Shown here: positions 1-64,000 of the stretch, piece by piece
How the letters are laid out: each line of letters opens with the position of its first letter
Position numbering within the stretch: the stretch's first letter is position 1
Origin: Nemertoderma westbladi
Taxonomy: Eukaryota; Animalia; Xenacoelomorpha
Reading direction: 5' to 3'
Assembly: GCA_032718475.1 (NCBI GenBank)
Contig: JAUCBJ010000160.1
Location: forward strand, 1-64,000
DNA length: 64,000 nucleotides
Made by a program: the position numbers and the translations under genes
Notes under the pieces: model-generated
What the model was told of the DNA's origin: nothing
The model's input: the letters and a program-made list of their open reading frames with translations, nothing else
The model's database searches: none

Positions 1-2495
1 TACGTGATTATTTCGAACTTATGCAATTTATATTATTCTGAACTTATGCAATTTATATTGTTCCGAATATTATGCAATTTATATCTTATAAGCAGTATTT
101 GTACCTAAAGAGAAAGTTTTATAGACAGAAAAATTTGTGCTCAGAAAGACTCATATTTGTAATTATTCCAAAACTTATGCAATCTACATTTAGGTACGAA
201 AGTATTTGTAATTACTTGAATTTATGCAATATTTGAGATACAATAGTAGATGGAAGACTTGCGAGCCTTTCTTATTGTTTTCATTTATTTGTATTTGTAA
301 TTGTTTGAATTTATGCAATATCTGAGATGCAATAGATTTATATTGGTGAATTTAATTTAGATTTATATTGTACTTACTTAGTAAAGCCATAAATACGTAA
401 AGTTTGAATTTGTAATTATTTTTGTATCGAATCATTACGTAAAAAGGAAGTATTGTTTGAAATTTAATTGTAAATATGTAAGTACGCCCTAAGTATTCCA
501 TAGTTTGATTGATTATTGGTGAAAACCGTATATTTTATGCACGATAATATCCTGTTTTCATGGAGCGGTATAGAATTATATTCCCTAAATGCCGTGGATT
601 TTCAAAATTTTATTTTATTCGAATTAACTTTGTAAAGATTGCTTTGAGTTCTCATTAGTATTGGTTCTATCTATCGTGTATCTATCGGTCAAGTGGTTCA
701 GTAGCTCAGTTGGTAGAGCGTTGGAAATTATATGTGTAGTAGGTATCGAGTTCGAATCCTAGTAAGTGCGAATTATTTTTTGTGCAGAATTTCAACTCAT
801 TTAAATTAACCGCTACAAATTAATTGCATTTGTCTGTACCAATAAGGCTGTAGTTATTTGATTGTAACCAATGTCGTGCAAGTTATATATTAGCTGGACC
901 AATAAGCTATCTTTAAAACCTTGTTAGAATCTATAGAACAATCGAGAATTTTCTCGATTGATTGCGGCACAAATTTGGTATAAAAAGGTGCGATTTCGTT
1001 CATTAATCTAATCTCTACTTACACTACTACTACTTTAGTATTCACTTTATTATCTTATCAATATTCTGTCGTGCTTAGTTTATTCTCAGATTACATTGTA
1101 TTATAATTGTATCTTCTGTAATAAAGTCAGAATATTCTCTCAGCTTTTCTGTTTTACTATGAATTCACTACGGTGAACAAACTCAGGGACAGGATGGCCG
1201 GCTAGAGATCGGGCCGCAGCAATGAACGGGAACATCACGGGAATGTAGACGAGAGACAACCCGCAATACCATTTAAAGTTATTCGCCCATCGCCTGAAAG
1301 GTTAGACAGCGTTCGATCCTTGCTACCTAAGTATAAGACCAAAAGATCAAAGGTAGACGTAGTGACACGCTGCAAGCCTAAAATTACATCATAGGGACTG
1401 TACTGTCTTGATTCAGGGAAAACCGCAGTAGACCTTCATATTCCTACGGGGGGGAGGGAGAGAGAGCAGATACTAGTACGCAGATAGGACGTAGGCACAC
1501 CGGTACAAGGCATACACATTGGTTAGGGTGCAGCGAACTGTACGCTTAACTCTTGCTAAGTACAGGTGTGTGTGCGACTATTTACCGTACAACGGTGTCC
1601 GTTACATCAGAACTTGTAGGCTAGGGGGGTTGCTGTGTTTTCACCTGAATGGGGATTGTACCGTTCAGGCGGTAGGGCAGTTTACGCTAGGCGCAAATAA
1701 ATTGAGGCTATCAGGGATATACTAACATCTACCGTGTCCCCGCCAACGCCCTAATAGGAAGTTACCTGGACTACCTGGGTGACTAAAATTCTAGATAGGA
1801 GCCAGGATAGCTATTAGTACCCGTACGCCTACAGTAGTAAACTAACACATCTCTTCTTAGTATCAGGGACCTGGTACCTAAAATTGCCGAATTCTGGGCG
1901 TAGTATTAACCTTATGCCTGAATTTGAGTCCTGGAAATACGCAAGAGGGGAAGGAACCTTATCATTCGTGAGTATTGGACCTACAAGTTACAAAATTAGA
2001 ATATTCGTAAAATGCACACCGTACCCAGTAATTATATATGTGAAGGAGCAAAACTGCTTTTGACCGTTCAGAATTACACACGCGCGTTAGAAATTATTTA
2101 CACCTCAAAATATATAAAATTAACTTTCGTCCTTACTGCACTTTGCTCGCTAGTTAGACATCTCCAAATATCTGCCTCTATACCTAGCTAGCGTCCCTTT
2201 GCCCAACCATATAAATCACACCGCGGCAAAGTATACGAGCCCCTTAGTCCGTCAGTGAGTCAGCCTGATTTTAGGATTCGCTGCGCGGGATTTGTTTTAT
2301 CGAAGTTTGTCTGCTCGTAGACTGTTTTCTGCCTCACCGGTTAAAAGAGATCGATACTGCAATATATTCGCTTACTTAGGGTTTACTGTTTTGGTGAGAA
2401 GGTCGGATTTATGATTTGATTTACAAACTTTACAGTAGGATATTGCAGGTATTGTTACCGTCTCTTCCGATAGTAGGAATAGGCGTATCTCTCCA
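1..2495 (+). repeat. 5' LTR (partial)
   Basis: Matches 16613-19106 (offset 16612, then 16611 after a 1-bp indel near 2077). Ends ...TCTCTCCA; identity runs 5 nt further (ATTTA, to 2500). Confidence 0.85.
695..781 (+). promoter_or_regulatory. tRNA-derived Pol III unit in the 5' LTR
   Basis: A box/D-arm TAGCTCAGTTGGTAGAGC (702-719), B box GAGTTCGAATCC (748-759), T6 terminator 776-781. Anticodon, T and acceptor stems do not pair. Confidence 0.7.
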
Positions 2496-2500
2496 ATTTA

Positions 2501-2512
2501 GTAGGAATATGA
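2501..2512 (+). other. Putative non-tRNA (self-priming) primer-binding site
   Basis: GTAGGAATATGA is the exact reverse complement of TCATATTCCTAC at 1436-1447. No TGG-type PBS follows the LTR. Confidence 0.55.
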
Positions 2513-3344
2513 TTATTTTAACATATTTCCTAATTTAGTAGGAATATGTTTTACTGAACTACGGTTCGGTAGGACTAAAGTTATTTGAAAATTTTGTATT
2601 TTGAGGTAAAAATTTGTATTTGATTAGCTAAGTGCTAATTTTTTGAAATAAAAATTTGATTTGAACCGCGTGTAAAATATTTTGGAATTGAATACCGGTG
2701 TTTAAAAGGGTTTAAATACCATATTGTACCGGTACAAAATTTTCGTAAAGTAAAACCTAACTCTTTTGTTTTTCAGGATTCAGAACTCATTTCTAGACTG
2801 TAACGGGAGCAAGACCGTGTTTAGCAAGTTTGGGAGATAGATAACTCAACAACTTTGGTTGGGAAAATCGCGTTTCGTCCGCAACGTTAAAAACGGAAAG
2901 GTTCACGTCCGGTTTGTATCTGGGAATCTGTTTTTCTGGAGAATTATTGGAGTGGGTGAGTTCGAAAAGTTGCATAAATAAGTTAGGCATTACCGTATTA
3001 GTTAAAAATTATTGTGGGTTCCACTGTCTCAAGCATTTATGCATTCCGTATGATTTCTTTGTTCATTGCTGAATTAGTCCGTATTATTGTATTTAATTTA
3101 CCTTTGATAACGCATATCGTTATCCGATTTATTTGTTATAAAATTGGCCGCTAGGCTAATTTTATTATATACTTATTCCGTGACATTTATTTGCTGTAAA
3201 ATTGGCCGTTTAGGCTAATTTTATCCATCTGCTATAAAATCGGCCGGTAGGCTAATTTTATATGACTGTAATTAGTACCGTTTTATACAAATACGGTAAA
3301 CTCGATACTTTGACACTCACTTCACTTGACTTACAACTACTGAA

Positions 3345-6300
3345 ATGAGTGACAAACAAGACTATACGAAGAATACACAAACCGACTATGACTCATGTGA
3401 CGGAGATAAGTCAGCAGCGGAAGAACAACAGGGGAAGACTCGCGAGCCTACCGAACCTACACCGTGTGCGTCACCAGTACATCCAACGGGAGTACCGGAT
3501 GCCGTAGTACGAGGCGACGGCAGGACCGAGGACTTTCTAACTGTTCCGCAACCTAGATATAGGGAAACGGAATTGGTAAGTTCAGCAGGAAGCACAGAAA
3601 GTGTGGTTAGAAGCGTCGGAGGATACATGGCGCATATAACCAGGAGCATTGGAGAAGGCCAACGCATATTAGACGGGTTGACCGCTCCGATGTCTCGATT
3701 CGAGTTCTACACCCTCCAGGTTAGAGTACAGAGTAGAGTACACAAGTCCGTAGATAACCTAGTTGGCCTACAAGATCTAGCTAGACAGAGACAGGACATG
3801 GATACTCAACTTAGAATCCTCGAGAAACTAATGATCACTAGAGAGAAACTGATTCAGTTTAAGTCGACGATTAGACAGATACAACAGGAACAAGCGGACC
3901 AGTTGTTAGGTGAGTCAGTTTCGGACGAATTATTACAGCCCGAGGAAGAACAGGAACTGTACCGACTGGATGGACAATTAAAACACCTGACGGACCACTT
4001 ACGCATGTGCGGCGAAGACGTCGGCGATTTGGAAACCGTGCCGGAATACACGAGGGAAACTTCATTCGCACAAATCGAATCGGCACCGGGAATACTAAAT
4101 CAATCATTGGTAAGTATTCGTAGCGAAATCTGCGAAGGAAGTATAGTCACGTCAGAAGTTGCTCGACAACAGCAGCAGTTCTACAGACAGCAACACGAGA
4201 TAGAAGAACAAGCTCAACTTCTAATGATACAAACAGCAGTAGAGGAAGAGAAAATACGTGTTGCGAATGTAGCGAGAATCTCTCATCTGCAGGAACAAGC
4301 CGAACTCGAAGCGGCCGAAATGGAAAGGTTAGAGTTGGACATTGCCCAACAAGCGGCAACGGCCGAGTTAGCGCAACGAACGGCAACAGCCGAGTTAGAG
4401 CGACAAACGGCTGCGGCAGAGTTAGAGCGACAAACGGCTGCGGCAGAGTTAGAGCGACAAAGAGTAGTTTCGGAAGCCAGAGTCGAGATGAAGACACGGC
4501 AAATAAAAGCCCAACAAGCGATACGACAAGCAGAGTTCGAGGCGCAACAACAACAAACGGAACAACGAGAAAAGGAAGTTAAACTTCGTTTCGAACTTGA
4601 GAAGAGGGCGAGAGAATTAGCCGAAACTAAGGAAAATCTGGATCTTCTAGCCCGCGATCGATCGATGAGATCTCGCGACGGACATGATTTGGACCAGTTA
4701 GAGGTAAGACATCGCCAAATTCAGGAACGGAAGAAGGAAGGAAGCGTAGGAGCACCCGGACGGGAACGACAATTAGTAAAAGACGTGTGTCAACGATTCC
4801 CACAGGTAACTCATATGTTTGCACCGGTTACGACTAAGGAACCTGTTTCGATTGCGGGTAGTAGTGATATTTCTCCTATCCATGGTGCGACGGAACACAG
4901 GTTTGTTATTCCGGACAAGTTTACACCGCCAAGAGCAACGTCGTCGCCTATTCCGAGAGTCAAGGTAAGTAACCCACCGATTACAGATCGTAGTAGTTTA
5001 TTGACCGGACCTGCGCTACTGACGACAAAACAGGTGAGTCCACCTTTGACGCCTAAACCCGTTACACATTACGCTTACCCAATGACGTTTCGACCTACAA
5101 GGCCAGTTGTTTCAAATGCTGTCATTCGCCCACCGGTTCAGTTTACATCGCAATCTACGACTTCGAGGAAGACTTGTGAGCCTACCGAACAACGGAGAAC
5201 AGTGGAGACGCGACCGTTCAACCAGTTTACATCGCAATCTACGACTTCGAGGAAGACTTGTGAGCCTACCGAACAACGGAGATCAGTGGACGATGTTCCG
5301 AAACGAGCCGTTAGAATTCGAACGACGCAACGGATGCGAGCACGTCGACCACCATATCCAGATGATAGTAGTACTTCGAGCGAATCGGATTACCCGAAAC
5401 GCGAGGTATTTAGAACAGGGGCGGCCGATGAATATAAACGCGAGCGTTCAGACAACTCCTTTGCAGACAATCCTCCACAGAATACACCAACACAGAAGGC
5501 GTTACAACCAACGGACGCAATTAGTACACAACAGTTCGCCGACATTCTGCGACCAGTTGTCAACAAGTTGGCTCAGATCGAGGAGCGTCTGGAGGAAGTT
5601 CAAACCGATAGTTCGAGGAACACCGAATTCGAACACAATAGACACCCGAAGGCACCACAAAGACCGGTACCTTCAAACCCCACATCGTATCAGGGAAAAG
5701 CGCCAAGAAGGGAGAACATCAACCAGGTTACCAACCAAGGACGCGAAACTCTGAACGTTGCTGAGGAGATAGCAAAATTCGCAGCCAGACAAGGATTGCC
5801 GGTACAACAACCACCGAAGTTTTCCGGTAGCTCAAAACACTGGCATACCTTCGTAGACTATATCGAATCCCAGATCGCCGTGTGCGCCTTTACATCACGG
5901 GAGAAGTTCAATTACCTGCTCCAAACGTTGTCAGGAGAACCTAAACGTTTGGCGGAGACTTTCGTCGGTGTACCGGACGCTTTCGAACTAGCGTACGATC
6001 GTTTGACTTCGATATACGGAGGTACAGTGAGTATGGCCAGGTCAGTAATAGAGGAACTCTGTAAGGGAGGGGCTATCACTAAACCCGTCGACTTACTAAA
6101 ACTGGCTGACGAGATTAAGAACGCTATCACTACCTTAAGATCAATTGGACAACTTGATTACGGGAATACCCCTACAGTTCTATTAAAGATAATAGGACGA
6201 CTCCACCATCGACTTCGTCGGGAGTGGAGGAAGGTCGAATACCAGCGAGAGGAGCGGGGAGGATTCTTAAAATTAGAAGATGTGTACCTTTTAATATCCA

Positions 6301-9300
6301 GGGAGGCGGTAGTAGAAACTCGATCTAACTATACCGACCAGCACATCGTGGCAGAAGGGATCACACTGCCATCCTCCAACCGACAAAAACCCCAGACAAC
6401 ATCCACAAAGACGGCCACTTACGCCACACCGACGGAATCACGACAATTCTCAGACGGTAATAGAGTATCTGCGCCCATTGGGACGAAACAGACGAGACAG
6501 CAACTCAGCGCCGACTTCAACGGCTGCCAATACTGCGAACATTTAGGTAAGCGGTATATTGGTCACAAGTTACGAGGTTGTCGACAATTTCGCGAGTTGA
6601 ACTCAGAAGAACGACGGCTGCAGATACGGCCACTGGACTCTTGTTGGCGGTGTACGCGACACGGACACGTCCGTAAGGATTGCCCAAATACCGACACTTG
6701 TCCATCCTGTGGACGCAACCACGACGGTCTGCTCCACACAGACAGCCACACGCCGACGAAACGCTTCGCCAGGGAACACCCGGAAGCAGCAGCGAGATGT
6801 GATGCGGCTTACCGAAAACGAGAATCGAAAACGACTCCGACTTTCGTGACCCATATAGAGGATTGCTTTTCAGAACAATCCGGATCGTCGGACGAAGAAT
6901 CAGACGACGACGAATATTCTAATGGAGACGAACAACCGTCAATCGCGCTCCTGACCACTGACCAACTGAAGGGATTCAGTGTAATCCCGATTAAAGTTAC
7001 TGGCACAAAAGGGAGTAAGAGGATTTACGCGATTCTAGACTCAGCCTCATCTCACAGTTACGTGGATGAAAAGATAGCTGACGTCGTAACGGATCTCAGA
7101 CAAGGTAAACACGTAAGTTATACAGTAAGTAGTATGCATGGCCAGCGTGCAATACCAGTGACACGAGTTAAGTTGGACTTAGACTCTCTTCTTCCAAAAT
7201 CGCAACACAGCGAGAGGGAGAGATCTTTGTTACCCTTTAGAGATCTAACCTTTGCGGCCACGAAGGACTTTAGTAACCTACTAGGTCCAGTGCCGGAACA
7301 ATCTCTGGAGGACCGTAAGTATTTCAGACACCTTGGTGTACCCGAATGTCCTGTCAATTATAGATCAGTAGCAATGCTGATCGGGACGGACCAATTCAAC
7401 CTACATCAGGTGTGGGAAACCAGACCATCGGCAGTTGTAGCAGGAAACGCATACGCCTGCAGAACGCCGATAGGGTGGTATACACGAGCGCCTGTGCGCA
7501 CACTAGACGTAAGTGACGAGGAAGACGATGTACAGAGTACATGTAGTTTATTAACTACAAATTCAATTCATTCCTTTTCACACGACGTGAACCATACTAC
7601 GCTACAGTCGACAAAACATGACAGACGTGTAACTAGTATGATAAGTCACAAGGAGCAGCTAATCCACAAGGTGAGTTTAGAACTTGGGGAGAAGACGAGT
7701 CAGCTAGAGATTCCATCGACGACAGATGATAGGCTTGCGAGTCTACCTACCCCAATAACCTCAACAGTGCCCATCGATATCGACGATGACGCGTTGAAAA
7801 TTCATCAGTTGGAACAAGCCGCCTTGGACAAAGAATTAACGGAGAAGACTATCAGGTGGTTAGAACAAGATACGGCTGAACCTGGTAGCTACGACCCTTG
7901 TATGTCGGAACAGGAGAAACAATCTCTAAAGATCATGGAGGATACTATCCGACAGACGGAGGACGGACATTACGAGGTGGGGATGTTATGGCGTAGCCAA
8001 AGTCCTAAACTTATAAATAACTACCCACTGGCTTTAAGACGTCTACACTCAATCCGACAACGTCTATTAAAGGACGAGAAAGCCCATCTGCAGTATAACA
8101 CTCAGATGGAGACGTATTTGACGAAGGGATACGCTATCAGAATGACTAACCCGGAGCGAGTGACCGACCAGACATACTACCTGCCACATCACTATGTGAG
8201 ACATCCCGATAAACCAGACAAAGTACGTGTAGTCAATGACTGTGCGGCTCTATTTGAGGGAATGTCCCTCAATAGTGAGTTGATGGATGGACCGAACATG
8301 AATAATTATCTTATGGGGGTGATTATGCGCTTCCGTCAGCGCCAAGTAGCCTTTACTTGTGACGTTGAAGCGATGTTTCACCAAGTAAAAGCGTTAGAGC
8401 GAGACAGAGACAGTTTGCGGTTTCTCTGGTATCCGGAAGGGGACTTAAGTCTACCACCAGCGACTTACCAAATGCAAGTTCGCGTTTTCGGTGCCAGAGA
8501 CAGCCCAAATTGTACGATGTACGCCTTGAAGCAAGCCGCTAGAGATCAGAAACATCTGTATGACCCAGAGATAATTAGAATTGTAGAACGTGACTTTTAC
8601 GTTGACGACGGATTACAGAGTTGCGACACAGTAGAACGTGCTACAACAGTAGCACATCAATTACGGGACTGCTTGGCGAGCGGAGGTTTTAACCTCACCA
8701 AATTCGCCTCAAACAGTGCCGAATTAGTTGACTCATTCGGAACTACTGAGCGTGGAGGTGGTGACATAGACCTAGAGTTCGAACCACTACCGACGACTAA
8801 GGTGTTGGGGCTCTTTTGGGACCCAAACACAGACAACTTTCGAGTGAAGGTGAGACTGGACAGTCAAGGAAACACACTGACCAAGAGATCATGCTTGTCA
8901 AAGTTGAGCCGATTGTTCGACCCGTTAGGATTCATCAGTCCAGTGATACTGCAAGCCCGCATTTATATGCGCAGTATATGGAAGGATGGACTAACGTGGG
9001 ACGAGCCGATCTCATCAGATCAAGTGGACTTATGGAAGACCTGGGAGGCGGAATTGTCTTCGTTAGAGGATTATTCCATACCCAGGGTTTACTTTCCATT
9101 ACAGAGTACATTTCCTGACAACTTGGAACTACACTGTTTTTCCGACGCCAGTGACAACGGGTTTGGTGTGGCAGCGTATTTGCGCAGACAAGTAGAATCA
9201 GACGAGTTCGATGTTTCGCTCATTACTTCCAAGGCTAAGACCATGCCTACTAAGTATATGACGACACCACGAGCCGAGCTACAAGCCGCGACCCTGTCAA

Positions 9301-12002
9301 CCACCATCGTGAACCTCATACAGACAGAACTACAGTCGAGTTTACAGATATTTTATTGGACTGACGCGACGTTGGTTTTATTTTACATAAACAACGACAC
9401 ACTCGAATTCAAGACATTCGTAGCTAACCGTCGCGCAGAGATTCTAGACCGTTCGATAAAAGAGGATTGGCGACATTGTCCCGGACCACAAAACCCAGCT
9501 GATATTGCGTCGCGAGGAATGATGCCTGAGGAATTCTGTAAACCGGAGAACAAAGAGTTTTGGCAACACGGACCCCAGTTCTTGCAGAAATCGACACAAG
9601 ATTGGCCTCCGTTATACGACAACAAGTCCAACACCATTCCTAAGGACGCCGAAATCAAGAAACCAAAAAAGGGGAAGACAAAGAAAAGGACGACGGCGGC
9701 GAAACTAAAGAAAAAACCGAAGGCGAAATGGAAGGATATAACTTCAAAGGTCAAGAGAGGAAGACTTGCGAGCCTTTCTACACCAGACATATCGCCAGAC
9801 GGTCAACCAGACACGTTACTAGACAGTCAACCAGACATTTTGCCAGACATATCACAAAATGTTCCACCAGACGCTAGTAACACACTGACAAACAGTAAAG
9901 CCGCAGTTTCTCTATTGGAGCGGCCTTCTATTGACAAACTACCAGATACGTTACCAGACGTATCGCCAGACACATTACTAGACAGTCGACTAGACATTTT
10001 GTCAGAAACATCACAAAATGTTCTACCGGACATTAGTAATGTATCAACTAACAGTAAAGCCGCAGTTTCCCTATTGGAGCGGCCTTGTATTGACAAACTA
10101 CCAATTTTGACACACTTGAGCAACCATAAGCATGGTGAAACCTCATGTATTGCAGATGTGGGTAGTACCTACGCTAATGTAAATACAGGTGTTACTTTGC
10201 GCTCAAGAGACATACCGAACTTACAACCTATGGTGAGACCTGGGATTAATGTCGGCAGGAAAATAAGTTTACCGAAACCTGCTGACCCCATAGAGTTCAA
10301 ACCACCATTAACGATCGACTTACAAAGTACTGACGATCAAGGTAAGAAGACGAAGAAGGACAAATTACTTGTAGACCCGGACGGATCAACAGTCAACAAG
10401 GGAATACTTACCGGCGGACCCGTGGGCCCTTCTAGTAATTCAAAACCTTCCAAGTTCTCCATTGACTTACCTGATGACGTCACAAATACTTACGTCGACC
10501 GTATCGTAAACTTAACAGACTCTTGGTCAAACGCTTGCCGAAAATTAGCGTGGATTGTACGTTTTGTACAATACGTTAAAGGCAAACGTGACTTTACACG
10601 TCGACTTACATTGGCTGAGATTGACAGGTGTGAGATTAAATTAATTCGCCATTACCAACTGCGATATTTCGCGCGCGAATTCACATCTATACATCAAGGT
10701 CAACCAATCAAGTCGTCACCGATACTGAGTTGGAGTCCGATAATTTATAATGGCTTACTTTGTCATAAATCTCGGCTTCAAAACATTGACTTTAACACAA
10801 ACTTTAGGTACCCAATAATAATACCGCAACATCACGAACTACAACGTGCAATGATACTGGACGCACATTTACATCTGAAACACGCTGGAAGACACCACTG
10901 TCTTTCCTACTTACGTACTAGATTTGTATTAATTAGACCCAGTAAAGCATTAAGTTCAGTGACACGTACGTGTATTATTTGTAAAAAGGTACATTCTAGA
11001 ATAGGTACCCAAGAAATGAGTGAACTACCACAAGCACGACTTCAAGCATTCAGACCACCTTTTACAGAGACTGGAATTGATTGCTTTGGTCCCATACATA
11101 CTAAACGTGGACGTATACTAGTAAAACGCTGGGGACTGATTTTCACATGTATGTCCAGTAGGGCAGTTCACATTGAACGTGTGATGGATCTTTCCACCAA
11201 CGCGTTTATACTAGCACTGCGGCGATTTATCGCTAGACGCGGACTAGTAAAATGCTTGTACTCAGACCAAGGGACAAACTTTGTTGGTGCTCGGAATGAG
11301 ATTGCTAGAGCCTTTAAGAGATTAGATCATGATCAAATCTCGAACGAACTGCAACCTCACAAGATTGTTTGGAAGTTTAATCCTCCAGATAGTCCTTGGA
11401 GAGGCGGAGTCTGGGAGAGATTGATTAGATCTATCAAAACGGCCATGGCAAAGGTCATTCCAGTAAACCACATATTAACAGACGACCAACTGACAACATT
11501 GTTTGTTGAAATCGAGGCAATACTAAATACTAGACCAATAGTATTAGTACCCGATGACAAACAATCTCAGTTCGCTTTAACACCAGCACACCTGCTTATG
11601 CAGGCACCGACCACATTGACGCCGATTTCCATTCCAATGGAAAGCGATAGTTACGTGAGAAAAGCGTGGAAAATCACGCAACTACTGGCTAACAAATTCT
11701 GGGAAATATGGCAAAACCATTATTTGCCCTCTATTTCTGCCAGAACAAACTGGTATAATAACACCCGCGCATTAAAGCCGGGAGATCACGTGCTGTTGGC
11801 AGAAGTGAATCTAAAAAGACGCTTCTGGATAACAGGTGTCATTTTAGCCACACATCCATCTATGGATGGAGTGACAAGAACTGTGACGGTACGAACAATT
11901 GAGGGTCGCACAGTAGACAGACCGACTCAACGTCTCGTACTTCTTGAAGAGACTCGTAACGAGTCTGGAGACTACAAATCTCCACCTAATACTAGTAAAT
12001 AA
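3345..12002 (+). CDS. BEL/Pao Gag-Pol polyprotein (2885 aa)
   Basis: Gag PKFSG..W..F region; knuckles CWRCTRHGHVRKDC and CPSCGRNHDGLLH; protease AILDSASS (D at 7038); RT FYVDD (8598-8609); RNase H ELHCFSDAS/PRAELQAA/WTDA/NPADIASRG; integrase H..H..CIIC, IDCFGP, SDQGTNF, GGVWERLI. No stops. Confidence 0.97.
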   Translation: MSDKQDYTKNTQTDYDSCDGDKSAAEEQQGKTREPTEPTPCASPVHPTGVPDAVVRGDGRTEDFLTVPQPRYRETELVSSAGSTESVVRSVGGYMAHITRSIGEGQRILDGLTAPMSRFEFYTLQVRVQSRVHKSVDNLVGLQDLARQRQDMDTQLRILEKLMITREKLIQFKSTIRQIQQEQADQLLGESVSDELLQPEEEQELYRLDGQLKHLTDHLRMCGEDVGDLETVPEYTRETSFAQIESAPGILNQSLVSIRSEICEGSIVTSEVARQQQQFYRQQHEIEEQAQLLMIQTAVEEEKIRVANVARISHLQEQAELEAAEMERLELDIAQQAATAELAQRTATAELERQTAAAELERQTAAAELERQRVVSEARVEMKTRQIKAQQAIRQAEFEAQQQQTEQREKEVKLRFELEKRARELAETKENLDLLARDRSMRSRDGHDLDQLEVRHRQIQERKKEGSVGAPGRERQLVKDVCQRFPQVTHMFAPVTTKEPVSIAGSSDISPIHGATEHRFVIPDKFTPPRATSSPIPRVKVSNPPITDRSSLLTGPALLTTKQVSPPLTPKPVTHYAYPMTFRPTRPVVSNAVIRPPVQFTSQSTTSRKTCEPTEQRRTVETRPFNQFTSQSTTSRKTCEPTEQRRSVDDVPKRAVRIRTTQRMRARRPPYPDDSSTSSESDYPKREVFRTGAADEYKRERSDNSFADNPPQNTPTQKALQPTDAISTQQFADILRPVVNKLAQIEERLEEVQTDSSRNTEFEHNRHPKAPQRPVPSNPTSYQGKAPRRENINQVTNQGRETLNVAEEIAKFAARQGLPVQQPPKFSGSSKHWHTFVDYIESQIAVCAFTSREKFNYLLQTLSGEPKRLAETFVGVPDAFELAYDRLTSIYGGTVSMARSVIEELCKGGAITKPVDLLKLADEIKNAITTLRSIGQLDYGNTPTVLLKIIGRLHHRLRREWRKVEYQREERGGFLKLEDVYLLISREAVVETRSNYTDQHIVAEGITLPSSNRQKPQTTSTKTATYATPTESRQFSDGNRVSAPIGTKQTRQQLSADFNGCQYCEHLGKRYIGHKLRGCRQFRELNSEERRLQIRPLDSCWRCTRHGHVRKDCPNTDTCPSCGRNHDGLLHTDSHTPTKRFAREHPEAAARCDAAYRKRESKTTPTFVTHIEDCFSEQSGSSDEESDDDEYSNGDEQPSIALLTTDQLKGFSVIPIKVTGTKGSKRIYAILDSASSHSYVDEKIADVVTDLRQGKHVSYTVSSMHGQRAIPVTRVKLDLDSLLPKSQHSERERSLLPFRDLTFAATKDFSNLLGPVPEQSLEDRKYFRHLGVPECPVNYRSVAMLIGTDQFNLHQVWETRPSAVVAGNAYACRTPIGWYTRAPVRTLDVSDEEDDVQSTCSLLTTNSIHSFSHDVNHTTLQSTKHDRRVTSMISHKEQLIHKVSLELGEKTSQLEIPSTTDDRLASLPTPITSTVPIDIDDDALKIHQLEQAALDKELTEKTIRWLEQDTAEPGSYDPCMSEQEKQSLKIMEDTIRQTEDGHYEVGMLWRSQSPKLINNYPLALRRLHSIRQRLLKDEKAHLQYNTQMETYLTKGYAIRMTNPERVTDQTYYLPHHYVRHPDKPDKVRVVNDCAALFEGMSLNSELMDGPNMNNYLMGVIMRFRQRQVAFTCDVEAMFHQVKALERDRDSLRFLWYPEGDLSLPPATYQMQVRVFGARDSPNCTMYALKQAARDQKHLYDPEIIRIVERDFYVDDGLQSCDTVERATTVAHQLRDCLASGGFNLTKFASNSAELVDSFGTTERGGGDIDLEFEPLPTTKVLGLFWDPNTDNFRVKVRLDSQGNTLTKRSCLSKLSRLFDPLGFISPVILQARIYMRSIWKDGLTWDEPISSDQVDLWKTWEAELSSLEDYSIPRVYFPLQSTFPDNLELHCFSDASDNGFGVAAYLRRQVESDEFDVSLITSKAKTMPTKYMTTPRAELQAATLSTTIVNLIQTELQSSLQIFYWTDATLVLFYINNDTLEFKTFVANRRAEILDRSIKEDWRHCPGPQNPADIASRGMMPEEFCKPENKEFWQHGPQFLQKSTQDWPPLYDNKSNTIPKDAEIKKPKKGKTKKRTTAAKLKKKPKAKWKDITSKVKRGRLASLSTPDISPDGQPDTLLDSQPDILPDISQNVPPDASNTLTNSKAAVSLLERPSIDKLPDTLPDVSPDTLLDSRLDILSETSQNVLPDISNVSTNSKAAVSLLERPCIDKLPILTHLSNHKHGETSCIADVGSTYANVNTGVTLRSRDIPNLQPMVRPGINVGRKISLPKPADPIEFKPPLTIDLQSTDDQGKKTKKDKLLVDPDGSTVNKGILTGGPVGPSSNSKPSKFSIDLPDDVTNTYVDRIVNLTDSWSNACRKLAWIVRFVQYVKGKRDFTRRLTLAEIDRCEIKLIRHYQLRYFAREFTSIHQGQPIKSSPILSWSPIIYNGLLCHKSRLQNIDFNTNFRYPIIIPQHHELQRAMILDAHLHLKHAGRHHCLSYLRTRFVLIRPSKALSSVTRTCIICKKVHSRIGTQEMSELPQARLQAFRPPFTETGIDCFGPIHTKRGRILVKRWGLIFTCMSSRAVHIERVMDLSTNAFILALRRFIARRGLVKCLYSDQGTNFVGARNEIARAFKRLDHDQISNELQPHKIVWKFNPPDSPWRGGVWERLIRSIKTAMAKVIPVNHILTDDQLTTLFVEIEAILNTRPIVLVPDDKQSQFALTPAHLLMQAPTTLTPISIPMESDSYVRKAWKITQLLANKFWEIWQNHYLPSISARTNWYNNTRALKPGDHVLLAEVNLKRRFWITGVILATHPSMDGVTRTVTVRTIEGRTVDRPTQRLVLLEETRNESGDYKSPPNTSK

Positions 12003-12665
12003 TTAGGAGTTTACAAATAGATTTCCACGTACCTGTACACCGTAGTAAGGACAGCGGTAGAATTCCATTGTCTTTATATGTGAACATTGAGGGTAGTACC
12101 CTTATGTGTCACATAGGAGCGGGATTTGTAGGTATAAGAAATGGAATTCTACTTGGAACTCACAATATTGAGACATTTTCGAAATTTTAGACAATCCATT
12201 TGGATTTGAAAAATTTTTAAAATTTTCTCCAGTGAATAGATTTCAGGGTACAGTCGGGTGGAACTTAAAATTAGAGAAACAAGAGAGGAAGACTTGCGAG
12301 CCTTTCTTAAAATTTTTAATTAAATTTTACACGGTCTTGTTTCAATAAGTTACGTCAAAATAGACTCCCCTATATTTATTACTAATTCTTGACTGCTTAT
12401 TTTCTGATAATAGTTTGGGATCAAAAGGTGAGTATTTTAGACTCACGGCCAGTTTAGCCCAAATTCGTTTTTACTTCGGCAAAAAAAAAATTTTAGATAA
12501 GAAGCAGCGTGTCATTAAAGAAACCCTAGATCTTAGGCTATGGGTAGGAGGTTAGAGCGTTGTCGAGCCAAAAGGGCAGACGAAACTCTCACGTCTCCTC
12601 ACAACTAACTACAAACTCTGTTGTATTCCCTCTAGTAGTAATGATTATGTAACTACACCCTAATT

Positions 12666-15600
12666 ATGGAGAAAGGGATACAAGGAGAGCCGAGATGGGG
12701 ATATGATATCCAAGAGGAGGCAGCAGCGCCATTCGAAAGATTTGGAGCCAAGGATTACACTATATTTGGTATAAAAGAATTATCGGAAAGTACAGCGAAA
12801 CTCGCGAGAACTAAATATGACTCGAATGTATTAAAGAGAAGGCAAAACGCATTAAACGAAAGAATCGAAAGTTTGCGCCAAACCTTCAACGAACTTTACC
12901 CGTACGATGCTTTGTGTGATACGGGAGACATTAGCGAAGACCCCGATACTGAAATTAGTCGTTTGTATCATACCATGCAATACCTAAAGGCGCACGAACC
13001 TATGCCTGCGGTACGCGATGAATTCGATGGAATGCATCTTTACAGACGAACTCGAGGGGACGATAGAGAAACCAAGGAAGCATTTTCAGTTTATAAACTT
13101 TATTATCAATGCGGTTCTTGTATGCGTGAACAACGAAATGCGATTCCGATGCGTTTGAATAAGGAAAATCCCGAACCGATATTGGCGAGATGTTCGAATC
13201 ATCAACAACTACGCTACCAGGAAGGAGGGTATCCTTTATCGAATCCATATCATTCATTTGCTATGACCGGACCAAAGGCGGGAGAAACTGTCATTTACCC
13301 ACCTAAGGTTGTTGAACCCGATGTATTTGAACTTACGCTGGACGAGGCGAATCAGTCAACCCGCGAAAAGAAAGAAGCTCTTAGCCTATACAGAGCCTAC
13401 AAGGCTTTCGAGAAAGGTGAGATGGAAGAATGGGGTGGAAGACTCGCGAGCCTACCTTGCCATTGGACGTCACACGATCAAACTTCAGCTAAGGAGATGA
13501 CACCGGAAGTTTTCGAGAGCATAAACTTCGCTCAAAACGTTATTCAGAGACTACAGATTGCATCCCCGGAGAGGCCAAGAGAAATGCAACCGTATAGTAC
13601 TGCAGCTACGAAACCATTGAGTACGACACTCAACTTTCCTATTAGTATACCAGTCCGACAGGATACGACGTACGAAATACCCATCGTGGATCATCCAGAA
13701 ATCATTTCAAACTTGGAGTTTCTTCCTGCAGTTGTTTTCAGCGATATGAGTAAGATATGTGATTTACGTAGACATATTACTCAAAAGGTCGTGAACAACG
13801 TTCCACCTCATATCCAAGATTTTAAGGAACTGGATAGAGCTGGTGCCGATATAGCTCCGAGTAATCTGAAAGGATATCTAACCAAGACGATTCGTTTATG
13901 GATTGGAATCGGAACCTTCGAGTCGGATACAGATATTGCCGCAGATTGGCGAGGTAAGGTTATTCGTTTCGATGAGGATAAGGATATAGAGAAGATTTGG
14001 CAACCTTCGGAAGAATTGTTGGATGAATGGACTAGGACGTTTAGATCGTTTCAGGAAAACGGTTATATGTTTTACGATAACGAGGGCGGCAGTCATCAGC
14101 AGAGTTTGACTTCTAAGACTATACAGATTAGAGCGGCGGACGGAGTCCTGCACGTTTTCAGTAGACAGAGGAGCGACAAACGAATGCCGATACCTCCAGC
14201 GAATACAAAGCGACACCATCTTATCACCGATATAGTAAAGAAGATGGACCAAGCTTGTAATATTGACGCTAGAATGCTACCGAAGATGGTAAGAAACATG
14301 ATTTTAGATAAAACTGTTGTAAAGGTTGGATCAGGAGTAAGGGAGGATTTAATTAGCGACTTCGCCGGCATGACGGACAGCGATGACCGACTACCGACAC
14401 CATACGTCGACACCCGACCTCTTATTCTGTGGTCTATAGAACAGGGATATTTTCGTGAGTATAATACTCAGAAGACTGGAACTGGATACATTTCCTACCT
14501 GTTATTCAATTGGGATTATAAGGAAGGTAAAAGAAACAAGTATATTGAAACTTATGGAGAAGGTGATACTCCAGATATGAGTGAGTTTGAATCACAGCTT
14601 AAATGGAGAGGATGCGTGTATTGGGCTATTACGTCACCTCCAAGAGCGGTCTTACAATATTATTTAGCAATAGAGTCGTCAGTGAATGTTTGCCTAATCG
14701 CCGACATTGTGTCTCGGACTCTCAAAAGACATCCACTTTGTCTCGGAGAAGATCATACGTTCTACATGGAAGGGAGAATTCGTACCGACGTGTTTAGACG
14801 ATTCCTTGAACCCTTCTACAACTCCGACGCTCAGTGTAATGCCTTTACTCGAGCAGGATTTAGTATATTTCGAGACGTGTATCTTCGCTGTGCGGGATCT
14901 CTTATCGAAAGACCATCTATGTTTACATTGTTACCCTATGAAGGAGAACGTATCGTGGAGATTATGGATGAATCACGGCAGACGCGCGCGTCTATCGGTC
15001 ACCTCGGTGATGATTTCAACGTAACTACTACGATCGCCGACGATCCTTTAGAGGAACTTCTTGAGATTGAAAGGAACCTCCCGAAGAAATCTCAGACGGA
15101 GATTCGACAACTTGAAGCAACAGATGCTATAGTTTGCCTACAACCTTCAGAAACCTACCAACCCATAGACCCAGATGATTACGATTATAGTGTGGGAGGA
15201 AGCGCTCGACCGATTGGAGATCTTATATACGAACGAGTGTGGTACCCTGCTAATACGATGTGTAGTAAATGTGGCGTCGCTGGACATCATATGGCAAAGT
15301 GCAGTGGAAAGCACATTACTACGACTCAGCTAATCTGTGGATGGTGTGGGGATCAAGGGTCTCATACCTTTTATACTTGCTGGAGATTTATGGCTCAGTG
15401 TACTTACTGCAATATAAAGGGACATCGAGCATCTGAATGCCAACTAAGAGACATACCTTATGAACACGAATCTGTAAAACTCGTGAGGAAGTTATTTGAT
15501 GAGTGGGAAGATTTGGCCGACGAACATGTATCGGCACAGAGAAGACGGTTTCCGATGAGAGCGCATCTCGGATTTTGGGCGGTAAATCCCCAGACGATGA

Positions 15601-16391
15601 TGTCGGAAGGATATATCTCCGCTATGCCCCAATATGACGAACTTATCGAGGTTGTTGATATTTTGCCCCACGACAGCGGATTCCGAGTGGTGCGCGAGTA
15701 TCTGTTACAGATTCACCCGGATAACAAAAACACGTGGAATTTTCAGAAAGTCGTAAATCGTATCACGTATGGTGAATTTGATCGTTTCCGAACCGAAAAG
15801 CGGAATAAAGGAGCTTGGTTAACCGTCGCATGGGCGTACCGAGCCGCGTTTTACCATAAACGTATACGAGCGAGCGTATTCGAGGAAGAAGAGGTCCTAG
15901 AGGCGACGAATATATCAGCCACTCCGGTTGCGCCGTCTGCACGTCACCCTCGGGAGGACGGACAGGGTAGGATCATACGGGTCCAGAAAGTGGGCCAACA
16001 ATTGAAGAAAATTATTAATGTGGAAGAACGCAAGGGAGTTGAGCCGACTATTCGAGTTACTCGGGATACGGTATCACTTCCAAGAGAACCGGTAGGAGGA
16101 TCGGGACATACACCAGCTGATCAACAGGGGGCGCAAGCTACTCTTGGGTCTGCGTCGTCCGCTTCTCACGCGTTCCCAGACGTTCTACCGACTGTAGTGA
16201 CGACTGATCGGTCACGAGGAATTGGTCGAGGTTTTGGGATGCCAAATAGACGAATTTGTGAGGAAATAGTCGCACCGTCTCTTAACGTCCCAAGTAAACC
16301 AGTGACTCGCCCCACAAGTCCCATATCGCGAGCAAAGTCACCTGTGCGCAGTTTTCGAGGACGCGGCAGGGCTCGATCCACTAAGCGATAA
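12666..16391 (+). CDS. Retrotransposon ORF2: DEDDy-like (RNase D/WRN-exo family) 3'-5' exonuclease domain plus 3 CCHC zinc knuckles
   Basis: ExoI FYDNEG (D471,E473); ExoII ILDKTVVKVGSGVRED (D561); YVDT; ExoIII-like W...QYYLAIE (Y666,E670). Knuckles CSKCGVAGHHMAKC, CGWCGDQGSHTFYTC, CTYCNIKGHRASEC at 15261-15440. Confidence 0.8.
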   Translation: MEKGIQGEPRWGYDIQEEAAAPFERFGAKDYTIFGIKELSESTAKLARTKYDSNVLKRRQNALNERIESLRQTFNELYPYDALCDTGDISEDPDTEISRLYHTMQYLKAHEPMPAVRDEFDGMHLYRRTRGDDRETKEAFSVYKLYYQCGSCMREQRNAIPMRLNKENPEPILARCSNHQQLRYQEGGYPLSNPYHSFAMTGPKAGETVIYPPKVVEPDVFELTLDEANQSTREKKEALSLYRAYKAFEKGEMEEWGGRLASLPCHWTSHDQTSAKEMTPEVFESINFAQNVIQRLQIASPERPREMQPYSTAATKPLSTTLNFPISIPVRQDTTYEIPIVDHPEIISNLEFLPAVVFSDMSKICDLRRHITQKVVNNVPPHIQDFKELDRAGADIAPSNLKGYLTKTIRLWIGIGTFESDTDIAADWRGKVIRFDEDKDIEKIWQPSEELLDEWTRTFRSFQENGYMFYDNEGGSHQQSLTSKTIQIRAADGVLHVFSRQRSDKRMPIPPANTKRHHLITDIVKKMDQACNIDARMLPKMVRNMILDKTVVKVGSGVREDLISDFAGMTDSDDRLPTPYVDTRPLILWSIEQGYFREYNTQKTGTGYISYLLFNWDYKEGKRNKYIETYGEGDTPDMSEFESQLKWRGCVYWAITSPPRAVLQYYLAIESSVNVCLIADIVSRTLKRHPLCLGEDHTFYMEGRIRTDVFRRFLEPFYNSDAQCNAFTRAGFSIFRDVYLRCAGSLIERPSMFTLLPYEGERIVEIMDESRQTRASIGHLGDDFNVTTTIADDPLEELLEIERNLPKKSQTEIRQLEATDAIVCLQPSETYQPIDPDDYDYSVGGSARPIGDLIYERVWYPANTMCSKCGVAGHHMAKCSGKHITTTQLICGWCGDQGSHTFYTCWRFMAQCTYCNIKGHRASECQLRDIPYEHESVKLVRKLFDEWEDLADEHVSAQRRRFPMRAHLGFWAVNPQTMMSEGYISAMPQYDELIEVVDILPHDSGFRVVREYLLQIHPDNKNTWNFQKVVNRITYGEFDRFRTEKRNKGAWLTVAWAYRAAFYHKRIRASVFEEEEVLEATNISATPVAPSARHPREDGQGRIIRVQKVGQQLKKIINVEERKGVEPTIRVTRDTVSLPREPVGGSGHTPADQQGAQATLGSASSASHAFPDVLPTVVTTDRSRGIGRGFGMPNRRICEEIVAPSLNVPSKPVTRPTSPISRAKSPVRSFRGRGRARSTKR

Positions 16392-16406
16392 AAGGGAGGG
16401 CAAGGG
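16390..16406 (+). other. Polypurine tract candidate
   Basis: AAAAGGGAGGGCAAGGG at the ORF2 stop, directly before TG at 16407. Confidence 0.6.
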
Positions 16407-19106
16407 TGGACGGAAGACTCGTGGGCCTTTCTTATGATTTGTGATTTATTTCGAATTATATGTTTTATATTTAGAAAATTTAGTAAACTTATATTTTATA
16501 TTTGTGCTTATTTCGAACTTATGCAATTTGTATTGTTCCGAATTTATGAAATTTAGAAATAAGAACTCATATTTAGTAAACTTATATTTAGTAAGAATTT
16601 ATATTTTATATTTACGTGATTATTTCGAACTTATGCAATTTATATTATTCTGAACTTATGCAATTTATATTGTTCCGAATATTATGCAATTTATATCTTA
16701 TAAGCAGTATTTGTACCTAAAGAGAAAGTTTTATAGACAGAAAAATTTGTGCTCAGAAAGACTCATATTTGTAATTATTCCAAAACTTATGCAATCTACA
16801 TTTAGGTACGAAAGTATTTGTAATTACTTGAATTTATGCAATATTTGAGATACAATAGTAGATGGAAGACTTGCGAGCCTTTCTTATTGTTTTCATTTAT
16901 TTGTATTTGTAATTGTTTGAATTTATGCAATATCTGAGATGCAATAGATTTATATTGGTGAATTTAATTTAGATTTATATTGTACTTACTTAGTAAAGCC
17001 ATAAATACGTAAAGTTTGAATTTGTAATTATTTTTGTATCGAATCATTACGTAAAAAGGAAGTATTGTTTGAAATTTAATTGTAAATATGTAAGTACGCC
17101 CTAAGTATTCCATAGTTTGATTGATTATTGGTGAAAACCGTATATTTTATGCACGATAATATCCTGTTTTCATGGAGCGGTATAGAATTATATTCCCTAA
17201 ATGCCGTGGATTTTCAAAATTTTATTTTATTCGAATTAACTTTGTAAAGATTGCTTTGAGTTCTCATTAGTATTGGTTCTATCTATCGTGTATCTATCGG
17301 TCAAGTGGTTCAGTAGCTCAGTTGGTAGAGCGTTGGAAATTATATGTGTAGTAGGTATCGAGTTCGAATCCTAGTAAGTGCGAATTATTTTTTGTGCAGA
17401 ATTTCAACTCATTTAAATTAACCGCTACAAATTAATTGCATTTGTCTGTACCAATAAGGCTGTAGTTATTTGATTGTAACCAATGTCGTGCAAGTTATAT
17501 ATTAGCTGGACCAATAAGCTATCTTTAAAACCTTGTTAGAATCTATAGAACAATCGAGAATTTTCTCGATTGATTGCGGCACAAATTTGGTATAAAAAGG
17601 TGCGATTTCGTTCATTAATCTAATCTCTACTTACACTACTACTACTTTAGTATTCACTTTATTATCTTATCAATATTCTGTCGTGCTTAGTTTATTCTCA
17701 GATTACATTGTATTATAATTGTATCTTCTGTAATAAAGTCAGAATATTCTCTCAGCTTTTCTGTTTTACTATGAATTCACTACGGTGAACAAACTCAGGG
17801 ACAGGATGGCCGGCTAGAGATCGGGCCGCAGCAATGAACGGGAACATCACGGGAATGTAGACGAGAGACAACCCGCAATACCATTTAAAGTTATTCGCCC
17901 ATCGCCTGAAAGGTTAGACAGCGTTCGATCCTTGCTACCTAAGTATAAGACCAAAAGATCAAAGGTAGACGTAGTGACACGCTGCAAGCCTAAAATTACA
18001 TCATAGGGACTGTACTGTCTTGATTCAGGGAAAACCGCAGTAGACCTTCATATTCCTACGGGGGGGAGGGAGAGAGAGCAGATACTAGTACGCAGATAGG
18101 ACGTAGGCACACCGGTACAAGGCATACACATTGGTTAGGGTGCAGCGAACTGTACGCTTAACTCTTGCTAAGTACAGGTGTGTGTGCGACTATTTACCGT
18201 ACAACGGTGTCCGTTACATCAGAACTTGTAGGCTAGGGGGGTTGCTGTGTTTTCACCTGAATGGGGATTGTACCGTTCAGGCGGTAGGGCAGTTTACGCT
18301 AGGCGCAAATAAATTGAGGCTATCAGGGATATACTAACATCTACCGTGTCCCCGCCAACGCCCTAATAGGAAGTTACCTGGACTACCTGGGTGACTAAAA
18401 TTCTAGATAGGAGCCAGGATAGCTATTAGTACCCGTACGCCTACAGTAGTAAACTAACACATCTCTTCTTAGTATCAGGGACCTGGTACCTAAAATTGCC
18501 GAATTCTGGGCGTAGTATTAACCTTATGCCTGAATTTGAGTCCTGGAAATACGCAAGAGGGGAAGGAACCTTATCATTCGTGAGTATTGGACCTACAAGT
18601 TACAAAATTAGAATATTCGTAAAATGCACACCGTACCCAGTAATTATATATGTGAAGGAGCAAAACTGCTTTTGACCGTTCAGAATTAACACGCGCGTTA
18701 GAAATTATTTACACCTCAAAATATATAAAATTAACTTTCGTCCTTACTGCACTTTGCTCGCTAGTTAGACATCTCCAAATATCTGCCTCTATACCTAGCT
18801 AGCGTCCCTTTGCCCAACCATATAAATCACACCGCGGCAAAGTATACGAGCCCCTTAGTCCGTCAGTGAGTCAGCCTGATTTTAGGATTCGCTGCGCGGG
18901 ATTTGTTTTATCGAAGTTTGTCTGCTCGTAGACTGTTTTCTGCCTCACCGGTTAAAAGAGATCGATACTGCAATATATTCGCTTACTTAGGGTTTACTGT
19001 TTTGGTGAGAAGGTCGGATTTATGATTTGATTTACAAACTTTACAGTAGGATATTGCAGGTATTGTTACCGTCTCTTCCGATAGTAGGAATAGGCGTATC
19101 TCTCCA
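16407..19106 (+). repeat. 3' LTR (~2.7 kb)
   Basis: TGGA...TCCA inverted termini, preceded by a purine tract; near-identical to 1-2495. The left edge is inferred because the 5' copy is cut by the window. Confidence 0.75.
17307..17393 (+). promoter_or_regulatory. tRNA-derived Pol III unit in the 3' LTR
   Basis: Copy of 695-781. Confidence 0.7.
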
Positions 19107-19226
19107 ATTTAATTTATCTCTTTAACTGTGCAACTACTGTGTATATTACTTTACCTGTGTAACAATTTCTCTCTGTATTTTTGTAACTAATTATCTCCTT
19201 ACCTGTGTAACTATATCACTGCTTAC

Positions 19227-19375
19227 CTGTGTAAATATTCCTTTCGTTGTTGGCTCCATTGTAGTTGTTGTAATAGGTGTGCCACCGTAAGTTTGGGGTG
19301 CTTCAGCTGTTGATGTTGCCTCATTTAGCACAGCAGCAACATTAGATATAAACTGACTGGCATTACGAACACTCC
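19227..19375 (-). CDS. Exon of a polycystin-1/REJ-like host gene (last seen in window)
   Basis: TTATAG| ... CAG|GTAAGC; phase 1 to 0; GSVRNASQFISNVAAVLNE... continues in frame from 25587. Confidence 0.75.
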
Positions 19376-19392
19376 CTATAACATATCAAAAA

Positions 19393-21526
19393 GACTTAGT
19401 CTGCGTGCTAGCAGAACAACGAAATCTGCCTTGCCGCGGCATGACTGGTCCTCTCTGTTGCAACAGCCAAGTGTGAGATCCAGCTTCACACTACAGCTGA
19501 GCAACAGGTATGAGGCAGATGCGGCAGATCACTGTGAGGGCTATACTGCCTTTACAGAAGCAGTTAAGTTAGCAGCTGCAGAAACAGTTCCTGTATACCC
19601 TCGAAACAGGAAAAGGGCCCCCTGGACTGACAACAAAATTCAGAAGTGCCGAAATGACCTTCATAAGGCGCAGAAAGAGTCCCGACTCAAACAGACTACA
19701 GCGGCCAAGAATGCAGTTAAGGCTGCATCTAGGTCCCTGAACAGGCAGTACTCTGCTAATCTACAGGAGGTAATAAACCAACAGGTTGATGCCATCAATG
19801 ATGCTGACGACAGCAGGCAATCAATGGTTGGAAAGCCCACTTTGAAAAGCTCCTCAATAATGACAGGGTATTGCCTGATAACTTTATAGAAGTAAAAGTG
19901 TCTGAGTCTGTACTCCCAGATATTCCCATTGGCGATGTCTCCTTTGCAGAAGTGAAGGCTGCTGCAAAGAGCATTAAGACCAATCGTGCCAGTGGAGTAG
20001 ATGGTGTTCCCCCTGAGGTCTTTAAAATACTTGAGTGTTTAAAGCTCATCTATCGCATCATAGTAGACATGTACCGAACAACAAGAGTCCCACAAGAAAT
20101 GAAAACAAATAAGTTGGTGCCAGTTCCCAAGAAGGGCAACCTAACACTCTATGGTTCTTTTCGGGGAATCTCATTGATCTCGATTGCTGCAAAGCTATAC
20201 AATAGGATTCTATTAAATCGCATCAGGGATCCCATTGAGAGACTGCTCCGTGGAAATCAGAATGGGTTCCGTAAAGGTCGTGGAACCATGGAGCCCATTT
20301 TGGCACTTAGAAGGATAATTGAAGAGTTATCAAAAAAGAAAGACAGGCATCTGGCTGTTATCTTTGTTGACTTCTTCAAGGCCTTTGATTCAGTCTCTCG
20401 CTCACGTATGTTCAGCATACTTTCATTATATTGGATTCCTGATGAAATTATTGCAGCAATCAGATCAGTATACGATGGTTCGACAACATTTGTGTCTACT
20501 GTTGACGGTGACACAGAACCATTTGAAGTGTTATGGGGCGTCCTCCAGGGAGACACACTTGCACCATTCTTGTTCATTATTGTGGTTGACTATGTTCTAC
20601 GCATGTCCTTAGATCATTATAATGATGATGGGGTGATGATAACTCCACCTAATGGCTCCAGAAGTCGAGGAAATCCTGCCAAGTACCTAACTGATCTAGA
20701 CTTTGCTGATGACTTAGGAGTACTCTCAGAATCATTAGAGGGAGCCCAACGGCTCCTCAGCTCATCAGAACATGCTGCTTCTAGTGTTGGTCTTTTTATT
20801 AACTCTAGAAAGACCAAAATTCTGAAAGTTAACTTTGAAAGTCCTCAGTAAGTCTCTGATCGGATGAGCATAAGCTCAAAGGATGGTATGCTTGAGCATG
20901 TGGACGACTTCTGTTACCTGGGATCATGGATCCGGAAGTCAGGTGAGGACCTTCGAATACGTAAGGGAAAGGCATGGGCAGCCTTGAATAGGCTTTCCAG
21001 GATTTGGAAGTCACCGAGAATTAATCGGAAACTTAAGGTCCGATTATTTAGAGCAGCAGTAGTTCCAGTACTCCTCTACGGGAATCCATGCTGGGCTCTA
21101 ACTGCTGAGGACACCAAATCTCTGGATGGCACATTCACAAGAATGCTACGCCGGGTACATTGTGTCAAGTACAATGCACACATCTCCAACCAGACTCTAT
21201 ATAACATTGGAGGGGTCTCATTGGTTCCCCCAAGCTTGACACTAGAACAAAATCGCCTCCGCTTTGCAGGACATTGCTTTCGCCGTGAGGACCAGCCAGT
21301 GCTTAATCTTGTACTTTGGCAGCCTCATGGAGTGAATAAGCATGGTGGACAGCCCATGACTTTCTTGAGACGCATCTTAAAGGACACTGGCCTTAAAGAT
21401 GCGGATGATCTAGCAAATGTCATGGGTGATAGGGAGTTGTGGCGGTGCAATTTCGTTGACAAGCCGGCACAGCATTCTTAAAAATGCAGCTGCAATGCAG
21501 CATGCCGATCCTAGTAGTAGTAGTAG
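19393..21526 (+). mobile_element. 5'-truncated RTE-like LINE with disrupted RT
   Basis: RT motifs QNGFR, FVDFFKAFDSV, GVLQGDTLAPFLF, LDFADD, RLRFAGH; frameshift near 19830-19870, stop at 20849; (TAG)n tail; 16-bp TSD TATAACATATCAAAAA at 19377-19392 and 21527-21542. Confidence 0.9.
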
Positions 21527-22155
21527 TATAACATATCAAAAACGATGTAGAATACCGGTAGTATTAATATATTATATTATTTAAATATATATCTTATTTA
21601 AATGATCAAAGTTTTCATTTAAAAGTTAATTTTCTAAATGCTAAATCGTGTTGGCTAAAACTGTTTATTTTTCAAAAAGAAAGTAAAACTTTGTTGTCCA
21701 GCTCTTTAATCCGCCTTTTTGAGCTAATTAAATTAATAATTACTAACGTAGATCTGGAATAAATAATTCGAAATCAACAAAATAAATCTCTGGATCGTTG
21801 TTTGGATATAATTATTAATTTCTTGGAAGAAATATTATAACTTTTTTTCACTACACTCGAGGAATTTTATTACGGAACGCCAGTGAAGGGTCGAGAATGA
21901 TTGAAAAAATATTCTATGATTTTTCTTATTCTTATTTTTTCCAAAATAATAAAAGTAATTTAAAAATAATTTTCCAAAGTAATACGTAATTTGAATCTTA
22001 AATTGGTACTTTTTGTTGCTCAATTCTTTAATAAAATAATAGCGATATAGTGTTACAAAATAAATTGAACTGCGGTATTTTCCTATATTGCTTCCATAGT
22101 TACTGCGATTCAAATTACTGTACTCTTCAACTCCTATAGTCAGGTCGCTTAGCAA

Positions 22156-25062
22156 GTTAATGTGGACGTTTTGGACAAACTTCCCATAATTGGAATAGGT
22201 GTAGGTAATTATCATACCTTTAATTTTTTAAGGGGAATCAACTTTGCAACATTATTTATCGGTCCCATCTTACCATGACAACAGGAGGTCATTTACAAAA
22301 GTCCACTTTCCAATAAACCTTCAGTCTTCTAACCTTAACCTACCCCCCATATATCAGCATCAGAGATTCCATTGACGTCATTTGTAAAACCCGGTTGCCA
22401 TGGCAACTGTTTCAAAAATGAATTTCAAACGCCGATTTTCAGTAAATATCCGAAAAATATAAAACCATTGATTAATAATTTTTGCCCATTTGGAAAAATT
22501 ATCTAACATTATAAATATATTATCCCTGAGACCCTCTTGATTTCTAGTAGTGGATCAATTTAAATGGACCTGTGGTAGTCATGTAACCATGGTCACAAGT
22601 CACTAAATATACTCTGCCAAATGTAATATAGTTCCGAACTATCTAAAAAAAAATCAATTTTGGATCTAGTGTCTTACATGTTGCCAAGTCCAGACAATTA
22701 CTTTCCGACCATTCAAGTTTGTCTCTGTTGCCATGGTGACCGATAACATTTGGAATGTGGACAAAATATTGAATAAAACATGTTCAGTTTACTTCAACTT
22801 TGATCATATGCACATGTCTTAGTTCCTCATTACGCAGTAGAGGTCTATTACCACTAGAACAGTCAATATAGTTACCATAGCAACGGGTATGTTTCATTAT
22901 TTATGCACTTCCGCTTTCTTATTTTTTTATACATTTGGAAGATAATAATTTTCTTGATTTGCAAAATATATATCTGGGGTCTATCATAGCTATTTTTTAA
23001 TTATACATAATTACTCATGACCATAGCAACGGGAGATTTCCATCTTATACACTAATTGATAGGTGGAATTTCTCAAAATTTTGTGAAACGGAACGTTTTT
23101 GACAGCAATAACAAGATTTTTTCTTAGAGTGTTACATATAGAGGCAATACATCCTTAGCAACAGCGATTTTTGCATAGCTACGAGGAATTTTGCTCTAAT
23201 TTTGTAGATTTTCGCGTAACTACGACGAATTTAGTATTTATCAAAGCAACGTAATGTTTATATAGCTAGATAACAATTAATAAATCTATTAAAGTTTTTC
23301 GCATTGACATTTGCAAAGTTCTGTACACTTCCAATTTGCAATTTTGCAAGCACATCCATTGTCACACCCTTTCTTACTCTTGCAAGCACACTTCATTAAT
23401 TCCTTTGGTTCCTATGCTTTGGAAGCAATTGGAAGTATATTCCAGACAGGATTCCAAGATTGTGTTTCATCATCAAGTGACCATTCGAAATTATCGCTGG
23501 TACACATTGGTCACTCTTATCGCTGGTACACTACATTCCTGCCTGGTAGGGTTCACGGTGGAAAGGTTCACGGTGGAAAGGTTCACGGTGGAAAGGTTTA
23601 CGGTTGTAATTTATTATAAGACCAGTGAATTACAACATGTGAACGAATTAAGGAAGGTCCAAAAAACTTTAATAGATTTATAAATTGTTATCTAGCTATA
23701 TAAACACCACGTTGCCCAATATACCAATACCAATAAATACCAAATTCCAATAAATACCAAATTCGTCGTAGTTATGCAAAAATCTACCAAATCAAAGCAA
23801 AATTCCTCGTAGCTATGCAAAAATCGCTATTGCTAAGGATGTATTGCCTCTCATATGTAACACTCTAAGAAAAAACTTGTTATTGCTGTCAAAAACGCTC
23901 CGTTGCTAAGATATGTTCCAGGTAGCTATGGTAAATTCGTCGTTGCAATGTAAAACGTACCGTCGCTATGCAAAATCCGCCGTTGCTATGGAAAGCATTA
24001 TACTGATGCAGGAAACTTGTTTTTGCTTTGAATACCATATGAAATACTTTATGGTTGCTATGGAAAACCTATGTTGCTATGCAAGTATAGTAAGCAAACA
24101 TAAATTAATTTTGAAATTTTTGTCCATAATATGTTTCTATATACATTTTGAGAAATTCCACTTATCAATTAGTGTATAAGAGGAAAATCTCCCGTTGCTA
24201 TAGTCATGAGTAATTATGTATATTTAAAAAATAGCTATGATAGACCCCAGATATATAATTTGCAAATCAAGAAAATTATTACCTTCTAAATATGAAAAAA
24301 TAAGAAAGCGGAAGTGCATAAATAATGAAACATATCCGTTGCTATGGTAACTATATTGACTGTTCTAGTGGTCATAGACCTCTACTGTGTAATTAGGAAT
24401 TAAGACATGTGCATATGATCAAAGTTGAAGTAAACTGAACATGTTTTATTCAATATTTTGTCTACATTCCAAATGTTATCGGTCACCATGGCAACAGAGA
24501 CAAACTTGAATGGTCGGAAAGTAATTGTCTGGACTTGGCAACATGTAAGACACAAGATCCAAAATTGAATTTTTTTAGATAGTTTGGAACTATATTAAAT
24601 TTGGCAGAGTTTATTTTGTGACTTGTGACCATGGTTACATGACTACCACAGGTCCATTTAAGTGGTCCACTACTAGAAATCAAGAGGGTCTCAGTGACAA
24701 TATTTATAATGTTAGATGATTTTTCCAAATGGGGAACAATTATTAATCAATGGTTTTATATTTTTCAGATATTTACTGAAAATCGGCGTTTGAAATTCAT
24801 TTTTGAAACAGTTGCCATGGCAGCCGGGATTTACAAAAGACGTCAATGGAATCTCTGATGCTGATATAAGTGGGGTAGGTCAAGGTTAGAAGACTGAAGG
24901 TTTATTGGAAAGTGGACTTTTGTAAATGACCTCATGTTGTCATGGTAATATGGGACCGATAAATCATGTTGCAAAGTTGGTTCCCCTTAAAAAATTAAAG
25001 GTATGTTAATTACCTACACCTATTCCAATTATGGGAAGTTTGTCCAGAACGTCCACATTAAC
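22156..25062. repeat. Long inverted repeat / foldback element (non-autonomous DNA-transposon-like)
   Basis: Left arm ~22156-23299 is the reverse complement of right arm ~23662-25062 (right arm has ~240 bp extra near 23905-24145); ~360-bp spacer; no transposase. Confidence 0.9.
23550..23604. repeat. 15-bp tandem repeat (GGTTCACGGTGGAAA), ~3.6 copies
   Basis: Read directly in the foldback spacer. Confidence 0.9.
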
Positions 25063-25586
25063 CTTATTTTTGATGTTAGCTGGTTAAGCGGGGTTAAGAG
25101 GTTAAGCAGCTTTACTCAATGTTAAATAATTTAGTGTTCTCGAAAATTTATTACGTAATAATTAGTGTGCCGCTTAGCTACAGAAACCAATATTGGATAT
25201 TGAGTTCCGTTTTGGAGTTGGCCCCAACGCCTTGCAGACACGAACCCGATTTTGGGGTTTATTCGAATGAAAAAGTATAAGAATACGTAGAATAAGTAAA
25301 GATTAAGTAAATAAAGTAATAGAATAAAATGTTTTATTATCCGCAATTTTTGGGAGATTTATTGGGTAATTACTTTATTCTCCGTAAATAAGGACAGTAA
25401 AGCGGATATTTTAAAGAAAATTGTTTAATTAATTACTTGCTAGCTAGCTTCTATATAATAGTATCTCCACACGATTTATACGCGACCAATATCAAAAGAA
25501 ATATAAACAATTAATTATTCAATGACAATTAAAAATAGTGTTAGAGGTCGGATACTAGATAAAGTATGTCATCTTAACTGTCTTAC

Positions 25587-25704
25587 CTTCGTTCATTATT
25601 TTTGAGAAATTATTTGCAATTTGCTGGTCGAGAATATCTAGGAGACTATCCATTGCTTTAGCGGGGTCATCTGGAGAACTACCGTCGATTGTGGGTGAGG
25701 GAAC
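25587..25704 (-). CDS. Exon of the polycystin-1/REJ-like host gene
   Basis: TTGTAG| ... AAG|GTAAGA; 118 nt, phase 0 to 1; VPSPTIDGSSPDDPAKAMDSLLDILDQQIANNFSKIMNE. Confidence 0.8.
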
Positions 25705-25804
25705 CTACAACCAATATATTTGCTGAGTTAATTTTGATTCCGTTAGTTAACTGTAATTATATAGGGATGTTAATGATAGATTCTTTAGAGACATACAAAT
25801 GGAC

Positions 25805-26901
25805 GATACTCCAGAAGTCGAGGAAATCCTGCCAAGTACCTAACTGATCTAGACTTTGCTGATGACTTAGGAGTACTCTCAGAATCACTAGAGGAAGCCC
25901 AACGGCTCCTCAGGTCATTAGAACATGCTGCTGCGAGTGTTGGTCTTTTAAATAAGCAAACAGTCGGCCGAAGCCGGAGGCGACCCGAAGGCTCCTCTTT
26001 CGATAGCTGCTACCCGAAGGTAGGGGTGGGCGCTACTCCTATCCCAAGATTTGCTCCCAGTTATTTAACTGGTACTCATTTTATCGACCCCAGTGGATGA
26101 AAGGCTGAGTGGACCCTGGCGGGGCTGAACCTACAACCAATAGATTGCAGGCCCGGCGCTCAACAAACTGAGCTACCCCGCCGTTTCTCCAAAAAGACCA
26201 AAATTTTGACAGTTAAATTTGAAGTCCTCAGCAAGCCTCTGACCGGATGAGCATAAGCTCAAAGTATGGTATGCTTGAGCATGTGGACGACTTCTGTTAC
26301 CTGGGATCATGGATCCGGAAGTCAGGTGAGGAGGACCTTCGAATACGCAAGGGAAAGGCATGGGCCTGGGCATGCATTCCAGGATTTGGAAGTCACATAG
26401 AATTAATTGGAAACTTAAAAGGTCCGATTATTTAGAACAGCAGTAGTTCCAGTACTCCTCTAGGGGAGTCCATACTGGGTTCTAACTGCTGAGGACACCA
26501 AATCTCTCGATGGCACATTTACAAGAATGTTACGCCGGGTTCACTGTGTCAAGTACAATGCACACATCTCCAACCAGACACTATATAACATTGGAGGTGT
26601 CTCATTGGTTCTCCCAAGCTTGACACTAGAACAAAGCCGCCCCCGCTTTGCAGGACATTGCTTTCGCCGTGAGGACCAGCCAGTGCATAATCTTGTACTT
26701 TGGCAACCTCATGGAGTGAATAAGCATGGTGGACAGCCCATGACTTTCTTGAGACGCATCTTAAAGGACACTGGCCTTGAAGATGCGGATGATCTAGCAA
26801 ATGTCATGGGTGATAGGGAGTTGTAGCGGCGCAAATTTGTTGACAAGCCGGCACAGCATTCTTAAAAATGCAGCTGCAATGCAGCATGCCGATCCTAGTA
26901 G
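25805..26901 (+). mobile_element. Second, shorter and more decayed copy of the RTE-like LINE
   Basis: Aligns with ~20656-21520; short TAG tail; probable TSD TACAAA(T/C)GGAC at 25794-25804 and 26902-26912; interrupted by a SINE. Confidence 0.9.
25950..26182 (-). mobile_element. tRNA-derived SINE nested in the LINE
   Basis: Head GGCGGGGTAGCTCAGTTTGTTGAGCG...GGTTCAGCCC; centre ACTCAGCCTTTCATCC..GGTCGATAAAATGAGTACCAG resembles the Meta-type SINE domain (from recall). Absent from the other LINE copy. Confidence 0.8.
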
Positions 26902-27962
26902 TACAAACGGACACGAAGTGGGGCCTTCACGCAGCACGTGTCAACTTGGAAGAATTATAAGCCAAATCTAAGCAGATGTCACCTAATCAATTTACAACCT
27001 AGAGTCAGCCTGGATAACTGCCGACGATTTAAGACCAAAACTCAAAGACAACAACTCAGTCGGTGCCTTGTATATGTGCAAGGGATAAACCAGGAAGAAA
27101 AGATTAAAAATAGTAATTCAAAAAGCTGTAAGTTTCATTTTATACATTTATAAAATATATTCATTTCCGCCCACTAGCGGTAGATTGGAGAACTGCAGAT
27201 AGTTTACCGACTCCGCAAAGATATACGATGTGTTCTAAAACATGTCTCACAAGTTTCAGTTTAAACAGATAATAAATAACATAGAGTTTATCTTTAAGAT
27301 ATTTCGCCCTCTAGTGGCAGACTGGGCTTTGAAAAACACAGCCAATGGTCGCGTACAACTAATCACAGCTAATCTTCAAATCGACAGCTTTAAATCCGGC
27401 AACGCTATTAGCATTTCAAAATCATAACGACAACAACGACAATAACTATTTGCCATTATTGACCCACCCCCTTAACAGTTTCCGACAACTTCGTGGATCT
27501 CCCCACAAACGTCTGTCCAAAAGAAACAGAAACAGAAACAAAAAGCAAACGAACACACAAAGTTTAGGAAAATATCAGCTGATATTACTGAAACCTTTGT
27601 TCTATTAACCTTAGTTTATTATTTTGGTTGGAATAATGTGCCAGTGCCACTGTAACCTGCTCCTTTCCATTAATTGATAATTTAACGTTGAGACGAGATA
27701 TCAATAATTCGACGATATGGGATTTGAGTCTAGATATATCCCCATTTATGTCTCAGAGTATTGTGAGTTAAATTAAGAAGAAATTAAACACCCAGACGTC
27801 ATTTGTTGTCTAATTAATGTTTAAAGTCGGAACTGGTAGTCTCATTAGAGTTTCTTTCAAAAATGGATTATTTCCAATCCAAGATATCATAAAATATAAA
27901 TCTAAATAAATGAATTAATACAATATGAATTGAATTTTGCTTTTTATAACACACAAACCTAC

Positions 27963-28129
27963 CTGTATACTGCAAATGGAATTCACACTAAAAGCTCCGT
28001 GCGTATCGCCCACTTGCACAGACACGTTAACTGCGTAATTAAACTTTTTTTTTCCGGGTGGCATTCGAACAATTACTTCCGACTCTGAGCTGGATAAAAT
28101 CTGTTGGCTGGGACCAGGACTCCTGCTAA
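27963..28129 (-). CDS. Exon of the polycystin-1/REJ-like host gene
   Basis: TTTCAG| ... CAG|GTAGGT; phase 1 to 0; MPPGKKKFNYAVNVSVQVGDTHGA fits the REJ C-terminal pattern LPxG..NY...VxVxDxxGA. Confidence 0.8.
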
Positions 28130-28366
28130 CTGAAACACAAATACGATAGATATATGGATAAGGGGTAATAGTTTCTAGGCTCTTTATGATAGGTAAGGAC
28201 GATACTGAAAGTAAATAAATTAAGAATTGATAGGAAACTATATAGTACACAGGCCCTACCATAAAATCTAAAATAAACAATGTCTTATTTAAAAAAAATA
28301 ATATTATTTTAACTGTAGTTTTTGTAGAAACACTAGAAATAAAATGTATTTTTCTTGTATTTGTAT

Positions 28367-31300
28367 TCGTCTCTATAGATTATATTCTGTCCCACTAATC
28401 TATGTTGTCGTCTCTATTGATTATATTCTATCCTACTAATCTATGTTGTCGTCCTACTAATCTATGTTGTCGTCTCTATTGATTATATTCTATCCTACTA
28501 ATCTATGTTGTCGTCCTACTAATCTATGTTGTCGTCTCTATTGATTATATTCTATCCTACTAATCTATGTTGTCGTCTCTATTGATTATATTCTATCCTA
28601 CTAATCTATGTTGTCGTCTCTATTGATTATATTCTATCCTACTAATCTATGTTGTCGTCTCTATTGATTATATTCTATCCTACTAATCTATGTTGTCGTC
28701 TCTATTGATTATATTCTATCCTACTAATCTATGTTGTCGTCTCTATAGATTATATTCTATCCTACTAATCTATGTTGTCGTCCTACTAATCTATGTTGTC
28801 GTCCTACTAATCTATGTTGTCGTCTCTATAGATTATATTCTATCCTACTAATCTATGTTGTCGTCCTACTAATCTATGTTGTCGTCCTACTAATCTATGT
28901 TGTCGTCTCTATTGATTATATTCTATCCTACTAATCTATGTTGTCGTCTCTATTGATTATATTCTATCCTACTAATCTATGTTGTCGTCTCTATAGATTA
29001 TATTCTATCCTACTAATCTATGTTGTCGTCCTACTAATCTATGTTGTCGTCTCTATTGATTATATTCTATCCTACTAATCTATGTTGTCGTCTCTATTGA
29101 TTATATTCTATCCTACTAATCTATGTTGTCGTCTCTATTGATTATATTCTATCCTACTAATCTATGTTGTCGTCCTACTAATCTATGTTGTCGTCTCTAT
29201 TGATTATATTCTATCCTACTAATCTATGTTGTCGTCCTACTAATCTATGTTGTCGTCCTACTAATCTATGTTGTCGTCTCTATTGATTATATTCTATCCT
29301 ACTAATCTATGTTGTCGTCTCTATTGATTATATTCTATCCTACTAATCTATGTTGTCGTCTCTATTGATTATATTCTATCCTACTAATCTATGTTGTCGT
29401 CTCTATTGATTATATTCTATCCTACTAATCTATGTTGTCGTCCTACTAATCTATGTTGTCGTCCTACTAATCTATGTTGTCGTCCTACTAATCTATGTTG
29501 TCGTCCTACTAATCTATGTTGTCGTCTCTATAGATTATATTCTATCCTACTAATCTATGTTGTCGTCTCTATAGATTATATTCTATCCTACTAATCTATG
29601 TTGTCGTCCTACTAATCTATGTTGTCGTCTCTATTGATTATATTCTATCCTACTAATCTATGTTGTCGTCTCTATTGATTATATTCTATCCTACTAATCT
29701 ATGTTGTCGTCCTACTAATCTATGTTGTCGTCCTACTAATCTATGTTGTCGTCCTACTAATCTATGTTGTCGTCCTACTAATCTATGTTGTCGTCTCTAT
29801 AGATTATATTCTATCCTACTAATCTATGTTGTCGTCCTACTAATCTATGTTGTCGTCCTACTAATCTATGTTGTCGTCTCTATTGATTATATTCTATCCT
29901 ACTAATCTATGTTGTCGTCTCTATTGATTATATTCTATCCTACTAATCTATGTTGTCGTCTCTATAGATTATATTCTATCCTACTAATCTATGTTGTCGT
30001 CCTACTAATCTATGTTGTCGTCTCTATTGATTATATTCTATCCTACTAATCTATGTTGTCGTCTCTATTGATTATATTCTATCCTACTAATCTATGTTGT
30101 CGTCTCTATTGATTATATTCTATCCTACTAATCTATGTTGTCGTCTCTATTGATTATATTCTATCCTACTAATCTATGTTGTCGTCTCTATTGATTATAT
30201 TCTATCCTACTAATCTATGTTGTCGTCTCTATTGATTATATTCTATCCTACTAATCTATGTTGTCGTCCTACTAATCTATGTTGTCGTCTCTATTGATTA
30301 TATTCTATCCTACTAATCTATGTTGTCGTCTCTATTGATTATATTCTATCCTACTAATCTATGTTGTCGTCTCTATTGATTATATTCTATCCTACTAATC
30401 TATGTTGTCGTCCTACTAATCTATGTTGTCGTCTCTATTGATTATATTCTATCCTACTAATCTATGTTGTCGTCTCTATTGATTATATTCTATCCTACTA
30501 ATCTATGTTGTCGTCTCTATTGATTATATTCTATCCTACTAATCTATGTTGTCGTCTCTATTGATTATATTCTATCCTACTAATCTATGTTGTCGTCTCT
30601 ATTGATTATATTCTATCCTACTAATCTATGTTGTCGTCTCTATTGATTATATTCTATCCTACTAATCTATGTTGTCGTCCTACTAATCTATGTTGTCGTC
30701 TCTATTGATTATATTCTATCCTACTAATCTATGTTGTCGTCCTACTAATCTATGTTGTCGTCTCTATTGATTATATTCTATCCTACTAATCTATGTTGTC
30801 GTCTCTATTGATTATATTCTATCCTACTAATCTATGTTGTCGTCCTACTAATCTATGTTGTCGTCCTACTAATCTATGTTGTCGTCCTACTAATCTATGT
30901 TGTCGTCCTACTAATCTATGTTGTCGTCTCTATAGATTATATTCTATCCTACTAATCTATGTTGTCGTCCTACTAATCTATGTTGTCGTCCTACTAATCT
31001 ATGTTGTCGTCTCTATTGATTATATTCTATCCTACTAATCTATGTTGTCGTCTCTATTGATTATATTCTATCCTACTAATCTATGTTGTCGTCTCTATAG
31101 ATTATATTCTATCCTACTAATCTATGTTGTCGTCCTACTAATCTATGTTGTCGTCTCTATTGATTATATTCTATCCTACTAATCTATGTTGTCGTCTCTA
31201 TTGATTATATTCTATCCTACTAATCTATGTTGTCGTCTCTATTGATTATATTCTATCCTACTAATCTATGTTGTCGTCCTACTAATCTATGTTGTCGTCT

Positions 31301-34300
31301 CTATTGATTATATTCTATCCTACTAATCTATGTTGTCGTCTCTATTGATTATATTCTATCCTACTAATCTATGTTGTCGTCCTACTAATCTATGTTGTCG
31401 TCTCTATTGATTATATTCTATCCTACTAATCTATGTTGTCGTCTCTATTGATTATATTCTATCCTACTAATCTATGTTGTCGTCTCTATTGATTATATTC
31501 TATCCTACTAATCTATGTTGTCGTCTCTATTGATTATATTCTATCCTACTAATCTATGTTGTCGTCTCTATTGATTATATTCTATCCTACTAATCTATGT
31601 TGTCGTCTCTATTGATTATATTCTATCCTACTAATCTATGTTGTCGTCTCTATTGATTATATTCTATCCTACTAATCTATGTTGTCGTCCTACTAATCTA
31701 TGTTGTCGTCCTACTAATCTATGTTGTCGTCTCTATTGATTATATTCTATCCTACTAATCTATGTTGTCGTCCTACTAATCTATGTTGTCGTCTCTATTG
31801 ATTATATTCTATCCTACTAATCTATGTTGTCGTCTCTATTGATTATATTCTATCCTACTAATCTATGTTGTCGTCTCTATTGATTATATTCTATCCTACT
31901 AATCTATGTTGTCGTCCTACTAATCTATGTTGTCGTCTCTATTGATTATATTCTATCCTACTAATCTATGTTGTCGTCTCTATTGATTATATTCTATCCT
32001 ACTAATCTATGTTGTCGTCCTACTAATCTATGTTGTCGTCTCTATTGATTATATTCTATCCTACTAATCTATGTTGTCGTCCTACTAATCTATGTTGTCG
32101 TCCTACTAATCTATGTTGTCGTCTCTATAGATTATATTCTATCCTACTAATCTATGTTGTCGTCTCTATTGATTATATTCTATCCTACTAATCTATGTTG
32201 TCGTCTCTATTGATTATATTCTATCCTACTAATCTATGTTGTCGTCTCTATTGATTATATTCTATCCTACTAATCTATGTTGTCGTCTCTATTGATTATA
32301 TTCTATCCTACTAATCTATGTTGTCGTCTCTATTGATTATATTCTATCCTACTAATCTATGTTGTCGTCCTACTAATCTATGTTGTCGTCTCTATTGATT
32401 ATATTCTATCCTACTAATCTATGTTGTCGTCCTACTAATCTATGTTGTCGTCCTACTAATCTATGTTGTCGTCTCTATAGATTATATTCTATCCTACTAA
32501 TCTATGTTGTCGTCCTACTAATCTATGTTGTCGTCCTACTAATCTATGTTGTCGTCTCTATAGATTATATTCTATCCTACTAATCTATGTTGTCGTCTCT
32601 ATTGATTATATTCTATCCTACTAATCTATGTTGTCGTCTCTATTGATTATATTCTATCCTACTAATCTATGTTGTCGTCCTACTAATCTATGTTGTCGTC
32701 CTACTAATCTATGTTGTCGTCTCTATAGATTATATTCTATCCTACTAATCTATGTTGTCGTCCTACTAATCTATGTTGTCGTCCTACTAATCTATGTTGT
32801 CGTCTCTATAGATTATATTCTATCCTACTAATCTATGTTGTCGTCTCTATTGATTATATTCTATCCTACTAATCTATGTTGTCGTCTCTATTGATTATAT
32901 TCTATCCTACTAATCTATGTTGTCGTCTCTATTGATTATATTCTATCCTACTAATCTATGTTGTCGTCTCTATTGATTATATTCTATCCTACTAATCTAT
33001 GTTGTCGTCTCTATTGATTATATTCTATCCTACTAATCTATGTTGTCGTCTCTATTGATTATATTCTATCCTACTAATCTATGTTGTCGTCTCTATTGAT
33101 TATATTCTATCCTACTAATCTATGTTGTCGTCTCTATTGATTATATTCTATCCTACTAATCTATGTTGTCGTCTCTATTGATTATATTCTATCCTACTAA
33201 TCTATGTTGTCGTCTCTATTGATTATATTCTATCCTACTAATCTATGTTGTCGTCCTACTAATCTATGTTGTCGTCTCTATTGATTATATTCTATCCTAC
33301 TAATCTATGTTGTCGTCCTACTAATCTATGTTGTCGTCCTACTAATCTATGTTGTCGTCTCTATAGATTATATTCTATCCTACTAATCTATGTTGTCGTC
33401 TCTATTGATTATATTCTATCCTACTAATCTATGTTGTCGTCTCTATTGATTATATTCTATCCTACTAATCTATGTTGTCGTCCTACTAATCTATGTTGTC
33501 GTCCTACTAATCTATGTTGTCGTCTCTATAGATTATATTCTATCCTACTAATCTATGTTGTCGTCTCTATTGATTATATTCTATCCTACTAATCTATGTT
33601 GTCGTCTCTATTGATTATATTCTATCCTACTAATCTATGTTGTCGTCTCTATTGATTATATTCTATCCTACTAATCTATGTTGTCGTCTCTATTGATTAT
33701 ATTCTATCCTACTAATCTATGTTGTCGTCTCTATTGATTATATTCTATCCTACTAATCTATGTTGTCGTCTCTATTGATTATATTCTATCCTACTAATCT
33801 ATGTTGTCGTCTCTATTGATTATATTCTATCCTACTAATCTATGTTGTCGTCCTACTAATCTATGTTGTCGTCCTACTAATCTATGTTGTCGTCTCTATA
33901 GATTATATTCTATCCTACTAATCTATGTTGTCGTCTCTATTGATTATATTCTATCCTACTAATCTATGTTGTCGTCCTACTAATCTATGTTGTCGTCTCT
34001 ATTGATTATATTCTATCCTACTAATCTATGTTGTCGTCCCCCTAATCTATGTTGTCGTCTCTATTGATTATATTCTATCCTACTAATCTATGTTGTCGTC
34101 CTACTAATCTATGTTGTCGTCTCTATTGATTATATTCTATCCTACTAATCTATGTTGTCGTCTCTATTGATTATATTCTATCCTACTAATCTATGTTGTC
34201 GTCTCTATTGATTATATTCTATCCTACTAATCTATGTTGTCGTCTCTATTGATTATATTCTATCCTACTAATCTATGTTGTCGTCTCTATTGATTATATT

Positions 34301-37300
34301 CTATCCTACTAATCTATGTTGTCGTCCTACTAATCTATGTTGTCGTCTCTATTGATTATATTCTATCCTACTAATCTATGTTGTCGTCTCTATTGATTAT
34401 ATTCTATCCTACTAATCTATGTTGTCGTCTCTATTGATTATATTCTATCCTACTAATCTATGTTGTCGTCTCTATTGATTATATTCTATCCTACTAATCT
34501 ATGTTGTCGTCTCTATTGATTATATTCTATCCTACTAATCTATGTTGTCGTCTCTATTGATTATATTCTATCCTACTAATCTATGTTGTCGTCTCTATTG
34601 ATTATATTCTATCCTACTAATCTATGTTGTCGTCTCTATTGATTATATTCTATCCTACTAATCTATGTTGTCGTCTCTATTGATTATATTCTATCCTACT
34701 AATCTATGTTGTCGTCCTACTAATCTATGTTGTCGTCTCTATTGATTATATTCTATCCTACTAATCTATGTTGTCGTCTCTATTGATTATATTCTATCCT
34801 ACTAATCTATGTTGTCGTCTCTATTGATTATATTCTATCCTACTAATCTATGTTGTCGTCTCTATTGATTATATTCTATCCTACTAATCTATGTTGTCGT
34901 CTCTATTGATTATATTCTATCCTACTAATCTATGTTGTCGTCCTACTAATCTATGTTGTCGTCTCTATTGATTATATTCTATCCTACTAATCTATGTTGT
35001 CGTCCTACTAATCTATGTTGTCGTCTCTATTGATTATATTCTATCCTACTAATCTATGTTGTCGTCTCTATTGATTATATTCTATCCTACTAATCTATGT
35101 TGTCGTCTCTATTGATTATATTCTATCCTACTAATCTATGTTGTCGTCTCTATTGATTATATTCTATCCTACTAATCTATGTTGTCGTCTCTATTGATTA
35201 TATTCTATCCTACTAATCTATGTTGTCGTCTCTATTGATTATATTCTATCCTACTAATCTATGTTGTCGTCTCTATTGATTATATTCTATCCTACTAATC
35301 TATGTTGTCGTCTCTATTGATTATATTCTATCCTACTAATCTATGTTGTCGTCTCTATTGATTATATTCTATCCTACTAATCTATGTTGTCGTCTCTATT
35401 GATTATATTCTATCCTACTAATCTATGTTGTCGTCTCTATTGATTATATTCTATCCTACTAATCTATGTTGTCGTCTCTATTGATTATATTCTATCCTAC
35501 TAATCTATGTTGTCGTCTCTATTGATTATATTCTATCCTACTAATCTATGTTGTCGTCTCTATTGATTATATTCTATCCTACTAATCTATGTTGTCGTCT
35601 CTATTGATTATATTCTATCCTACTAATCTATGTTGTCGTCCTACTAATCTATGTTGTCGTCTCTATTGATTATATTCTATCCTACTAATCTATGTTGTCG
35701 TCCTACTAATCTATGTTGTCGTCTCTATTGATTATATTCTATCCTACTAATCTATGTTGTCGTCTCTATTGATTATATTCTATCCTACTAATCTATGTTG
35801 TCGTCTCTATTGATTATATTCTATCCTACTAATCTATGTTGTCGTCCTACTAATCTATGTTGTCGTCTCTATTGATTATATTCTATCCTACTAATCTATG
35901 TTGTCGTCCTACTAATCTATGTTGTCGTCTCTATTGATTATATTCTATCCTACTAATCTATGTTGTCGTCCTACTAATCTATGTTGTCGTCTCTATTGAT
36001 TATATTCTATCCTACTAATCTATGTTGTCGTCTCTATTGATTATATTCTATCCTACTAATCTATGTTGTCGTCTCTATTGATTATATTCTATCCTACTAA
36101 TCTATGTTGTCGTCTCTATTGATTATATTCTATCCTACTAATCTATGTTGTCGTCTCTATTGATTATATTCTATCCTACTAATCTATGTTGTCGTCTCTA
36201 TTGATTATATTCTATCCTACTAATCTATGTTGTCGTCTCTATTGATTATATTCTATCCTACTAATCTATGTTGTCGTCTCTATTGATTATATTCTATCCT
36301 ACTAATCTATGTTGTCGTCTCTATTGATTATATTCTATCCTACTAATCTATGTTGTCGTCTCTATTGATTATATTCTATCCTACTAATCTATGTTGTCGT
36401 CTCTATTGATTATATTCTATCCTACTAATCTATGTTGTCGTCTCTATTGATTATATTCTATCCTACTAATCTATGTTGTCGTCTCTATTGATTATATTCT
36501 ATCCTACTAATCTATGTTGTCGTCTCTATTGATTATATTCTATCCTACTAATCTATGTTGTCGTCTCTATTGATTATATTCTATCCTACTAATCTATGTT
36601 GTCGTCTCTATTGATTATATTCTATCCTACTAATCTATGTTGTCGTCTCTATTGATTATATTCTATCCTACTAATCTATGTTGTCGTCTCTATTGATTAT
36701 ATTCTATCCTACTAATCTATGTTGTCGTCTCTATTGATTATATTCTATCCTACTAATCTATGTTGTCGTCTCTATTGATTATATTCTATCCTACTAATCT
36801 ATGTTGTCGTCTCTATTGATTATATTCTATCCTACTAATCTATGTTGTCGTCCTACTAATCTATGTTGTCGTCTCTATTGATTATATTCTATCCTACTAA
36901 TCTATGTTGTCGTCCTACTAATCTATGTTGTCGTCTCTATTGATTATATTCTATCCTACTAATCTATGTTGTCGTCTCTATTGATTATATTCTATCCTAC
37001 TAATCTATGTTGTCGTCCTACTAATCTATGTTGTCGTCTCTATTGATTATATTCTATCCTACTAATCTATGTTGTCGTCTCTATTGATTATATTCTATCC
37101 TACTAATCTATGTTGTCGTCCTACTAATCTATGTTGTCGTCTCTATTGATTATATTCTATCCTACTAATCTATGTTGTCGTCCTACTAATCTATGTTGTC
37201 GTCTCTATTGATTATATTCTATCCTACTAATCTATGTTGTCGTCTCTATTGATTATATTCTATCCTACTAATCTATGTTGTCGTCTCTATTGATTATATT

Positions 37301-40300
37301 CTATCCTACTAATCTATGTTGTCGTCTCTATTGATTATATTCTATCCTACTAATCTATGTTGTCGTCCTACTAATCTATGTTGTCGTCTCTATTGATTAT
37401 ATTCTATCCTACTAATCTATGTTGTCGTCTCTATTGATTATATTCTATCCTACTAATCTATGTTGTCGTCTCTATTGATTATATTCTATCCTACTAATCT
37501 ATGTTGTCGTCTCTATTGATTATATTCTATCCTACTAATCTATGTTGTCGTCCTACTAATCTATGTTGTCGTCTCTATTGATTATATTCTATCCTACTAA
37601 TCTATGTTGTCGTCTCTATTGATTATATTCTATCCTACTAATCTATGTTGTCGTCCTACTAATCTATGTTGTCGTCTCTATTGATTATATTCTATCCTAC
37701 TAATCTATGTTGTCGTCTCTATTGATTATATTCTATCCTACTAATCTATGTTGTCGTCTCTATTGATTATATTCTATCCTACTAATCTATGTTGTCGTCT
37801 CTATTGATTATATTCTATCCTACTAATCTATGTTGTCGTCCTACTAATCTATGTTGTCGTCTCTATTGATTATATTCTATCCTACTAATCTATGTTGTCG
37901 TCTCTATTGATTATATTCTATCCTACTAATCTATGTTGTCGTCTCTATTGATTATATTCTATCCTACTAATCTATGTTGTCGTCTCTATTGATTATATTC
38001 TATCCTACTAATCTATGTTGTCGTCCTACTAATCTATGTTGTCGTCTCTATTGATTATATTCTATCCTACTAATCTATGTTGTCGTCTCTATTGATTATA
38101 TTCTATCCTACTAATCTATGTTGTCGTCCTACTAATCTATGTTGTCGTCTCTATTGATTATATTCTATCCTACTAATCTATGTTGTCGTCTCTATTGATT
38201 ATATTCTATCCTACTAATCTATGTTGTCGTCTCTATTGATTATATTCTATCCTACTAATCTATGTTGTCGTCCTACTAATCTATGTTGTCGTCTCTATTG
38301 ATTATATTCTATCCTACTAATCTATGTTGTCGTCTCTATTGATTATATTCTATCCTACTAATCTATGTTGTCGTCCTACTAATCTATGTTGTCGTCTCTA
38401 TTGATTATATTCTATCCTACTAATCTATGTTGTCGTCTCTATTGATTATATTCTATCCTACTAATCTATGTTGTCGTCCTACTAATCTATGTTGTCGTCT
38501 CTATTGATTATATTCTATCCTACTAATCTATGTTGTCGTCTCTATTGATTATATTCTATCCTACTAATCTATGTTGTCGTCTCTATTGATTATATTCTAT
38601 CCTACTAATCTATGTTGTCGTCTCTATTGATTATATTCTATCCTACTAATCTATGTTGTCGTCTCTATTGATTATATTCTATCCTACTAATCTATGTTGT
38701 CGTCCTACTAATCTATGTTGTCGTCTCTATTGATTATATTCTATCCTACTAATCTATGTTGTCGTCTCTATTGATTATATTCTATCCTACTAATCTATGT
38801 TGTCGTCCTACTAATCTATGTTGTCGTCTCTATTGATTATATTCTATCCTACTAATCTATGTTGTCGTCTCTATTGATTATATTCTATCCTACTAATCTA
38901 TGTTGTCGTCTCTATTGATTATATTCTATCCTACTAATCTATGTTGTCGTCTCTATTGATTATATTCTATCCTACTAATCTATGTTGTCGTCTCTATTGA
39001 TTATATTCTATCCTACTAATCTATGTTGTCGTCCTACTAATCTATGTTGTCGTCTCTATTGATTATATTCTATCCTACTAATCTATGTTGTCGTCTCTAT
39101 TGATTATATTCTATCCTACTAATCTATGTTGTCGTCTCTATTGATTATATTCTATCCTACTAATCTATGTTGTCGTCTCTATCTATTTGTCGTCCTACTA
39201 ATCTATGTTGTCGTCTCTACTGATCTATGTTCTCGTCCTACTAATCTATGTTGTCGTCTCTATTGATTATATTCTATCCTACTAATCTATGTTGTCGTCT
39301 CTATTGATTATATTCTATCCTACTAATCTATGTTGTCGTCCTACTAATCTATGTTGTCGTCTCTATTGATTATATTCTATCCTACTAATCTATGTTGTCG
39401 TCTCTATTGATTATATTCTATCCTACTAATCTATGTTGTCGTCTCTATTGATTATATTCTATCCTACTAATCTATGTTGTCGTCTCTATTGATTATATTC
39501 TATCCTACTAATCTATGTTGTCGTCTCTATTGATTATATTCTATCCTACTAATCTATGTTGTCGTCTCTATTGATTATATTCTATCCTACTAATCTATGT
39601 TGTCGTCTCTATTGATTATATTCTATCCTACTAATCTATGTTGTCGTCCTACTAATCTATGTTGTCGTCTCTATTGATTATATTCTATCCTACTAATCTA
39701 TGTTGTCGTCCTACTAATCTATGTTGTCGTCTCTATTGATTATATTCTATCCTACTAATCTATGTTGTCGTCTCTATTGATTATATTCTATCCTACTAAT
39801 CTATGTTGTCGTCTCTATTGATTATATTCTATCCTACTAATCTATGTTGTCGTCCTACTAATCTATGTTGTCGTCTCTATTGATTATATTCTATCCTACT
39901 AATCTATGTTGTCGTCTCTATTGATTATATTCTATCCTACTAATCTATGTTGTCGTCTCTATTGATTATATTCTATCCTACTAATCTATGTTGTCGTCTC
40001 TATTGATTATATTCTATCCTACTAATCTATGTTGTCGTCCTACTAATCTATGTTGTCGTCTCTATTGATTATATTCTATCCTACTAATCTATGTTGTCGT
40101 CTCTATTGATTATATTCTATCCTACTAATCTATGTTGTCGTCTCTATTGATTATATTCTATCCTACTAATCTATGTTGTCGTCTCTATTGATTATATTCT
40201 ATCCTACTAATCTATGTTGTCGTCTCTATTGATTATATTCTATCCTACTAATCTATGTTGTCGTCCTACTAATCTATGTTGTCGTCTCTATTGATTATAT

Positions 40301-43300
40301 TCTATCCTACTAATCTATGTTGTCGTCTCTATTGATTATATTCTATCCTACTAATCTATGTTGTCGTCTCTATTGATTATATTCTATCCTACTAATCTAT
40401 GTTGTCGTCTCTATTGATTATATTCTATCCTACTAATCTATGTTGTCGTCTCTATTGATTATATTCTATCCTACTAATCTATGTTGTCGTCTCTATTGAT
40501 TATATTCTATCCTACTAATCTATGTTGTCGTCTCTATTGATTATATTCTATCCTACTAATCTATGTTGTCGTCCTACTAATCTATGTTGTCGTCTCTATT
40601 GATTATATTCTATCCTACTAATCTATGTTGTCGTCTCTATTGATTATATTCTATCCTACTAATCTATGTTGTCGTCTCTATTGATTATATTCTATCCTAC
40701 TAATCTATGTTGTCGTCTCTATTGATTATATTCTATCCTACTAATCTATGTTGTCGTCTCTATTGATTATATTCTATCCTACTAATCTATGTTGTCGTCT
40801 CTATTGATTATATTCTATCCTACTAATCTATGTTGTCGTCTCTATTGATTATATTCTATCCTACTAATCTATGTTGTCGTCTCTATTGATTATATTCTAT
40901 CCTACTAATCTATGTTGTCGTCTCTATTGATTATATTCTATCCTACTAATCTATGTTGTCGTCTCTATTGATTATATTCTATCCTACTAATCTATGTTGT
41001 CGTCTCTATTGATTATATTCTATCCTACTAATCTATGTTGTCGTCTCTATTGATTATATTCTATCCTACTAATCTATGTTGTCGTCTCTATTGATTATAT
41101 TCTATCCTACTAATCTATGTTGTCGTCTCTATTGATTATATTCTATCCTACTAATCTATGTTGTCGTCTCTATTGATTATATTCTATCCTACTAATCTAT
41201 GTTGTCGTCTCTATTGATTATATTCTATCCTACTAATCTATGTTGTCGTCTCTATTGATTATATTCTATCCTACTAATCTATGTTGTCGTCTCTATTGAT
41301 TATATTCTATCCTACTAATCTATGTTGTCGTCCTACTAATCTATGTTGTCGTCTCTATTGATTATATTCTATCCTACTAATCTATGTTGTCGTCTCTATT
41401 GATTATATTCTATCCTACTAATCTATGTTGTCGTCTCTATTGATTATATTCTATCCTACTAATCTATGTTGTCGTCTCTATTGATTATATTCTATCCTAC
41501 TAATCTATGTTGTCGTCCTACTAATCTATGTTGTCGTCTCTATTGATTATATTCTATCCTACTAATCTATGTTGTCGTCCTACTAATCTATGTTGTCGTC
41601 TCTATTGATTATATTCTATCCTACTAATCTATGTTGTCGTCCTACTAATCTATGTTGTCGTCTCTATTGATTATATTCTATCCTACTAATCTATGTTGTC
41701 GTCTCTATTGATTATATTCTATCCTACTAATCTATGTTGTCGTCTCTATTGATTATATTCTATCCTACTAATCTATGTTGTCGTCTCTATTGATTATATT
41801 CTATCCTACTAATCTATGTTGTCGTCTCTATTGATTATATTCTATCCTACTAATCTATGTTGTCGTCCTACTAATCTATGTTGTCGTCTCTATTGATTAT
41901 ATTCTATCCTACTAATCTATGTTGTCGTCCTACTAATCTATGTTGTCGTCTCTATTGATTATATTCTATCCTACTAATCTATGTTGTCGTCTCTATTGAT
42001 TATATTCTATCCTACTAATCTATGTTGTCGTCCTACTAATCTATGTTGTCGTCTCTATTGATTATATTCTATCCTACTAATCTATGTTGTCGTCCTACTA
42101 ATCTATGTTGTCGTCTCTATTGATTATATTCTATCCTACTAATCTATGTTGTCGTCTCTATTGATTATATTCTATCCTACTAATCTATGTTGTCGTCTCT
42201 ATTGATTATATTCTATCCTACTAATCTATGTTGTCGTCTCTATTGATTATATTCTATCCTACTAATCTATGTTGTCGTCTCTATTGATTATATTCTATCC
42301 TACTAATCTATGTTGTCGTCTCTATTGATTATATTCTATCCTACTAATCTATGTTGTCGTCCTACTAATCTATGTTGTCGTCTCTATTGATTATATTCTA
42401 TCCTACTAATCTATGTTGTCGTCTCTATAGATTATATTCTATCCTACTAATCTATGTTGTCGTCTCTATTGATTATATTCTATCCTACTAATCTATGTTG
42501 TCGTCTCTATTGATTATATTCTATCCTACTAATCTATGTTGTCGTCTCTATTGATTATATTCTATCCTACTAATCTATGTTGTCGTCTCTATTGATTATA
42601 TTCTATCCTACTAATCTATGTTGTCGTCTCTATTGATTATATTCTATCCTACTAATCTATGTTGTCGTCTCTATTGATTATATTCTATCCTACTAATCTA
42701 TGTTGTCGTCTCTATTGATTATATTCTATCCTACTAATCTATGTTGTCGTCCTACTAATCTATGTTGTCGTCTCTATTGATTATATTCTATCCTACTAAT
42801 CTATGTTGTCGTCTCTATTGATTATATTCTATCCTACTAATCTATGTTGTCGTCTCTATTGATTATATTCTATCCTACTAATCTATGTTGTCGTCTCTAT
42901 TGATTATATTCTATCCTACTAATCTATGTTGTCGTCTCTATTGATTATATTCTATCCTACTAATCTATGTTGTCGTCTCTATTGATTATATTCTATCCTA
43001 CTAATCTATGTTGTCGTCTCTATTGATTATATTCTATCCTACTAATCTATGTTGTCGTCTCTATTGATTATATTCTATCCTACTAATCTATGTTGTCGTC
43101 TCTATTGATTATATTCTATCCTACTAATCTATGTTGTCGTCCTACTAATCTATGTTGTCGTCTCTATTGATTATATTCTATCCTACTAATCTATGTTGTC
43201 GTCTCTATTGATTATATTCTATCCTACTAATCTATGTTGTCGTCCTACTAATCTATGTTGTCGTCTCTATTGATTATATTCTATCCTACTAATCTATGTT

Positions 43301-46300
43301 GTCGTCTCTATTGATTATATTCTATCCTACTAATCTATGTTGTCGTCTCTATTGATTATATTCTATCCTACTAATCTATGTTGTCGTCTCTATTGATTAT
43401 ATTCTATCCTACTAATCTATGTTGTCGTCCTACTAATCTATGTTGTCGTCTCTATTGATTATATTCTATCCTACTAATCTATGTTGTCGTCCTACTAATC
43501 TATGTTGTCGTCTCTATTGATTATATTCTATCCTACTAATCTATGTTGTCGTCTCTATTGATTATATTCTATCCTACTAATCTATGTTGTCGTCTCTATT
43601 GATTATATTCTATCCTACTAATCTATGTTGTCGTCTCTATTGATTATATTCTATCCTACTAATCTATGTTGTCGTCTCTATTGATTATATTCTATCCTAC
43701 TAATCTATGTTGTCGTCTCTATTGATTATATTCTATCCTACTAATCTATGTTGTCGTCCTACTAATCTATGTTGTCGTCTCTATTGATTATATTCTATCC
43801 TACTAATCTATGTTGTCGTCTCTATTGATTATATTCTATCCTACTAATCTATGTTGTCGTCTCTATTGATTATATTCTATCCTACTAATCTATGTTGTCG
43901 TCTCTATTGATTATATTCTATCCTACTAATCTATGTTGTCGTCTCTATTGATTATATTCTATCCTACTAATCTATGTTGTCGTCTCTATTGATTATATTC
44001 TATCCTACTAATCTATGTTGTCGTCTCTATTGATTATATTCTATCCTACTAATCTATGTTGTCGTCTCTATTGATTATATTCTATCCTACTAATCTATGT
44101 TGTCGTCTCTATTGATTATATTCTATCCTACTAATCTATGTTGTCGTCCTACTAATCTATGTTGTCGTCTCTATTGATTATATTCTATCCTACTAATCTA
44201 TGTTGTCGTCTCTATTGATTATATTCTATCCTACTAATCTATGTTGTCGTCTCTATTGATTATATTCTATCCTACTAATCTATGTTGTCGTCTCTATTGA
44301 TTATATTCTATCCTACTAATCTATGTTGTCGTCTCTATTGATTATATTCTATCCTACTAATCTATGTTGTCGTCCTACTAATCTATGTTGTCGTCTCTAT
44401 TGATTATATTCTATCCTACTAATCTATGTTGTCGTCTCTATTGATTATATTCTATCCTACTAATCTATGTTGTCGTCCTACTAATCTATGTTGTCGTCTC
44501 TATTGATTATATTCTATCCTACTAATCTATGTTGTCGTCTCTATTGATTATATTCTATCCTACTAATCTATGTTGTCGTCTCTATTGATTATATTCTATC
44601 CTACTAATCTATGTTGTCGTCTCTATTGATTATATTCTATCCTACTAATCTATGTTGTCGTCTCTATTGATTATATTCTATCCTACTAATCTATGTTGTC
44701 GTCTCTATTGATTATATTCTATCCTACTAATCTATGTTGTCGTCTCTATTGATTATATTCTATCCTACTAATCTATGTTGTCGTCTCTATTGATTATATT
44801 CTATCCTACTAATCTATGTTGTCGTCTCTATTGATTATATTCTATCCTACTAATCTATGTTGTCGTCTCTATTGATTATATTCTATCCTACTAATCTATG
44901 TTGTCGTCTCTATTGATTATATTCTATCCTACTAATCTATGTTGTCGTCTCTATTGATTATATTCTATCCTACTAATCTATGTTGTCGTCTCTATTGATT
45001 ATATTCTATCCTACTAATCTATGTTGTCGTCTCTATTGATTATATTCTATCCTACTAATCTATGTTGTCGTCCTACTAATCTATGTTGTCGTCTCTATTG
45101 ATTATATTCTATCCTACTAATCTATGTTGTCGTCTCTATTGATTATATTCTATCCTACTAATCTATGTTGTCGTCTCTATTGATTATATTCTATCCTACT
45201 AATCTATGTTGTCGTCCTACTAATCTATGTTGTCGTCTCTATTGATTATATTCTATCCTACTAATCTATGTTGTCGTCTCTATTGATTATATTCTATCCT
45301 ACTAATCTATGTTGTCGTCTCTATTGATTATATTCTATCCTACTAATCTATGTTGTCGTCTCTATTGATTATATTCTATCCTACTAATCTATGTTGTCGT
45401 CTCTATTGATTATATTCTATCCTACTAATCTATGTTGTCGTCTCTATTGATTATATTCTATCCTACTAATCTATGTTGTCGTCTCTATTGATTATATTCT
45501 ATCCTACTAATCTATGTTGTCGTCCTACTAATCTATGTTGTCGTCTCTATTGATTATATTCTATCCTACTAATCTATGTTGTCGTCTCTATTGATTATAT
45601 TCTATCCTACTAATCTATGTTGTCGTCTCTATTGATTATATTCTATCCTACTAATCTATGTTGTCGTCTCTATTGATTATATTCTATCCTACTAATCTAT
45701 GTTGTCGTCTCTATTGATTATATTCTATCCTACTAATCTATGTTGTCGTCTCTATTGATTATATTCTATCCTACTAATCTATGTTGTCGTCTCTATTGAT
45801 TATATTCTATCCTACTAATCTATGTTGTCGTCTCTATTGATTATATTCTATCCTACTAATCTATGTTGTCGTCTCTATTGATTATATTCTATCCTACTAA
45901 TCTATGTTGTCGTCTCTATTGATTATATTCTATCCTACTAATCTATGTTGTCGTCTCTATTGATTATATTCTATCCTACTAATCTATGTTGTCGTCCTAC
46001 TAATCTATGTTGTCGTCTCTATTGATTATATTCTATCCTACTAATCTATGTTGTCGTCTCTATTGATTATATTCTATCCTACTAATCTATGTTGTCGTCT
46101 CTATTGATTATATTCTATCCTACTAATCTATGTTGTCGTCTCTATTGATTATATTCTATCCTACTAATCTATGTTGTCGTCTCTATTGATTATATTCTAT
46201 CCTACTAATCTATGTTGTCGTCCTACTAATCTATGTTGTCGTCTCTATTGATTATATTCTATCCTACTAATCTATGTTGTCGTCTCTATTGATTATATTC

Positions 46301-47958
46301 TATCCTACTAATCTATGTTGTCGTCTCTATTGATTATATTCTATCCTACTAATCTATGTTGTCGTCCTACTAATCTATGTTGTCGTCTCTATTGATTATA
46401 TTCTATCCTACTAATCTATGTTGTCGTCTCTATTGATTATATTCTATCCTACTAATCTATGTTGTCGTCTCTATTGATTATATTCTATCCTACTAATCTA
46501 TGTTGTCGTCTCTATTGATTATATTCTATCCTACTAATCTATGTTGTCGTCTCTATTGATTATATTCTATCCTACTAATCTATGTTGTCGTCCTACTAAT
46601 CTATGTTGTCGTCTCTATTGATTATATTCTATCCTACTAATCTATGTTGTCGTCTCTATTGATTATATTCTATCCTACTAATCTATGTTGTCGTCTCTAT
46701 TGATTATATTCTATCCTACTAATCTATGTTGTCGTCCTACTAATCTATGTTGTCGTCTCTATTGATTATATTCTATCCTACTAATCTATGTTGTCGTCCT
46801 ACTAATCTATGTTGTCGTCTCTATTGATTATATTCTATCCTACTAATCTATGTTGTCGTCCTACTAATCTATGTTGTCGTCTCTATTGATTATATTCTAT
46901 CCTACTAATCTATGTTGTCGTCTCTATTGATTATATTCTATCCTACTAATCTATGTTGTCGTCCTACTAATCTATGTTGTCGTCTCTATTGATTATATTC
47001 TATCCTACTAATCTATGTTGTCGTCTCTATTGATTATATTCTATCCTACTAATCTATGTTGTCGTCTCTATTGATTATATTCTATCCTACTAATCTATGT
47101 TGTCGTCCTACTAATCTATGTTGTCGTCTCTATTGATTATATTCTATCCTACTAATCTATGTTGTCGTCCTACTAATCTATGTTGTCGTCTCTATTGATT
47201 ATATTCTATCCTACTAATCTATGTTGTCGTCTCTATTGATTATATTCTATCCTACTAATCTATGTTGTCGTCCTACTAATCTATGTTGTCGTCTCTATTG
47301 ATTATATTCTATCCTACTAATCTATGTTGTCGTCTCTATTGATTATATTCTATCCTACTAATCTATGTTGTCGTCTCTATTGATTATATTCTATCCTACT
47401 AATCTATGTTGTCGTCCTACTAATCTATGTTGTCGTCTCTATTGATTATATTCTATCCTACTAATCTATGTTGTCGTCTCTATTGATTATATTCTATCCT
47501 ACTAATCTATGTTGTCGTCTCTATTGATTATATTCTATCCTACTAATCTATGTTGTCGTCTCTATTGATTATATTCTATCCTACTAATCTATGTTGTCGT
47601 CCTACTAATCTATGTTGTCGTCTCTATTGATTATATTCTATCCTACTAATCTATGTTGTCGTCCTACTAATCTATGTTGTCGTCTCTATTGATTATATTC
47701 TATCCTACTAATCTATGTTGTCGTCTCTATTGATTATATTCTATCCTACTAATCTATGTTGTCGTCTCTATTGATTATATTCTATCCTACTAATCTATGT
47801 TGTCGTCTCTATTGATTATATTCTATCCTACTAATCTATGTTGTCGTCTCTATTGATTATATTCTATCCAACTAATCTATGTTGTCGTCTCTATTGATTA
47901 TATTCTATCCTACTAATCTATGTTGTCGTCTCTATAGAATCTATGTTGTCGTCTCTAT
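28367..47958. repeat. 19.6-kb satellite of units A (CCTACTAATCTATGTTGTCGT, 21 bp) and B (CTCTATTGATTATATTCTAT, 20 bp)
   Basis: Basic 41-bp AB period with variable extra A copies; very few point variants. Confidence 0.99.
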
Positions 47959-47985
47959 AAACCACAAAGAGGAATATATTCTTAC

Positions 47986-48205
47986 CCGAATATTTATAGC
48001 TCACTATATCATCTCCTTCCGGATCCTCGAATGCCCCAGTGCAGTTGATTCCGTGGAAGAATTGGTTATCGAACTCATTACCCGGACCCGTTAACTCATT
48101 CATTAACCTCTGGTCCGATTGTGAAACTAAACAAATCTCGCAGTTCGTTATGTCCAAAGGTTCTATTGGGATTCGTGAGGATTTTAACTGTGGCGGTTTA
48201 TTTAC
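47986..48205 (-). CDS. Exon of the polycystin-1/REJ-like host gene
   Basis: ATTTAG| ... G|GTAAGA; 220 nt, phase 0 to 1; VNKPP...C...GINCTGAFEDPEGDDIVSYKY fits REJ motifs NxPP and CxxxxD....Y. Confidence 0.8.
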
Positions 48206-48849
48206 CTAAATATATAAATGATGATAAATATATTATCAACTTTTCAAACCACGTCACACAGTCAGGGAGTACTTTCTGAATGGTCTCAAACAGGTCAATA
48301 TCTGAATTGATTAAAAACTGATTAAGCCTCTTTAATATGTATTTATCCAGTATTATAAATTATCGATTTAATTCCATTTAAATGCAATGTTATTATTAAT
48401 GTCATGGAACATGGAAACATTTTGTCAAACTTGTTAACGACTTTGACAAAAAAAGTGACTTACAGTCCAACAAATAAATATAATATAATGCTTAATTACA
48501 TTGTATTAACTATCAATTATTGCATCAGTTACAATGTTGTTATGCACTTTTATACTTTGAATAAATTATTTCTATAAGAGGGTCGCAAACAGGTTGTGTG
48601 TCCTTAACAGTTGCAGAGTCGTCGTTGAGAACAGGTTGGCAAAGTGAGCAACGACGTCCAGGTGGGATCGAACTGGTGATCTCCATGATGAAGTCTGTTG
48701 TAGCGAGTGGCAAAGAGACGGCTAAGTAGGCCTAAAGTATGTTTGGGCACAGCGTTAGCAGATGATGGTTTGACAGATGGGAGGCCATGAGGAGGTAAAT
48801 TGCGGACATACAAGGTATCAGGTAGTATTTCCAGGTCTATCTTTTACAT

Positions 48850-48920
48850 GAGCGGGTAGCTGAATGGTTCGAGCGTCAAACCTCCAACCTGGAGGTCACC
48901 AGTTCGAATCCACCTCATTG
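48850..48920 (+). mobile_element. tRNA-derived SINE head / tRNA relic
   Basis: A box TAGCTGAATGG and B box AGTTCGAATCC at tRNA-like spacing; no full cloverleaf. Confidence 0.55.
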
Positions 48921-49135
48921 TCAACTATGGAAAGCTGTTCCCAACCACTCAAAGTAATAATAATTTGAAACCACTCATTAACAAGATACAAATTATAACT
49001 ATTGTAGGCCTGTCTATCACATCAACTGAGTGCGTCTTATATGTCCAGATATCATGCCTACAGACTATCTGTCAGATCAACACTCTCTTTTGATATAAAA
49101 TAACCATCACGCCTACAGTAGTATAAGTGTCTCAC

Positions 49136-49269
49136 CTTTATAATCATTGTAGTAACTCCAATCCTTTTAAACGGATCGTCGGACGGCTTAACTTGAACTG
49201 ATAAACTAAAGATTTCGTTGTGATCAGTATCTTCTTGTGTAAACGTTGCAGCCCCAATTGAAACATCGT
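49136..49269 (-). CDS. Exon of the polycystin-1/REJ-like host gene (first one recognised)
   Basis: GTGTAG| ... AAG|GTGAGA; 134 nt, phase 1 to 0; ...IFSLSVQVKPSDDPFKRIGVTTMIIK joins to VNKPP. Confidence 0.75.
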
Positions 49270-49364
49270 CTACACATAAAGGAATTAAACTGATTAAACC
49301 GTCGTGCTAAGCCCGATGAACTGGGGCTTTCGCAATTCACCCCCTAACGTCAGATAGAGGAACT

Positions 49365-49830
49365 AATAATAATAATAATAAAAATTTATATAGCGCCTTT
49401 TAACGTGATGATCAAAGGCGCTGCACTGCACAAAATTTAACGATTTAAAATTTTAAAAACATTAAAAAGTATTGCTTTACAAAGAGATCGGTCATTAATG
49501 AATTTAAAAGTTTAAAAACACGCTGAGAAACTTAATTCCCGTATTGCTTTATGAAGAGATGGGTTTTTAGCTGAGCCTTAAACGAATCAAGAGTGGGAGA
49601 GTCTCTGATTTTCGAGGGTAGTGAGTTCCACCGAGTGGGAGCTGCAAAGGAGAACGACCGTCTACCATAATAGGTAAGTCTACACGTTGGAATGCGTAAC
49701 AGTCCAGCACCACTTGTTCTTAAGGTACGATATGGTTCATATCGATCCAATAATTCGGCCAAGTAACTTGGAGCCAAATGATTAACGCACTTATATGTTA
49801 GTAGTGCTATCTTATACTCGATCCTCGAAC
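49365..49830 (-). mobile_element. 3' fragment of an L2/CR1-group LINE
   Basis: RIEYK..APSYL..RSFSFAAP.RWNSLP..FK..LKTHLF C-terminus; 3' stem-loop AGCGCCTTT...AAAGGCGCT; (TTA)n tail. Confidence 0.85.
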
Positions 49831-50189
49831 TGTAAAAGTCAGTCTGTGTGTAGGTTTTCTAATTAAGCAATGCTCACAGGTTACTACTACCAAATTTCAG
49901 ATGAATCTGGTGGTTGGTTCTATTAATAATTACAGCTACTTTTACGTTTCTGTCAATTCGCCCTCTAGCGGCAGACAGAGGAATTATAGAAGTCTGCCTG
50001 TGTAAAATTTCTGAACTTTTGATAGATTTTATCCATGATTGACCGCATTATTAGAGGTTCAAAAATTATAGGCAGAAACTCGGTCACAAACTAATAATAG
50101 CTGCATGAACCGGAGTAAAGCTCCAGGGATAACAATTAACAGTGCTGAATAATGTAATTGTTTTCTTTTGAATTAATTAATTTACCCTC

Positions 50190-50294
50190 ATGCATCTCAA
50201 CTGGTCTGATAGTAACTGTACCGGTAGTATAGTTTAACCTTAATAAATGCATCTCAACTGGTCTGATAGTAACTCTACCGGTAGTTTAACCTTA
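50190..50294. repeat. ~58-bp tandem duplication
   Basis: ATGCATCTCAACTGGTCTGATAGTAACT.TACCGGTAGT..TTAACCTTAA occurs twice. Confidence 0.85.
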
Positions 50295-51707
50295 AATTAT
50301 TCACATTTCACTGTTAGTATTTGTCAACAATTTAAATTTTTCTAAAAAATTCCAATCTGAGGTGGGGGGTGGGGTGGTGATTCTTTTGATTCAGCAAAAA
50401 TTAATCCATTACAAATAAATTAGGGACAATGTTTACGTTGTCCATACAGTGCAGTGCTTTAAATGCTTCACAGTACCTCCCTTTTGGTATTATTCACTCT
50501 ATTGTATGGTATTGTATGCTGGTTCAGCCTATTGATAAAATCACCTTTCTCTGGGGTAAAATGGAGTGAACTTAACAACTAAACAACGACTTGAAAAACA
50601 CGAAGTTGTTCTCTAAAATAGTTTACCATGGTTCAGGACTAGAAATAATCATAGAAGTTTCCCCAGCCCGTAACAAGTGCGTACCCGGGTATAAATAACA
50701 ATAAATAAACAACCGATTAGAGTGATTGTTTACATTTCTTTCTGACACAAATTCATTTTTATATATATTATTATATAAAAGCTTAAAAATATGTCCAACT
50801 ATTATGTAATACGGCTGGTCATTCTTTGGTCAATGGTCATTCTTTTCCTCGGCTAACAGCTTGACTTCTAATTTAAATAATTTCACGTCATTCAAACAAT
50901 AGAGATTAAATTGTTTTCTTTAGAAGATTTTATGGCAACAATTAATTATTTTTTTTAGCATAGCTAGTCGAGTACCGTACTTATTACTGTTTCTATAGAA
51001 AGTATTCTAGAACAGGTTAGCTATTTACTATGGAAAAAATAAATGTTCTAGGACAATTGGGACGATATATTAACTAACAGAAATGGGATTTCCATAAGGT
51101 CAAGTTCCCACCCCCTGTCTCATCTTCATACCATTTTCGTATATTGCTCATGACGACTGTATTTTATCTACTTGTCTTTTACATTATGTAAAATTAAAAT
51201 AACCAGTGCAGTACCGGTAGCTGCTTTTGGAGTTTTTATTTAAGCTCATGGTGGTTGTCGTTTTTGTCTCAATGCAATTATATATGACTTGGTAATTTGT
51301 TGGTATTGACAACGTAATATAAATTCAGATGACGTAGAAACAATTAGCATTACTAAAAAATGCTAATTAATTATCTGTCGAGAAATTATTATTATAGGGA
51401 CAGGATACTCCAACGAAAACAATAAACGTGAGTGAATATCACATGTTACCCCCCCCCCCCCCCCCATCCCCCATCTGGTAAAATTTGACTTTAAATTATT
51501 GCAAATTTTTTAGGGGTAGTATAATGCTTGATTAATCGGATTAGGCCTAGGCCTATAGCTGTATAGTCGATATTATGAATATCGTGTAAACCAAAGTACA
51601 AAAACATCTCGAGAAATACATAGGAATTTAATTTCTACAGCAGATGTTGAGAAATATTAATAATGAACAATAGTTAGTTAAACAAGCACCTCCACCTCCT
51701 ATGTGAA

Positions 51708-52130
51708 CTATGCAACACTGCCGGCGTTACTAGCTATCCTAGGCCACAGTTCCGCGCACTCCTTAGCTACTGGCCCAGTTATAGCGGAACCCTTCATCTC
51801 CCCCTTATTGTTCACAATAACACCCGCGTTGTCCTCAAAGTATATAAATAGTCCCGCCTTTCTGCGGAAGGGTTTCCGCTGTCGGATAACCACCGCGGGT
51901 AGAACTTTCTTCCGGAGCTCCGGTTTACCCTTCTTTACGGTCGCGAGCACCATGTCCCCGGACGCGGCCGCCGGCATTCTGTTCAACCGCCCCCGGATTC
52001 CTTTCACAGATATTACGTAGAGGTTTTTGGCTCCCGTGTTGTCAGCGCAGTTCATTACCGCACCAACTGGGAGCGCCAAAGACATCCTGAACTTCGCGCC
52101 GGTACCGGCTCCTCTGCCCCTCTTCGACAT
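51708..52130 (-). CDS. RPL23: 60S ribosomal protein L23 (uL14), intronless CDS
   Basis: 140 aa, [84 protein letters not shown]. Confidence 0.98.
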
Positions 52131-52257
52131 GATTAGTGGTTAGGTTGTAGGTGGATGTACTGCTGTAGCTGTACTGATGTATGTATTGTATACTGGTATA
52201 GGCAGATAGAGCAAACGTAGTGCAGTACGTACCGGTACCAGAAGTAAAATAAAAACC

Positions 52258-52267
52258 AGAAGAGAGA
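52258..52267 (-). promoter_or_regulatory. TCT/5'TOP-like start motif for RPL23
   Basis: TCTCTCTTCT ~130 nt upstream of the ATG; polypyrimidine initiators are typical of metazoan ribosomal-protein genes. Confidence 0.5.
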
Positions 52268-52599
52268 TCAGGATGTGCTGGTATTGCAATCATTAACCAG
52301 TAGGCCCTCTGCCCATTTACAATTGAGGTGTCGTTTCGGCCTTCCCATAGGGTTAATATTTTAAATTAATATTTAAAAAATAACCGAGTGATTCCCCGAA
52401 CTTATATATTTTATTCTAAGTTTATTAGGAGGTGGAGGAGGGGGTGGTAACCTAAACGGAATTTTAATTTACTATGAGAACAATGTCCCGTTTATAAGTG
52501 AGCATATAATTAATGCTGTGAACCCTCGGTAACTTCCTGATGTACAGTTCAGTATAAACCATCAGGAATTAGGATTCCCCTGCTCTAAGAGCCCAAGGG

Positions 52600-53400
52600 A
52601 CTGGCATATAACAGTACGGCTACTGGCTCTACTGCTGCCTGGTATAAACTTACTTTCACAGGTCTGATTTCAGGTTATTTCCACTCCCTTGATAGTTTAT
52701 TAAATGTAGACCATACCTTGCCCATCTAAGATCCTGCAGTCTATGTAGCAGAAGTCAAGCATGACTAAACAGGCCATACAATGACTGACGGTGGACAGAC
52801 TTACTTTCTGGTGTCTGACTGGTGATAGACTTAGGTTTTTTCACAAATTGACCAACATCGGATGCTGTTTGATATAGACTGCTGAGCAGTCTTTGTGAGT
52901 CATCAAATGTTACTTATAATAAATCCAAATCATCAGCAACGTGAAGCCCATAAAGTGTATTGGTGGTTTTCCTCTATTTTTACTACCACCGGCTGTTTGT
53001 ATTTCCGTCTATACAGTATAATGTTCTTTAAGAGACATTCGCTGTATAATCCGGCCCAATAATGAAGAGAAAAGGAGCACGCGTGTCACCTTTATGGACA
53101 TCTCACGAGACTTCAACTGGGTCGGTTTCTCCATCTGATTAGAGATAAATGTTGTTAGTGTTGATTCCAGCATTTACATCACCAGAAACCCCACAAGCCG
53201 GAAGTACCTTAAACATGCGTGGACGGGAGGCACAATCATAGGCCTTAAGGAATTTTACAAAGTTGACGGCTAGATGCCTCGTAGACAATTCTTCAATGAT
53301 CCGACGAAATGAAAAAATGGGCTCCAGGGTATTTTTACCTATGAAACCCATATTGGTTGTTACGCAGGAACCTTTCAACAGAATCCTTATGCGGTTCTAC
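52600..53400 (-). pseudogene. Old decayed RTE-like reverse transcriptase
   Basis: TLEPIFSFRRIIEELS..HLAVNFVKFLKAYD, GDTRAPFLFII and VADD remnants collinear with the RT at 19871-21481; multiple stops and frameshifts. Confidence 0.75.
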
Positions 53401-56400
53401 ATTATTCTGATGAAACAGCAACCTTAACTGCAACCGAAATCAGGCAACAATACATTTTTAAATAATTAAAACGGATCAGTTTTATTAAGATTAACAGAAG
53501 GACCGATGAGCCATGAAACATCTGAAATGAACTCATTCATTTTATCCATGAACTACAGTACATATTTAACCAAAAATGAACTGAAGGAACTCCGGCAGAG
53601 CGGGCTTTGTGTTGTTATGGCAAACTCCCTAAGATAGCAGGTATTCTAACATTATGAAAATACCACCGATTTCGAATAGTGATAGACGAATGAACACAGA
53701 TTTGGTATAAAAATAAATAAAAATGATAAAACAGAACAGAACAGAACAGAACTTAACAATACTATATTTAAGAATATAACGTGTTTAAATTTTAACAAAA
53801 ATAAAATAAAATAAACCACCATTGACAATCTTGACTTTCACAATCTTAACATTCACAATCTTAACATTCACAATAGCAACGTCCCAATATCATTTATTGC
53901 ATAAATAGACATAATAGTAAAGAACATCGTAATAGGAACAGTTCCTTTAAAAATAGAAAGATTCACCCAATGAAAGAGGTTTGTTAATATTTTCCCCTCT
54001 ACTAAGAATTAAGTAGTACCAATTATTGTACCTTCAAATTGAAAACGTGAACTAAATCCATTGGTTCAGCCCATTGTCACTTTAAAGCAGTTACCATCAA
54101 AAATCGCATAAAGAACTACAGTATATAAGGCTACTGTATTTCTATTAGTAGGCCCTACTACAGTATATAACATATTGCAAACGTTATCGTATAGTTTTAC
54201 TTCAGGCCAAATACGTATATTATCCAGTGTGAAACCTCGGGTAAACCTCTCTGTGTGAAATTGGCTGTAATTCTCAAAACTTCCTATTGCAACACGAATA
54301 ACAAATTTCACCGACCAGTTGAATACCGGTAATAGCTGAGATACTAAGCTTGATAAAATATTAAGACTGACTGACAATATAGATTTGTTGATGGCGACGT
54401 TCATTACTAAACTGTATGAAGGGTAACTGTGTGTAAACTGTAGAAAACTGTACGTGGTTTGCCCTTCATTACATATCTTAAGAACATGCTAGTACACTAT
54501 TGTAGGCCTATTTATATTTTCTATTGCGCCTCTAAAGATACAGTATCATACGCTTGTCTTCAAATGCCATTGTACAATAATTAATATCGTAAATAAATAC
54601 TCCAACTGGCACCTTAAACAAATTTTCTCTACGGCAATAATAGAACCTGGCAATAATATGAGCTTACCTGACACACAGCCTTCGAAACGTAATGACTGCT
54701 AAAATATTCACTAAACTAAGAGAACTCTACTGAAATAATACAACGCAAATAATCGAACGCAAATATAAAAAAGAATTACACAAAAAATACGACATATAAA
54801 TAAAGTAACTCCCGTGATATTTCCCGACCTCTAACACTATCCCCCAGTCGCTGTTGTGAATAAATACCTCGCGTGTCCAGCCAGACAGAGTAATACAGTA
54901 GGACTTAAACTCTACCGATAACACCACTGACTAGTTTAGTAGTTAGTCAACGCGTTATCCAGAGGTAGGTAATCCGATTCTGGAACGTAAGCGAAAGAAT
55001 GTAGAGCGCACGCGTCGGCCAGGAGTCGAAGTCGGAGAAATATATACATAGTTCCGGTTCCCACGGTTACTGGTGTTGGGTAAGGCAGATGGGGTGGGGG
55101 GGGGGGGGGGGATTGAGCAAATCCCTCCTCCACGAATAATATCTAGTTTAGTCTAATTAACTATGTTAATTATTAATTAATACAAAAAAGTTAATAGTAG
55201 CAACAGCAGAATTGTAGTTTAATTTTTGGAAGCAATCAGCTGATTTTAGCGTCGACTTTCCCCAGGAGAGGGATAAATTTTGATATTGAAATTTGAATTT
55301 TGAAATAGCCCCACCCTACCTGGGTCGGAAGGGATAGTTGCAGGGACGGCAGAGTTTGATGTGGGGTTCCACGAGTGGTCAGTTGAGTTGCTCAGTTACT
55401 GGTAATTATATATTAACATCATGGGACTAGTGCCCTGAACGTCGCGAGTGAGTTTTACTCTTTACACACTGGGTCTCGACTGCCAACCAACCACCCTGAC
55501 GTCAGTTACGTAATAGACAAAGCGGCGCGGCTGCAATTCAATAGTTCAAGTAATTAAATATAAACTTCTGTTCGTTTATAGACAGCACATACATTACAGT
55601 ACCCATCGCACACTATATAAAGCAGTTACATTGTCACATCAGTGTACATCAGCGTCTGTAATACGCGACACATAAATAGGCCATACTTGTCCCGAATCGA
55701 ATTCTATACAGTAACGAAACTACAGTACAGTATAATGTACATATAAATTGGTAATGTGCGTTATCGATATGTTTGTGTCAATAAAAAACACAGACACAGT
55801 GTATGTGTTATATTTCAATTAGCCTGAAAAGTAATGCACAAATACACAGTATATTTTTATTTCACTATTTTCTATAGTACAGTATTAGTGGTTATGCAGT
55901 TATGGTAATGGCAAATGAAGAGAACAAGCAAAACAACTCAATCGTACATTCTGTACAGTAGAATTCTACATGTATAGTAACGTGCATAATACATATTAAA
56001 AAGTACAAATTAAATATTTCACAAGTTGCTTTCAAAATTTAAAGTAAATTAAAATGAATTAATAGTAATCAATTTATTAATTTCAGTAAAATGATAATAA
56101 AATAATTGAAACACTTATGATTCGTTATTTTTCTATTTCCTGTAACAGAATAATAATTCTTTTTATATAATTAATGTAATGGGTTGCTAAAAAATTAAAT
56201 ATGGAAATCAAGATTAGGGAAGAAATGGATGGCCACGAATTTATAAAATAAATTCGTGCCAATCCATCAATATTGGTTAGCATTGCGTGTCATTGTTTAA
56301 TTAATTGGAATGCGAATGTAATTATATTGCATATAAGTTATATAATATTGAATCATAATTTATATCTATCTCACACAAATATTTAACATGATTACAATCA

Positions 56401-56696
56401 AATACATCTAGATATGAAATAATAACATTTTGTTATGATTTCACAATTATTGTTATACTGTAATAATCACTTACTGTTGTGTCGGGAATGCAGGGGGTGG
56501 GGGTATCAGTTCCAGATGTATGAAGGCCAGAGAGACAATACAATAGCCTGGAGGTGGGCGTTGTAGACTAAACTGACCTATGTTTACTTAGTAATTATAA
56601 ATATACTGTACAATATCATACGTAAAAGAAATACAGAAATACAGTATTTTCCTATTTCGCGGTAATTCTATCTACTGTATAAAGAATGAAAATAGA

Positions 56697-57866
56697 CTAG
56701 GATGATGCAGAAGTGCCGGTAGTAGTAGCGGATGTGGTACTCGTATTAGTCGAAGTGGTAGTAGAAGTAGTAGAGGTGGTGGTAGCCGAAGTGACCGCAG
56801 CAATAGCCCGGGCTCTGGCAGTGGCAGAATCTGCTGGGCTCACAATCACGGTTCGTGGTTGGACCGCAATAACAGGAGTAAAGGAAGGCGCAGCTGGCAA
56901 ATACTGCATCGACAAGTTTGTCTGCTGGAGGGCAACGGATGGTGATATGGCAGCTATGTGCATATCGTGCACAGATAATATAATATCATCTGTGGCAGCT
57001 TTGCCACACTTGTACCACCCCGAGATGGTGAAACCCCCTTGCTCATTGATAGCCGTAGCCATTTTAGTTATGTTCTCACGTAGGTTATTGCTATCGAACC
57101 GTGAGCGGGGCAGTGTCAAAGCCTGACTTGACAAAAACAAATTTGTCAAACCCAAGCTCTGCCACAAATCACCATTCTCGAATGGTATCAGATGATCGCT
57201 GGTTAGAGCAACCACCACAGCAGCCAATGCCCATCCTTCTGTAGACACCTTGTCGATGCAGCAGCACTGCATCGTTGCCTTTCTCCTATCACAGAGAAAT
57301 CCGGAGCAGGTAGGTCCCACTATCTGGGGAATGTCAAACCGCAGTTTCTCCCCCACCAGGCGAAAATGGTGGTACGCCATTTCTTCCTTGGAGGACATAT
57401 CTAGAGGCAAAGAGTATAGACACTGACTTTGAACAATAGCAGGAAGTAGTGGAGAATGTGTATTTATAATAGGATTATCCAAAGAGTGGTGGAGGTAATC
57501 TCCTGTAAATATAGGATCACAGATTTGGACCACCCCTCCAAGTTTTACCTCGCGATGGAGAAATAGATTGCGAGAATGGTTAGAATCGCGGGTAAAGATT
57601 GTAAAACATAGGTCTGAATCTAGATCTCCAAGCACTACCTCCCGGTCAAAGGCTCCCTCTTTCTTGGCCTGCTTAGGTGGAGCAGACCCACCACCTCCGA
57701 ACCCTGGCATTCGCCCCACACGTACGTAGGGGAGGAGGCGTTCTACCCGGGCAATCATAAGAATAACTCCCATCAGTACCGTCTGATTAGGAACATACAG
57801 TTTCGATTGGTACCCTTGTACCACTTCTTGTATAGAAACCCGACGCCGATTGTTTATTCGATCCAT
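56697..57866 (-). CDS. Uncharacterised intronless ORF (~389 aa) with a Cys cluster and Thr-rich tail
   Basis: Long, GC-richer ORF in AT-rich DNA; first ATG at 57866; motifs CSGFLCD....CCC and INEQGGFTISGWYKCG. Confidence 0.75.
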   Translation of the reverse strand: MDRINNRRRVSIQEVVQGYQSKLYVPNQTVLMGVILMIARVERLLPYVRVGRMPGFGGGGSAPPKQAKKEGAFDREVVLGDLDSDLCFTIFTRDSNHSRNLFLHREVKLGGVVQICDPIFTGDYLHHSLDNPIINTHSPLLPAIVQSQCLYSLPLDMSSKEEMAYHHFRLVGEKLRFDIPQIVGPTCSGFLCDRRKATMQCCCIDKVSTEGWALAAVVVALTSDHLIPFENGDLWQSLGLTNLFLSSQALTLPRSRFDSNNLRENITKMATAINEQGGFTISGWYKCGKAATDDIILSVHDMHIAAISPSVALQQTNLSMQYLPAAPSFTPVIAVQPRTVIVSPADSATARARAIAAVTSATTTSTTSTTTSTNTSTTSATTTGTSASS

Positions 57867-60800
57867 CCTCACTACTGAATGAATTATTTAATCTTTAATT
57901 ACTGCAGTAATTAATGGTTATATTACTTTAATACCAAAATATTTAGTCACTTTAGAAAATAATTAAACGCATTAACTGCTTAAGTAATACATAATTTAAT
58001 ATACAGTATCTATCTAATTTAATATTTATTTGAATTATTTGAATGAACTGTTCATACTGTAGTCGTAAAATTTAATTACCGGTAGCTTACTATTTCTGAT
58101 TTCAATCTAAAATCCATTACGCTTGTACTTACACTTGTTTATAACCATTCGGTTATTTAAAGAATAAATATGAAAATTATATGACGGTTGCCGTGGGACA
58201 TTAAATTGAAACATATTTTCCACTACCGCAACAATAATATGTCAGTGGTATGTGTCACTACCAGCTAAGCCAAGGTGTACAGTACTGAATAACTAGTTCA
58301 CTTTGAGATAGGAAAATACCTAACCGGTATTAGAAGACTACTACTCAAATAAATACCGGTAATTCATTTTCTGGCTACTGTAGTTTTAATTATTTTCACT
58401 AAGAATTAACTTACCTTCAGCCAGTCAGGTATACTAAAGTTTAATTTAGTTCAGAAGCGTTTGCTGTTTGACTTAACTGGGTGTTTTAATAGGCCTACCC
58501 GCGGTATCGGAAACGCTTGACTAAACAGTTATGACTTAAAACTGAAAGTTTTTATACCGGTACTAAACATGACTGGTGAATACAGCTACAGCGGTACAAA
58601 CAGTACAGTTGACTTTTAATACTGAAAGTATTTCTGGCAATCTGGTAGCGCTATTTGAATACCAGTAACTGATATAGGCCTACTGAAACAGGGGCCTGAA
58701 CATTTATTAGTGATTACAGTAACAGCTGTCAGGCTGTACAAACAGTGGCAATTATAATACTGGAAGTATTTATGGTTGGGCTACTTAACCTCCATCTTAC
58801 CATAGTCTGATAGTAGCATAACTGATATAAGTGGACTAACAGATGGTCAGATAGTTGATGACCGGTTCCTGGTATAGGACCAAGCTGGTGGCATTTACTA
58901 CCGCGGTACTAAAAGTATTTCAGCCTGCCTGACAGCCTGGCCGTCTGATTTTGGTAGCGCTTACCGGTAGCGGTACCGGTCTGCCGGTGTAGTTGCTGCA
59001 ATCAGTAGTTACTGTATGTACAGTATCTTTTACTTTGGCGCCCAAAAGGGTTGGATTCCCGTTTTGTTTCTTAAATTTTAAGTGTTTTTAACCTGAATTA
59101 TTATTTAAGATAGGCAATTAATGAGTTTCGCTATCGGTAACATCTGTTGTCATTGTTTTACTTAGTACTACAGTCAGACAGTATCACTTGGCCAATTATA
59201 CCTGATGACAGGGGTTAACAAACAGACAAATTAATCAAACAAATAGATTGGTCATTGGTAAGAAGTATAGCGGTCGCGGACGATGTAAACGAATTCAGTA
59301 TGTCGTAATGTCGATTAGCGTACTACGTCTCATCGCTTACTCTTCGTCTCTCCGCCCATAACGATTACAGATACAGAAACAGATGATTATAGATGTTACA
59401 GATGTTATAGAAACAGATGATAGATTATTGTAACAAAGTATAACAAACAGGTTTGTTAATCACGTTTAGTTTGTTCTTGTACCTTATGCCAACCGCTACT
59501 GTCTTTCAACAATATCGTAGGTCTCCCATACAGTCAGACAGTATCTTAATAATAATTACACACATGTGGGTGGAATCACATTGAAAAGTTGTTTTACTAA
59601 ATATAAACTCATACTAGGCCTATAACTAATACCGAACTCGAACTGTAATTTAGGCCTATATTGTACTTTATGTAATAAATTTCAAGGGGTGAAAATATCG
59701 TGACAATAAATTATTAGATTTTATTAATTGATGTACGCAGTTCGGTATGATAAATGCTTGCGATACAGATAACAATTAACCTGCATATTCGATGGTATAA
59801 TGCTGTATAAGCCTATGTATTATACTGTAGGTCGACATTTATTTCGTCACTTTCCATATCTAATGAATTATTCTGTATACTGTATAAGTACTGTATTGTG
59901 CAATATTTTTCTTTCAGTGCTTAATAATCACACAGTGTTTATAAGGAGGTTGGACCTAACGTTGAACCTAACAAGGAGGTTGAACCTAACCTAAAGATTC
60001 TTCGGATGATTCTTCAACTAAATAAAAGTATATCACCAATGCTTGCAAATGGCCTGCTGATTTATTCTGCATTATAAGCTGATACCGTTAGTACAGTCTG
60101 ACAGTAGTATATAAATAAATTATTATAACACGTAATATTATTATAGTTATCATCAACATAACAAACATTAGGTCTACCGGTAATTATCTTATCAATTAAA
60201 ACTCAGTATCTATTAGCGACGGGAACAACATTTTCCCTGCGAATTACGTCGACTCAATTAGACGGAAATCAATTTATTTGAATACGCCAATAATAAATTA
60301 CAGTACGTACTGTAGGCCTACCTACTGTACCGGTAAAATTACTTTCATTATACAGTTGGTATATACTGCCTTTTAATCCTTAACTAGTTAATCTAATTAA
60401 CCTTTTACTTTACCACCATCGTTTAATCGTTTACATTAATTTTATTTACTTTTCAGATATATTCATATTTCCACGACGAACCTGTTATACAGTAAGTCTG
60501 TTGAAGATAAAGTTTACATTCTGCTTGGATCCAGTTAAGTCTGCTGTGGGACAAGCGTGGAACTTTACTGAATATATCGAATATTCAACTGAATATAAAT
60601 AAGTATACGAATTATTTAATTAAATATTGGAAATGTTTGTTTATTGTTAATGTTTATATGTTTATTGTTACTGTTTAAAAGTTTAAATGTTTATGTTTAT
60701 TGTTACTGTTTAAATGTTTATTTGTAAATGTAAATGTTTGTTTGTACTGTAGGATATTTACTTGGATCAATTGGGTTAATTTTGCCTTATTTGTTGTTAA

Positions 60801-60908
60801 TTACAATATAAAACATATATGTGTAGGCGTACTGTAAGTCTAATATTACATTAAACTATTAAATCTGAGTATCTGTGGTGAAGGGTCTAAATCCTTTCTA
60901 AAATCAAA

Positions 60909-63900
60909 ATGCCTTTCGTGTCCAAAAAACGAAAACGACATATAAACAAATGTTCCAAATGCCAATGCATTATATCGAACGAACGGTCGGGTTTATCCGA
61001 CGTTTGCGACCGCTGTGAATTGTCTGCTGTTGGTACGTCATCCATAAACAGCGAGATTCCTCTATCAAACGCCAACGATCCCCAAATTATCACTAGTAGC
61101 CAGATAGTACCACGTGAGGTACAGGTCATGTTACCAACAGACACTGACTCTGACGTAAGTATTAACCAGGTTGTTTCGACTTCCCAACCTGGTATAACAT
61201 TACCAACCGGCTTTGATTCTGACGAATTAATTAATATCATTGGCCTCGAAACAAATAGCCAAATAGAACAACCGGAAGTGAACGTAGTCTTACCAACCAA
61301 TACTGACCATAGTATAAATAGTATCCAGTATCCAATTATTTCTCCCGATAACTATTACAAAACTGGATTTGAGTCGGAATCCAGTTTGGAATATCCAGAC
61401 AGTGACGTCGCGGACGAATCTTTTCCGACATACCAGAATGAGTCCGCCACTCAGGGCATCCTTGTTGACCGCTGTCAATTATGTAGTCGCTTTTGTAGTA
61501 CACATTCCGATTATTGCAAAGCCCATCAAAAGAGATGGGATAAACGAAACCCGGTAACTAATACATCTACCAGTCTCAGTGTAGCGTCAGCTACTATAGA
61601 ATGTAATGCTAGTGGCAGTGATGATGGGAGTATAAGAACATCATTGACCGATGATTCATCGTCATCATTTGATTTATCAGATGATGATGATATTGACGAC
61701 TTTGCGTCGGATGGAGAGGTAATTCCAGGTGAATCACAATTATCCAACCAGCCTCTAGAAAGGCGTAAATATTGTATAATATGTAACAATACACTCGTTT
61801 CACATAATTCTATGTATTGCACGTCACATAGAGCCATCCAAACAGTTCGCTCTATAACCACATTGAACACAAATGAGTCAGATATTGCGATGGTACAGCA
61901 ACCATTAACACACAGCACAGAAATTTTAATGTGCCAGAATTGTTTTCGTTGGGCTCTACCTTCCAATGATATAGACCTCGGGTATATACTCAGAAGTTCC
62001 GTGGCATTTACTAAACATTTCCGCCATATTCATAAACATTCTGCGGACGCATATACAATATTATGTACATTATGCGCTGTATATTTGACCACAAAATATA
62101 ATAAATCCTCCGCCCGCCAATGGCAGTTCATGTGGCCCTCTGTTCTCTGGCACCTCCTTTCCGTTAAAGGTGTGGTTGATGATTTTCATCCGTGGAAATT
62201 CATCACAACATCCTTGCGGGAATCGTGGTTGCCTTCAGTGTCCCAAATGCACCACTCATTAGTTGATGTCACCATAGAAATGCCGCCACCATATTTCAGA
62301 GATATTACCACTGATATCTCGGTGTTTCTAGATGACATCAACTCGATGAAACTCGTGAGACTCATAGCCGCACTTAATCGACACCCAAGTTGTTCGGTTA
62401 GATGTGTTTATGGTTGTCACGAGTTTCTAGAATTCTCCAAACCAATATCATTGGCGGCGATATTAAATGAAGTCGTCCCCGACTTCACTGTCTACTGCTC
62501 TAAACATCTGAAATATATGCGTCCTGATTGGATGGAGACAGTAAGTTTCCTCGAAATTTTCCAAGTTGCGCCGTCAGTTACGATATCCAACGAAGAGGGA
62601 TTGTGTATCCGTGTGTGTAAACTACATAAGGGTGGCAATACTCTTCGCTACGTACACGTCCCACCAAACCCTGTTGTAGGGAGTTTCCCCTGCACAATTC
62701 CCGACCGCCTTGGCTCTGCAGTCTTTGTTCCGAGAACATTTCGGACAGCCAAAGCCGGATACGCTTCCCACACCTACCAGATGTGGGAGGAACAGGGAGC
62801 GTATTCCGGTATGACCAGCTTCACTCTCTCCACTGATCGACGTTTTGATGTCACAGACGAGAGAGTGGGGCAGTTAGAATCTTTATTGCTCCAAACTCGC
62901 CCAGATTGCCTGGCCCTACTTTACAATCTTGTAAATAACGGTCAGTTGTCTGAGCAGACAATGGAGCAATTTATTAATGTTCTTAAACCTTTGGATTTAC
63001 AGGGACTGTTTTCCGCCCTATCCAAAGGTACTGCAGTACCTCTATCAAGTGCTTTAGCACTACGGGACCAGTTAGGGACTGTGACTGTTCCTAATCTGGA
63101 ACATATTCAGGAAAATGATCCGGAACATATTGGATCACTTCCTGATGATCAGATTGACCAGGTTTTAGAGCAAGTTTCTCTGGGGAACGTAGTTTGCGAC
63201 CGCGTTCAGTCACCAGTTTTGTTGGCTGACCAGGGTGATGCCGTTGTTGAACCACTTAACAACCACCCAAATATACCCGAACCTGTAATAGGTACTGTAG
63301 TTGGAAATCCGGTACAGTTCAACTCGTCCCAAATGAGATTGTGGCCGAAAATTATCCCAAACTTACAAAATTGCGACGGCTACGGCGCTATGCCCTTAGT
63401 ACCTATCATAAAAGATAATAGCAACTTGGTACTGTATCTTTGTTCTTCCATTTCACTTAACGTGGATGCAGTGTGGAAGTCATTACAACTTTCAGTCAAT
63501 GACGGAAACTTCAAATGGTGTGGCTATCTGCTACGCTATTTGTCTAAGTATATTACACCCTTCACTGCGTCAAAAAATAGTAATAGAAATATACCATTCA
63601 TTAAACGACCAACTGATTTACAAATTAATGAAGTTTTACGTAACATCCCATCAATGGAGAGCGCAGAGCCAGTGCAGCAGCAAGTTGCTACTATCTTCTC
63701 CAAGTTGAACAAAATAGAATATATTCGGATTGAACATAGATCCATTATTTCTAATGAAAATGTGTCTGAATTTGTTCAGAATCTCCCACCATCTTCAGAA
63801 GTGAATGTCGTATTTATATCGACAGTAGAAAGGCCATCACCGGCCTTTTCCACTCCATTTGTCCCGGCGAAAATTATTTCCATAAACAATATCAATACCT

Positions 63901-64000
63901 GGCAATTACGCCTCCTTGCCACTTCGTCCTCCACTTCCGCCATCATATACCAGTCATATCCTTTCGGGGTTAATGGCTGGTATATAGAGTCTAACAAGAC
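60909..64000 (+). CDS. Large uncharacterised ORF (>1030 aa), open to the window end and missing from the ORF track
   Basis: Hand-translated with no stop from the ATG at 60909: MPFVSKKRKRH, several CxxC pairs, an acidic tract, WPSVLW, RCVYGCHEF, CKLHKGG..YVHVPPNP, YASHTYQM. Confidence 0.85.
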   Translation, partial: MPFVSKKRKRHINKCSKCQCIISNERSGLSDVCDRCELSAVGTSSINSEIPLSNANDPQIITSSQIVPREVQVMLPTDTDSDVSINQVVSTSQPGITLPTGFDSDELINIIGLETNSQIEQPEVNVVLPTNTDHSINSIQYPIISPDNYYKTGFESESSLEYPDSDVADESFPTYQNESATQGILVDRCQLCSRFCSTHSDYCKAHQKRWDKRNPVTNTSTSLSVASATIECNASGSDDGSIRTSLTDDSSSSFDLSDDDDIDDFASDGEVIPGESQLSNQPLERRKYCIICNNTLVSHNSMYCTSHRAIQTVRSITTLNTNESDIAMVQQPLTHSTEILMCQNCFRWALPSNDIDLGYILRSSVAFTKHFRHIHKHSADAYTILCTLCAVYLTTKYNKSSARQWQFMWPSVLWHLLSVKGVVDDFHPWKFITTSLRESWLPSVSQMHHSLVDVTIEMPPPYFRDITTDISVFLDDINSMKLVRLIAALNRHPSCSVRCVYGCHEFLEFSKPISLAAILNEVVPDFTVYCSKHLKYMRPDWMETVSFLEIFQVAPSVTISNEEGLCIRVCKLHKGGNTLRYVHVPPNPVVGSFPCTIPDRLGSAVFVPRTFRTAKAGYASHTYQMWEEQGAYSGMTSFTLSTDRRFDVTDERVGQLESLLLQTRPDCLALLYNLVNNGQLSEQTMEQFINVLKPLDLQGLFSALSKGTAVPLSSALALRDQLGTVTVPNLEHIQENDPEHIGSLPDDQIDQVLEQVSLGNVVCDRVQSPVLLADQGDAVVEPLNNHPNIPEPVIGTVVGNPVQFNSSQMRLWPKIIPNLQNCDGYGAMPLVPIIKDNSNLVLYLCSSISLNVDAVWKSLQLSVNDGNFKWCGYLLRYLSKYITPFTASKNSNRNIPFIKRPTDLQINEVLRNIPSMESAEPVQQQVATIFSKLNKIEYIRIEHRSIISNENVSEFVQNLPPSSEVNVVFISTVERPSPAFSTPFVPAKIISINNINTWQLRLLATSSSTSAIIYQSYPFGVNGWYIESNK

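Follow-up and report, generated by a model that had tools for sequence, protein, structure and literature searches.

An intact, high-copy BEL/Pao retrotransposon of Nemertoderma westbladi with a primer-binding site complementary to its own LTR: a likely case of Tf1-like self-priming

The closest described systems to the one considered here are Tf1 and Tf2 of Schizosaccharomyces pombe, Tj1 of S. japonicus and the Tf1/sushi group (Ty3/gypsy), in which the primer-binding site (PBS) pairs with 11 bases of the element's own RNA, there is no tRNA site, and structured RNA lies nearby. In the RNA of Tf1, RNase H cuts between bases 11 and 12 (PMC7175516, PMC4600332). Self-priming is described for Tf1, Tf2, Tj1 and sushi, and it is predicted for Tcn1 and TAR (PMC4600332, PMC7175516, PMC6317226). 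The Tcn1 chromoviruses and the TAR elements of copia (Houba, Osr-1) are comparable to the present case in that self-priming was predicted from sequence (PMC6317226), but they are plant or fungal gypsy/copia lineages, not BEL/Pao.

For BEL/Pao elements, the ICTV profile of the Belpaoviridae gives an 18-nt PBS for tRNA-Arg or tRNA-Gly, LTRs of 0.2–1.2 kb and genomes of 4.2–10 kb (PMC8742986). By word count, the main texts of the Sinbad paper (PMC554778) and of a survey of BEL/Pao elements (PMC3118150) mention neither PBS nor tRNA. A search of the openly accessible literature, supplements aside, gave no report of self-priming in BEL/Pao. The sub-clades of BEL/Pao carry the names Pao, BEL, Tas, Suzu, Sinbad, Dan and Flow.

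Here we describe an element at the start of a window of 64,000 nucleotides (positions 1 to 64,000 of contig JAUCBJ010000160.1, assembly GCA_032718475.1) of the xenacoelomorph Nemertoderma westbladi. We propose that this element is likely to start its minus-strand DNA from a 5′ fragment of its own transcript, cut after position 1447. It is an intact, high-copy BEL/Pao LTR retrotransposon; the features given for it lie on the plus strand. A single intact ORF, 3345..12002, encodes a Gag-Pol protein of 2885 aa in which Pfam finds DUF1759 (7.4e-11), Peptidase_A17 (2.5e-42), Integrase_H2C2 and DUF5641 (1.7e-20), in keeping with the Pao order of capsid/knuckle, protease, RT, RNase H and integrase. 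Among the best 120 of 3185 relatives, identity in the RT–RNase H region is at most about 44–45%, and PF05380 is carried by all 120. The Pol domains are thus of the Pao type and not of the Ty3/gypsy chromovirus type that marks Tf1/sushi. Flanking LTRs and a polypurine tract (PPT) are present, as expected of BEL/Pao. Between its RNase H and integrase parts, the Gag-Pol ORF has a long insertion, which contains a 159-nt tandem duplication (9782–10103).

The element resembles Belpaoviridae (Semotivirus) in its Pao-type domains, in its continuous Gag-Pol ORF and in the PPT that precedes the 3′ LTR. It differs in lacking the tRNA-Arg or tRNA-Gly PBS of the ICTV description, in a terminal repeat of at least 2.5 kb, in a total size of about 19 kb, in an LTR that ends in TA, and in an extra ORF of 1241 aa. 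It is assigned to BEL/Pao because of its protein domains, not because of its PBS type.

We compared the window with four runs of the same organism, X1 to X4, read as contigs, of which X1 and X2 represent one sample. The four runs contain 58–69% of the sampled words, and their contigs portray a high-copy, variable family. BLASTN of the window against itself aligns 1–2500 with 16613–19111 at 99.96% identity with one gap, ending at 2500/19111. The 5′ LTR, or upstream terminal repeat, takes up 1..2500 of the window, and its 5′ end may lie outside the window. The 3′ LTR is placed at 16407..19111; identity covers its part from 16613 to 19111, and contig depth collapses after 19105 in all four runs. 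Its start is a candidate position: the best PPT in a sequence scan, 16390..16406, is followed by TGG at 16407 and would make the LTR 2.7 kb long. Alternatively, the LTR may be 1.3 kb and stand in a tandem pair. Summed contig depth rises near 17780 in X1 and X4, not in X3, and is too unreliable to place the LTR start. Under both layouts the candidate primer described below falls inside the LTR.

Some copies in X3 and X4 repeat the PPT-adjacent module further downstream (16402–16850), a region with many deletion variants. Beyond the element, the flank at 19208–19300 is uncovered by contigs of X3. A broken non-LTR retrotransposon (RVT_1, DUF6451) occupies 19329–21519, just past the 3′ LTR, with a second partial copy of about 93% identity at 25809–26903, and 22156–25062 holds an element of the foldback or DNA-transposon type with 924-bp terminal inverted repeats of 95% identity.

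The 12 nucleotides that follow the 5′ LTR, 2501–2512, are the exact reverse complement of 1436–1447. The earlier note, made from the letters of the window, had pointed to this complement and to an end of repeat identity at 2500, and both were reproduced by self-BLASTN. Within 1–28000 the 12-mer is unique, and its complement occurs only at 1436 and at 18048. The interval 2481–2620 contains no TGG; therefore, the element is without a PBS for an intact tRNA end, as the note had also held. ARAGORN found no tRNA genes, and a search for Rfam families gave nothing above chance in 1–4000. We propose that 2501..2511 is a putative PBS of a type other than the tRNA type, flush with the LTR end, on the evidence of complementarity, contigs and the TGG scan, and that 1437..1447 is the candidate self-primer of 11 nt (12 with 1436 in the window copy), whose 3′ end would face 2501. 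The predicted duplex has a free energy of −13.7 kcal/mol. The 3′-LTR copy of the primer sequence, 18048..18059 by self-BLASTN, would be the template through which the primer region is inherited.

As in Tf1, then, a PBS at the LTR end is complementary to the element's own LTR, and the site most likely works as that of Tf1 does while sitting in a BEL/Pao element. The Tf1/sushi elements differ in belonging to another superfamily; here, moreover, the primer and the PBS are 1.06 kb apart, and the primers of relatives often lie across a predicted splice junction.

A nematode element is reported to encode its own tRNA primer. A tRNA-like stretch, SINE-like and with the look of an A-box and a B-box, lies inside the terminal repeat at 693–770 and 17305–17382 and is called by neither ARAGORN nor Rfam. 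An element-encoded tRNA primer from 693–770 was rejected, as the stretch has no cloverleaf fold and forms merely a broken duplex with the PBS region.

Contigs from other copies agree on the position of the junction. In X3, a contig covering 2463–2500 ends at 2500 and three contigs depart there into unlike sequence, while variants in X1 and X4 end in ACA immediately before the same PBS. Therefore, the LTR end is at 2500, with the PBS directly after it and a spacer of zero. One further X3 contig departs at 2492 and is ambiguous. An LTR end at the CA of 2494–2495 was considered and is disfavoured by the three X3 contigs and by the ACA-ending variants. The LTR thus ends in TA rather than CA (2496–2500 and 19107–19111), the sister variants having ACA at the same position, and TA is probably a derived form of CA. 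Elsewhere in the LTR, one X3 contig over 18239–18940, at depth 37, differs at 90 of 701 bases, and the differences listed are almost all A>G in the sense orientation. It may reflect ADAR-like hyper-editing of RNA from the LTR, or a copy that is hypermutated; that X3 is DNA is a guess.

The window copy belongs to a minority subfamily with a 37-nt insert, 2501..2537, which duplicates the PBS (second copy at 2538–2548) and contains an imperfect inverted copy of it. The insert is recognised from a drop in depth, a joint that skips the 37 nt, loose ends at 2511 and the fold; summed contig depth in X1, X2 and X4 is 0.2–5 thousand over 2501–2530, against 40–90 thousand just after. Since most copies lack 2501–2537, the family-wide match is 11 nt (1437–1447), and the twelfth pair is seen with the insert form; the 12 nt of the earlier note are true of the window copy but not of the family. 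Two shorter copies had also been placed at 2473 and 2539: the first is there, but the second starts at 2538 and is a full 11-nt PBS. The insert could come from a slipped second strand transfer because Tf1 cDNA retains a copy of the PBS and untemplated bases at its 3′ end (PMC11042837).

How often would such a match arise by chance? Against the 2.5-kb repeat, complements of at least 11 nt occur at 15 of 13,820 positions of the internal region and complements of 12 nt at 5 of 13,820; in the AT-rich leader, 11 nt are reached at 3 of 785 positions. A Markov null gives 0.00085 for at least 11 nt and 0.0003 for 12 nt. The chance of a complement of at least 11 nt at the junction is thus about 0.001. 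A fortuitous match is favoured by the setting, an AT-rich and locally repetitive junction in which several short TAGTAGGA-like repeats surround the PBS (2435–2575), and by the fact that the match was picked from many windows inspected. Against it stands the figure just given, which refers to the one relevant position, together with the partner variants and the distant families described below (at least 10 nt in 11 of 12 families and in 3 of 126 controls). Taken with these, we regard chance as very improbable.

Among 40 of 194 variant places, one lies in the primer: 18051 T>C, equivalent to 1439, makes up 20% of summed depth in X1, 25% in X4 and 100% in X3. From 1439 T>C the partner change 2509 A>G, at the ninth base of the PBS, was predicted before the PBS region was examined, and it is found in loose ends of X1, X2 and X4, that is, in two samples and two studies. 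It is the only clear PBS substitution among 20 of 33 loose-end records. The covariation concerns one position and two transitions, with the alleles seen on separate contigs and without linkage on one molecule. X3 fits poorly: its sole primer contig has C, and its deeper PBS contig (43.6 against 19.6) retains A, which leaves a mismatch. Either this counts against covariation or solo and 3′ LTRs dominate X3. For covariation of the two sites, which the earlier note had named as a thing to look for, the runs thus give one candidate pair, 1439 T>C and 2509 A>G, unlinked and with X3 at odds; among the distant families, 11 of 12 are self-complementary.

Those families come from a profile scan of metagenome contigs, in which the best 80 of 565 BEL/Pao loci were considered; viral contigs gave no loci. 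Twenty-six of the 80 have a direct repeat, and 13 have a usable LTR 3′ end, which makes 12 families after L031 and L050 are merged; the other 67 loci are uncounted. In 11 of the 12 families the PBS is complementary to the family's own LTR over 10–15 nt, in eight across a predicted splice junction and in three contiguously. The contiguous matches, of 10–12 nt, are those of L010, L011 and L034, and the LTR ends of L011 and L034 are uncertain. The twelfth family, L021, is of the tRNA type; by eye, L033 and L015 have a tRNA-type site too. The earlier note had taken loss of complementarity in relatives as evidence that would speak against self-priming; in the 11 families complementarity is present, with PBS letters that are mostly different.

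When any GT..AG intron is allowed, nine loci (eight families) match over 10–15 nt, and all nine do so at a GTAAG donor with a pyrimidine-rich acceptor; under this looser null, cross-family pairs reach at least 10 nt in 7 of 126 and at least 12 nt in 2 of 126. Requiring GTRAG and YAG, a restriction chosen after the looser result, leaves 11 of 12 families with at least 10 nt against 3 of 126 cross-family controls, of which none reaches 11 nt (0/126); the controls omit six pairs among three related families. The predicted splice-built primers, 10–15 nt across a GTAAG..AG joint, are in the LTRs of L006, L014, L018, L029, L031/L050, L060, L067, L070 and L080. A blind search in five loci of which only the LTR start is known gave a standout match at an ACA end in three (L008, L018 and L044, with L008 of the same family as L006) and no convincing match in the other two. 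A splice-built primer was also considered for the window element and rejected: its match is contiguous (12 nt), and the best spliced one is 9 nt, the background level.

In most relatives the PBS begins with GT, 0–4 nt past the LTR, and the primer ends in AC, and the window element is alike in this. In a quick tree of 76 rows, from which short matches excluded 5 of the 80 loci, the window element forms a long branch (1.51), and the smallest supported clade that contains it mixes spliced-primer and tRNA-type elements. The relatives therefore inform on the superfamily and not on the lineage of the window element. On these sequences, the signature of a self-complementary PBS is widespread in BEL/Pao, which does not imply inheritance in the lineage of the window element.

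The same data bear on the possibility that the primer is a host RNA, whether a fragment from within a tRNA, an atypical tRNA or some other small RNA, that acts at 2501 or close to it. The pairing between LTR and PBS would then be a switch, structural or regulatory, by which the site is masked. Priming by tRNA-Arg or tRNA-Gly is described for BEL/Pao (PMC8742986), half-tRNA primers are known in copia lineages (PMC6317226), and the tRNA-type relatives L021, L033 and L015 stand in the same supported clade as the window element. The window also contains a satellite of 19.5 kb (28389–47953) built of 41-nt (20+21) units, and the unit carries a 9-nt complement of 2498–2506, present at 537 places. This complement is probably due to chance, and it straddles the LTR end by 3 nt, a misfit with an end at 2500. 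Besides the lack of TGG around the junction, a fixed host primer would reset the PBS in each cycle and would not let it follow a variant of the LTR, and in eleven families the PBS letters are mostly different while each PBS matches its own LTR. On balance, we consider a host primer unlikely.

We return to the primer that we prefer, a 5′ portion of the element's transcript. Self-priming as such, when first suggested, had behind it the complement in the window; it now has a zero-spacer LTR end in other copies, a partner variant and the 11 of 12 distant families, and we infer the steps at the RNA level, namely the RNA start, the cleavage and the priming. The transcript would begin within the 5′ LTR, at 1437 or further upstream, and its primer piece could be an 11-mer like that of Tf1 or a capped one of greater length, starting for example at about 1361. 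A motif scan shows a TATA-like TATAAG with TAGTG 28–29 nt downstream of it (1332..1363), which makes the vicinity of 1361 an alternative start candidate. The TCATATT at the primer, read in the earlier note as Inr-like, offers nothing beyond resemblance. The primers of spliced relatives suggest that the primer may be a longer 5′ fragment and need not be the first 11 bases.

The RNA would then fold back, so that 1437–1447 pairs with the PBS beside a hairpin. This hairpin, 2549..2574, has 11 bp and a UACG loop, lies directly 3′ of the PBS copy at 2538–2548, and is predicted to stack on the primer duplex (−11.8 kcal/mol, z −5.3, equalled by 0 of 200 shuffles). In most copies, which lack the insert, the 11-nt PBS is followed by the UACG hairpin at once. 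A second stem-loop is predicted, weakly, in U5 at 2460..2484 (−8.8 kcal/mol, z −1.8, equalled by 12 of 200 shuffles). In folds from ten starts within 1361..1440 to 2600, the primer pairs with one or the other PBS copy with p of at least 0.99 in 10 of 10. In a fold of 1300–2700, the primer is sequestered by 1613–1631, and in one of 1438–2700, the first PBS copy has p of 0.18. Pairing of 1453–1459 with the U5 end at 2488–2494 is predicted with p about 0.5 in the 1437–2600 fold and is absent in two other folds. A stem between AGATAC (1468–1473) and GTATCT (2485–2490), proposed in the earlier note, is allowed by the letters but predicted in none of three long folds. Such long-range folds are weak evidence, as they depend on the ends chosen and predictions tend to pair any perfect complement.

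Cleavage after 1447, for which the element's RNase H is the most plausible agent, as in Tf1, would free a 3′-OH paired to 2501; a purine run, 1448..1466, lies just 3′ of the predicted cut. Reverse transcriptase would copy U5 from 2500 onwards. With an AATAAA that a motif scan places downstream of the primer, 1696..1701, about 270 nt of repeat would remain available to strand transfer once the RNA is cut. Later, plus-strand synthesis would copy the primer, so that the PBS would be rewritten from the LTR in each cycle; therefore, both sites would change together.

A PBS rewritten from the LTR would also be expected if the primer came from the 3′-LTR copy (18049–18059), either of the same RNA or of one packaged with it, after trimming down to the duplex. 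A 3′–5′ exonuclease encoded in ORF2 might do the trimming. That copy exists, and so does the ORF: ORF2, 12666..16391, encodes 1241 aa with CCHC knuckles (zf-CCHC, E 0.023), and part of it resembles DEDDy exonucleases, by motifs only. One relative (P0122, E 1.8e-5) has the same full architecture, two weak matches occur among representative sequences, and a word search gave no ORF2 homologues. DEDDy-type ORF3s are known in the bdelloid rotifer LTR elements Juno and Vesta, where an extra 3′ ORF past pol perhaps encodes a 3′–5′ exonuclease (PMC5408684); ORF2 of the window differs in its length, in its CCHC knuckles and in that no tool supports a DEDDy identity. Searches for a DEDDy or RNase D-like nuclease in ORF2 gave no Pfam match and no PDB profile match, and two structure models, with pLDDT of about 30, show no usable fold. 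In addition, trimming would cost the trimmed molecule the repeat on which its strand transfer depends, and the LTRs of self-complementary relatives in which both are visible lie only about 6.0–7.4 kb apart, start to start, too close for an ORF2 of comparable size to fit. Both LTRs of spliced relatives keep the intron, the 3′ copy included; therefore, their primer would have to derive from a 5′ copy that has been spliced. We consider the 3′ copy quite improbable as the primer.

With the 5′ piece as the preferred primer, we lean slightly towards a wider view of the superfamily. Much of animal BEL/Pao would do without tRNA priming and would use an own-RNA primer that is often spliced by the host within the LTR. 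The window element would be an intron-less, autonomous giant among them, whose extra ORF is maybe a 3′–5′ nuclease that finishes the primer end.

Since the copy is intact, the family high-copy and the paired variants natural, endogenous RNA and long reads would suffice for a test of the claim, with nothing altered. Self-priming in BEL/Pao would mean that all three LTR superfamilies use the mechanism. Tools that depend on a tRNA PBS would overlook or mislabel self-priming BEL/Pao elements, and such elements would escape silencing by tRNA fragments. In relatives, primers built across a splice junction would couple retrotransposition to host splicing.

What the first reader, a model, noticed from the sequence alone, without database searches (positions are those of the whole stretch)
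252..16885. A 20-nt hairpin motif repeated 9 times through the element regardless of reading frame
Seen: GGAAGACTYGYGRGCCT(TTC/ACC) at 252, 3433, 5167, 5251, 9759, 12287, 13437, 16412 and 16864, all on +. It sits in LTRs, inter-ORF DNA and both ORFs, read as KT(R/C)EPT in some places and GRLASL in others. The 9759 and 12287 copies share 28 identical nt across coding and non-coding DNA. It can fold as a stem with an A.C mismatch and a YGYG loop; the 16412 variant swaps U-A for U-G. Two pairs are trivial duplicates (252/16864, 5167/5251). Inference: a nucleic-acid-level signal, such as a dispersed packaging or protein-binding site for the Gag or ORF2 knuckles.
Basis: partly seen in the sequence, partly recalled or inferred. 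Interest (0 to 1): 0.75.

Follow-up and report, generated by a model that had tools for sequence, protein, structure and literature searches.

The report
LTR-edge motif repeated through giant retrotransposon
A 17-base sequence that sits at the very edge of a 19-kb BEL/Pao retrotransposon's long terminal repeat recurs ten times through the element, always on the coding strand and evenly spaced, and it likely marks extra start or pause sites for copying the element's RNA into DNA rather than a stable RNA hairpin.

Summary
GGAAGACTYGYGRGCCT occurs 9 times on the + strand, with 0 expected by chance. A tenth, variant copy lies at 7731. There are no copies in the other 45 kb of the window. It is the only dispersed 12-mer in the element, and it is read in two frames and in non-coding DNA, so it is a nucleic-acid-level feature.

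The host is an intact, very young, very high-copy BEL/Pao LTR retrotransposon of about 19.3 kb. It carries an orphan second ORF that is reached by splicing.

The proposed hairpin is not supported. Its free energy is -0.4 to -2.0 kcal/mol, no better than shuffled sequence.

New findings:
- The motif is bases +6 to +22 of U3, directly behind the 3' polypurine tract (PPT).
- Several internal copies share further homology with that junction.
- Four copies follow purine runs. Two of these runs match the last 11 bases of the Ty3 PPT.
- The copies are evenly spaced, 1.15-3.0 kb apart.
- Three of the five local tandem duplications abut a copy.

Best reading (0.35): these are paralogues of the PPT-U3 junction that likely act as extra plus-strand priming or pausing sites, in the manner of a central PPT. 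Rivals are a Gag/ORF2 knuckle-binding RNA site, functionless by-products of reverse transcription, and a DNA-binding site. No function was tested. I rate it a new variant of a known kind, of moderate interest.

The parts
1..2495 (+). 5' LTR. Its first ~206 nt are cut off by the window start. The end is taken at ...CTCTCCA; identity with the 3' LTR runs on to 2500.
   Evidence: 1-2500 = 16613-19111 at 99.96%. The TG..CA ends are placed by analogy with relatives.
252..268 (+). Motif copy inside U3 (same as 16864). It lies between two 45-nt direct repeats (202-246 and 291-335).
2956..12635 (+). Intron (GT..AG) whose removal joins the leader to ORF2.
   Evidence: joint 2954>12635, GT..AG (cut +1), in one contig of DNA run X2. 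Sequence seen.
3345..12002 (+). ORF1, a 2885-aa Gag-Pol polyprotein of BEL/Pao type.
   Evidence: (Peptidase_A17 2.5e-42, DUF5641, DUF1759, Integrase_H2C2).
3433..3449 (+). Motif copy (CGCG form), phase 1 (GKTREPTE). 16 of the 20 bases upstream are purines.
5167..5183 (+). Motif copy (TGTG form), phase 1, inside the first unit of an 84-nt tandem duplication.
5251..5267 (+). Motif copy in the second unit of the same duplication.
7731..7747 (+). Variant copy AGGCTTGCGAGTCTACC, phase 0 (DDRLASLP). It differs from the 13437 copy at third codon positions.
   Evidence: E 8.9e-6.
9752..9779 (+). 28-nt module with the motif at 9759-9775, phase 0 (GRLASLS). A 12-nt purine run ends in GGAAGA. A 159-nt tandem duplication starts at 9782.
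12280..12326 (+). Intergenic module with the motif at 12287-12303. It has the same 28 nt as the 9752 module. Homology to the start of U3 runs on to 12322/12326.
   Evidence: and 58 (86% over 36 nt against 16864-16899; 77.5% over 40 nt against 16412-16451).
12666..16391 (+). ORF2, 1241 aa, an orphan protein with CCHC knuckles.
13430..13461 (+). Module with the motif at 13437-13453 (CGCG form), phase 0 (GGRLASLP). It is preceded by GGGGTGGA, which resembles the PPT-end/U3-start of the 3' junction.
16391..16406 (+). 3' polypurine tract, within AAAAGGGAGGGCAAGGG.
   Evidence: Sequence (a second purine-rich upstream context in X1 joins at 16402); relatives show PPT|TG.. junctions.
16407..19106 (+). 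3' LTR, TGGAC...CTCCA, about 2.7 kb.
16412..16428 (+). Motif copy at U3 +6..+22. The block 16402-16435/40 is kept while the downstream U3 is replaced in LTR variants.
16864..16880 (+). Motif copy inside U3 of the 3' LTR. It lies in an 87-89-nt unit whose copy number varies among family members.
   Evidence: joint 16900>16814 'goes back 87'; loose ends behind 16845.

Best explanation
The ten motif copies are paralogues of the element's own PPT-U3 junction, and they likely act during reverse transcription as additional internal plus-strand priming or pausing sites, in the manner of a central polypurine tract (cPPT).

Shown directly:
- The motif is U3 +6..+22, right behind the 3' PPT.
- Internal copies share extra homology with that junction.
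- All copies lie on the + strand.
- Several follow purine runs.
- They are evenly spaced.
- They coincide with tandem-duplication sites.

Inferred: RNase H leaves purine runs ending in GGAAGA as primers, or RT pauses there. A 19-kb genome would then be copied into plus-strand DNA from several origins, with strand displacement at each site. The role of the conserved 11 non-purine bases downstream is not explained by known cPPTs. It is only guessed to be primer extension or removal, or a second function.
For: 1. Position. The 16412 copy begins 5 nt after TGGAC. TGGAC follows the purine tract AAAAGGGAGGGCAAGGG. BEL/Pao relatives show the same PPT|TG.. layout (L121, L122, L127, L131, L140).

2. 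Family variants.
- Loose ends start at 16402 in three different upstream contexts. One of these is another purine-rich tract.
- Four LTR variants keep the block up to 16435/16440 and replace what follows.

3. Homology beyond the 17-mer.
- 12287 matches the start of U3 for 36-40 nt.
- 9759, 12287, 252 and 16412 all have CAA[G/T][G/A]G upstream.
- 13437 keeps GGGGTGGA.

4. Purines.
- The 20 nt upstream hold 16-17 purines in 4 of 8 sites (3433, 12287, 13437, 16412). The background frequency of such windows is <= 0.027.
- Of the 8 non-overlapping 25-nt windows with 22 or more purines, 3 run into the motif.

5. Ty3 match. At 9759 and 12287 the run AGAGAGGAAGA equals the last 11 nt of the biochemically defined Ty3 PPT gagagagaggaaga (PMC3185511, passage read).

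6. Spacing. Gaps are 1150-2975 nt with CV 0.28. P = 0.005 with 7731 included.

7. Tandem duplications. Three of 5 local tandem-repeat families include or abut a copy, P = 0.006. The LTR unit holding the motif varies in copy number across the family.

8. Strand. All 10 copies are on the + strand.

9. Precedent in the superfamily. In L121, L122 and L127 the 11-nt PPT occurs exactly once more, inside the integrase gene. It is invariant there while the flanks differ.

10. Precedent elsewhere. Multiple cPPTs are described for EVADE, and single ones for Ty1 and HIV-1 (PMC7197481, passages read).
Against: - The canonical purine tract upstream of TGGAC has no internal copy; only chance-level 8-9-mers were found. 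What is repeated is mainly U3 sequence, 11 of whose 17 bases are not a purine run. Known cPPTs repeat the purine tract.
- Uninterrupted purine runs ending in GGAAGA are short at several copies. By my count on the and 43 prints they are 6 nt at 13437, 16412 and 252; 8 nt at 5167/5251; 3 nt at 7731; 9 nt at 3433; and 12 nt at 9759 and 12287.
- Purine richness upstream of the coding copies may simply reflect Glu/Lys/Gly-rich linkers where insertions are tolerated.
- Some copies share flanks by descent, so they are not fully independent.
- Without 7731 the spacing test falls to P = 0.09.
- The spacing and tandem-repeat tests were chosen after looking at the data.
- At 10% share or more, the family is too uniform to show extra conservation. 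There were 4 variable places in 521 nt, and one of them lies inside a motif copy.
- No replication intermediate was observed.
Confidence: 0.35

Rival explanations
1. The motif is an RNA site on the genomic transcript, bound sequence-specifically by a protein: the Gag nucleocapsid knuckles, the ORF2 knuckles or a host export factor. It would act as a dispersed packaging, dimerisation or export signal.
For: - All copies are on the transcribed strand, and 9 of the 10 lie within the predicted genomic RNA.
- The loop varies only at the pyrimidines (YGYG); the G residues never vary.
- Four independent copies carry UGCG. RSV nucleocapsid binds the G residues of a UGCG tetraloop in its packaging signal (PMC5035970, passage read).
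- Copies 12287 and 16412 flank the extra gene ORF2. This resembles the RSV direct repeats that flank src and promote export of unspliced RNA (PMC9143442, passage read).
- Every change within the motif is A>G or C>T, which would keep pairing with a complementary strand.
- Even spacing also fits a distributed signal.
- ORF1 and ORF2 both carry CCHC knuckles.
Against: - The hairpin is marginal, at -0.4 to -2.0 kcal/mol for 7 of 8 20-mers. The fraction of shuffles folding as well is 0.48-0.92 for these 7, and 0.20 for 7731 (-4.2 kcal/mol).
- Minimum-energy folds in context differ between copies.
- The self-duplex is only weakly better than shuffles, p 0.045-0.095 for five copies and worse for 5167 and 16412.
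- There is no covariation, because the stems are identical in sequence.
- This reading does not predict the position at the PPT-U3 junction, the purine runs or the link with tandem duplications.
- No Rfam family matches.
Confidence: 0.25
2. The copies have no function. They would be by-products or fossils of reverse transcription and recombination. For example, short plus-strand products that start at the PPT-U3 junction could be re-used at other purine runs. The 12287 copy could be an old PPT-U3 junction left behind when ORF2 was acquired.
For: - The copies are homologous to the U3 edge and sit behind purine runs.
- 12287 lies 285 nt after the ORF1 stop, roughly where a two-LTR BEL/Pao without ORF2 would have its 3' junction. 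In the relatives, the pol match ends about 50-260 nt before the LTR.
- The coding copies sit in non-domain stretches of ORF1, outside the Pfam matches.
- At 7731 the differences fall on third codon positions, as expected if only the peptide is constrained.
- No other sampled BEL/Pao has such a motif: 16 of 18 loci of 5 kb or more have none, and the other 2 hold long unrelated repeats.
Against: - Even spacing is not expected from accidents (P = 0.005).
- Eight independent in-frame or harmless insertions would have had to become fixed in the master lineage of a very successful family.
- The non-coding copies 252 and 12287 remain identical to 9759 over 20 nt, although their flanks differ.
- I know of no documented mechanism of this kind (recalled; not searched).
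Confidence: 0.2
3. The motif is a DNA-level binding site for a host or element-encoded factor, acting as an enhancer, insulator or chromatin mark. Recognition would be through its near-palindromic CTCGCGAG core.
For: - The inner 14 nt are a palindrome with one mismatch.
- U3 carries two copies, in modules of variable number, as enhancer repeats often are.
- The core resembles CGCG-type palindromic promoter elements (recalled, not tested).
- The element is not CpG-depleted: observed/expected is 1.17 in the internal part and 1.10 in the LTR.
Against: - All 10 copies share one orientation, which a DNA site does not require.
- Only 2 of 8 independent copies keep the full CGCG core.
- It does not predict the purine runs, the even spacing through the ORFs or the link with tandem duplications.
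Confidence: 0.08

Closest known systems
Central polypurine tracts (HIV-1 cPPT, Ty1 internal PPT, multiple cPPTs of Arabidopsis EVADE)
   Same: They are internal + strand copies of sequence from the 3' PPT region of an LTR element. Purine runs precede the conserved bases. The copies are associated with discontinuities. More than one copy per element is known for EVADE (PMC7197481, passages read).
   Different: Here the repeated part is mostly the first bases of U3 (6 purines plus 11 mixed bases). The canonical purine tract itself is not repeated. There are 8 independent copies, in a BEL/Pao element. No replication intermediates were seen.
Ty3 polypurine tract
   Same: The last 11 nt of the Ty3 PPT (sequence from PMC3185511) are identical to AGAGAGGAAGA at 9759 and 12287. 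Every copy except 7731 carries the terminal GGAAGA.
   Different: Ty3 is a Ty3/gypsy element with one PPT placed directly before its LTR. Here GGAAGA lies 5 nt inside the inferred LTR at the 3' copy. The cleavage site is unknown.
Rous sarcoma virus direct repeats (DR) flanking src
   Same: A cis element is repeated on both sides of an acquired extra gene and in the 3' untranslated region (PMC9143442, passage read). Copies 12287 and 16412 flank ORF2 in the same way.
   Different: The DRs are about 100-nt structured elements present twice. Here a 17-40-nt unit without stable structure is present ten times, also inside ORFs.
Nucleocapsid-binding tetraloop hairpins and dispersed packaging signals of ssRNA viruses
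   Same: A short motif with invariant G residues sits in a YGYG 'loop'. The UGCG tetraloop of RSV SL-C is a known nucleocapsid ligand (PMC5035970). Dispersed stem-loop packaging signals are described for several ssRNA viruses (abstract of PMC9065705, seen in the listing).
   Different: The stems here are identical in sequence and thermodynamically marginal. No binding data exist.

Membership tests
BEL/Pao LTR retrotransposon (the host element) | Pol with Pao-type domains, in the order Gag, protease, RT, RNase H, integrase | tested here: met
   Peptidase_A17 2.5e-42, DUF1759, DUF5641, Integrase_H2C2; 119 relatives, all listed rows carrying PF05380, best identity 42%.
BEL/Pao LTR retrotransposon (the host element) | Two long terminal repeats with a purine tract before the 3' LTR | tested here: met
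   2500 nt at 99.96%; purine tract at 16391-16406. The 5' LTR start lies outside the window.
Central polypurine tract (internal plus-strand primer) | Internal + strand copy of the 3' PPT purine tract | tested here: inconclusive
   The canonical tract has no internal copy. The copies do share GGAAGA plus U3 bases, and 4 of 8 follow purine-rich 20-mers. Two match the Ty3 PPT end.
Central polypurine tract (internal plus-strand primer) | Plus-strand 5' ends, gaps or DNA flaps mapped at the site | not testable with these tools
   Only genomic contigs were available. No particle DNA or cDNA data.
Structured RNA packaging or NC-binding hairpin | A stem-loop more stable than expected for its composition, formed consistently at each copy | tested here: not met
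   -0.4 to -2.0 kcal/mol for 7 of 8 20-mers, not better than shuffles; z from -1.5 to +1.1, with different folds per copy; other strand and DNA folds also weak.
Structured RNA packaging or NC-binding hairpin | Compensatory changes that keep the pairs | tested here: inconclusive
   The stems are identical in sequence. The only changes are A.C>G.U at 7731, which equally fits the reverse reading of a palindrome, and a minority A>G at 16424.
Structured RNA packaging or NC-binding hairpin | Specific binding by the capsid or nucleocapsid protein | not testable with these tools
   Needs EMSA or CLIP.
RSV-type direct repeat / constitutive transport element | Repeated element flanking the extra gene in the unspliced RNA | tested here: met
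   12287 lies upstream and 16412 downstream of ORF2.
RSV-type direct repeat / constitutive transport element | Extended conserved hairpin of about 100 nt | tested here: not met
   Shared sequence is 17-40 nt with no stable fold. No Rfam match at E <= 1 apart from one chance sRNA hit.
Known Rfam RNA families | Covariance-model match | tested here: not met
   the only match in 1-19300 is RydC at E 0.83, below its gathering score and on the minus strand.

The most novel reading that the evidence does not exclude
A giant BEL/Pao retrotransposon has spread about eight evenly spaced copies of its own U3-edge module along its genome. It uses them as a distributed cis-signal for reverse transcription: multi-origin plus-strand synthesis, with a conserved non-purine part that no known cPPT has. 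Alternatively it uses them for genome packaging by knuckle proteins. This would be a way for an LTR element to scale replication to 19 kb.
Probability: 0.3. Interest if true: 0.65.

Novelty: new variant of a known kind. Interest (0 to 1): 0.45.

Why it matters
LTR retrotransposons and retroviruses are thought to need one 3' PPT and at most a few central ones. An element three times the usual BEL/Pao length carries an evenly spaced array of junction-derived modules. If real, this would show how plus-strand synthesis, or packaging, can be scaled to very long genomes. It would also give a sequence signature for finding such sites in other giant elements. The link with tandem duplications further suggests a concrete source of internal rearrangement in retroelements. 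If the copies are functionless by-products, they would instead record a new kind of reverse-transcription error.

Tried and rejected
- Own genome: none is held, so genome-wide frequency is untested.
- Motif scans of public collections. Each locus has a single match. None of the 119 fetched loci resembles the element by blastn or tblastn, so these are chance hits.
- Protein route to close relatives.
  - ORF2 has no hit at near lengths.
  - ORF1 residues 1-700 have no hit among shorter proteins.
  - The best ORF1 relatives are 42% identical, too distant to test motif conservation.
- ORF2 function.
  - The representative search gave 2 weak hits, on the knuckles and on one 120-residue stretch.
  - There is no PDB sequence match.
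  - Atlas scores are 0.86-0.87, leads only, including a 3'-5' exonuclease cluster.
  - The single-sequence AlphaFold model has pLDDT 30.7 and is unusable. No fold search was run.
- BEL/Pao in viral contigs: none.
- RNA runs: no RNA holder is listed. X5 is only guessed to be RNA, so nothing is said about expression.
- Family conservation test: the family is too uniform, and the long table was cut (930 rows not shown), so no conservation statement is possible.
- Terminal inverted repeat between U3 start and U5 end: only TGGA/TCCA. The alignment is not significant.
- PBS-like reading of the motif: rejected. Only one copy is preceded by T, and the motif is not next to the 5' LTR.
- Peptide motif or protease site: rejected because of the two frames and the non-coding copies.
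- General CpG decay as the cause of the Y positions: not favoured, since the element's CpG observed/expected is 1.10-1.17.
- Earlier findings of this scan: none.
- Literature: two searches on BEL/Pao and PPT listed no paper on internal PPT copies or dispersed motifs in BEL/Pao. This is not proof that none exists.

Full report
OBSERVATION

The pattern GGAAGACTYGYGRGCCT occurs 9 times, all on the + strand, at exactly the coordinates given. None of 100 dinucleotide-preserving shuffles had a match.

Allowing mismatches adds one more site at 7731-7747. On the + strand it reads AGGCTTGCGAGTCTACC.

A profile of the modules recovers 10 + strand hits with E <= 8.9e-6, all within the first 17 kb. The next + strand hit has E = 1.9. 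The motif's own words are the only 12-mers with three or more dispersed copies in the element.

252 and 16864 are the two LTR copies. 5167 and 5251 lie in an 84-nt tandem duplication. That leaves 8 independent sites.

The reading frames are as follows:
- 3433, 5167 and 5251 are read as KT(R/C)EPTE.
- 7731, 9759 and 13437 are read as RLASL(P/S).
- 252, 12287, 16412 and 16864 are non-coding.

So the repeat is a nucleic-acid feature and not a peptide.

THE HOST ELEMENT

ORF1 (3345-12002, 2885 aa) carries Peptidase_A17, DUF1759, DUF5641 and Integrase_H2C2. It has 119 BEL/Pao relatives, the best 42% identical.

The LTRs (1-2500 and 16613-19111) are 99.96% identical. The window starts about 206 nt inside the 5' LTR. 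The element is therefore about 19.3 kb, roughly three times the 5-6 kb internal size of most BEL/Pao elements I could fetch.

ORF2 (12666-16391, 1241 aa) has CCHC knuckles but no detectable family. A single-sequence fold was unusable (pLDDT 30.7).

A contig of DNA run X2 joins 2954 to 12635 with GT..AG ends. The donor reads GG|GTGAGT. The acceptor is a pyrimidine run ending in AG, 30 nt before the ORF2 ATG. ORF2 is thus reached by splicing, as in a retroviral env gene. A spliced form has been copied back into DNA.

The family is extremely abundant in organism A (22,947 contigs laid in X1). It is also present in a second organism label, B.

THE HAIRPIN

- The 20-mers fold at -0.4 to -2.0 kcal/mol (7731: -4.2). 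Shuffles fold as well in 48-92% of cases, and in 20% for 7731.
- In 41-43-nt contexts the z-scores range from -1.5 to +1.1. The inner stem appears in only 4 of 8 minimum-energy folds.
- The minus-sense RNA and both DNA strands are equally weak.
- A self-duplex of two copies reaches -19.5 to -20.5 kcal/mol for five copies, only marginally better than shuffles (p 0.045-0.095).
- Rfam has nothing.

The conserved feature is therefore the primary sequence and not a demonstrable structure.

The 'U-G' variant at 16412 is a minority state in two of the three DNA runs of organism A. Position 16424 reads A in 71% (X1), 89% (X3) and 41% (X2) of the depth.

WHAT THE MOTIF IS PART OF

The 16412 copy starts 5 nt after TGGAC. 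TGGAC follows the purine tract AAAAGGGAGGGCAAGGG, which comes directly after the ORF2 stop.

BEL/Pao elements recovered from contigs filed as prokaryotic MAGs show the same layout. A short G-rich purine tract is followed at once by the TG.. start of the LTR. I therefore place the LTR start at 16407. That makes the motif U3 +6..+22.

Family data agree:
- Three different upstream contexts join at 16402. One of them is another purine-rich tract.
- Four LTR variants keep the block up to 16435/16440 and replace what follows.

The exact LTR start remains an inference, because the 5' LTR start is outside the window.

The internal copies share more with this junction than the 17-mer:
- 12287 is homologous to the start of U3 for 36-40 nt.
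- 252, 9759, 12287 and 16412 have CAA[G/T][G/A]G upstream.
- 13437 keeps GGGGTGGA.

The copies are therefore paralogues of the PPT-U3 junction module. The 12287 copy lies 285 nt after the ORF1 stop. It may be the old 3' junction from before ORF2 was acquired.

ASSOCIATIONS THAT POINT TO REVERSE TRANSCRIPTION

1. Purines.
- The 20 nt upstream hold 16-17 purines at 3433, 12287, 13437 and 16412, against a background frequency of <= 0.027. By my binomial arithmetic on these figures (not run as a call), four or more such sites among eight is of the order of 1e-5.
- Three of the eight 25-nt windows with 22 or more purines run into the motif.

2. Ty3 match. At 9759 and 12287 the 12-nt purine run ends in AGAGAGGAAGA. 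This is identical to the last 11 nt of the Ty3 PPT as printed in PMC3185511.

3. Spacing. The gaps are 1734, 2564, 2028, 2528, 1150 and 2975 nt (CV 0.28). P = 0.005 against random placement, and 0.09 if 7731 is left out.

4. Tandem duplications.
- Three of the five local tandem-repeat families of the element include or abut a copy, P = 0.006.
- The 87-89-nt LTR unit with the motif is duplicated again in about 10-25% of family depth.
- The same unit is absent from some contigs.

5. Strand. All ten copies are on the + strand, the strand from which PPT primers are cut.

6. Relatives. In three related BEL/Pao elements the 11-nt PPT occurs exactly once more, inside the integrase gene. It is invariant there while neighbouring codons differ. 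That is the classical cPPT pattern, known from HIV-1 and Ty1 and in multiple copies from EVADE (PMC7197481).

WEAKNESSES

- The canonical purine tract has no internal copies.
- The repeated unit is mostly non-purine U3 sequence, which no known cPPT needs.
- Purine runs ending in GGAAGA are only 3-8 nt at five of the eight sites.
- Purine richness near the coding copies may simply reflect charged linkers.
- Some flanks are shared by descent.
- Two of the statistical tests were chosen after looking at the data.
- The family is too uniform to show selective conservation. There were 4 variable places in 521 nt at 10% share or more, one of them inside a motif copy. The table was cut at 40 of 970 rows.
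- At 7731 the three differences from the 13437 copy within the shared codons fall on third codon positions. That is what a peptide-only constraint would give.

VERDICT ON MECHANISM

I commit, at 0.35, to the reading that these junction paralogues likely serve as additional plus-strand priming or pausing sites during reverse transcription of an unusually long genome.

Rivals:
- RNA site for the Gag or ORF2 knuckles or for an export factor (0.25). It has real precedents: the UGCG tetraloop bound by RSV NC (PMC5035970) and the RSV direct repeats flanking src (PMC9143442). It lacks a credible structure here.
- Functionless by-products or fossils of junction-primed synthesis (0.2).
- A DNA-binding site (0.08).
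- A peptide role is excluded by the frames.

COMPARISON AND NOVELTY

No dispersed short motif was found in the other BEL/Pao loci. Sixteen of 18 loci of 5 kb or more have none, and the other two hold long satellite or transposon repeats.

Two literature searches listed nothing on internal PPT copies or dispersed motifs in BEL/Pao.

This is best described as a new variant of a known kind. It is cPPT-like, but with about eight copies and a conserved non-purine part derived from the U3 edge, and it sits in a giant BEL/Pao element. Function is untested, so interest is moderate.

Noticed in passing
window 12666-16391; splice 2956-12635: ORF2 (1241 aa) is an orphan protein with two or three CCHC knuckles. 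It has no Pfam, PDB or database relatives beyond the knuckles. It is reached by a GT..AG splice that removes all of ORF1. The joined form also exists in a DNA run, so a spliced copy was retro-copied.
   Followed up: partly
window 693-770 (same as 17305-17381 in the 3' LTR): A tRNA-like stretch sits inside the LTR. It has good A-box and B-box-like parts (GTAGCTCAGTTGGTAGAGC ... GAGTTCGAATCC). ARAGORN does not call it and Rfam does not match it.
   Followed up: partly
window 28389-47953: A 19.6-kb satellite of a 41-nt unit, about 476 copies, with strong strand asymmetry in composition.
   Followed up: no
window 7-84 and 16490-16692: 25-nt tandem repeats (GAACTTATGCAATTTAT...) at the start of U3. 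They may be factor-binding repeats.
   Followed up: no
window 19808-21481: Directly after the 3' LTR lie frames with an RVT_1 reverse transcriptase (3.4e-27) and DUF6451. The BEL/Pao element appears to sit in or beside a non-LTR retrotransposon.
   Followed up: no
window 60891-63998: An open frame of 1036 codons runs off the window end, with no Pfam match.
   Followed up: no
L121 6515, L122 6645, L127 8067: Three related BEL/Pao elements carry exactly one internal copy of their 11-nt PPT, inside the integrase gene. It is invariant while neighbouring codons differ, so it is a candidate cPPT in BEL/Pao.
   Followed up: partly
L120-L142: Twenty-three BEL/Pao loci sit in contigs filed as bacterial or archaeal MAGs, and one in a Wolbachia chromosome record. 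These are most likely animal DNA binned with, or transferred to, the microbes.
   Followed up: no
window 2496-2500 and 19107-19111: The five bases after both LTR ends are the same (ATTTA). The LTR may therefore end 5 nt later than the CA I assumed. AATTTAGTAGGAATATG is repeated 36 nt apart after the 5' LTR, and some family copies lack one repeat.
   Followed up: partly
window 1-1280 and 15361-17920: In run X2 these parts have about 10-20 times the depth of the rest of the element. The first 1.3 kb of the LTR may also exist as a separate high-copy repeat in that sample.
   Followed up: no

Follow-up and report, generated by a model that had tools for sequence, protein, structure and literature searches.

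A likely DEDDy-type exonuclease and zinc-knuckle accessory gene at the env position of a very young BEL/Pao retrotransposon in Nemertoderma westbladi

The first 64,000 nucleotides of contig JAUCBJ010000160.1 (assembly GCA_032718475.1) of Nemertoderma westbladi, here called the window, begin within a BEL/Pao LTR retrotransposon that is intact and very young (Table 1). Its LTRs are 99.96% identical over 2500 columns of an alignment made within the window. ORF1, the gag-pol polyprotein, matches the Pfam families Peptidase_A17 (2.5e-42), DUF5641 (1.7e-20), DUF1759 (7e-11) and Integrase_H2C2 (2e-4), and the element thus brings together, between flanking LTRs, a Pao-type aspartic peptidase, a gag of BEL type (DUF1759) and an integrase tailed by DUF5641. 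The purine-rich tract 3' of ORF2 would act as the plus-strand primer. No TGG occurs in the 125 nt after the 5' LTR. A sequence-only reading of this DNA had drawn attention to a DEDDy ORF coinciding with a missing tRNA primer-binding site, a coincidence that is a single case. The family is present in very high copy number, with 18,061 contigs matched in public run X1, and in public DNA runs ORF2 is covered together with the rest of the element.

Table 1. Positions in the window of the features of the BEL/Pao element and of its accessory gene ORF2.
Feature	Position	Strand	Basis or remark
5' LTR	1..2500	+	matches 16613-19111 at 99.96%; LTR start lies left of the window
Predicted splice donor GTGAGT	2956..2961	+	leader exon ends at 2955
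ORF1, gag-pol polyprotein of the BEL/Pao element, 2885 aa	3345..12002	+	Pfam domains
Predicted branch point CTAAC (12605-12609), pyrimidine tract and TAG acceptor	12605..12635	+	exon 2 starts at 12636
Upstream ORF of three codons (ATG ATT ATG TAA)	12641..12652	+	between acceptor and ORF2 start; read from the sequence
ORF2, accessory gene at the env position, 1241 aa	12666..16391	+	open, standard code
ORF2 N-terminal region, aa 1-440	12666..13985	+	no Pfam match; missing from the homologue P0003
Likely DEDDy-type 3'-5' exonuclease domain, aa ~455-700	14028..14765	+	motifs and remote homology
ExoI, D471-N-E473	14076-14084	+	motif search
ExoII, K553-V-G-S-G-V-R-E-D561	14322-14348	+	motif search
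ExoIII, Y666-L-A-I-E670	14661-14675	+	motif search; E in place of the usual D
Three CCHC zinc knuckles, aa 866-925	15261..15440	+	regular expression; Pfam zf-CCHC E 0.023 at aa 911-926
C-terminal module common to ORF2 and P0003, aa ~931-1010	15456..15695	+	BLASTP, MAFFT
Basic Ser/Pro/Gly/Arg-rich tail, aa 1061-1241, net charge +14	15846..16388	+	composition by segment
Purine-rich tract (candidate polypurine tract), AAAAGGGAGGGCAAGGGTGGACGGAAGA	16390..16416	+	starts 1 nt past the ORF2 stop codon
3' LTR, part aligning to the 5' LTR	16613..19111	+	true start between about 16417 and 16613

ORF2 belongs to this element as an integral accessory gene. It is a separate ORF 3' of pol, beyond the ORF1 stop (12002) and 5' of the purine tract and the 3' LTR, and its GC content (0.454) compares with 0.466 in ORF1 and 0.371 in the whole window. 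The sequence-only reading had described it as an intact ORF at the env position, with ExoI, ExoII, a variant ExoIII with E for D, and three CCHC knuckles, and each of these was found where it had been placed. The knuckles begin at C866 (CX2CX4HX4C), C891 (CX2CX5HX4C) and C912 (CX2CX4HX4C); their best PDB matches, which are weak, are retroviral nucleocapsid proteins, and their order is collinear with that of the knuckles of the homologue P0003. That ORF2 has neither a membrane segment nor a signal peptide, as had also been noticed, follows from a 19-residue Kyte-Doolittle maximum of 1.38 and a hydrophilic N-terminus (average of -1.1 over the first 25 residues), and an Env glycoprotein is ruled out by their absence.

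How is such a downstream ORF expressed? Between ORF1 and ORF2 lie more than 20 stops in frame, so that readthrough from ORF1 is ruled out. The probable template for ORF2 translation is a spliced subgenomic RNA, as for retroviral env, with a predicted intron at 2956-12635. The predicted 2955|12636 joint would place the leader 30 nt 5' of the ORF2 ATG, with the CTAAC at -27. A joint from 2954 to 12635 (GT..AG ends, cut shifted by +1), which skips 9680 nt, occurs in one contig of public run X2, a run labelled 'DNA?'; the short side of this joint comprises 29 letters that are identical to 2926-2954 and form a 29-mer unique within the window. The 2955|12636 joint is absent among the joints listed for runs X1, X3 and X5, and no run recorded as RNA contains the gene. 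Tas, Cer and roo are examples of the BEL/Pao and other LTR elements that have env-like third ORFs, and ORF2 resembles these ORFs in being placed after pol and before the 3' LTR and in the prediction of a spliced subgenomic RNA from which gag-pol is removed. It differs from them in encoding a putative nuclease with zinc knuckles rather than a fusion glycoprotein with signal peptide and membrane segment.

Comparison of family copies indicates that ORF2 is kept under purifying selection. Third-codon positions account for 26 of the 40 variant sites listed in ORF2 (61 were found in all; binomial P 4e-5), and 25 of these 40 are synonymous when 13.0 are expected, a count that only 1 of 2000 simulations reached. 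No indel is listed within ORF2 among family copies at a min_share of 30, and beside the motifs the variants are either silent (A668) or conservative (V554I). The family also contains deletion copies that lack ORF2 aa ~47-760 and are out of frame. Therefore, not every copy needs ORF2 in cis.

The sole relative of ORF2 that phmmer found among 1.84 billion representative sequences, apart from one knuckle-only protein, is P0003, a protein of 558 aa. The two are collinear over 489 columns at 24% identity (BLASTP 2e-12), in an alignment that begins near ORF2 aa 430 with both BLASTP and MAFFT. P0003 D71-x-E73, D140 and Y247-x3-D251 align to D471/E473, D561 and Y666/E670 of ORF2. The acidic residues are thus conserved in the one homologue at hand, as the sequence-only reading required of homologues, on a sample of two proteins out of two.

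Is ORF2 an exonuclease of the DEDDy type? Single-sequence evidence is weak. Pfam gave no match to PF01612 (DNA_pol_A_exo1; curated cut-off 23.6 bits) at E<=10 for ORF2, for its aa 427-705 or for P0003, and hmmsearch with our own HMM of 30 PF01612 domains returned about 0-1 bits. A PSSM of the three motif blocks was not significant, its score being attained by 197 of the 500 ORF2 shuffles and 73 of the 500 for P0003. Compared singly, P0003 has a score that 14 of 60 shuffles reach, and ORF2 alone aligns at ExoII only. The AlphaFold2 models were uninformative (pLDDT 30.1 from one sequence, 30.6 from two), and the DnaQ-like fold that had been expected for aa ~450-690 was not recovered. By contrast, when ORF2 (P0001) and P0003 are combined into a profile, hhalign against 30 real PF01612 domains gives a score of 30.4 (P 6.6e-4, probability 27%) that none of 150 column shuffles reached, with D471/E473 and D561 in register with the DTE and K..H..r.D of these domains. 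The ExoIII residues (Y666-x3-E670; P0003 Y247-x3-D251) align to YAAaD only in an extended, low-confidence part. When the HMM of the two proteins ranked 180 frames that included 30 positives, PF01612 domains took the top 8 places and 13 of the top 20 (Mann-Whitney P 1.2e-7). Thus, the motifs of ORF2 are no better than chance as bare motifs and go beyond chance as a profile.

Other remote matches point the same way, each database match for the exonuclease region having an E above 0.01. The sole NCBIfam match, at E 0.028 over the ExoI region, is to DNA polymerase III epsilon, and the best of 177,635 PDB sequences is EXD2 (E 1.1, aligned at ExoII). The ESM Atlas model of P0003 (pLDDT 0.44) has PF01612 in all 10 of its structure rows and reaches TM 0.73 and 0.70 to models of stand-alone exonucleases of 210-212 aa. 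PF01612 is also carried by 24 of the 30 Atlas clusters nearest to ORF2 aa 380-740, and the top feature neighbour of P0003 is a Euglenozoa cluster with PF01612 and zf-CCHC (score 0.87), with an EXD1-like cluster also among its neighbours (0.80), although the tool's own note states that scores of 0.87-0.94 arise in 4-10% of shuffled proteins. On these weak but converging results, the likely and best reading of ORF2 is a DEDDy-like exonuclease domain, with putative fold and catalysis, N-terminal to the CCHC knuckles. The exonuclease identity put forward by the sequence-only reading therefore stands in part, upheld by profile, ranking and remote matches but not by Pfam or by the bare motifs. Taken as a whole, we put at roughly 0.6 the probability that ORF2 is an integral BEL/Pao accessory gene under purifying selection that encodes a likely diverged DEDDy exonuclease with three CCHC knuckles and is probably translated from spliced RNA.

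It is conceivable, though improbable, that ORF2 is no exonuclease at all, the three motifs being a chance resemblance in an orphan protein of which only the knuckles are real. The absent Pfam match, the pLDDT of about 30 in two AlphaFold runs, the non-significant PSSM and the high E values would all fit this reading. Yet separate weak signals agree on the superfamily and on the sub-regions, DNA polymerase III epsilon at ExoI and EXD2 at ExoII, and the profile comparison with RNase D-type domains, the frame ranking and the structural neighbours of the P0003 model argue against coincidence. Hardly more credible is a protein that has kept a dead DEDDy-like scaffold for binding RNA and whose knuckles and basic tail would make it a packaging factor or a chaperone, akin to a second nucleocapsid. 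Such a role would suit the three nucleocapsid-like knuckles, the charge of the tail and a domain diverged below Pfam detection, and EXD1 and Maelstrom are described, in the available part of PMC5408684, as inactive DEDD derivatives that retain RNA binding. Nonetheless, ORF2 and P0003 both keep the tyrosine and a carboxylate at all four positions despite their low identity, and the changes seen near the motifs are silent or conservative. The one departure from the catalytic consensus, E670 in place of D at ExoIII, speaks for a dead site, but Glu is still able to bind a metal ion.

If the preferred reading of ORF2 as a DEDDy exonuclease with knuckles is correct, known enzymes suggest how it could work. 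Cellular PF01612 exonucleases (EXD2, EXD1, Mut-7/Nibbler, WRN-exo, RNase D/Rrp6) share with ORF2 the order ExoI-ExoII-ExoIII (Y-x3-acid), and the ExoII segment of ORF2 is EXD2-like (LP..l..il.D.t..KVG.g..eD). ORF2 differs from them in its carriage by a mobile element, in longer insertions between motifs and in a similarity far under family thresholds, and Pfam finds no HRDC domain in it. The closest counterpart in architecture is TbRND, an exoribonuclease of the RNase D family of Trypanosoma brucei with a solved structure, in which an Exo domain is followed by four CCHC fingers and RNA is bound 5-9 nt from the 3' end, according to the available part of its description (PMC7797062). ORF2 has the same order of a 3'-5' Exo-like domain and then CCHC fingers in tandem, but as far as that description goes TbRND is a mitochondrial enzyme of the host with a 28-residue linker, whereas ORF2 has three knuckles and a spacer of about 160 residues. 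TbRND was not among the PDB matches at E<=10 with either profile, nor was there any significant sequence match. The working model that we take from TbRND, whose fingers are described as binding single-stranded RNA on the 5' side of the end that is trimmed, is that an RNA or DNA single strand would be gripped by the knuckles and basic tail of ORF2 a few nucleotides short of its 3' end, and that the putative DEDDy site (D471, E473, D561, Y666, E670) would trim this end with two metal ions. Our best guess at the substrate, tentative and at somewhat less than even odds should the preferred reading hold, is RNA or cDNA of the element itself, trimmed at the 3' end within its ribonucleoprotein. The sequence-only reading had put forward primer maturation, the processing of cDNA ends and anti-silencing as roles that ORF2 could have.

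The main alternative to this substrate is the trimming of host small RNAs. Mut-7, Nibbler and EXD1 are cellular DEDDy relatives that act in small-RNA pathways, and the Atlas neighbours of P0003 include an EXD1-like cluster. It is possible, but in our view unlikely, that ORF2 made from the subgenomic RNA is a counter-defence nuclease that over-trims or degrades the 3' ends of host piRNAs or siRNAs, or their double-stranded precursors, and thereby raises copy number. A trans-acting factor of this kind would explain the persistence of copies with ORF2 deleted, and the family is indeed very abundant, but abundance by itself is no proof. A silencing-related role has been raised for the rotifer DEDDy ORFs, but the same source, in the part available, describes no clear link to copy number for them (PMC5408684), and the arenavirus ExoN has been described, in a source available in part, in the suppression of host innate immune signalling. 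A more elaborate version, to which we give less credence still, is that a spliced-RNA-encoded Exo-and-knuckle ORF2 has replaced env and suppresses silencing in trans through trimming or destruction of small-RNA 3' ends, which would explain both the copy number and the ORF2-less survivors, while its subgenomic RNA would be reverse-transcribed into ORF2-only DNA copies.

The sequence-only reading was right that captured DEDDy ORFs are already reported in invertebrate retroelements. A DEDDy-type ORF3 is reported for the LTR retrotransposons Juno and Vesta and for Athena/Terminon elements of bdelloid rotifers (Rodriguez, Kenefick, Arkhipova 2017, PMC5408684; review PMC6431247). As far as the available part of the 2017 account goes, the rotifer ORF3, like ORF2, is an extra non-glycoprotein ORF that takes the env place 3' of pol, it encodes a DnaQ-like exonuclease altered at one acidic position (DEED), as ORF2 probably does (D-E-D-E), a zinc-binding motif is noted in Vesta2/5, and the candidate roles discussed there are those considered here. 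Compared by description, the rotifer proteins show 'strong homology' to DEDDy enzymes whereas ORF2 lies below Pfam detection, and ORF2 stands apart in its BEL/Pao host, its three CCHC knuckles, its 440-aa N-terminal extension and its conserved C-terminal module. Our literature searches found no printed report of a DEDDy accessory ORF in BEL/Pao, and in the literature searched the accessory genes of this kind all belong to rotifer elements, which are of other types.

ORF2 would therefore extend the DEDDy ORF trait to the BEL/Pao superfamily, and it would point to convergence on the Exo and CCHC architecture of TbRND. The DEDDy nucleases of retroelements in print, those of Juno/Vesta and Athena, come with no assay in the available part of their description (PMC5408684). 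The copy described here offers a handle on their role, being intact and very young and belonging to a highly amplified family, with a gene under selection, a defined set of residues to mutate and a probable spliced mRNA. It also illustrates that annotation based on Pfam can miss accessory genes such as ORF2. If host small RNAs are its substrate, the nuclease would be a silencing suppressor encoded by a transposon.

The element carries two long forward-strand ORFs under the standard code, the gag-pol ORF (ORF1) and an accessory ORF in the position of env (ORF2, encoding the protein P0001). The domain content of ORF1 is the BEL/Pao set, with Pfam matches to the gag domain DUF1759 (7e-11), a weak CCHC zinc knuckle, Peptidase_A17 (2.5e-42), Integrase_H2C2 and DUF5641 (1.7e-20). 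The LTR pair (1-2500 and 16613-19111) is 99.96% identical over 2500 columns, which indicates a very young insertion and implies LTRs of at least 2.5 kb, the 5' LTR extending past the window's left edge. Since a purine run at the position expected of the polypurine tract adjoins the ORF2 stop, and given the placement of the LTR pair, nothing but ORF2 lies between pol and the 3' LTR, and it takes up that interval entirely. The GC content of ORF2 (0.454) resembles that of ORF1 (0.466) and not that of the window (0.371), and there is no second copy of either ORF within the 64 kb. ORF1 is unusually long; its aa 1-825 (3345-5820), upstream of the gag domain, match no Pfam family, and its pol part contains an in-frame 159-nt tandem duplication (9782-10099, copies 82% identical), near which family copies show skips (9581 to 9759 and 9992 to 10029). 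A 326-aa ORF with RVT_1 (2.8e-27) at 19871-20851, 760 nt past the 3' LTR, is a fragment of another retroelement, and two other long ORFs in the window have neither a Pfam match nor similarity to ORF1 or ORF2.

Features of the element and its surroundings (nucleotide positions in the window; residues are those of ORF2)
Feature	Position	Strand	Description
ORF1	3345-12002	+	2885 aa; BEL/Pao domains by Pfam
ORF2 (P0001)	12666-16391	+	1241 aa
ExoI motif	D471-N-E473		in ORF2
ExoII motif	K553-VGSGVRE-D561		in ORF2
ExoIII motif	Y666-LAI-E670		in ORF2
Three CCHC knuckles	C866, C891, C912		in ORF2; C866 and C912 CX2CX4HX4C, C891 CX2CX5HX4C
Purine run AAAAGGGAGGGCAAGGGTGGACGGAAGA	16390-16416	+	immediately 3' of ORF2 stop (16389-16391); candidate polypurine tract
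Predicted donor		+	GG/GTGAGT, read from sequence
Predicted acceptor	30 nt 5' of ORF2 ATG	+	TAG/T; CTAAC 27 nt before acceptor, pyrimidine tract
Long ORF	60909-63998	+	1030 aa, extends past window end
Long ORF	56697-57872	-	391 aa

All motifs that the sequence-only reading had named, those of a DEDDy (DnaQ-like, PF01612) 3'-5' exonuclease followed by CCHC knuckles, are present in ORF2 when its residues are read. Homologue searches gave few proteins. When ORF2 aa 380-960 served as the query for a word-indexed search covering 5.8 billion proteins, none of 4657 candidates scored, and the same kind of search with the A1 query profile returned a single protein, P0003; phmmer (HMMER) with aa 1-1150 against 1.84 billion representatives gave P0003 and P0002, the similarity of the latter being restricted to the knuckles. 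Scans with A1 confirmed 0 of 120 pattern matches in metagenome contigs and 0 of 135 in viral contigs. P0003, a singleton of 558 aa, is collinear with ORF2 aa ~430-1000 (BLASTP 2e-12, 115/489 identical), and its canonical motifs ISVDTES, KAGSDMRQD and YLRGD align to D471/E473, D561 and Y666/E670, respectively. Thus, in the one homologue found, the acidic residues at D471/E473, D561 and E670 are kept. Downstream of the exonuclease motifs, the two proteins share three knuckles and then a C-terminal module.

Profile comparison argues that these motifs belong to a DnaQ-like domain. When a profile of P0001 and P0003 was aligned by hhalign to a reference of 30 PF01612 domains from 61 Pseudomonadota genomes, the score was 30.4 (P 6.6e-4, probability 27%), with ExoI and ExoII in register, and ExoIII as well in the extended alignment; none of 150 column-shuffled controls reached this score (mean 13.3, sd 2.5, max 21.6), and other settings gave P 0.0031. 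P0001 alone aligned at ExoII only (score 22.9, reached by 0/37 shuffles), and P0003 alone did no better than chance (14/60). An HMM of the pair was used to rank 180 stop-to-stop frames (150 aa or longer) taken from the 30 reference loci, 30 of the frames carrying the PF01612 domain; the eight highest-ranked frames, and 13 of the first 20, were domain carriers (Mann-Whitney P 1.2e-7). The sole NCBIfam match of the exonuclease segment is to DNA polymerase III epsilon (E 0.028), aligning ORF2 aa 467-531 to profile positions 4-67, the ExoI end, and the best match of an exonuclease-only profile among 177,635 PDB sequences is EXD2, aligned at ExoII (E 1.1). In the ESM Atlas, 24 of the 30 clusters nearest to ORF2 aa 380-740 carry PF01612 (score 0.93); for P0003 a Euglenozoa cluster that combines PF01612 with zf-CCHC ranks first among the feature neighbours (score 0.87), PF01612 is present in every one of the 10 structure rows, and the Atlas model of P0003, a poor one (pLDDT 0.44), has TM 0.73 and 0.70 to models of stand-alone exonucleases (210-212 aa). 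None of these signals is individually significant by database standards, and all of them indicate one superfamily in the correct sub-regions.

Against this stands the silence of the direct searches. Pfam does not report PF01612 in ORF2, even when the segment is searched by itself with a cut-off of E<=10, and its sole report is a sub-threshold zf-CCHC; a purpose-built HMM of the 30 PF01612 domains gives ~1 bit, and a three-block motif PSSM is not significant, its score being reached by 197/500 shuffles for P0001 and 73/500 for P0003. Against the PDB, both A1 and full-length ORF2 match nothing but nucleocapsid knuckles, at E >0.5, and a PHROGs scan yields nothing relevant. AlphaFold2 gave no readable fold, either for aa 361-745 as a single sequence (pLDDT 30.1) or for aa 445-705 aligned with P0003 (pLDDT 30.6); this alignment was kept to ORF2 and P0003, since with bacterial DEDDy rows the fold test would have become circular. 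An envelope glycoprotein is ruled out by the hydropathy profile: no 19-residue window exceeds a Kyte-Doolittle value of 1.38 and the N-terminus is hydrophilic, which bears out the earlier impression that signal peptide and transmembrane segment are missing. Nor do the knuckles appear to have been captured recently from gag (best E against ORF1 0.27). Taken together, we consider it probable, at about 0.85, that the ORF2 domain is DnaQ-like.

ORF2 evolved under purifying selection. In public runs labelled organism A, the element is present in very many diverged copies; in one run (X1), 18,061 contigs matched it, 6459 at 99% identity or above, 6654 at 95-99%, 3927 at 90-95% and 1021 below 90%. 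Among variant sites in ORF2 from three runs, 61 passed a min_share of 30, and the best-supported 40 of these 61 fall at codon positions 1, 2 and 3 in the ratio 8/6/26 (binomial P 4e-5); 25 of the 40 are synonymous, compared with 13.0 expected under the same mutation spectrum, a number reached in 1 of 2000 simulations. The variants listed for the three runs include no indel inside ORF2; near the motifs, one is V554I and the other is synonymous, at A668. ORF1 appears to be likewise under purifying selection, with 18 of 27 sites at third positions among those listed (hand count). Some copies carry out-of-frame deletions, from 12799 or 12805 to 14838 with 9-15 filler letters (X1 and a second run, X2) and from 12825 to 14950 (a third run, X3), by which the exonuclease-like domain is lost completely and the N-terminal region for the most part, indicating that ORF2 is not needed in cis by every copy.

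More than 20 in-frame stops separate ORF1 from ORF2, which excludes readthrough or fusion to ORF1 as a route of expression. A single contig of one run, X2 (depth 211, against 290 for the unspliced ORF2 contig of that run), links 2954/2955 to 12635/12636, and the 9680 nt skipped are bounded by GT..AG. At 12635 the contig has a loose end of 29 letters, identical to 2926-2954 and below the 30-31 guideline for the short side of a joint; this 29-mer is unique within the window. None of the public runs found to contain the element is on record as RNA. The mRNA predicted from the 2955/12636 joint would be arranged like that of a retroviral env gene, with a three-codon upstream ORF between the acceptor and the ORF2 ATG. 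If X2, which is labelled 'DNA?', is indeed DNA, spliced RNA would have been reverse-transcribed and inserted, and ORF2-only genomic copies would derive from a subgenomic RNA. We rejected as evidence of transcription the contigs of X5 (organism B, its 'RNA?' label being a guess), which match portions of the element at 95-99% identity and include one that is unspliced across 12377-12673.

The absence of a tRNA-type primer-binding site, also proposed from sequence alone, holds insofar as none is apparent: there is no TGG within 125 nt after the end of the 5' LTR. The 64-kb window contains no tRNA genes. The first 12 nt past the 5' LTR (2501-2512, GTAGGAATATGA) are the exact reverse complement of LTR positions 1436-1447, a complementary arm of at least 12 nt occurring in 8 of 300 shuffles, and no TATA-like motif or promoter signal is seen before 1436. 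Self-priming of the Tf1 kind is known, and this complementarity is a lead that may point to it. Across the LTR/internal boundary (2470-2550), TAGTAGGAATA(T/G)G occurs three times, and family copies vary there by 36- and 67-nt skips (joints 2497 to 2534 and 2468 to 2536; X1, X3). The pattern resembles a short tandem repeat of variable length, and it falls at the expected location of the primer-binding site.

The gene itself, its location within the element, the selection acting on it and the conserved residues are observed directly. The fold, catalysis and substrate of ORF2 we infer, with TbRND, the RNase D-family exoribonuclease of Trypanosoma brucei, as the closest working model. TbRND carries four CCHC fingers C-terminal to its Exo domain, and these contact single-stranded RNA at 5-9 nt from the 3' end that is being trimmed (PMC7797062). 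By analogy, ORF2, in which a basic tail (net charge +14) and three knuckles take the place of the four fingers, would hold its substrate with these, and trimming would use D471, E473, D561, Y666 and E670. Candidate targets would be the 3' ends of the element's own RNA or cDNA, or host small RNAs, between which the sequence does not discriminate. The sequence-only reading held that some invertebrate retroelements are already reported to have captured DEDDy ORFs, and the literature agrees: DEDDy ORF3s are carried by Juno and Vesta, elements of rotifers, and by Athena/Terminons (PMC5408684; PMC6431247). The rotifer ORF3 paper mentions no assay, but does describe a zinc motif and a variant of the DEED type (PMC5408684). 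The DnaQ-like domain is named elsewhere as one of the accessory domains well known from LTR elements (PMC6338049). Our literature search, mostly outside subscription journals, found no report of a DEDDy ORF in BEL/Pao. Unlike the described ORF3s, ORF2 belongs to a different superfamily of elements, BEL/Pao, has an N-terminal extension, three knuckles and no HRDC, and differs in its degree of divergence. Thus, DEDDy accessory ORFs are a kind already known, whereas the BEL/Pao host, the architecture and the divergence of ORF2 appear to be new.
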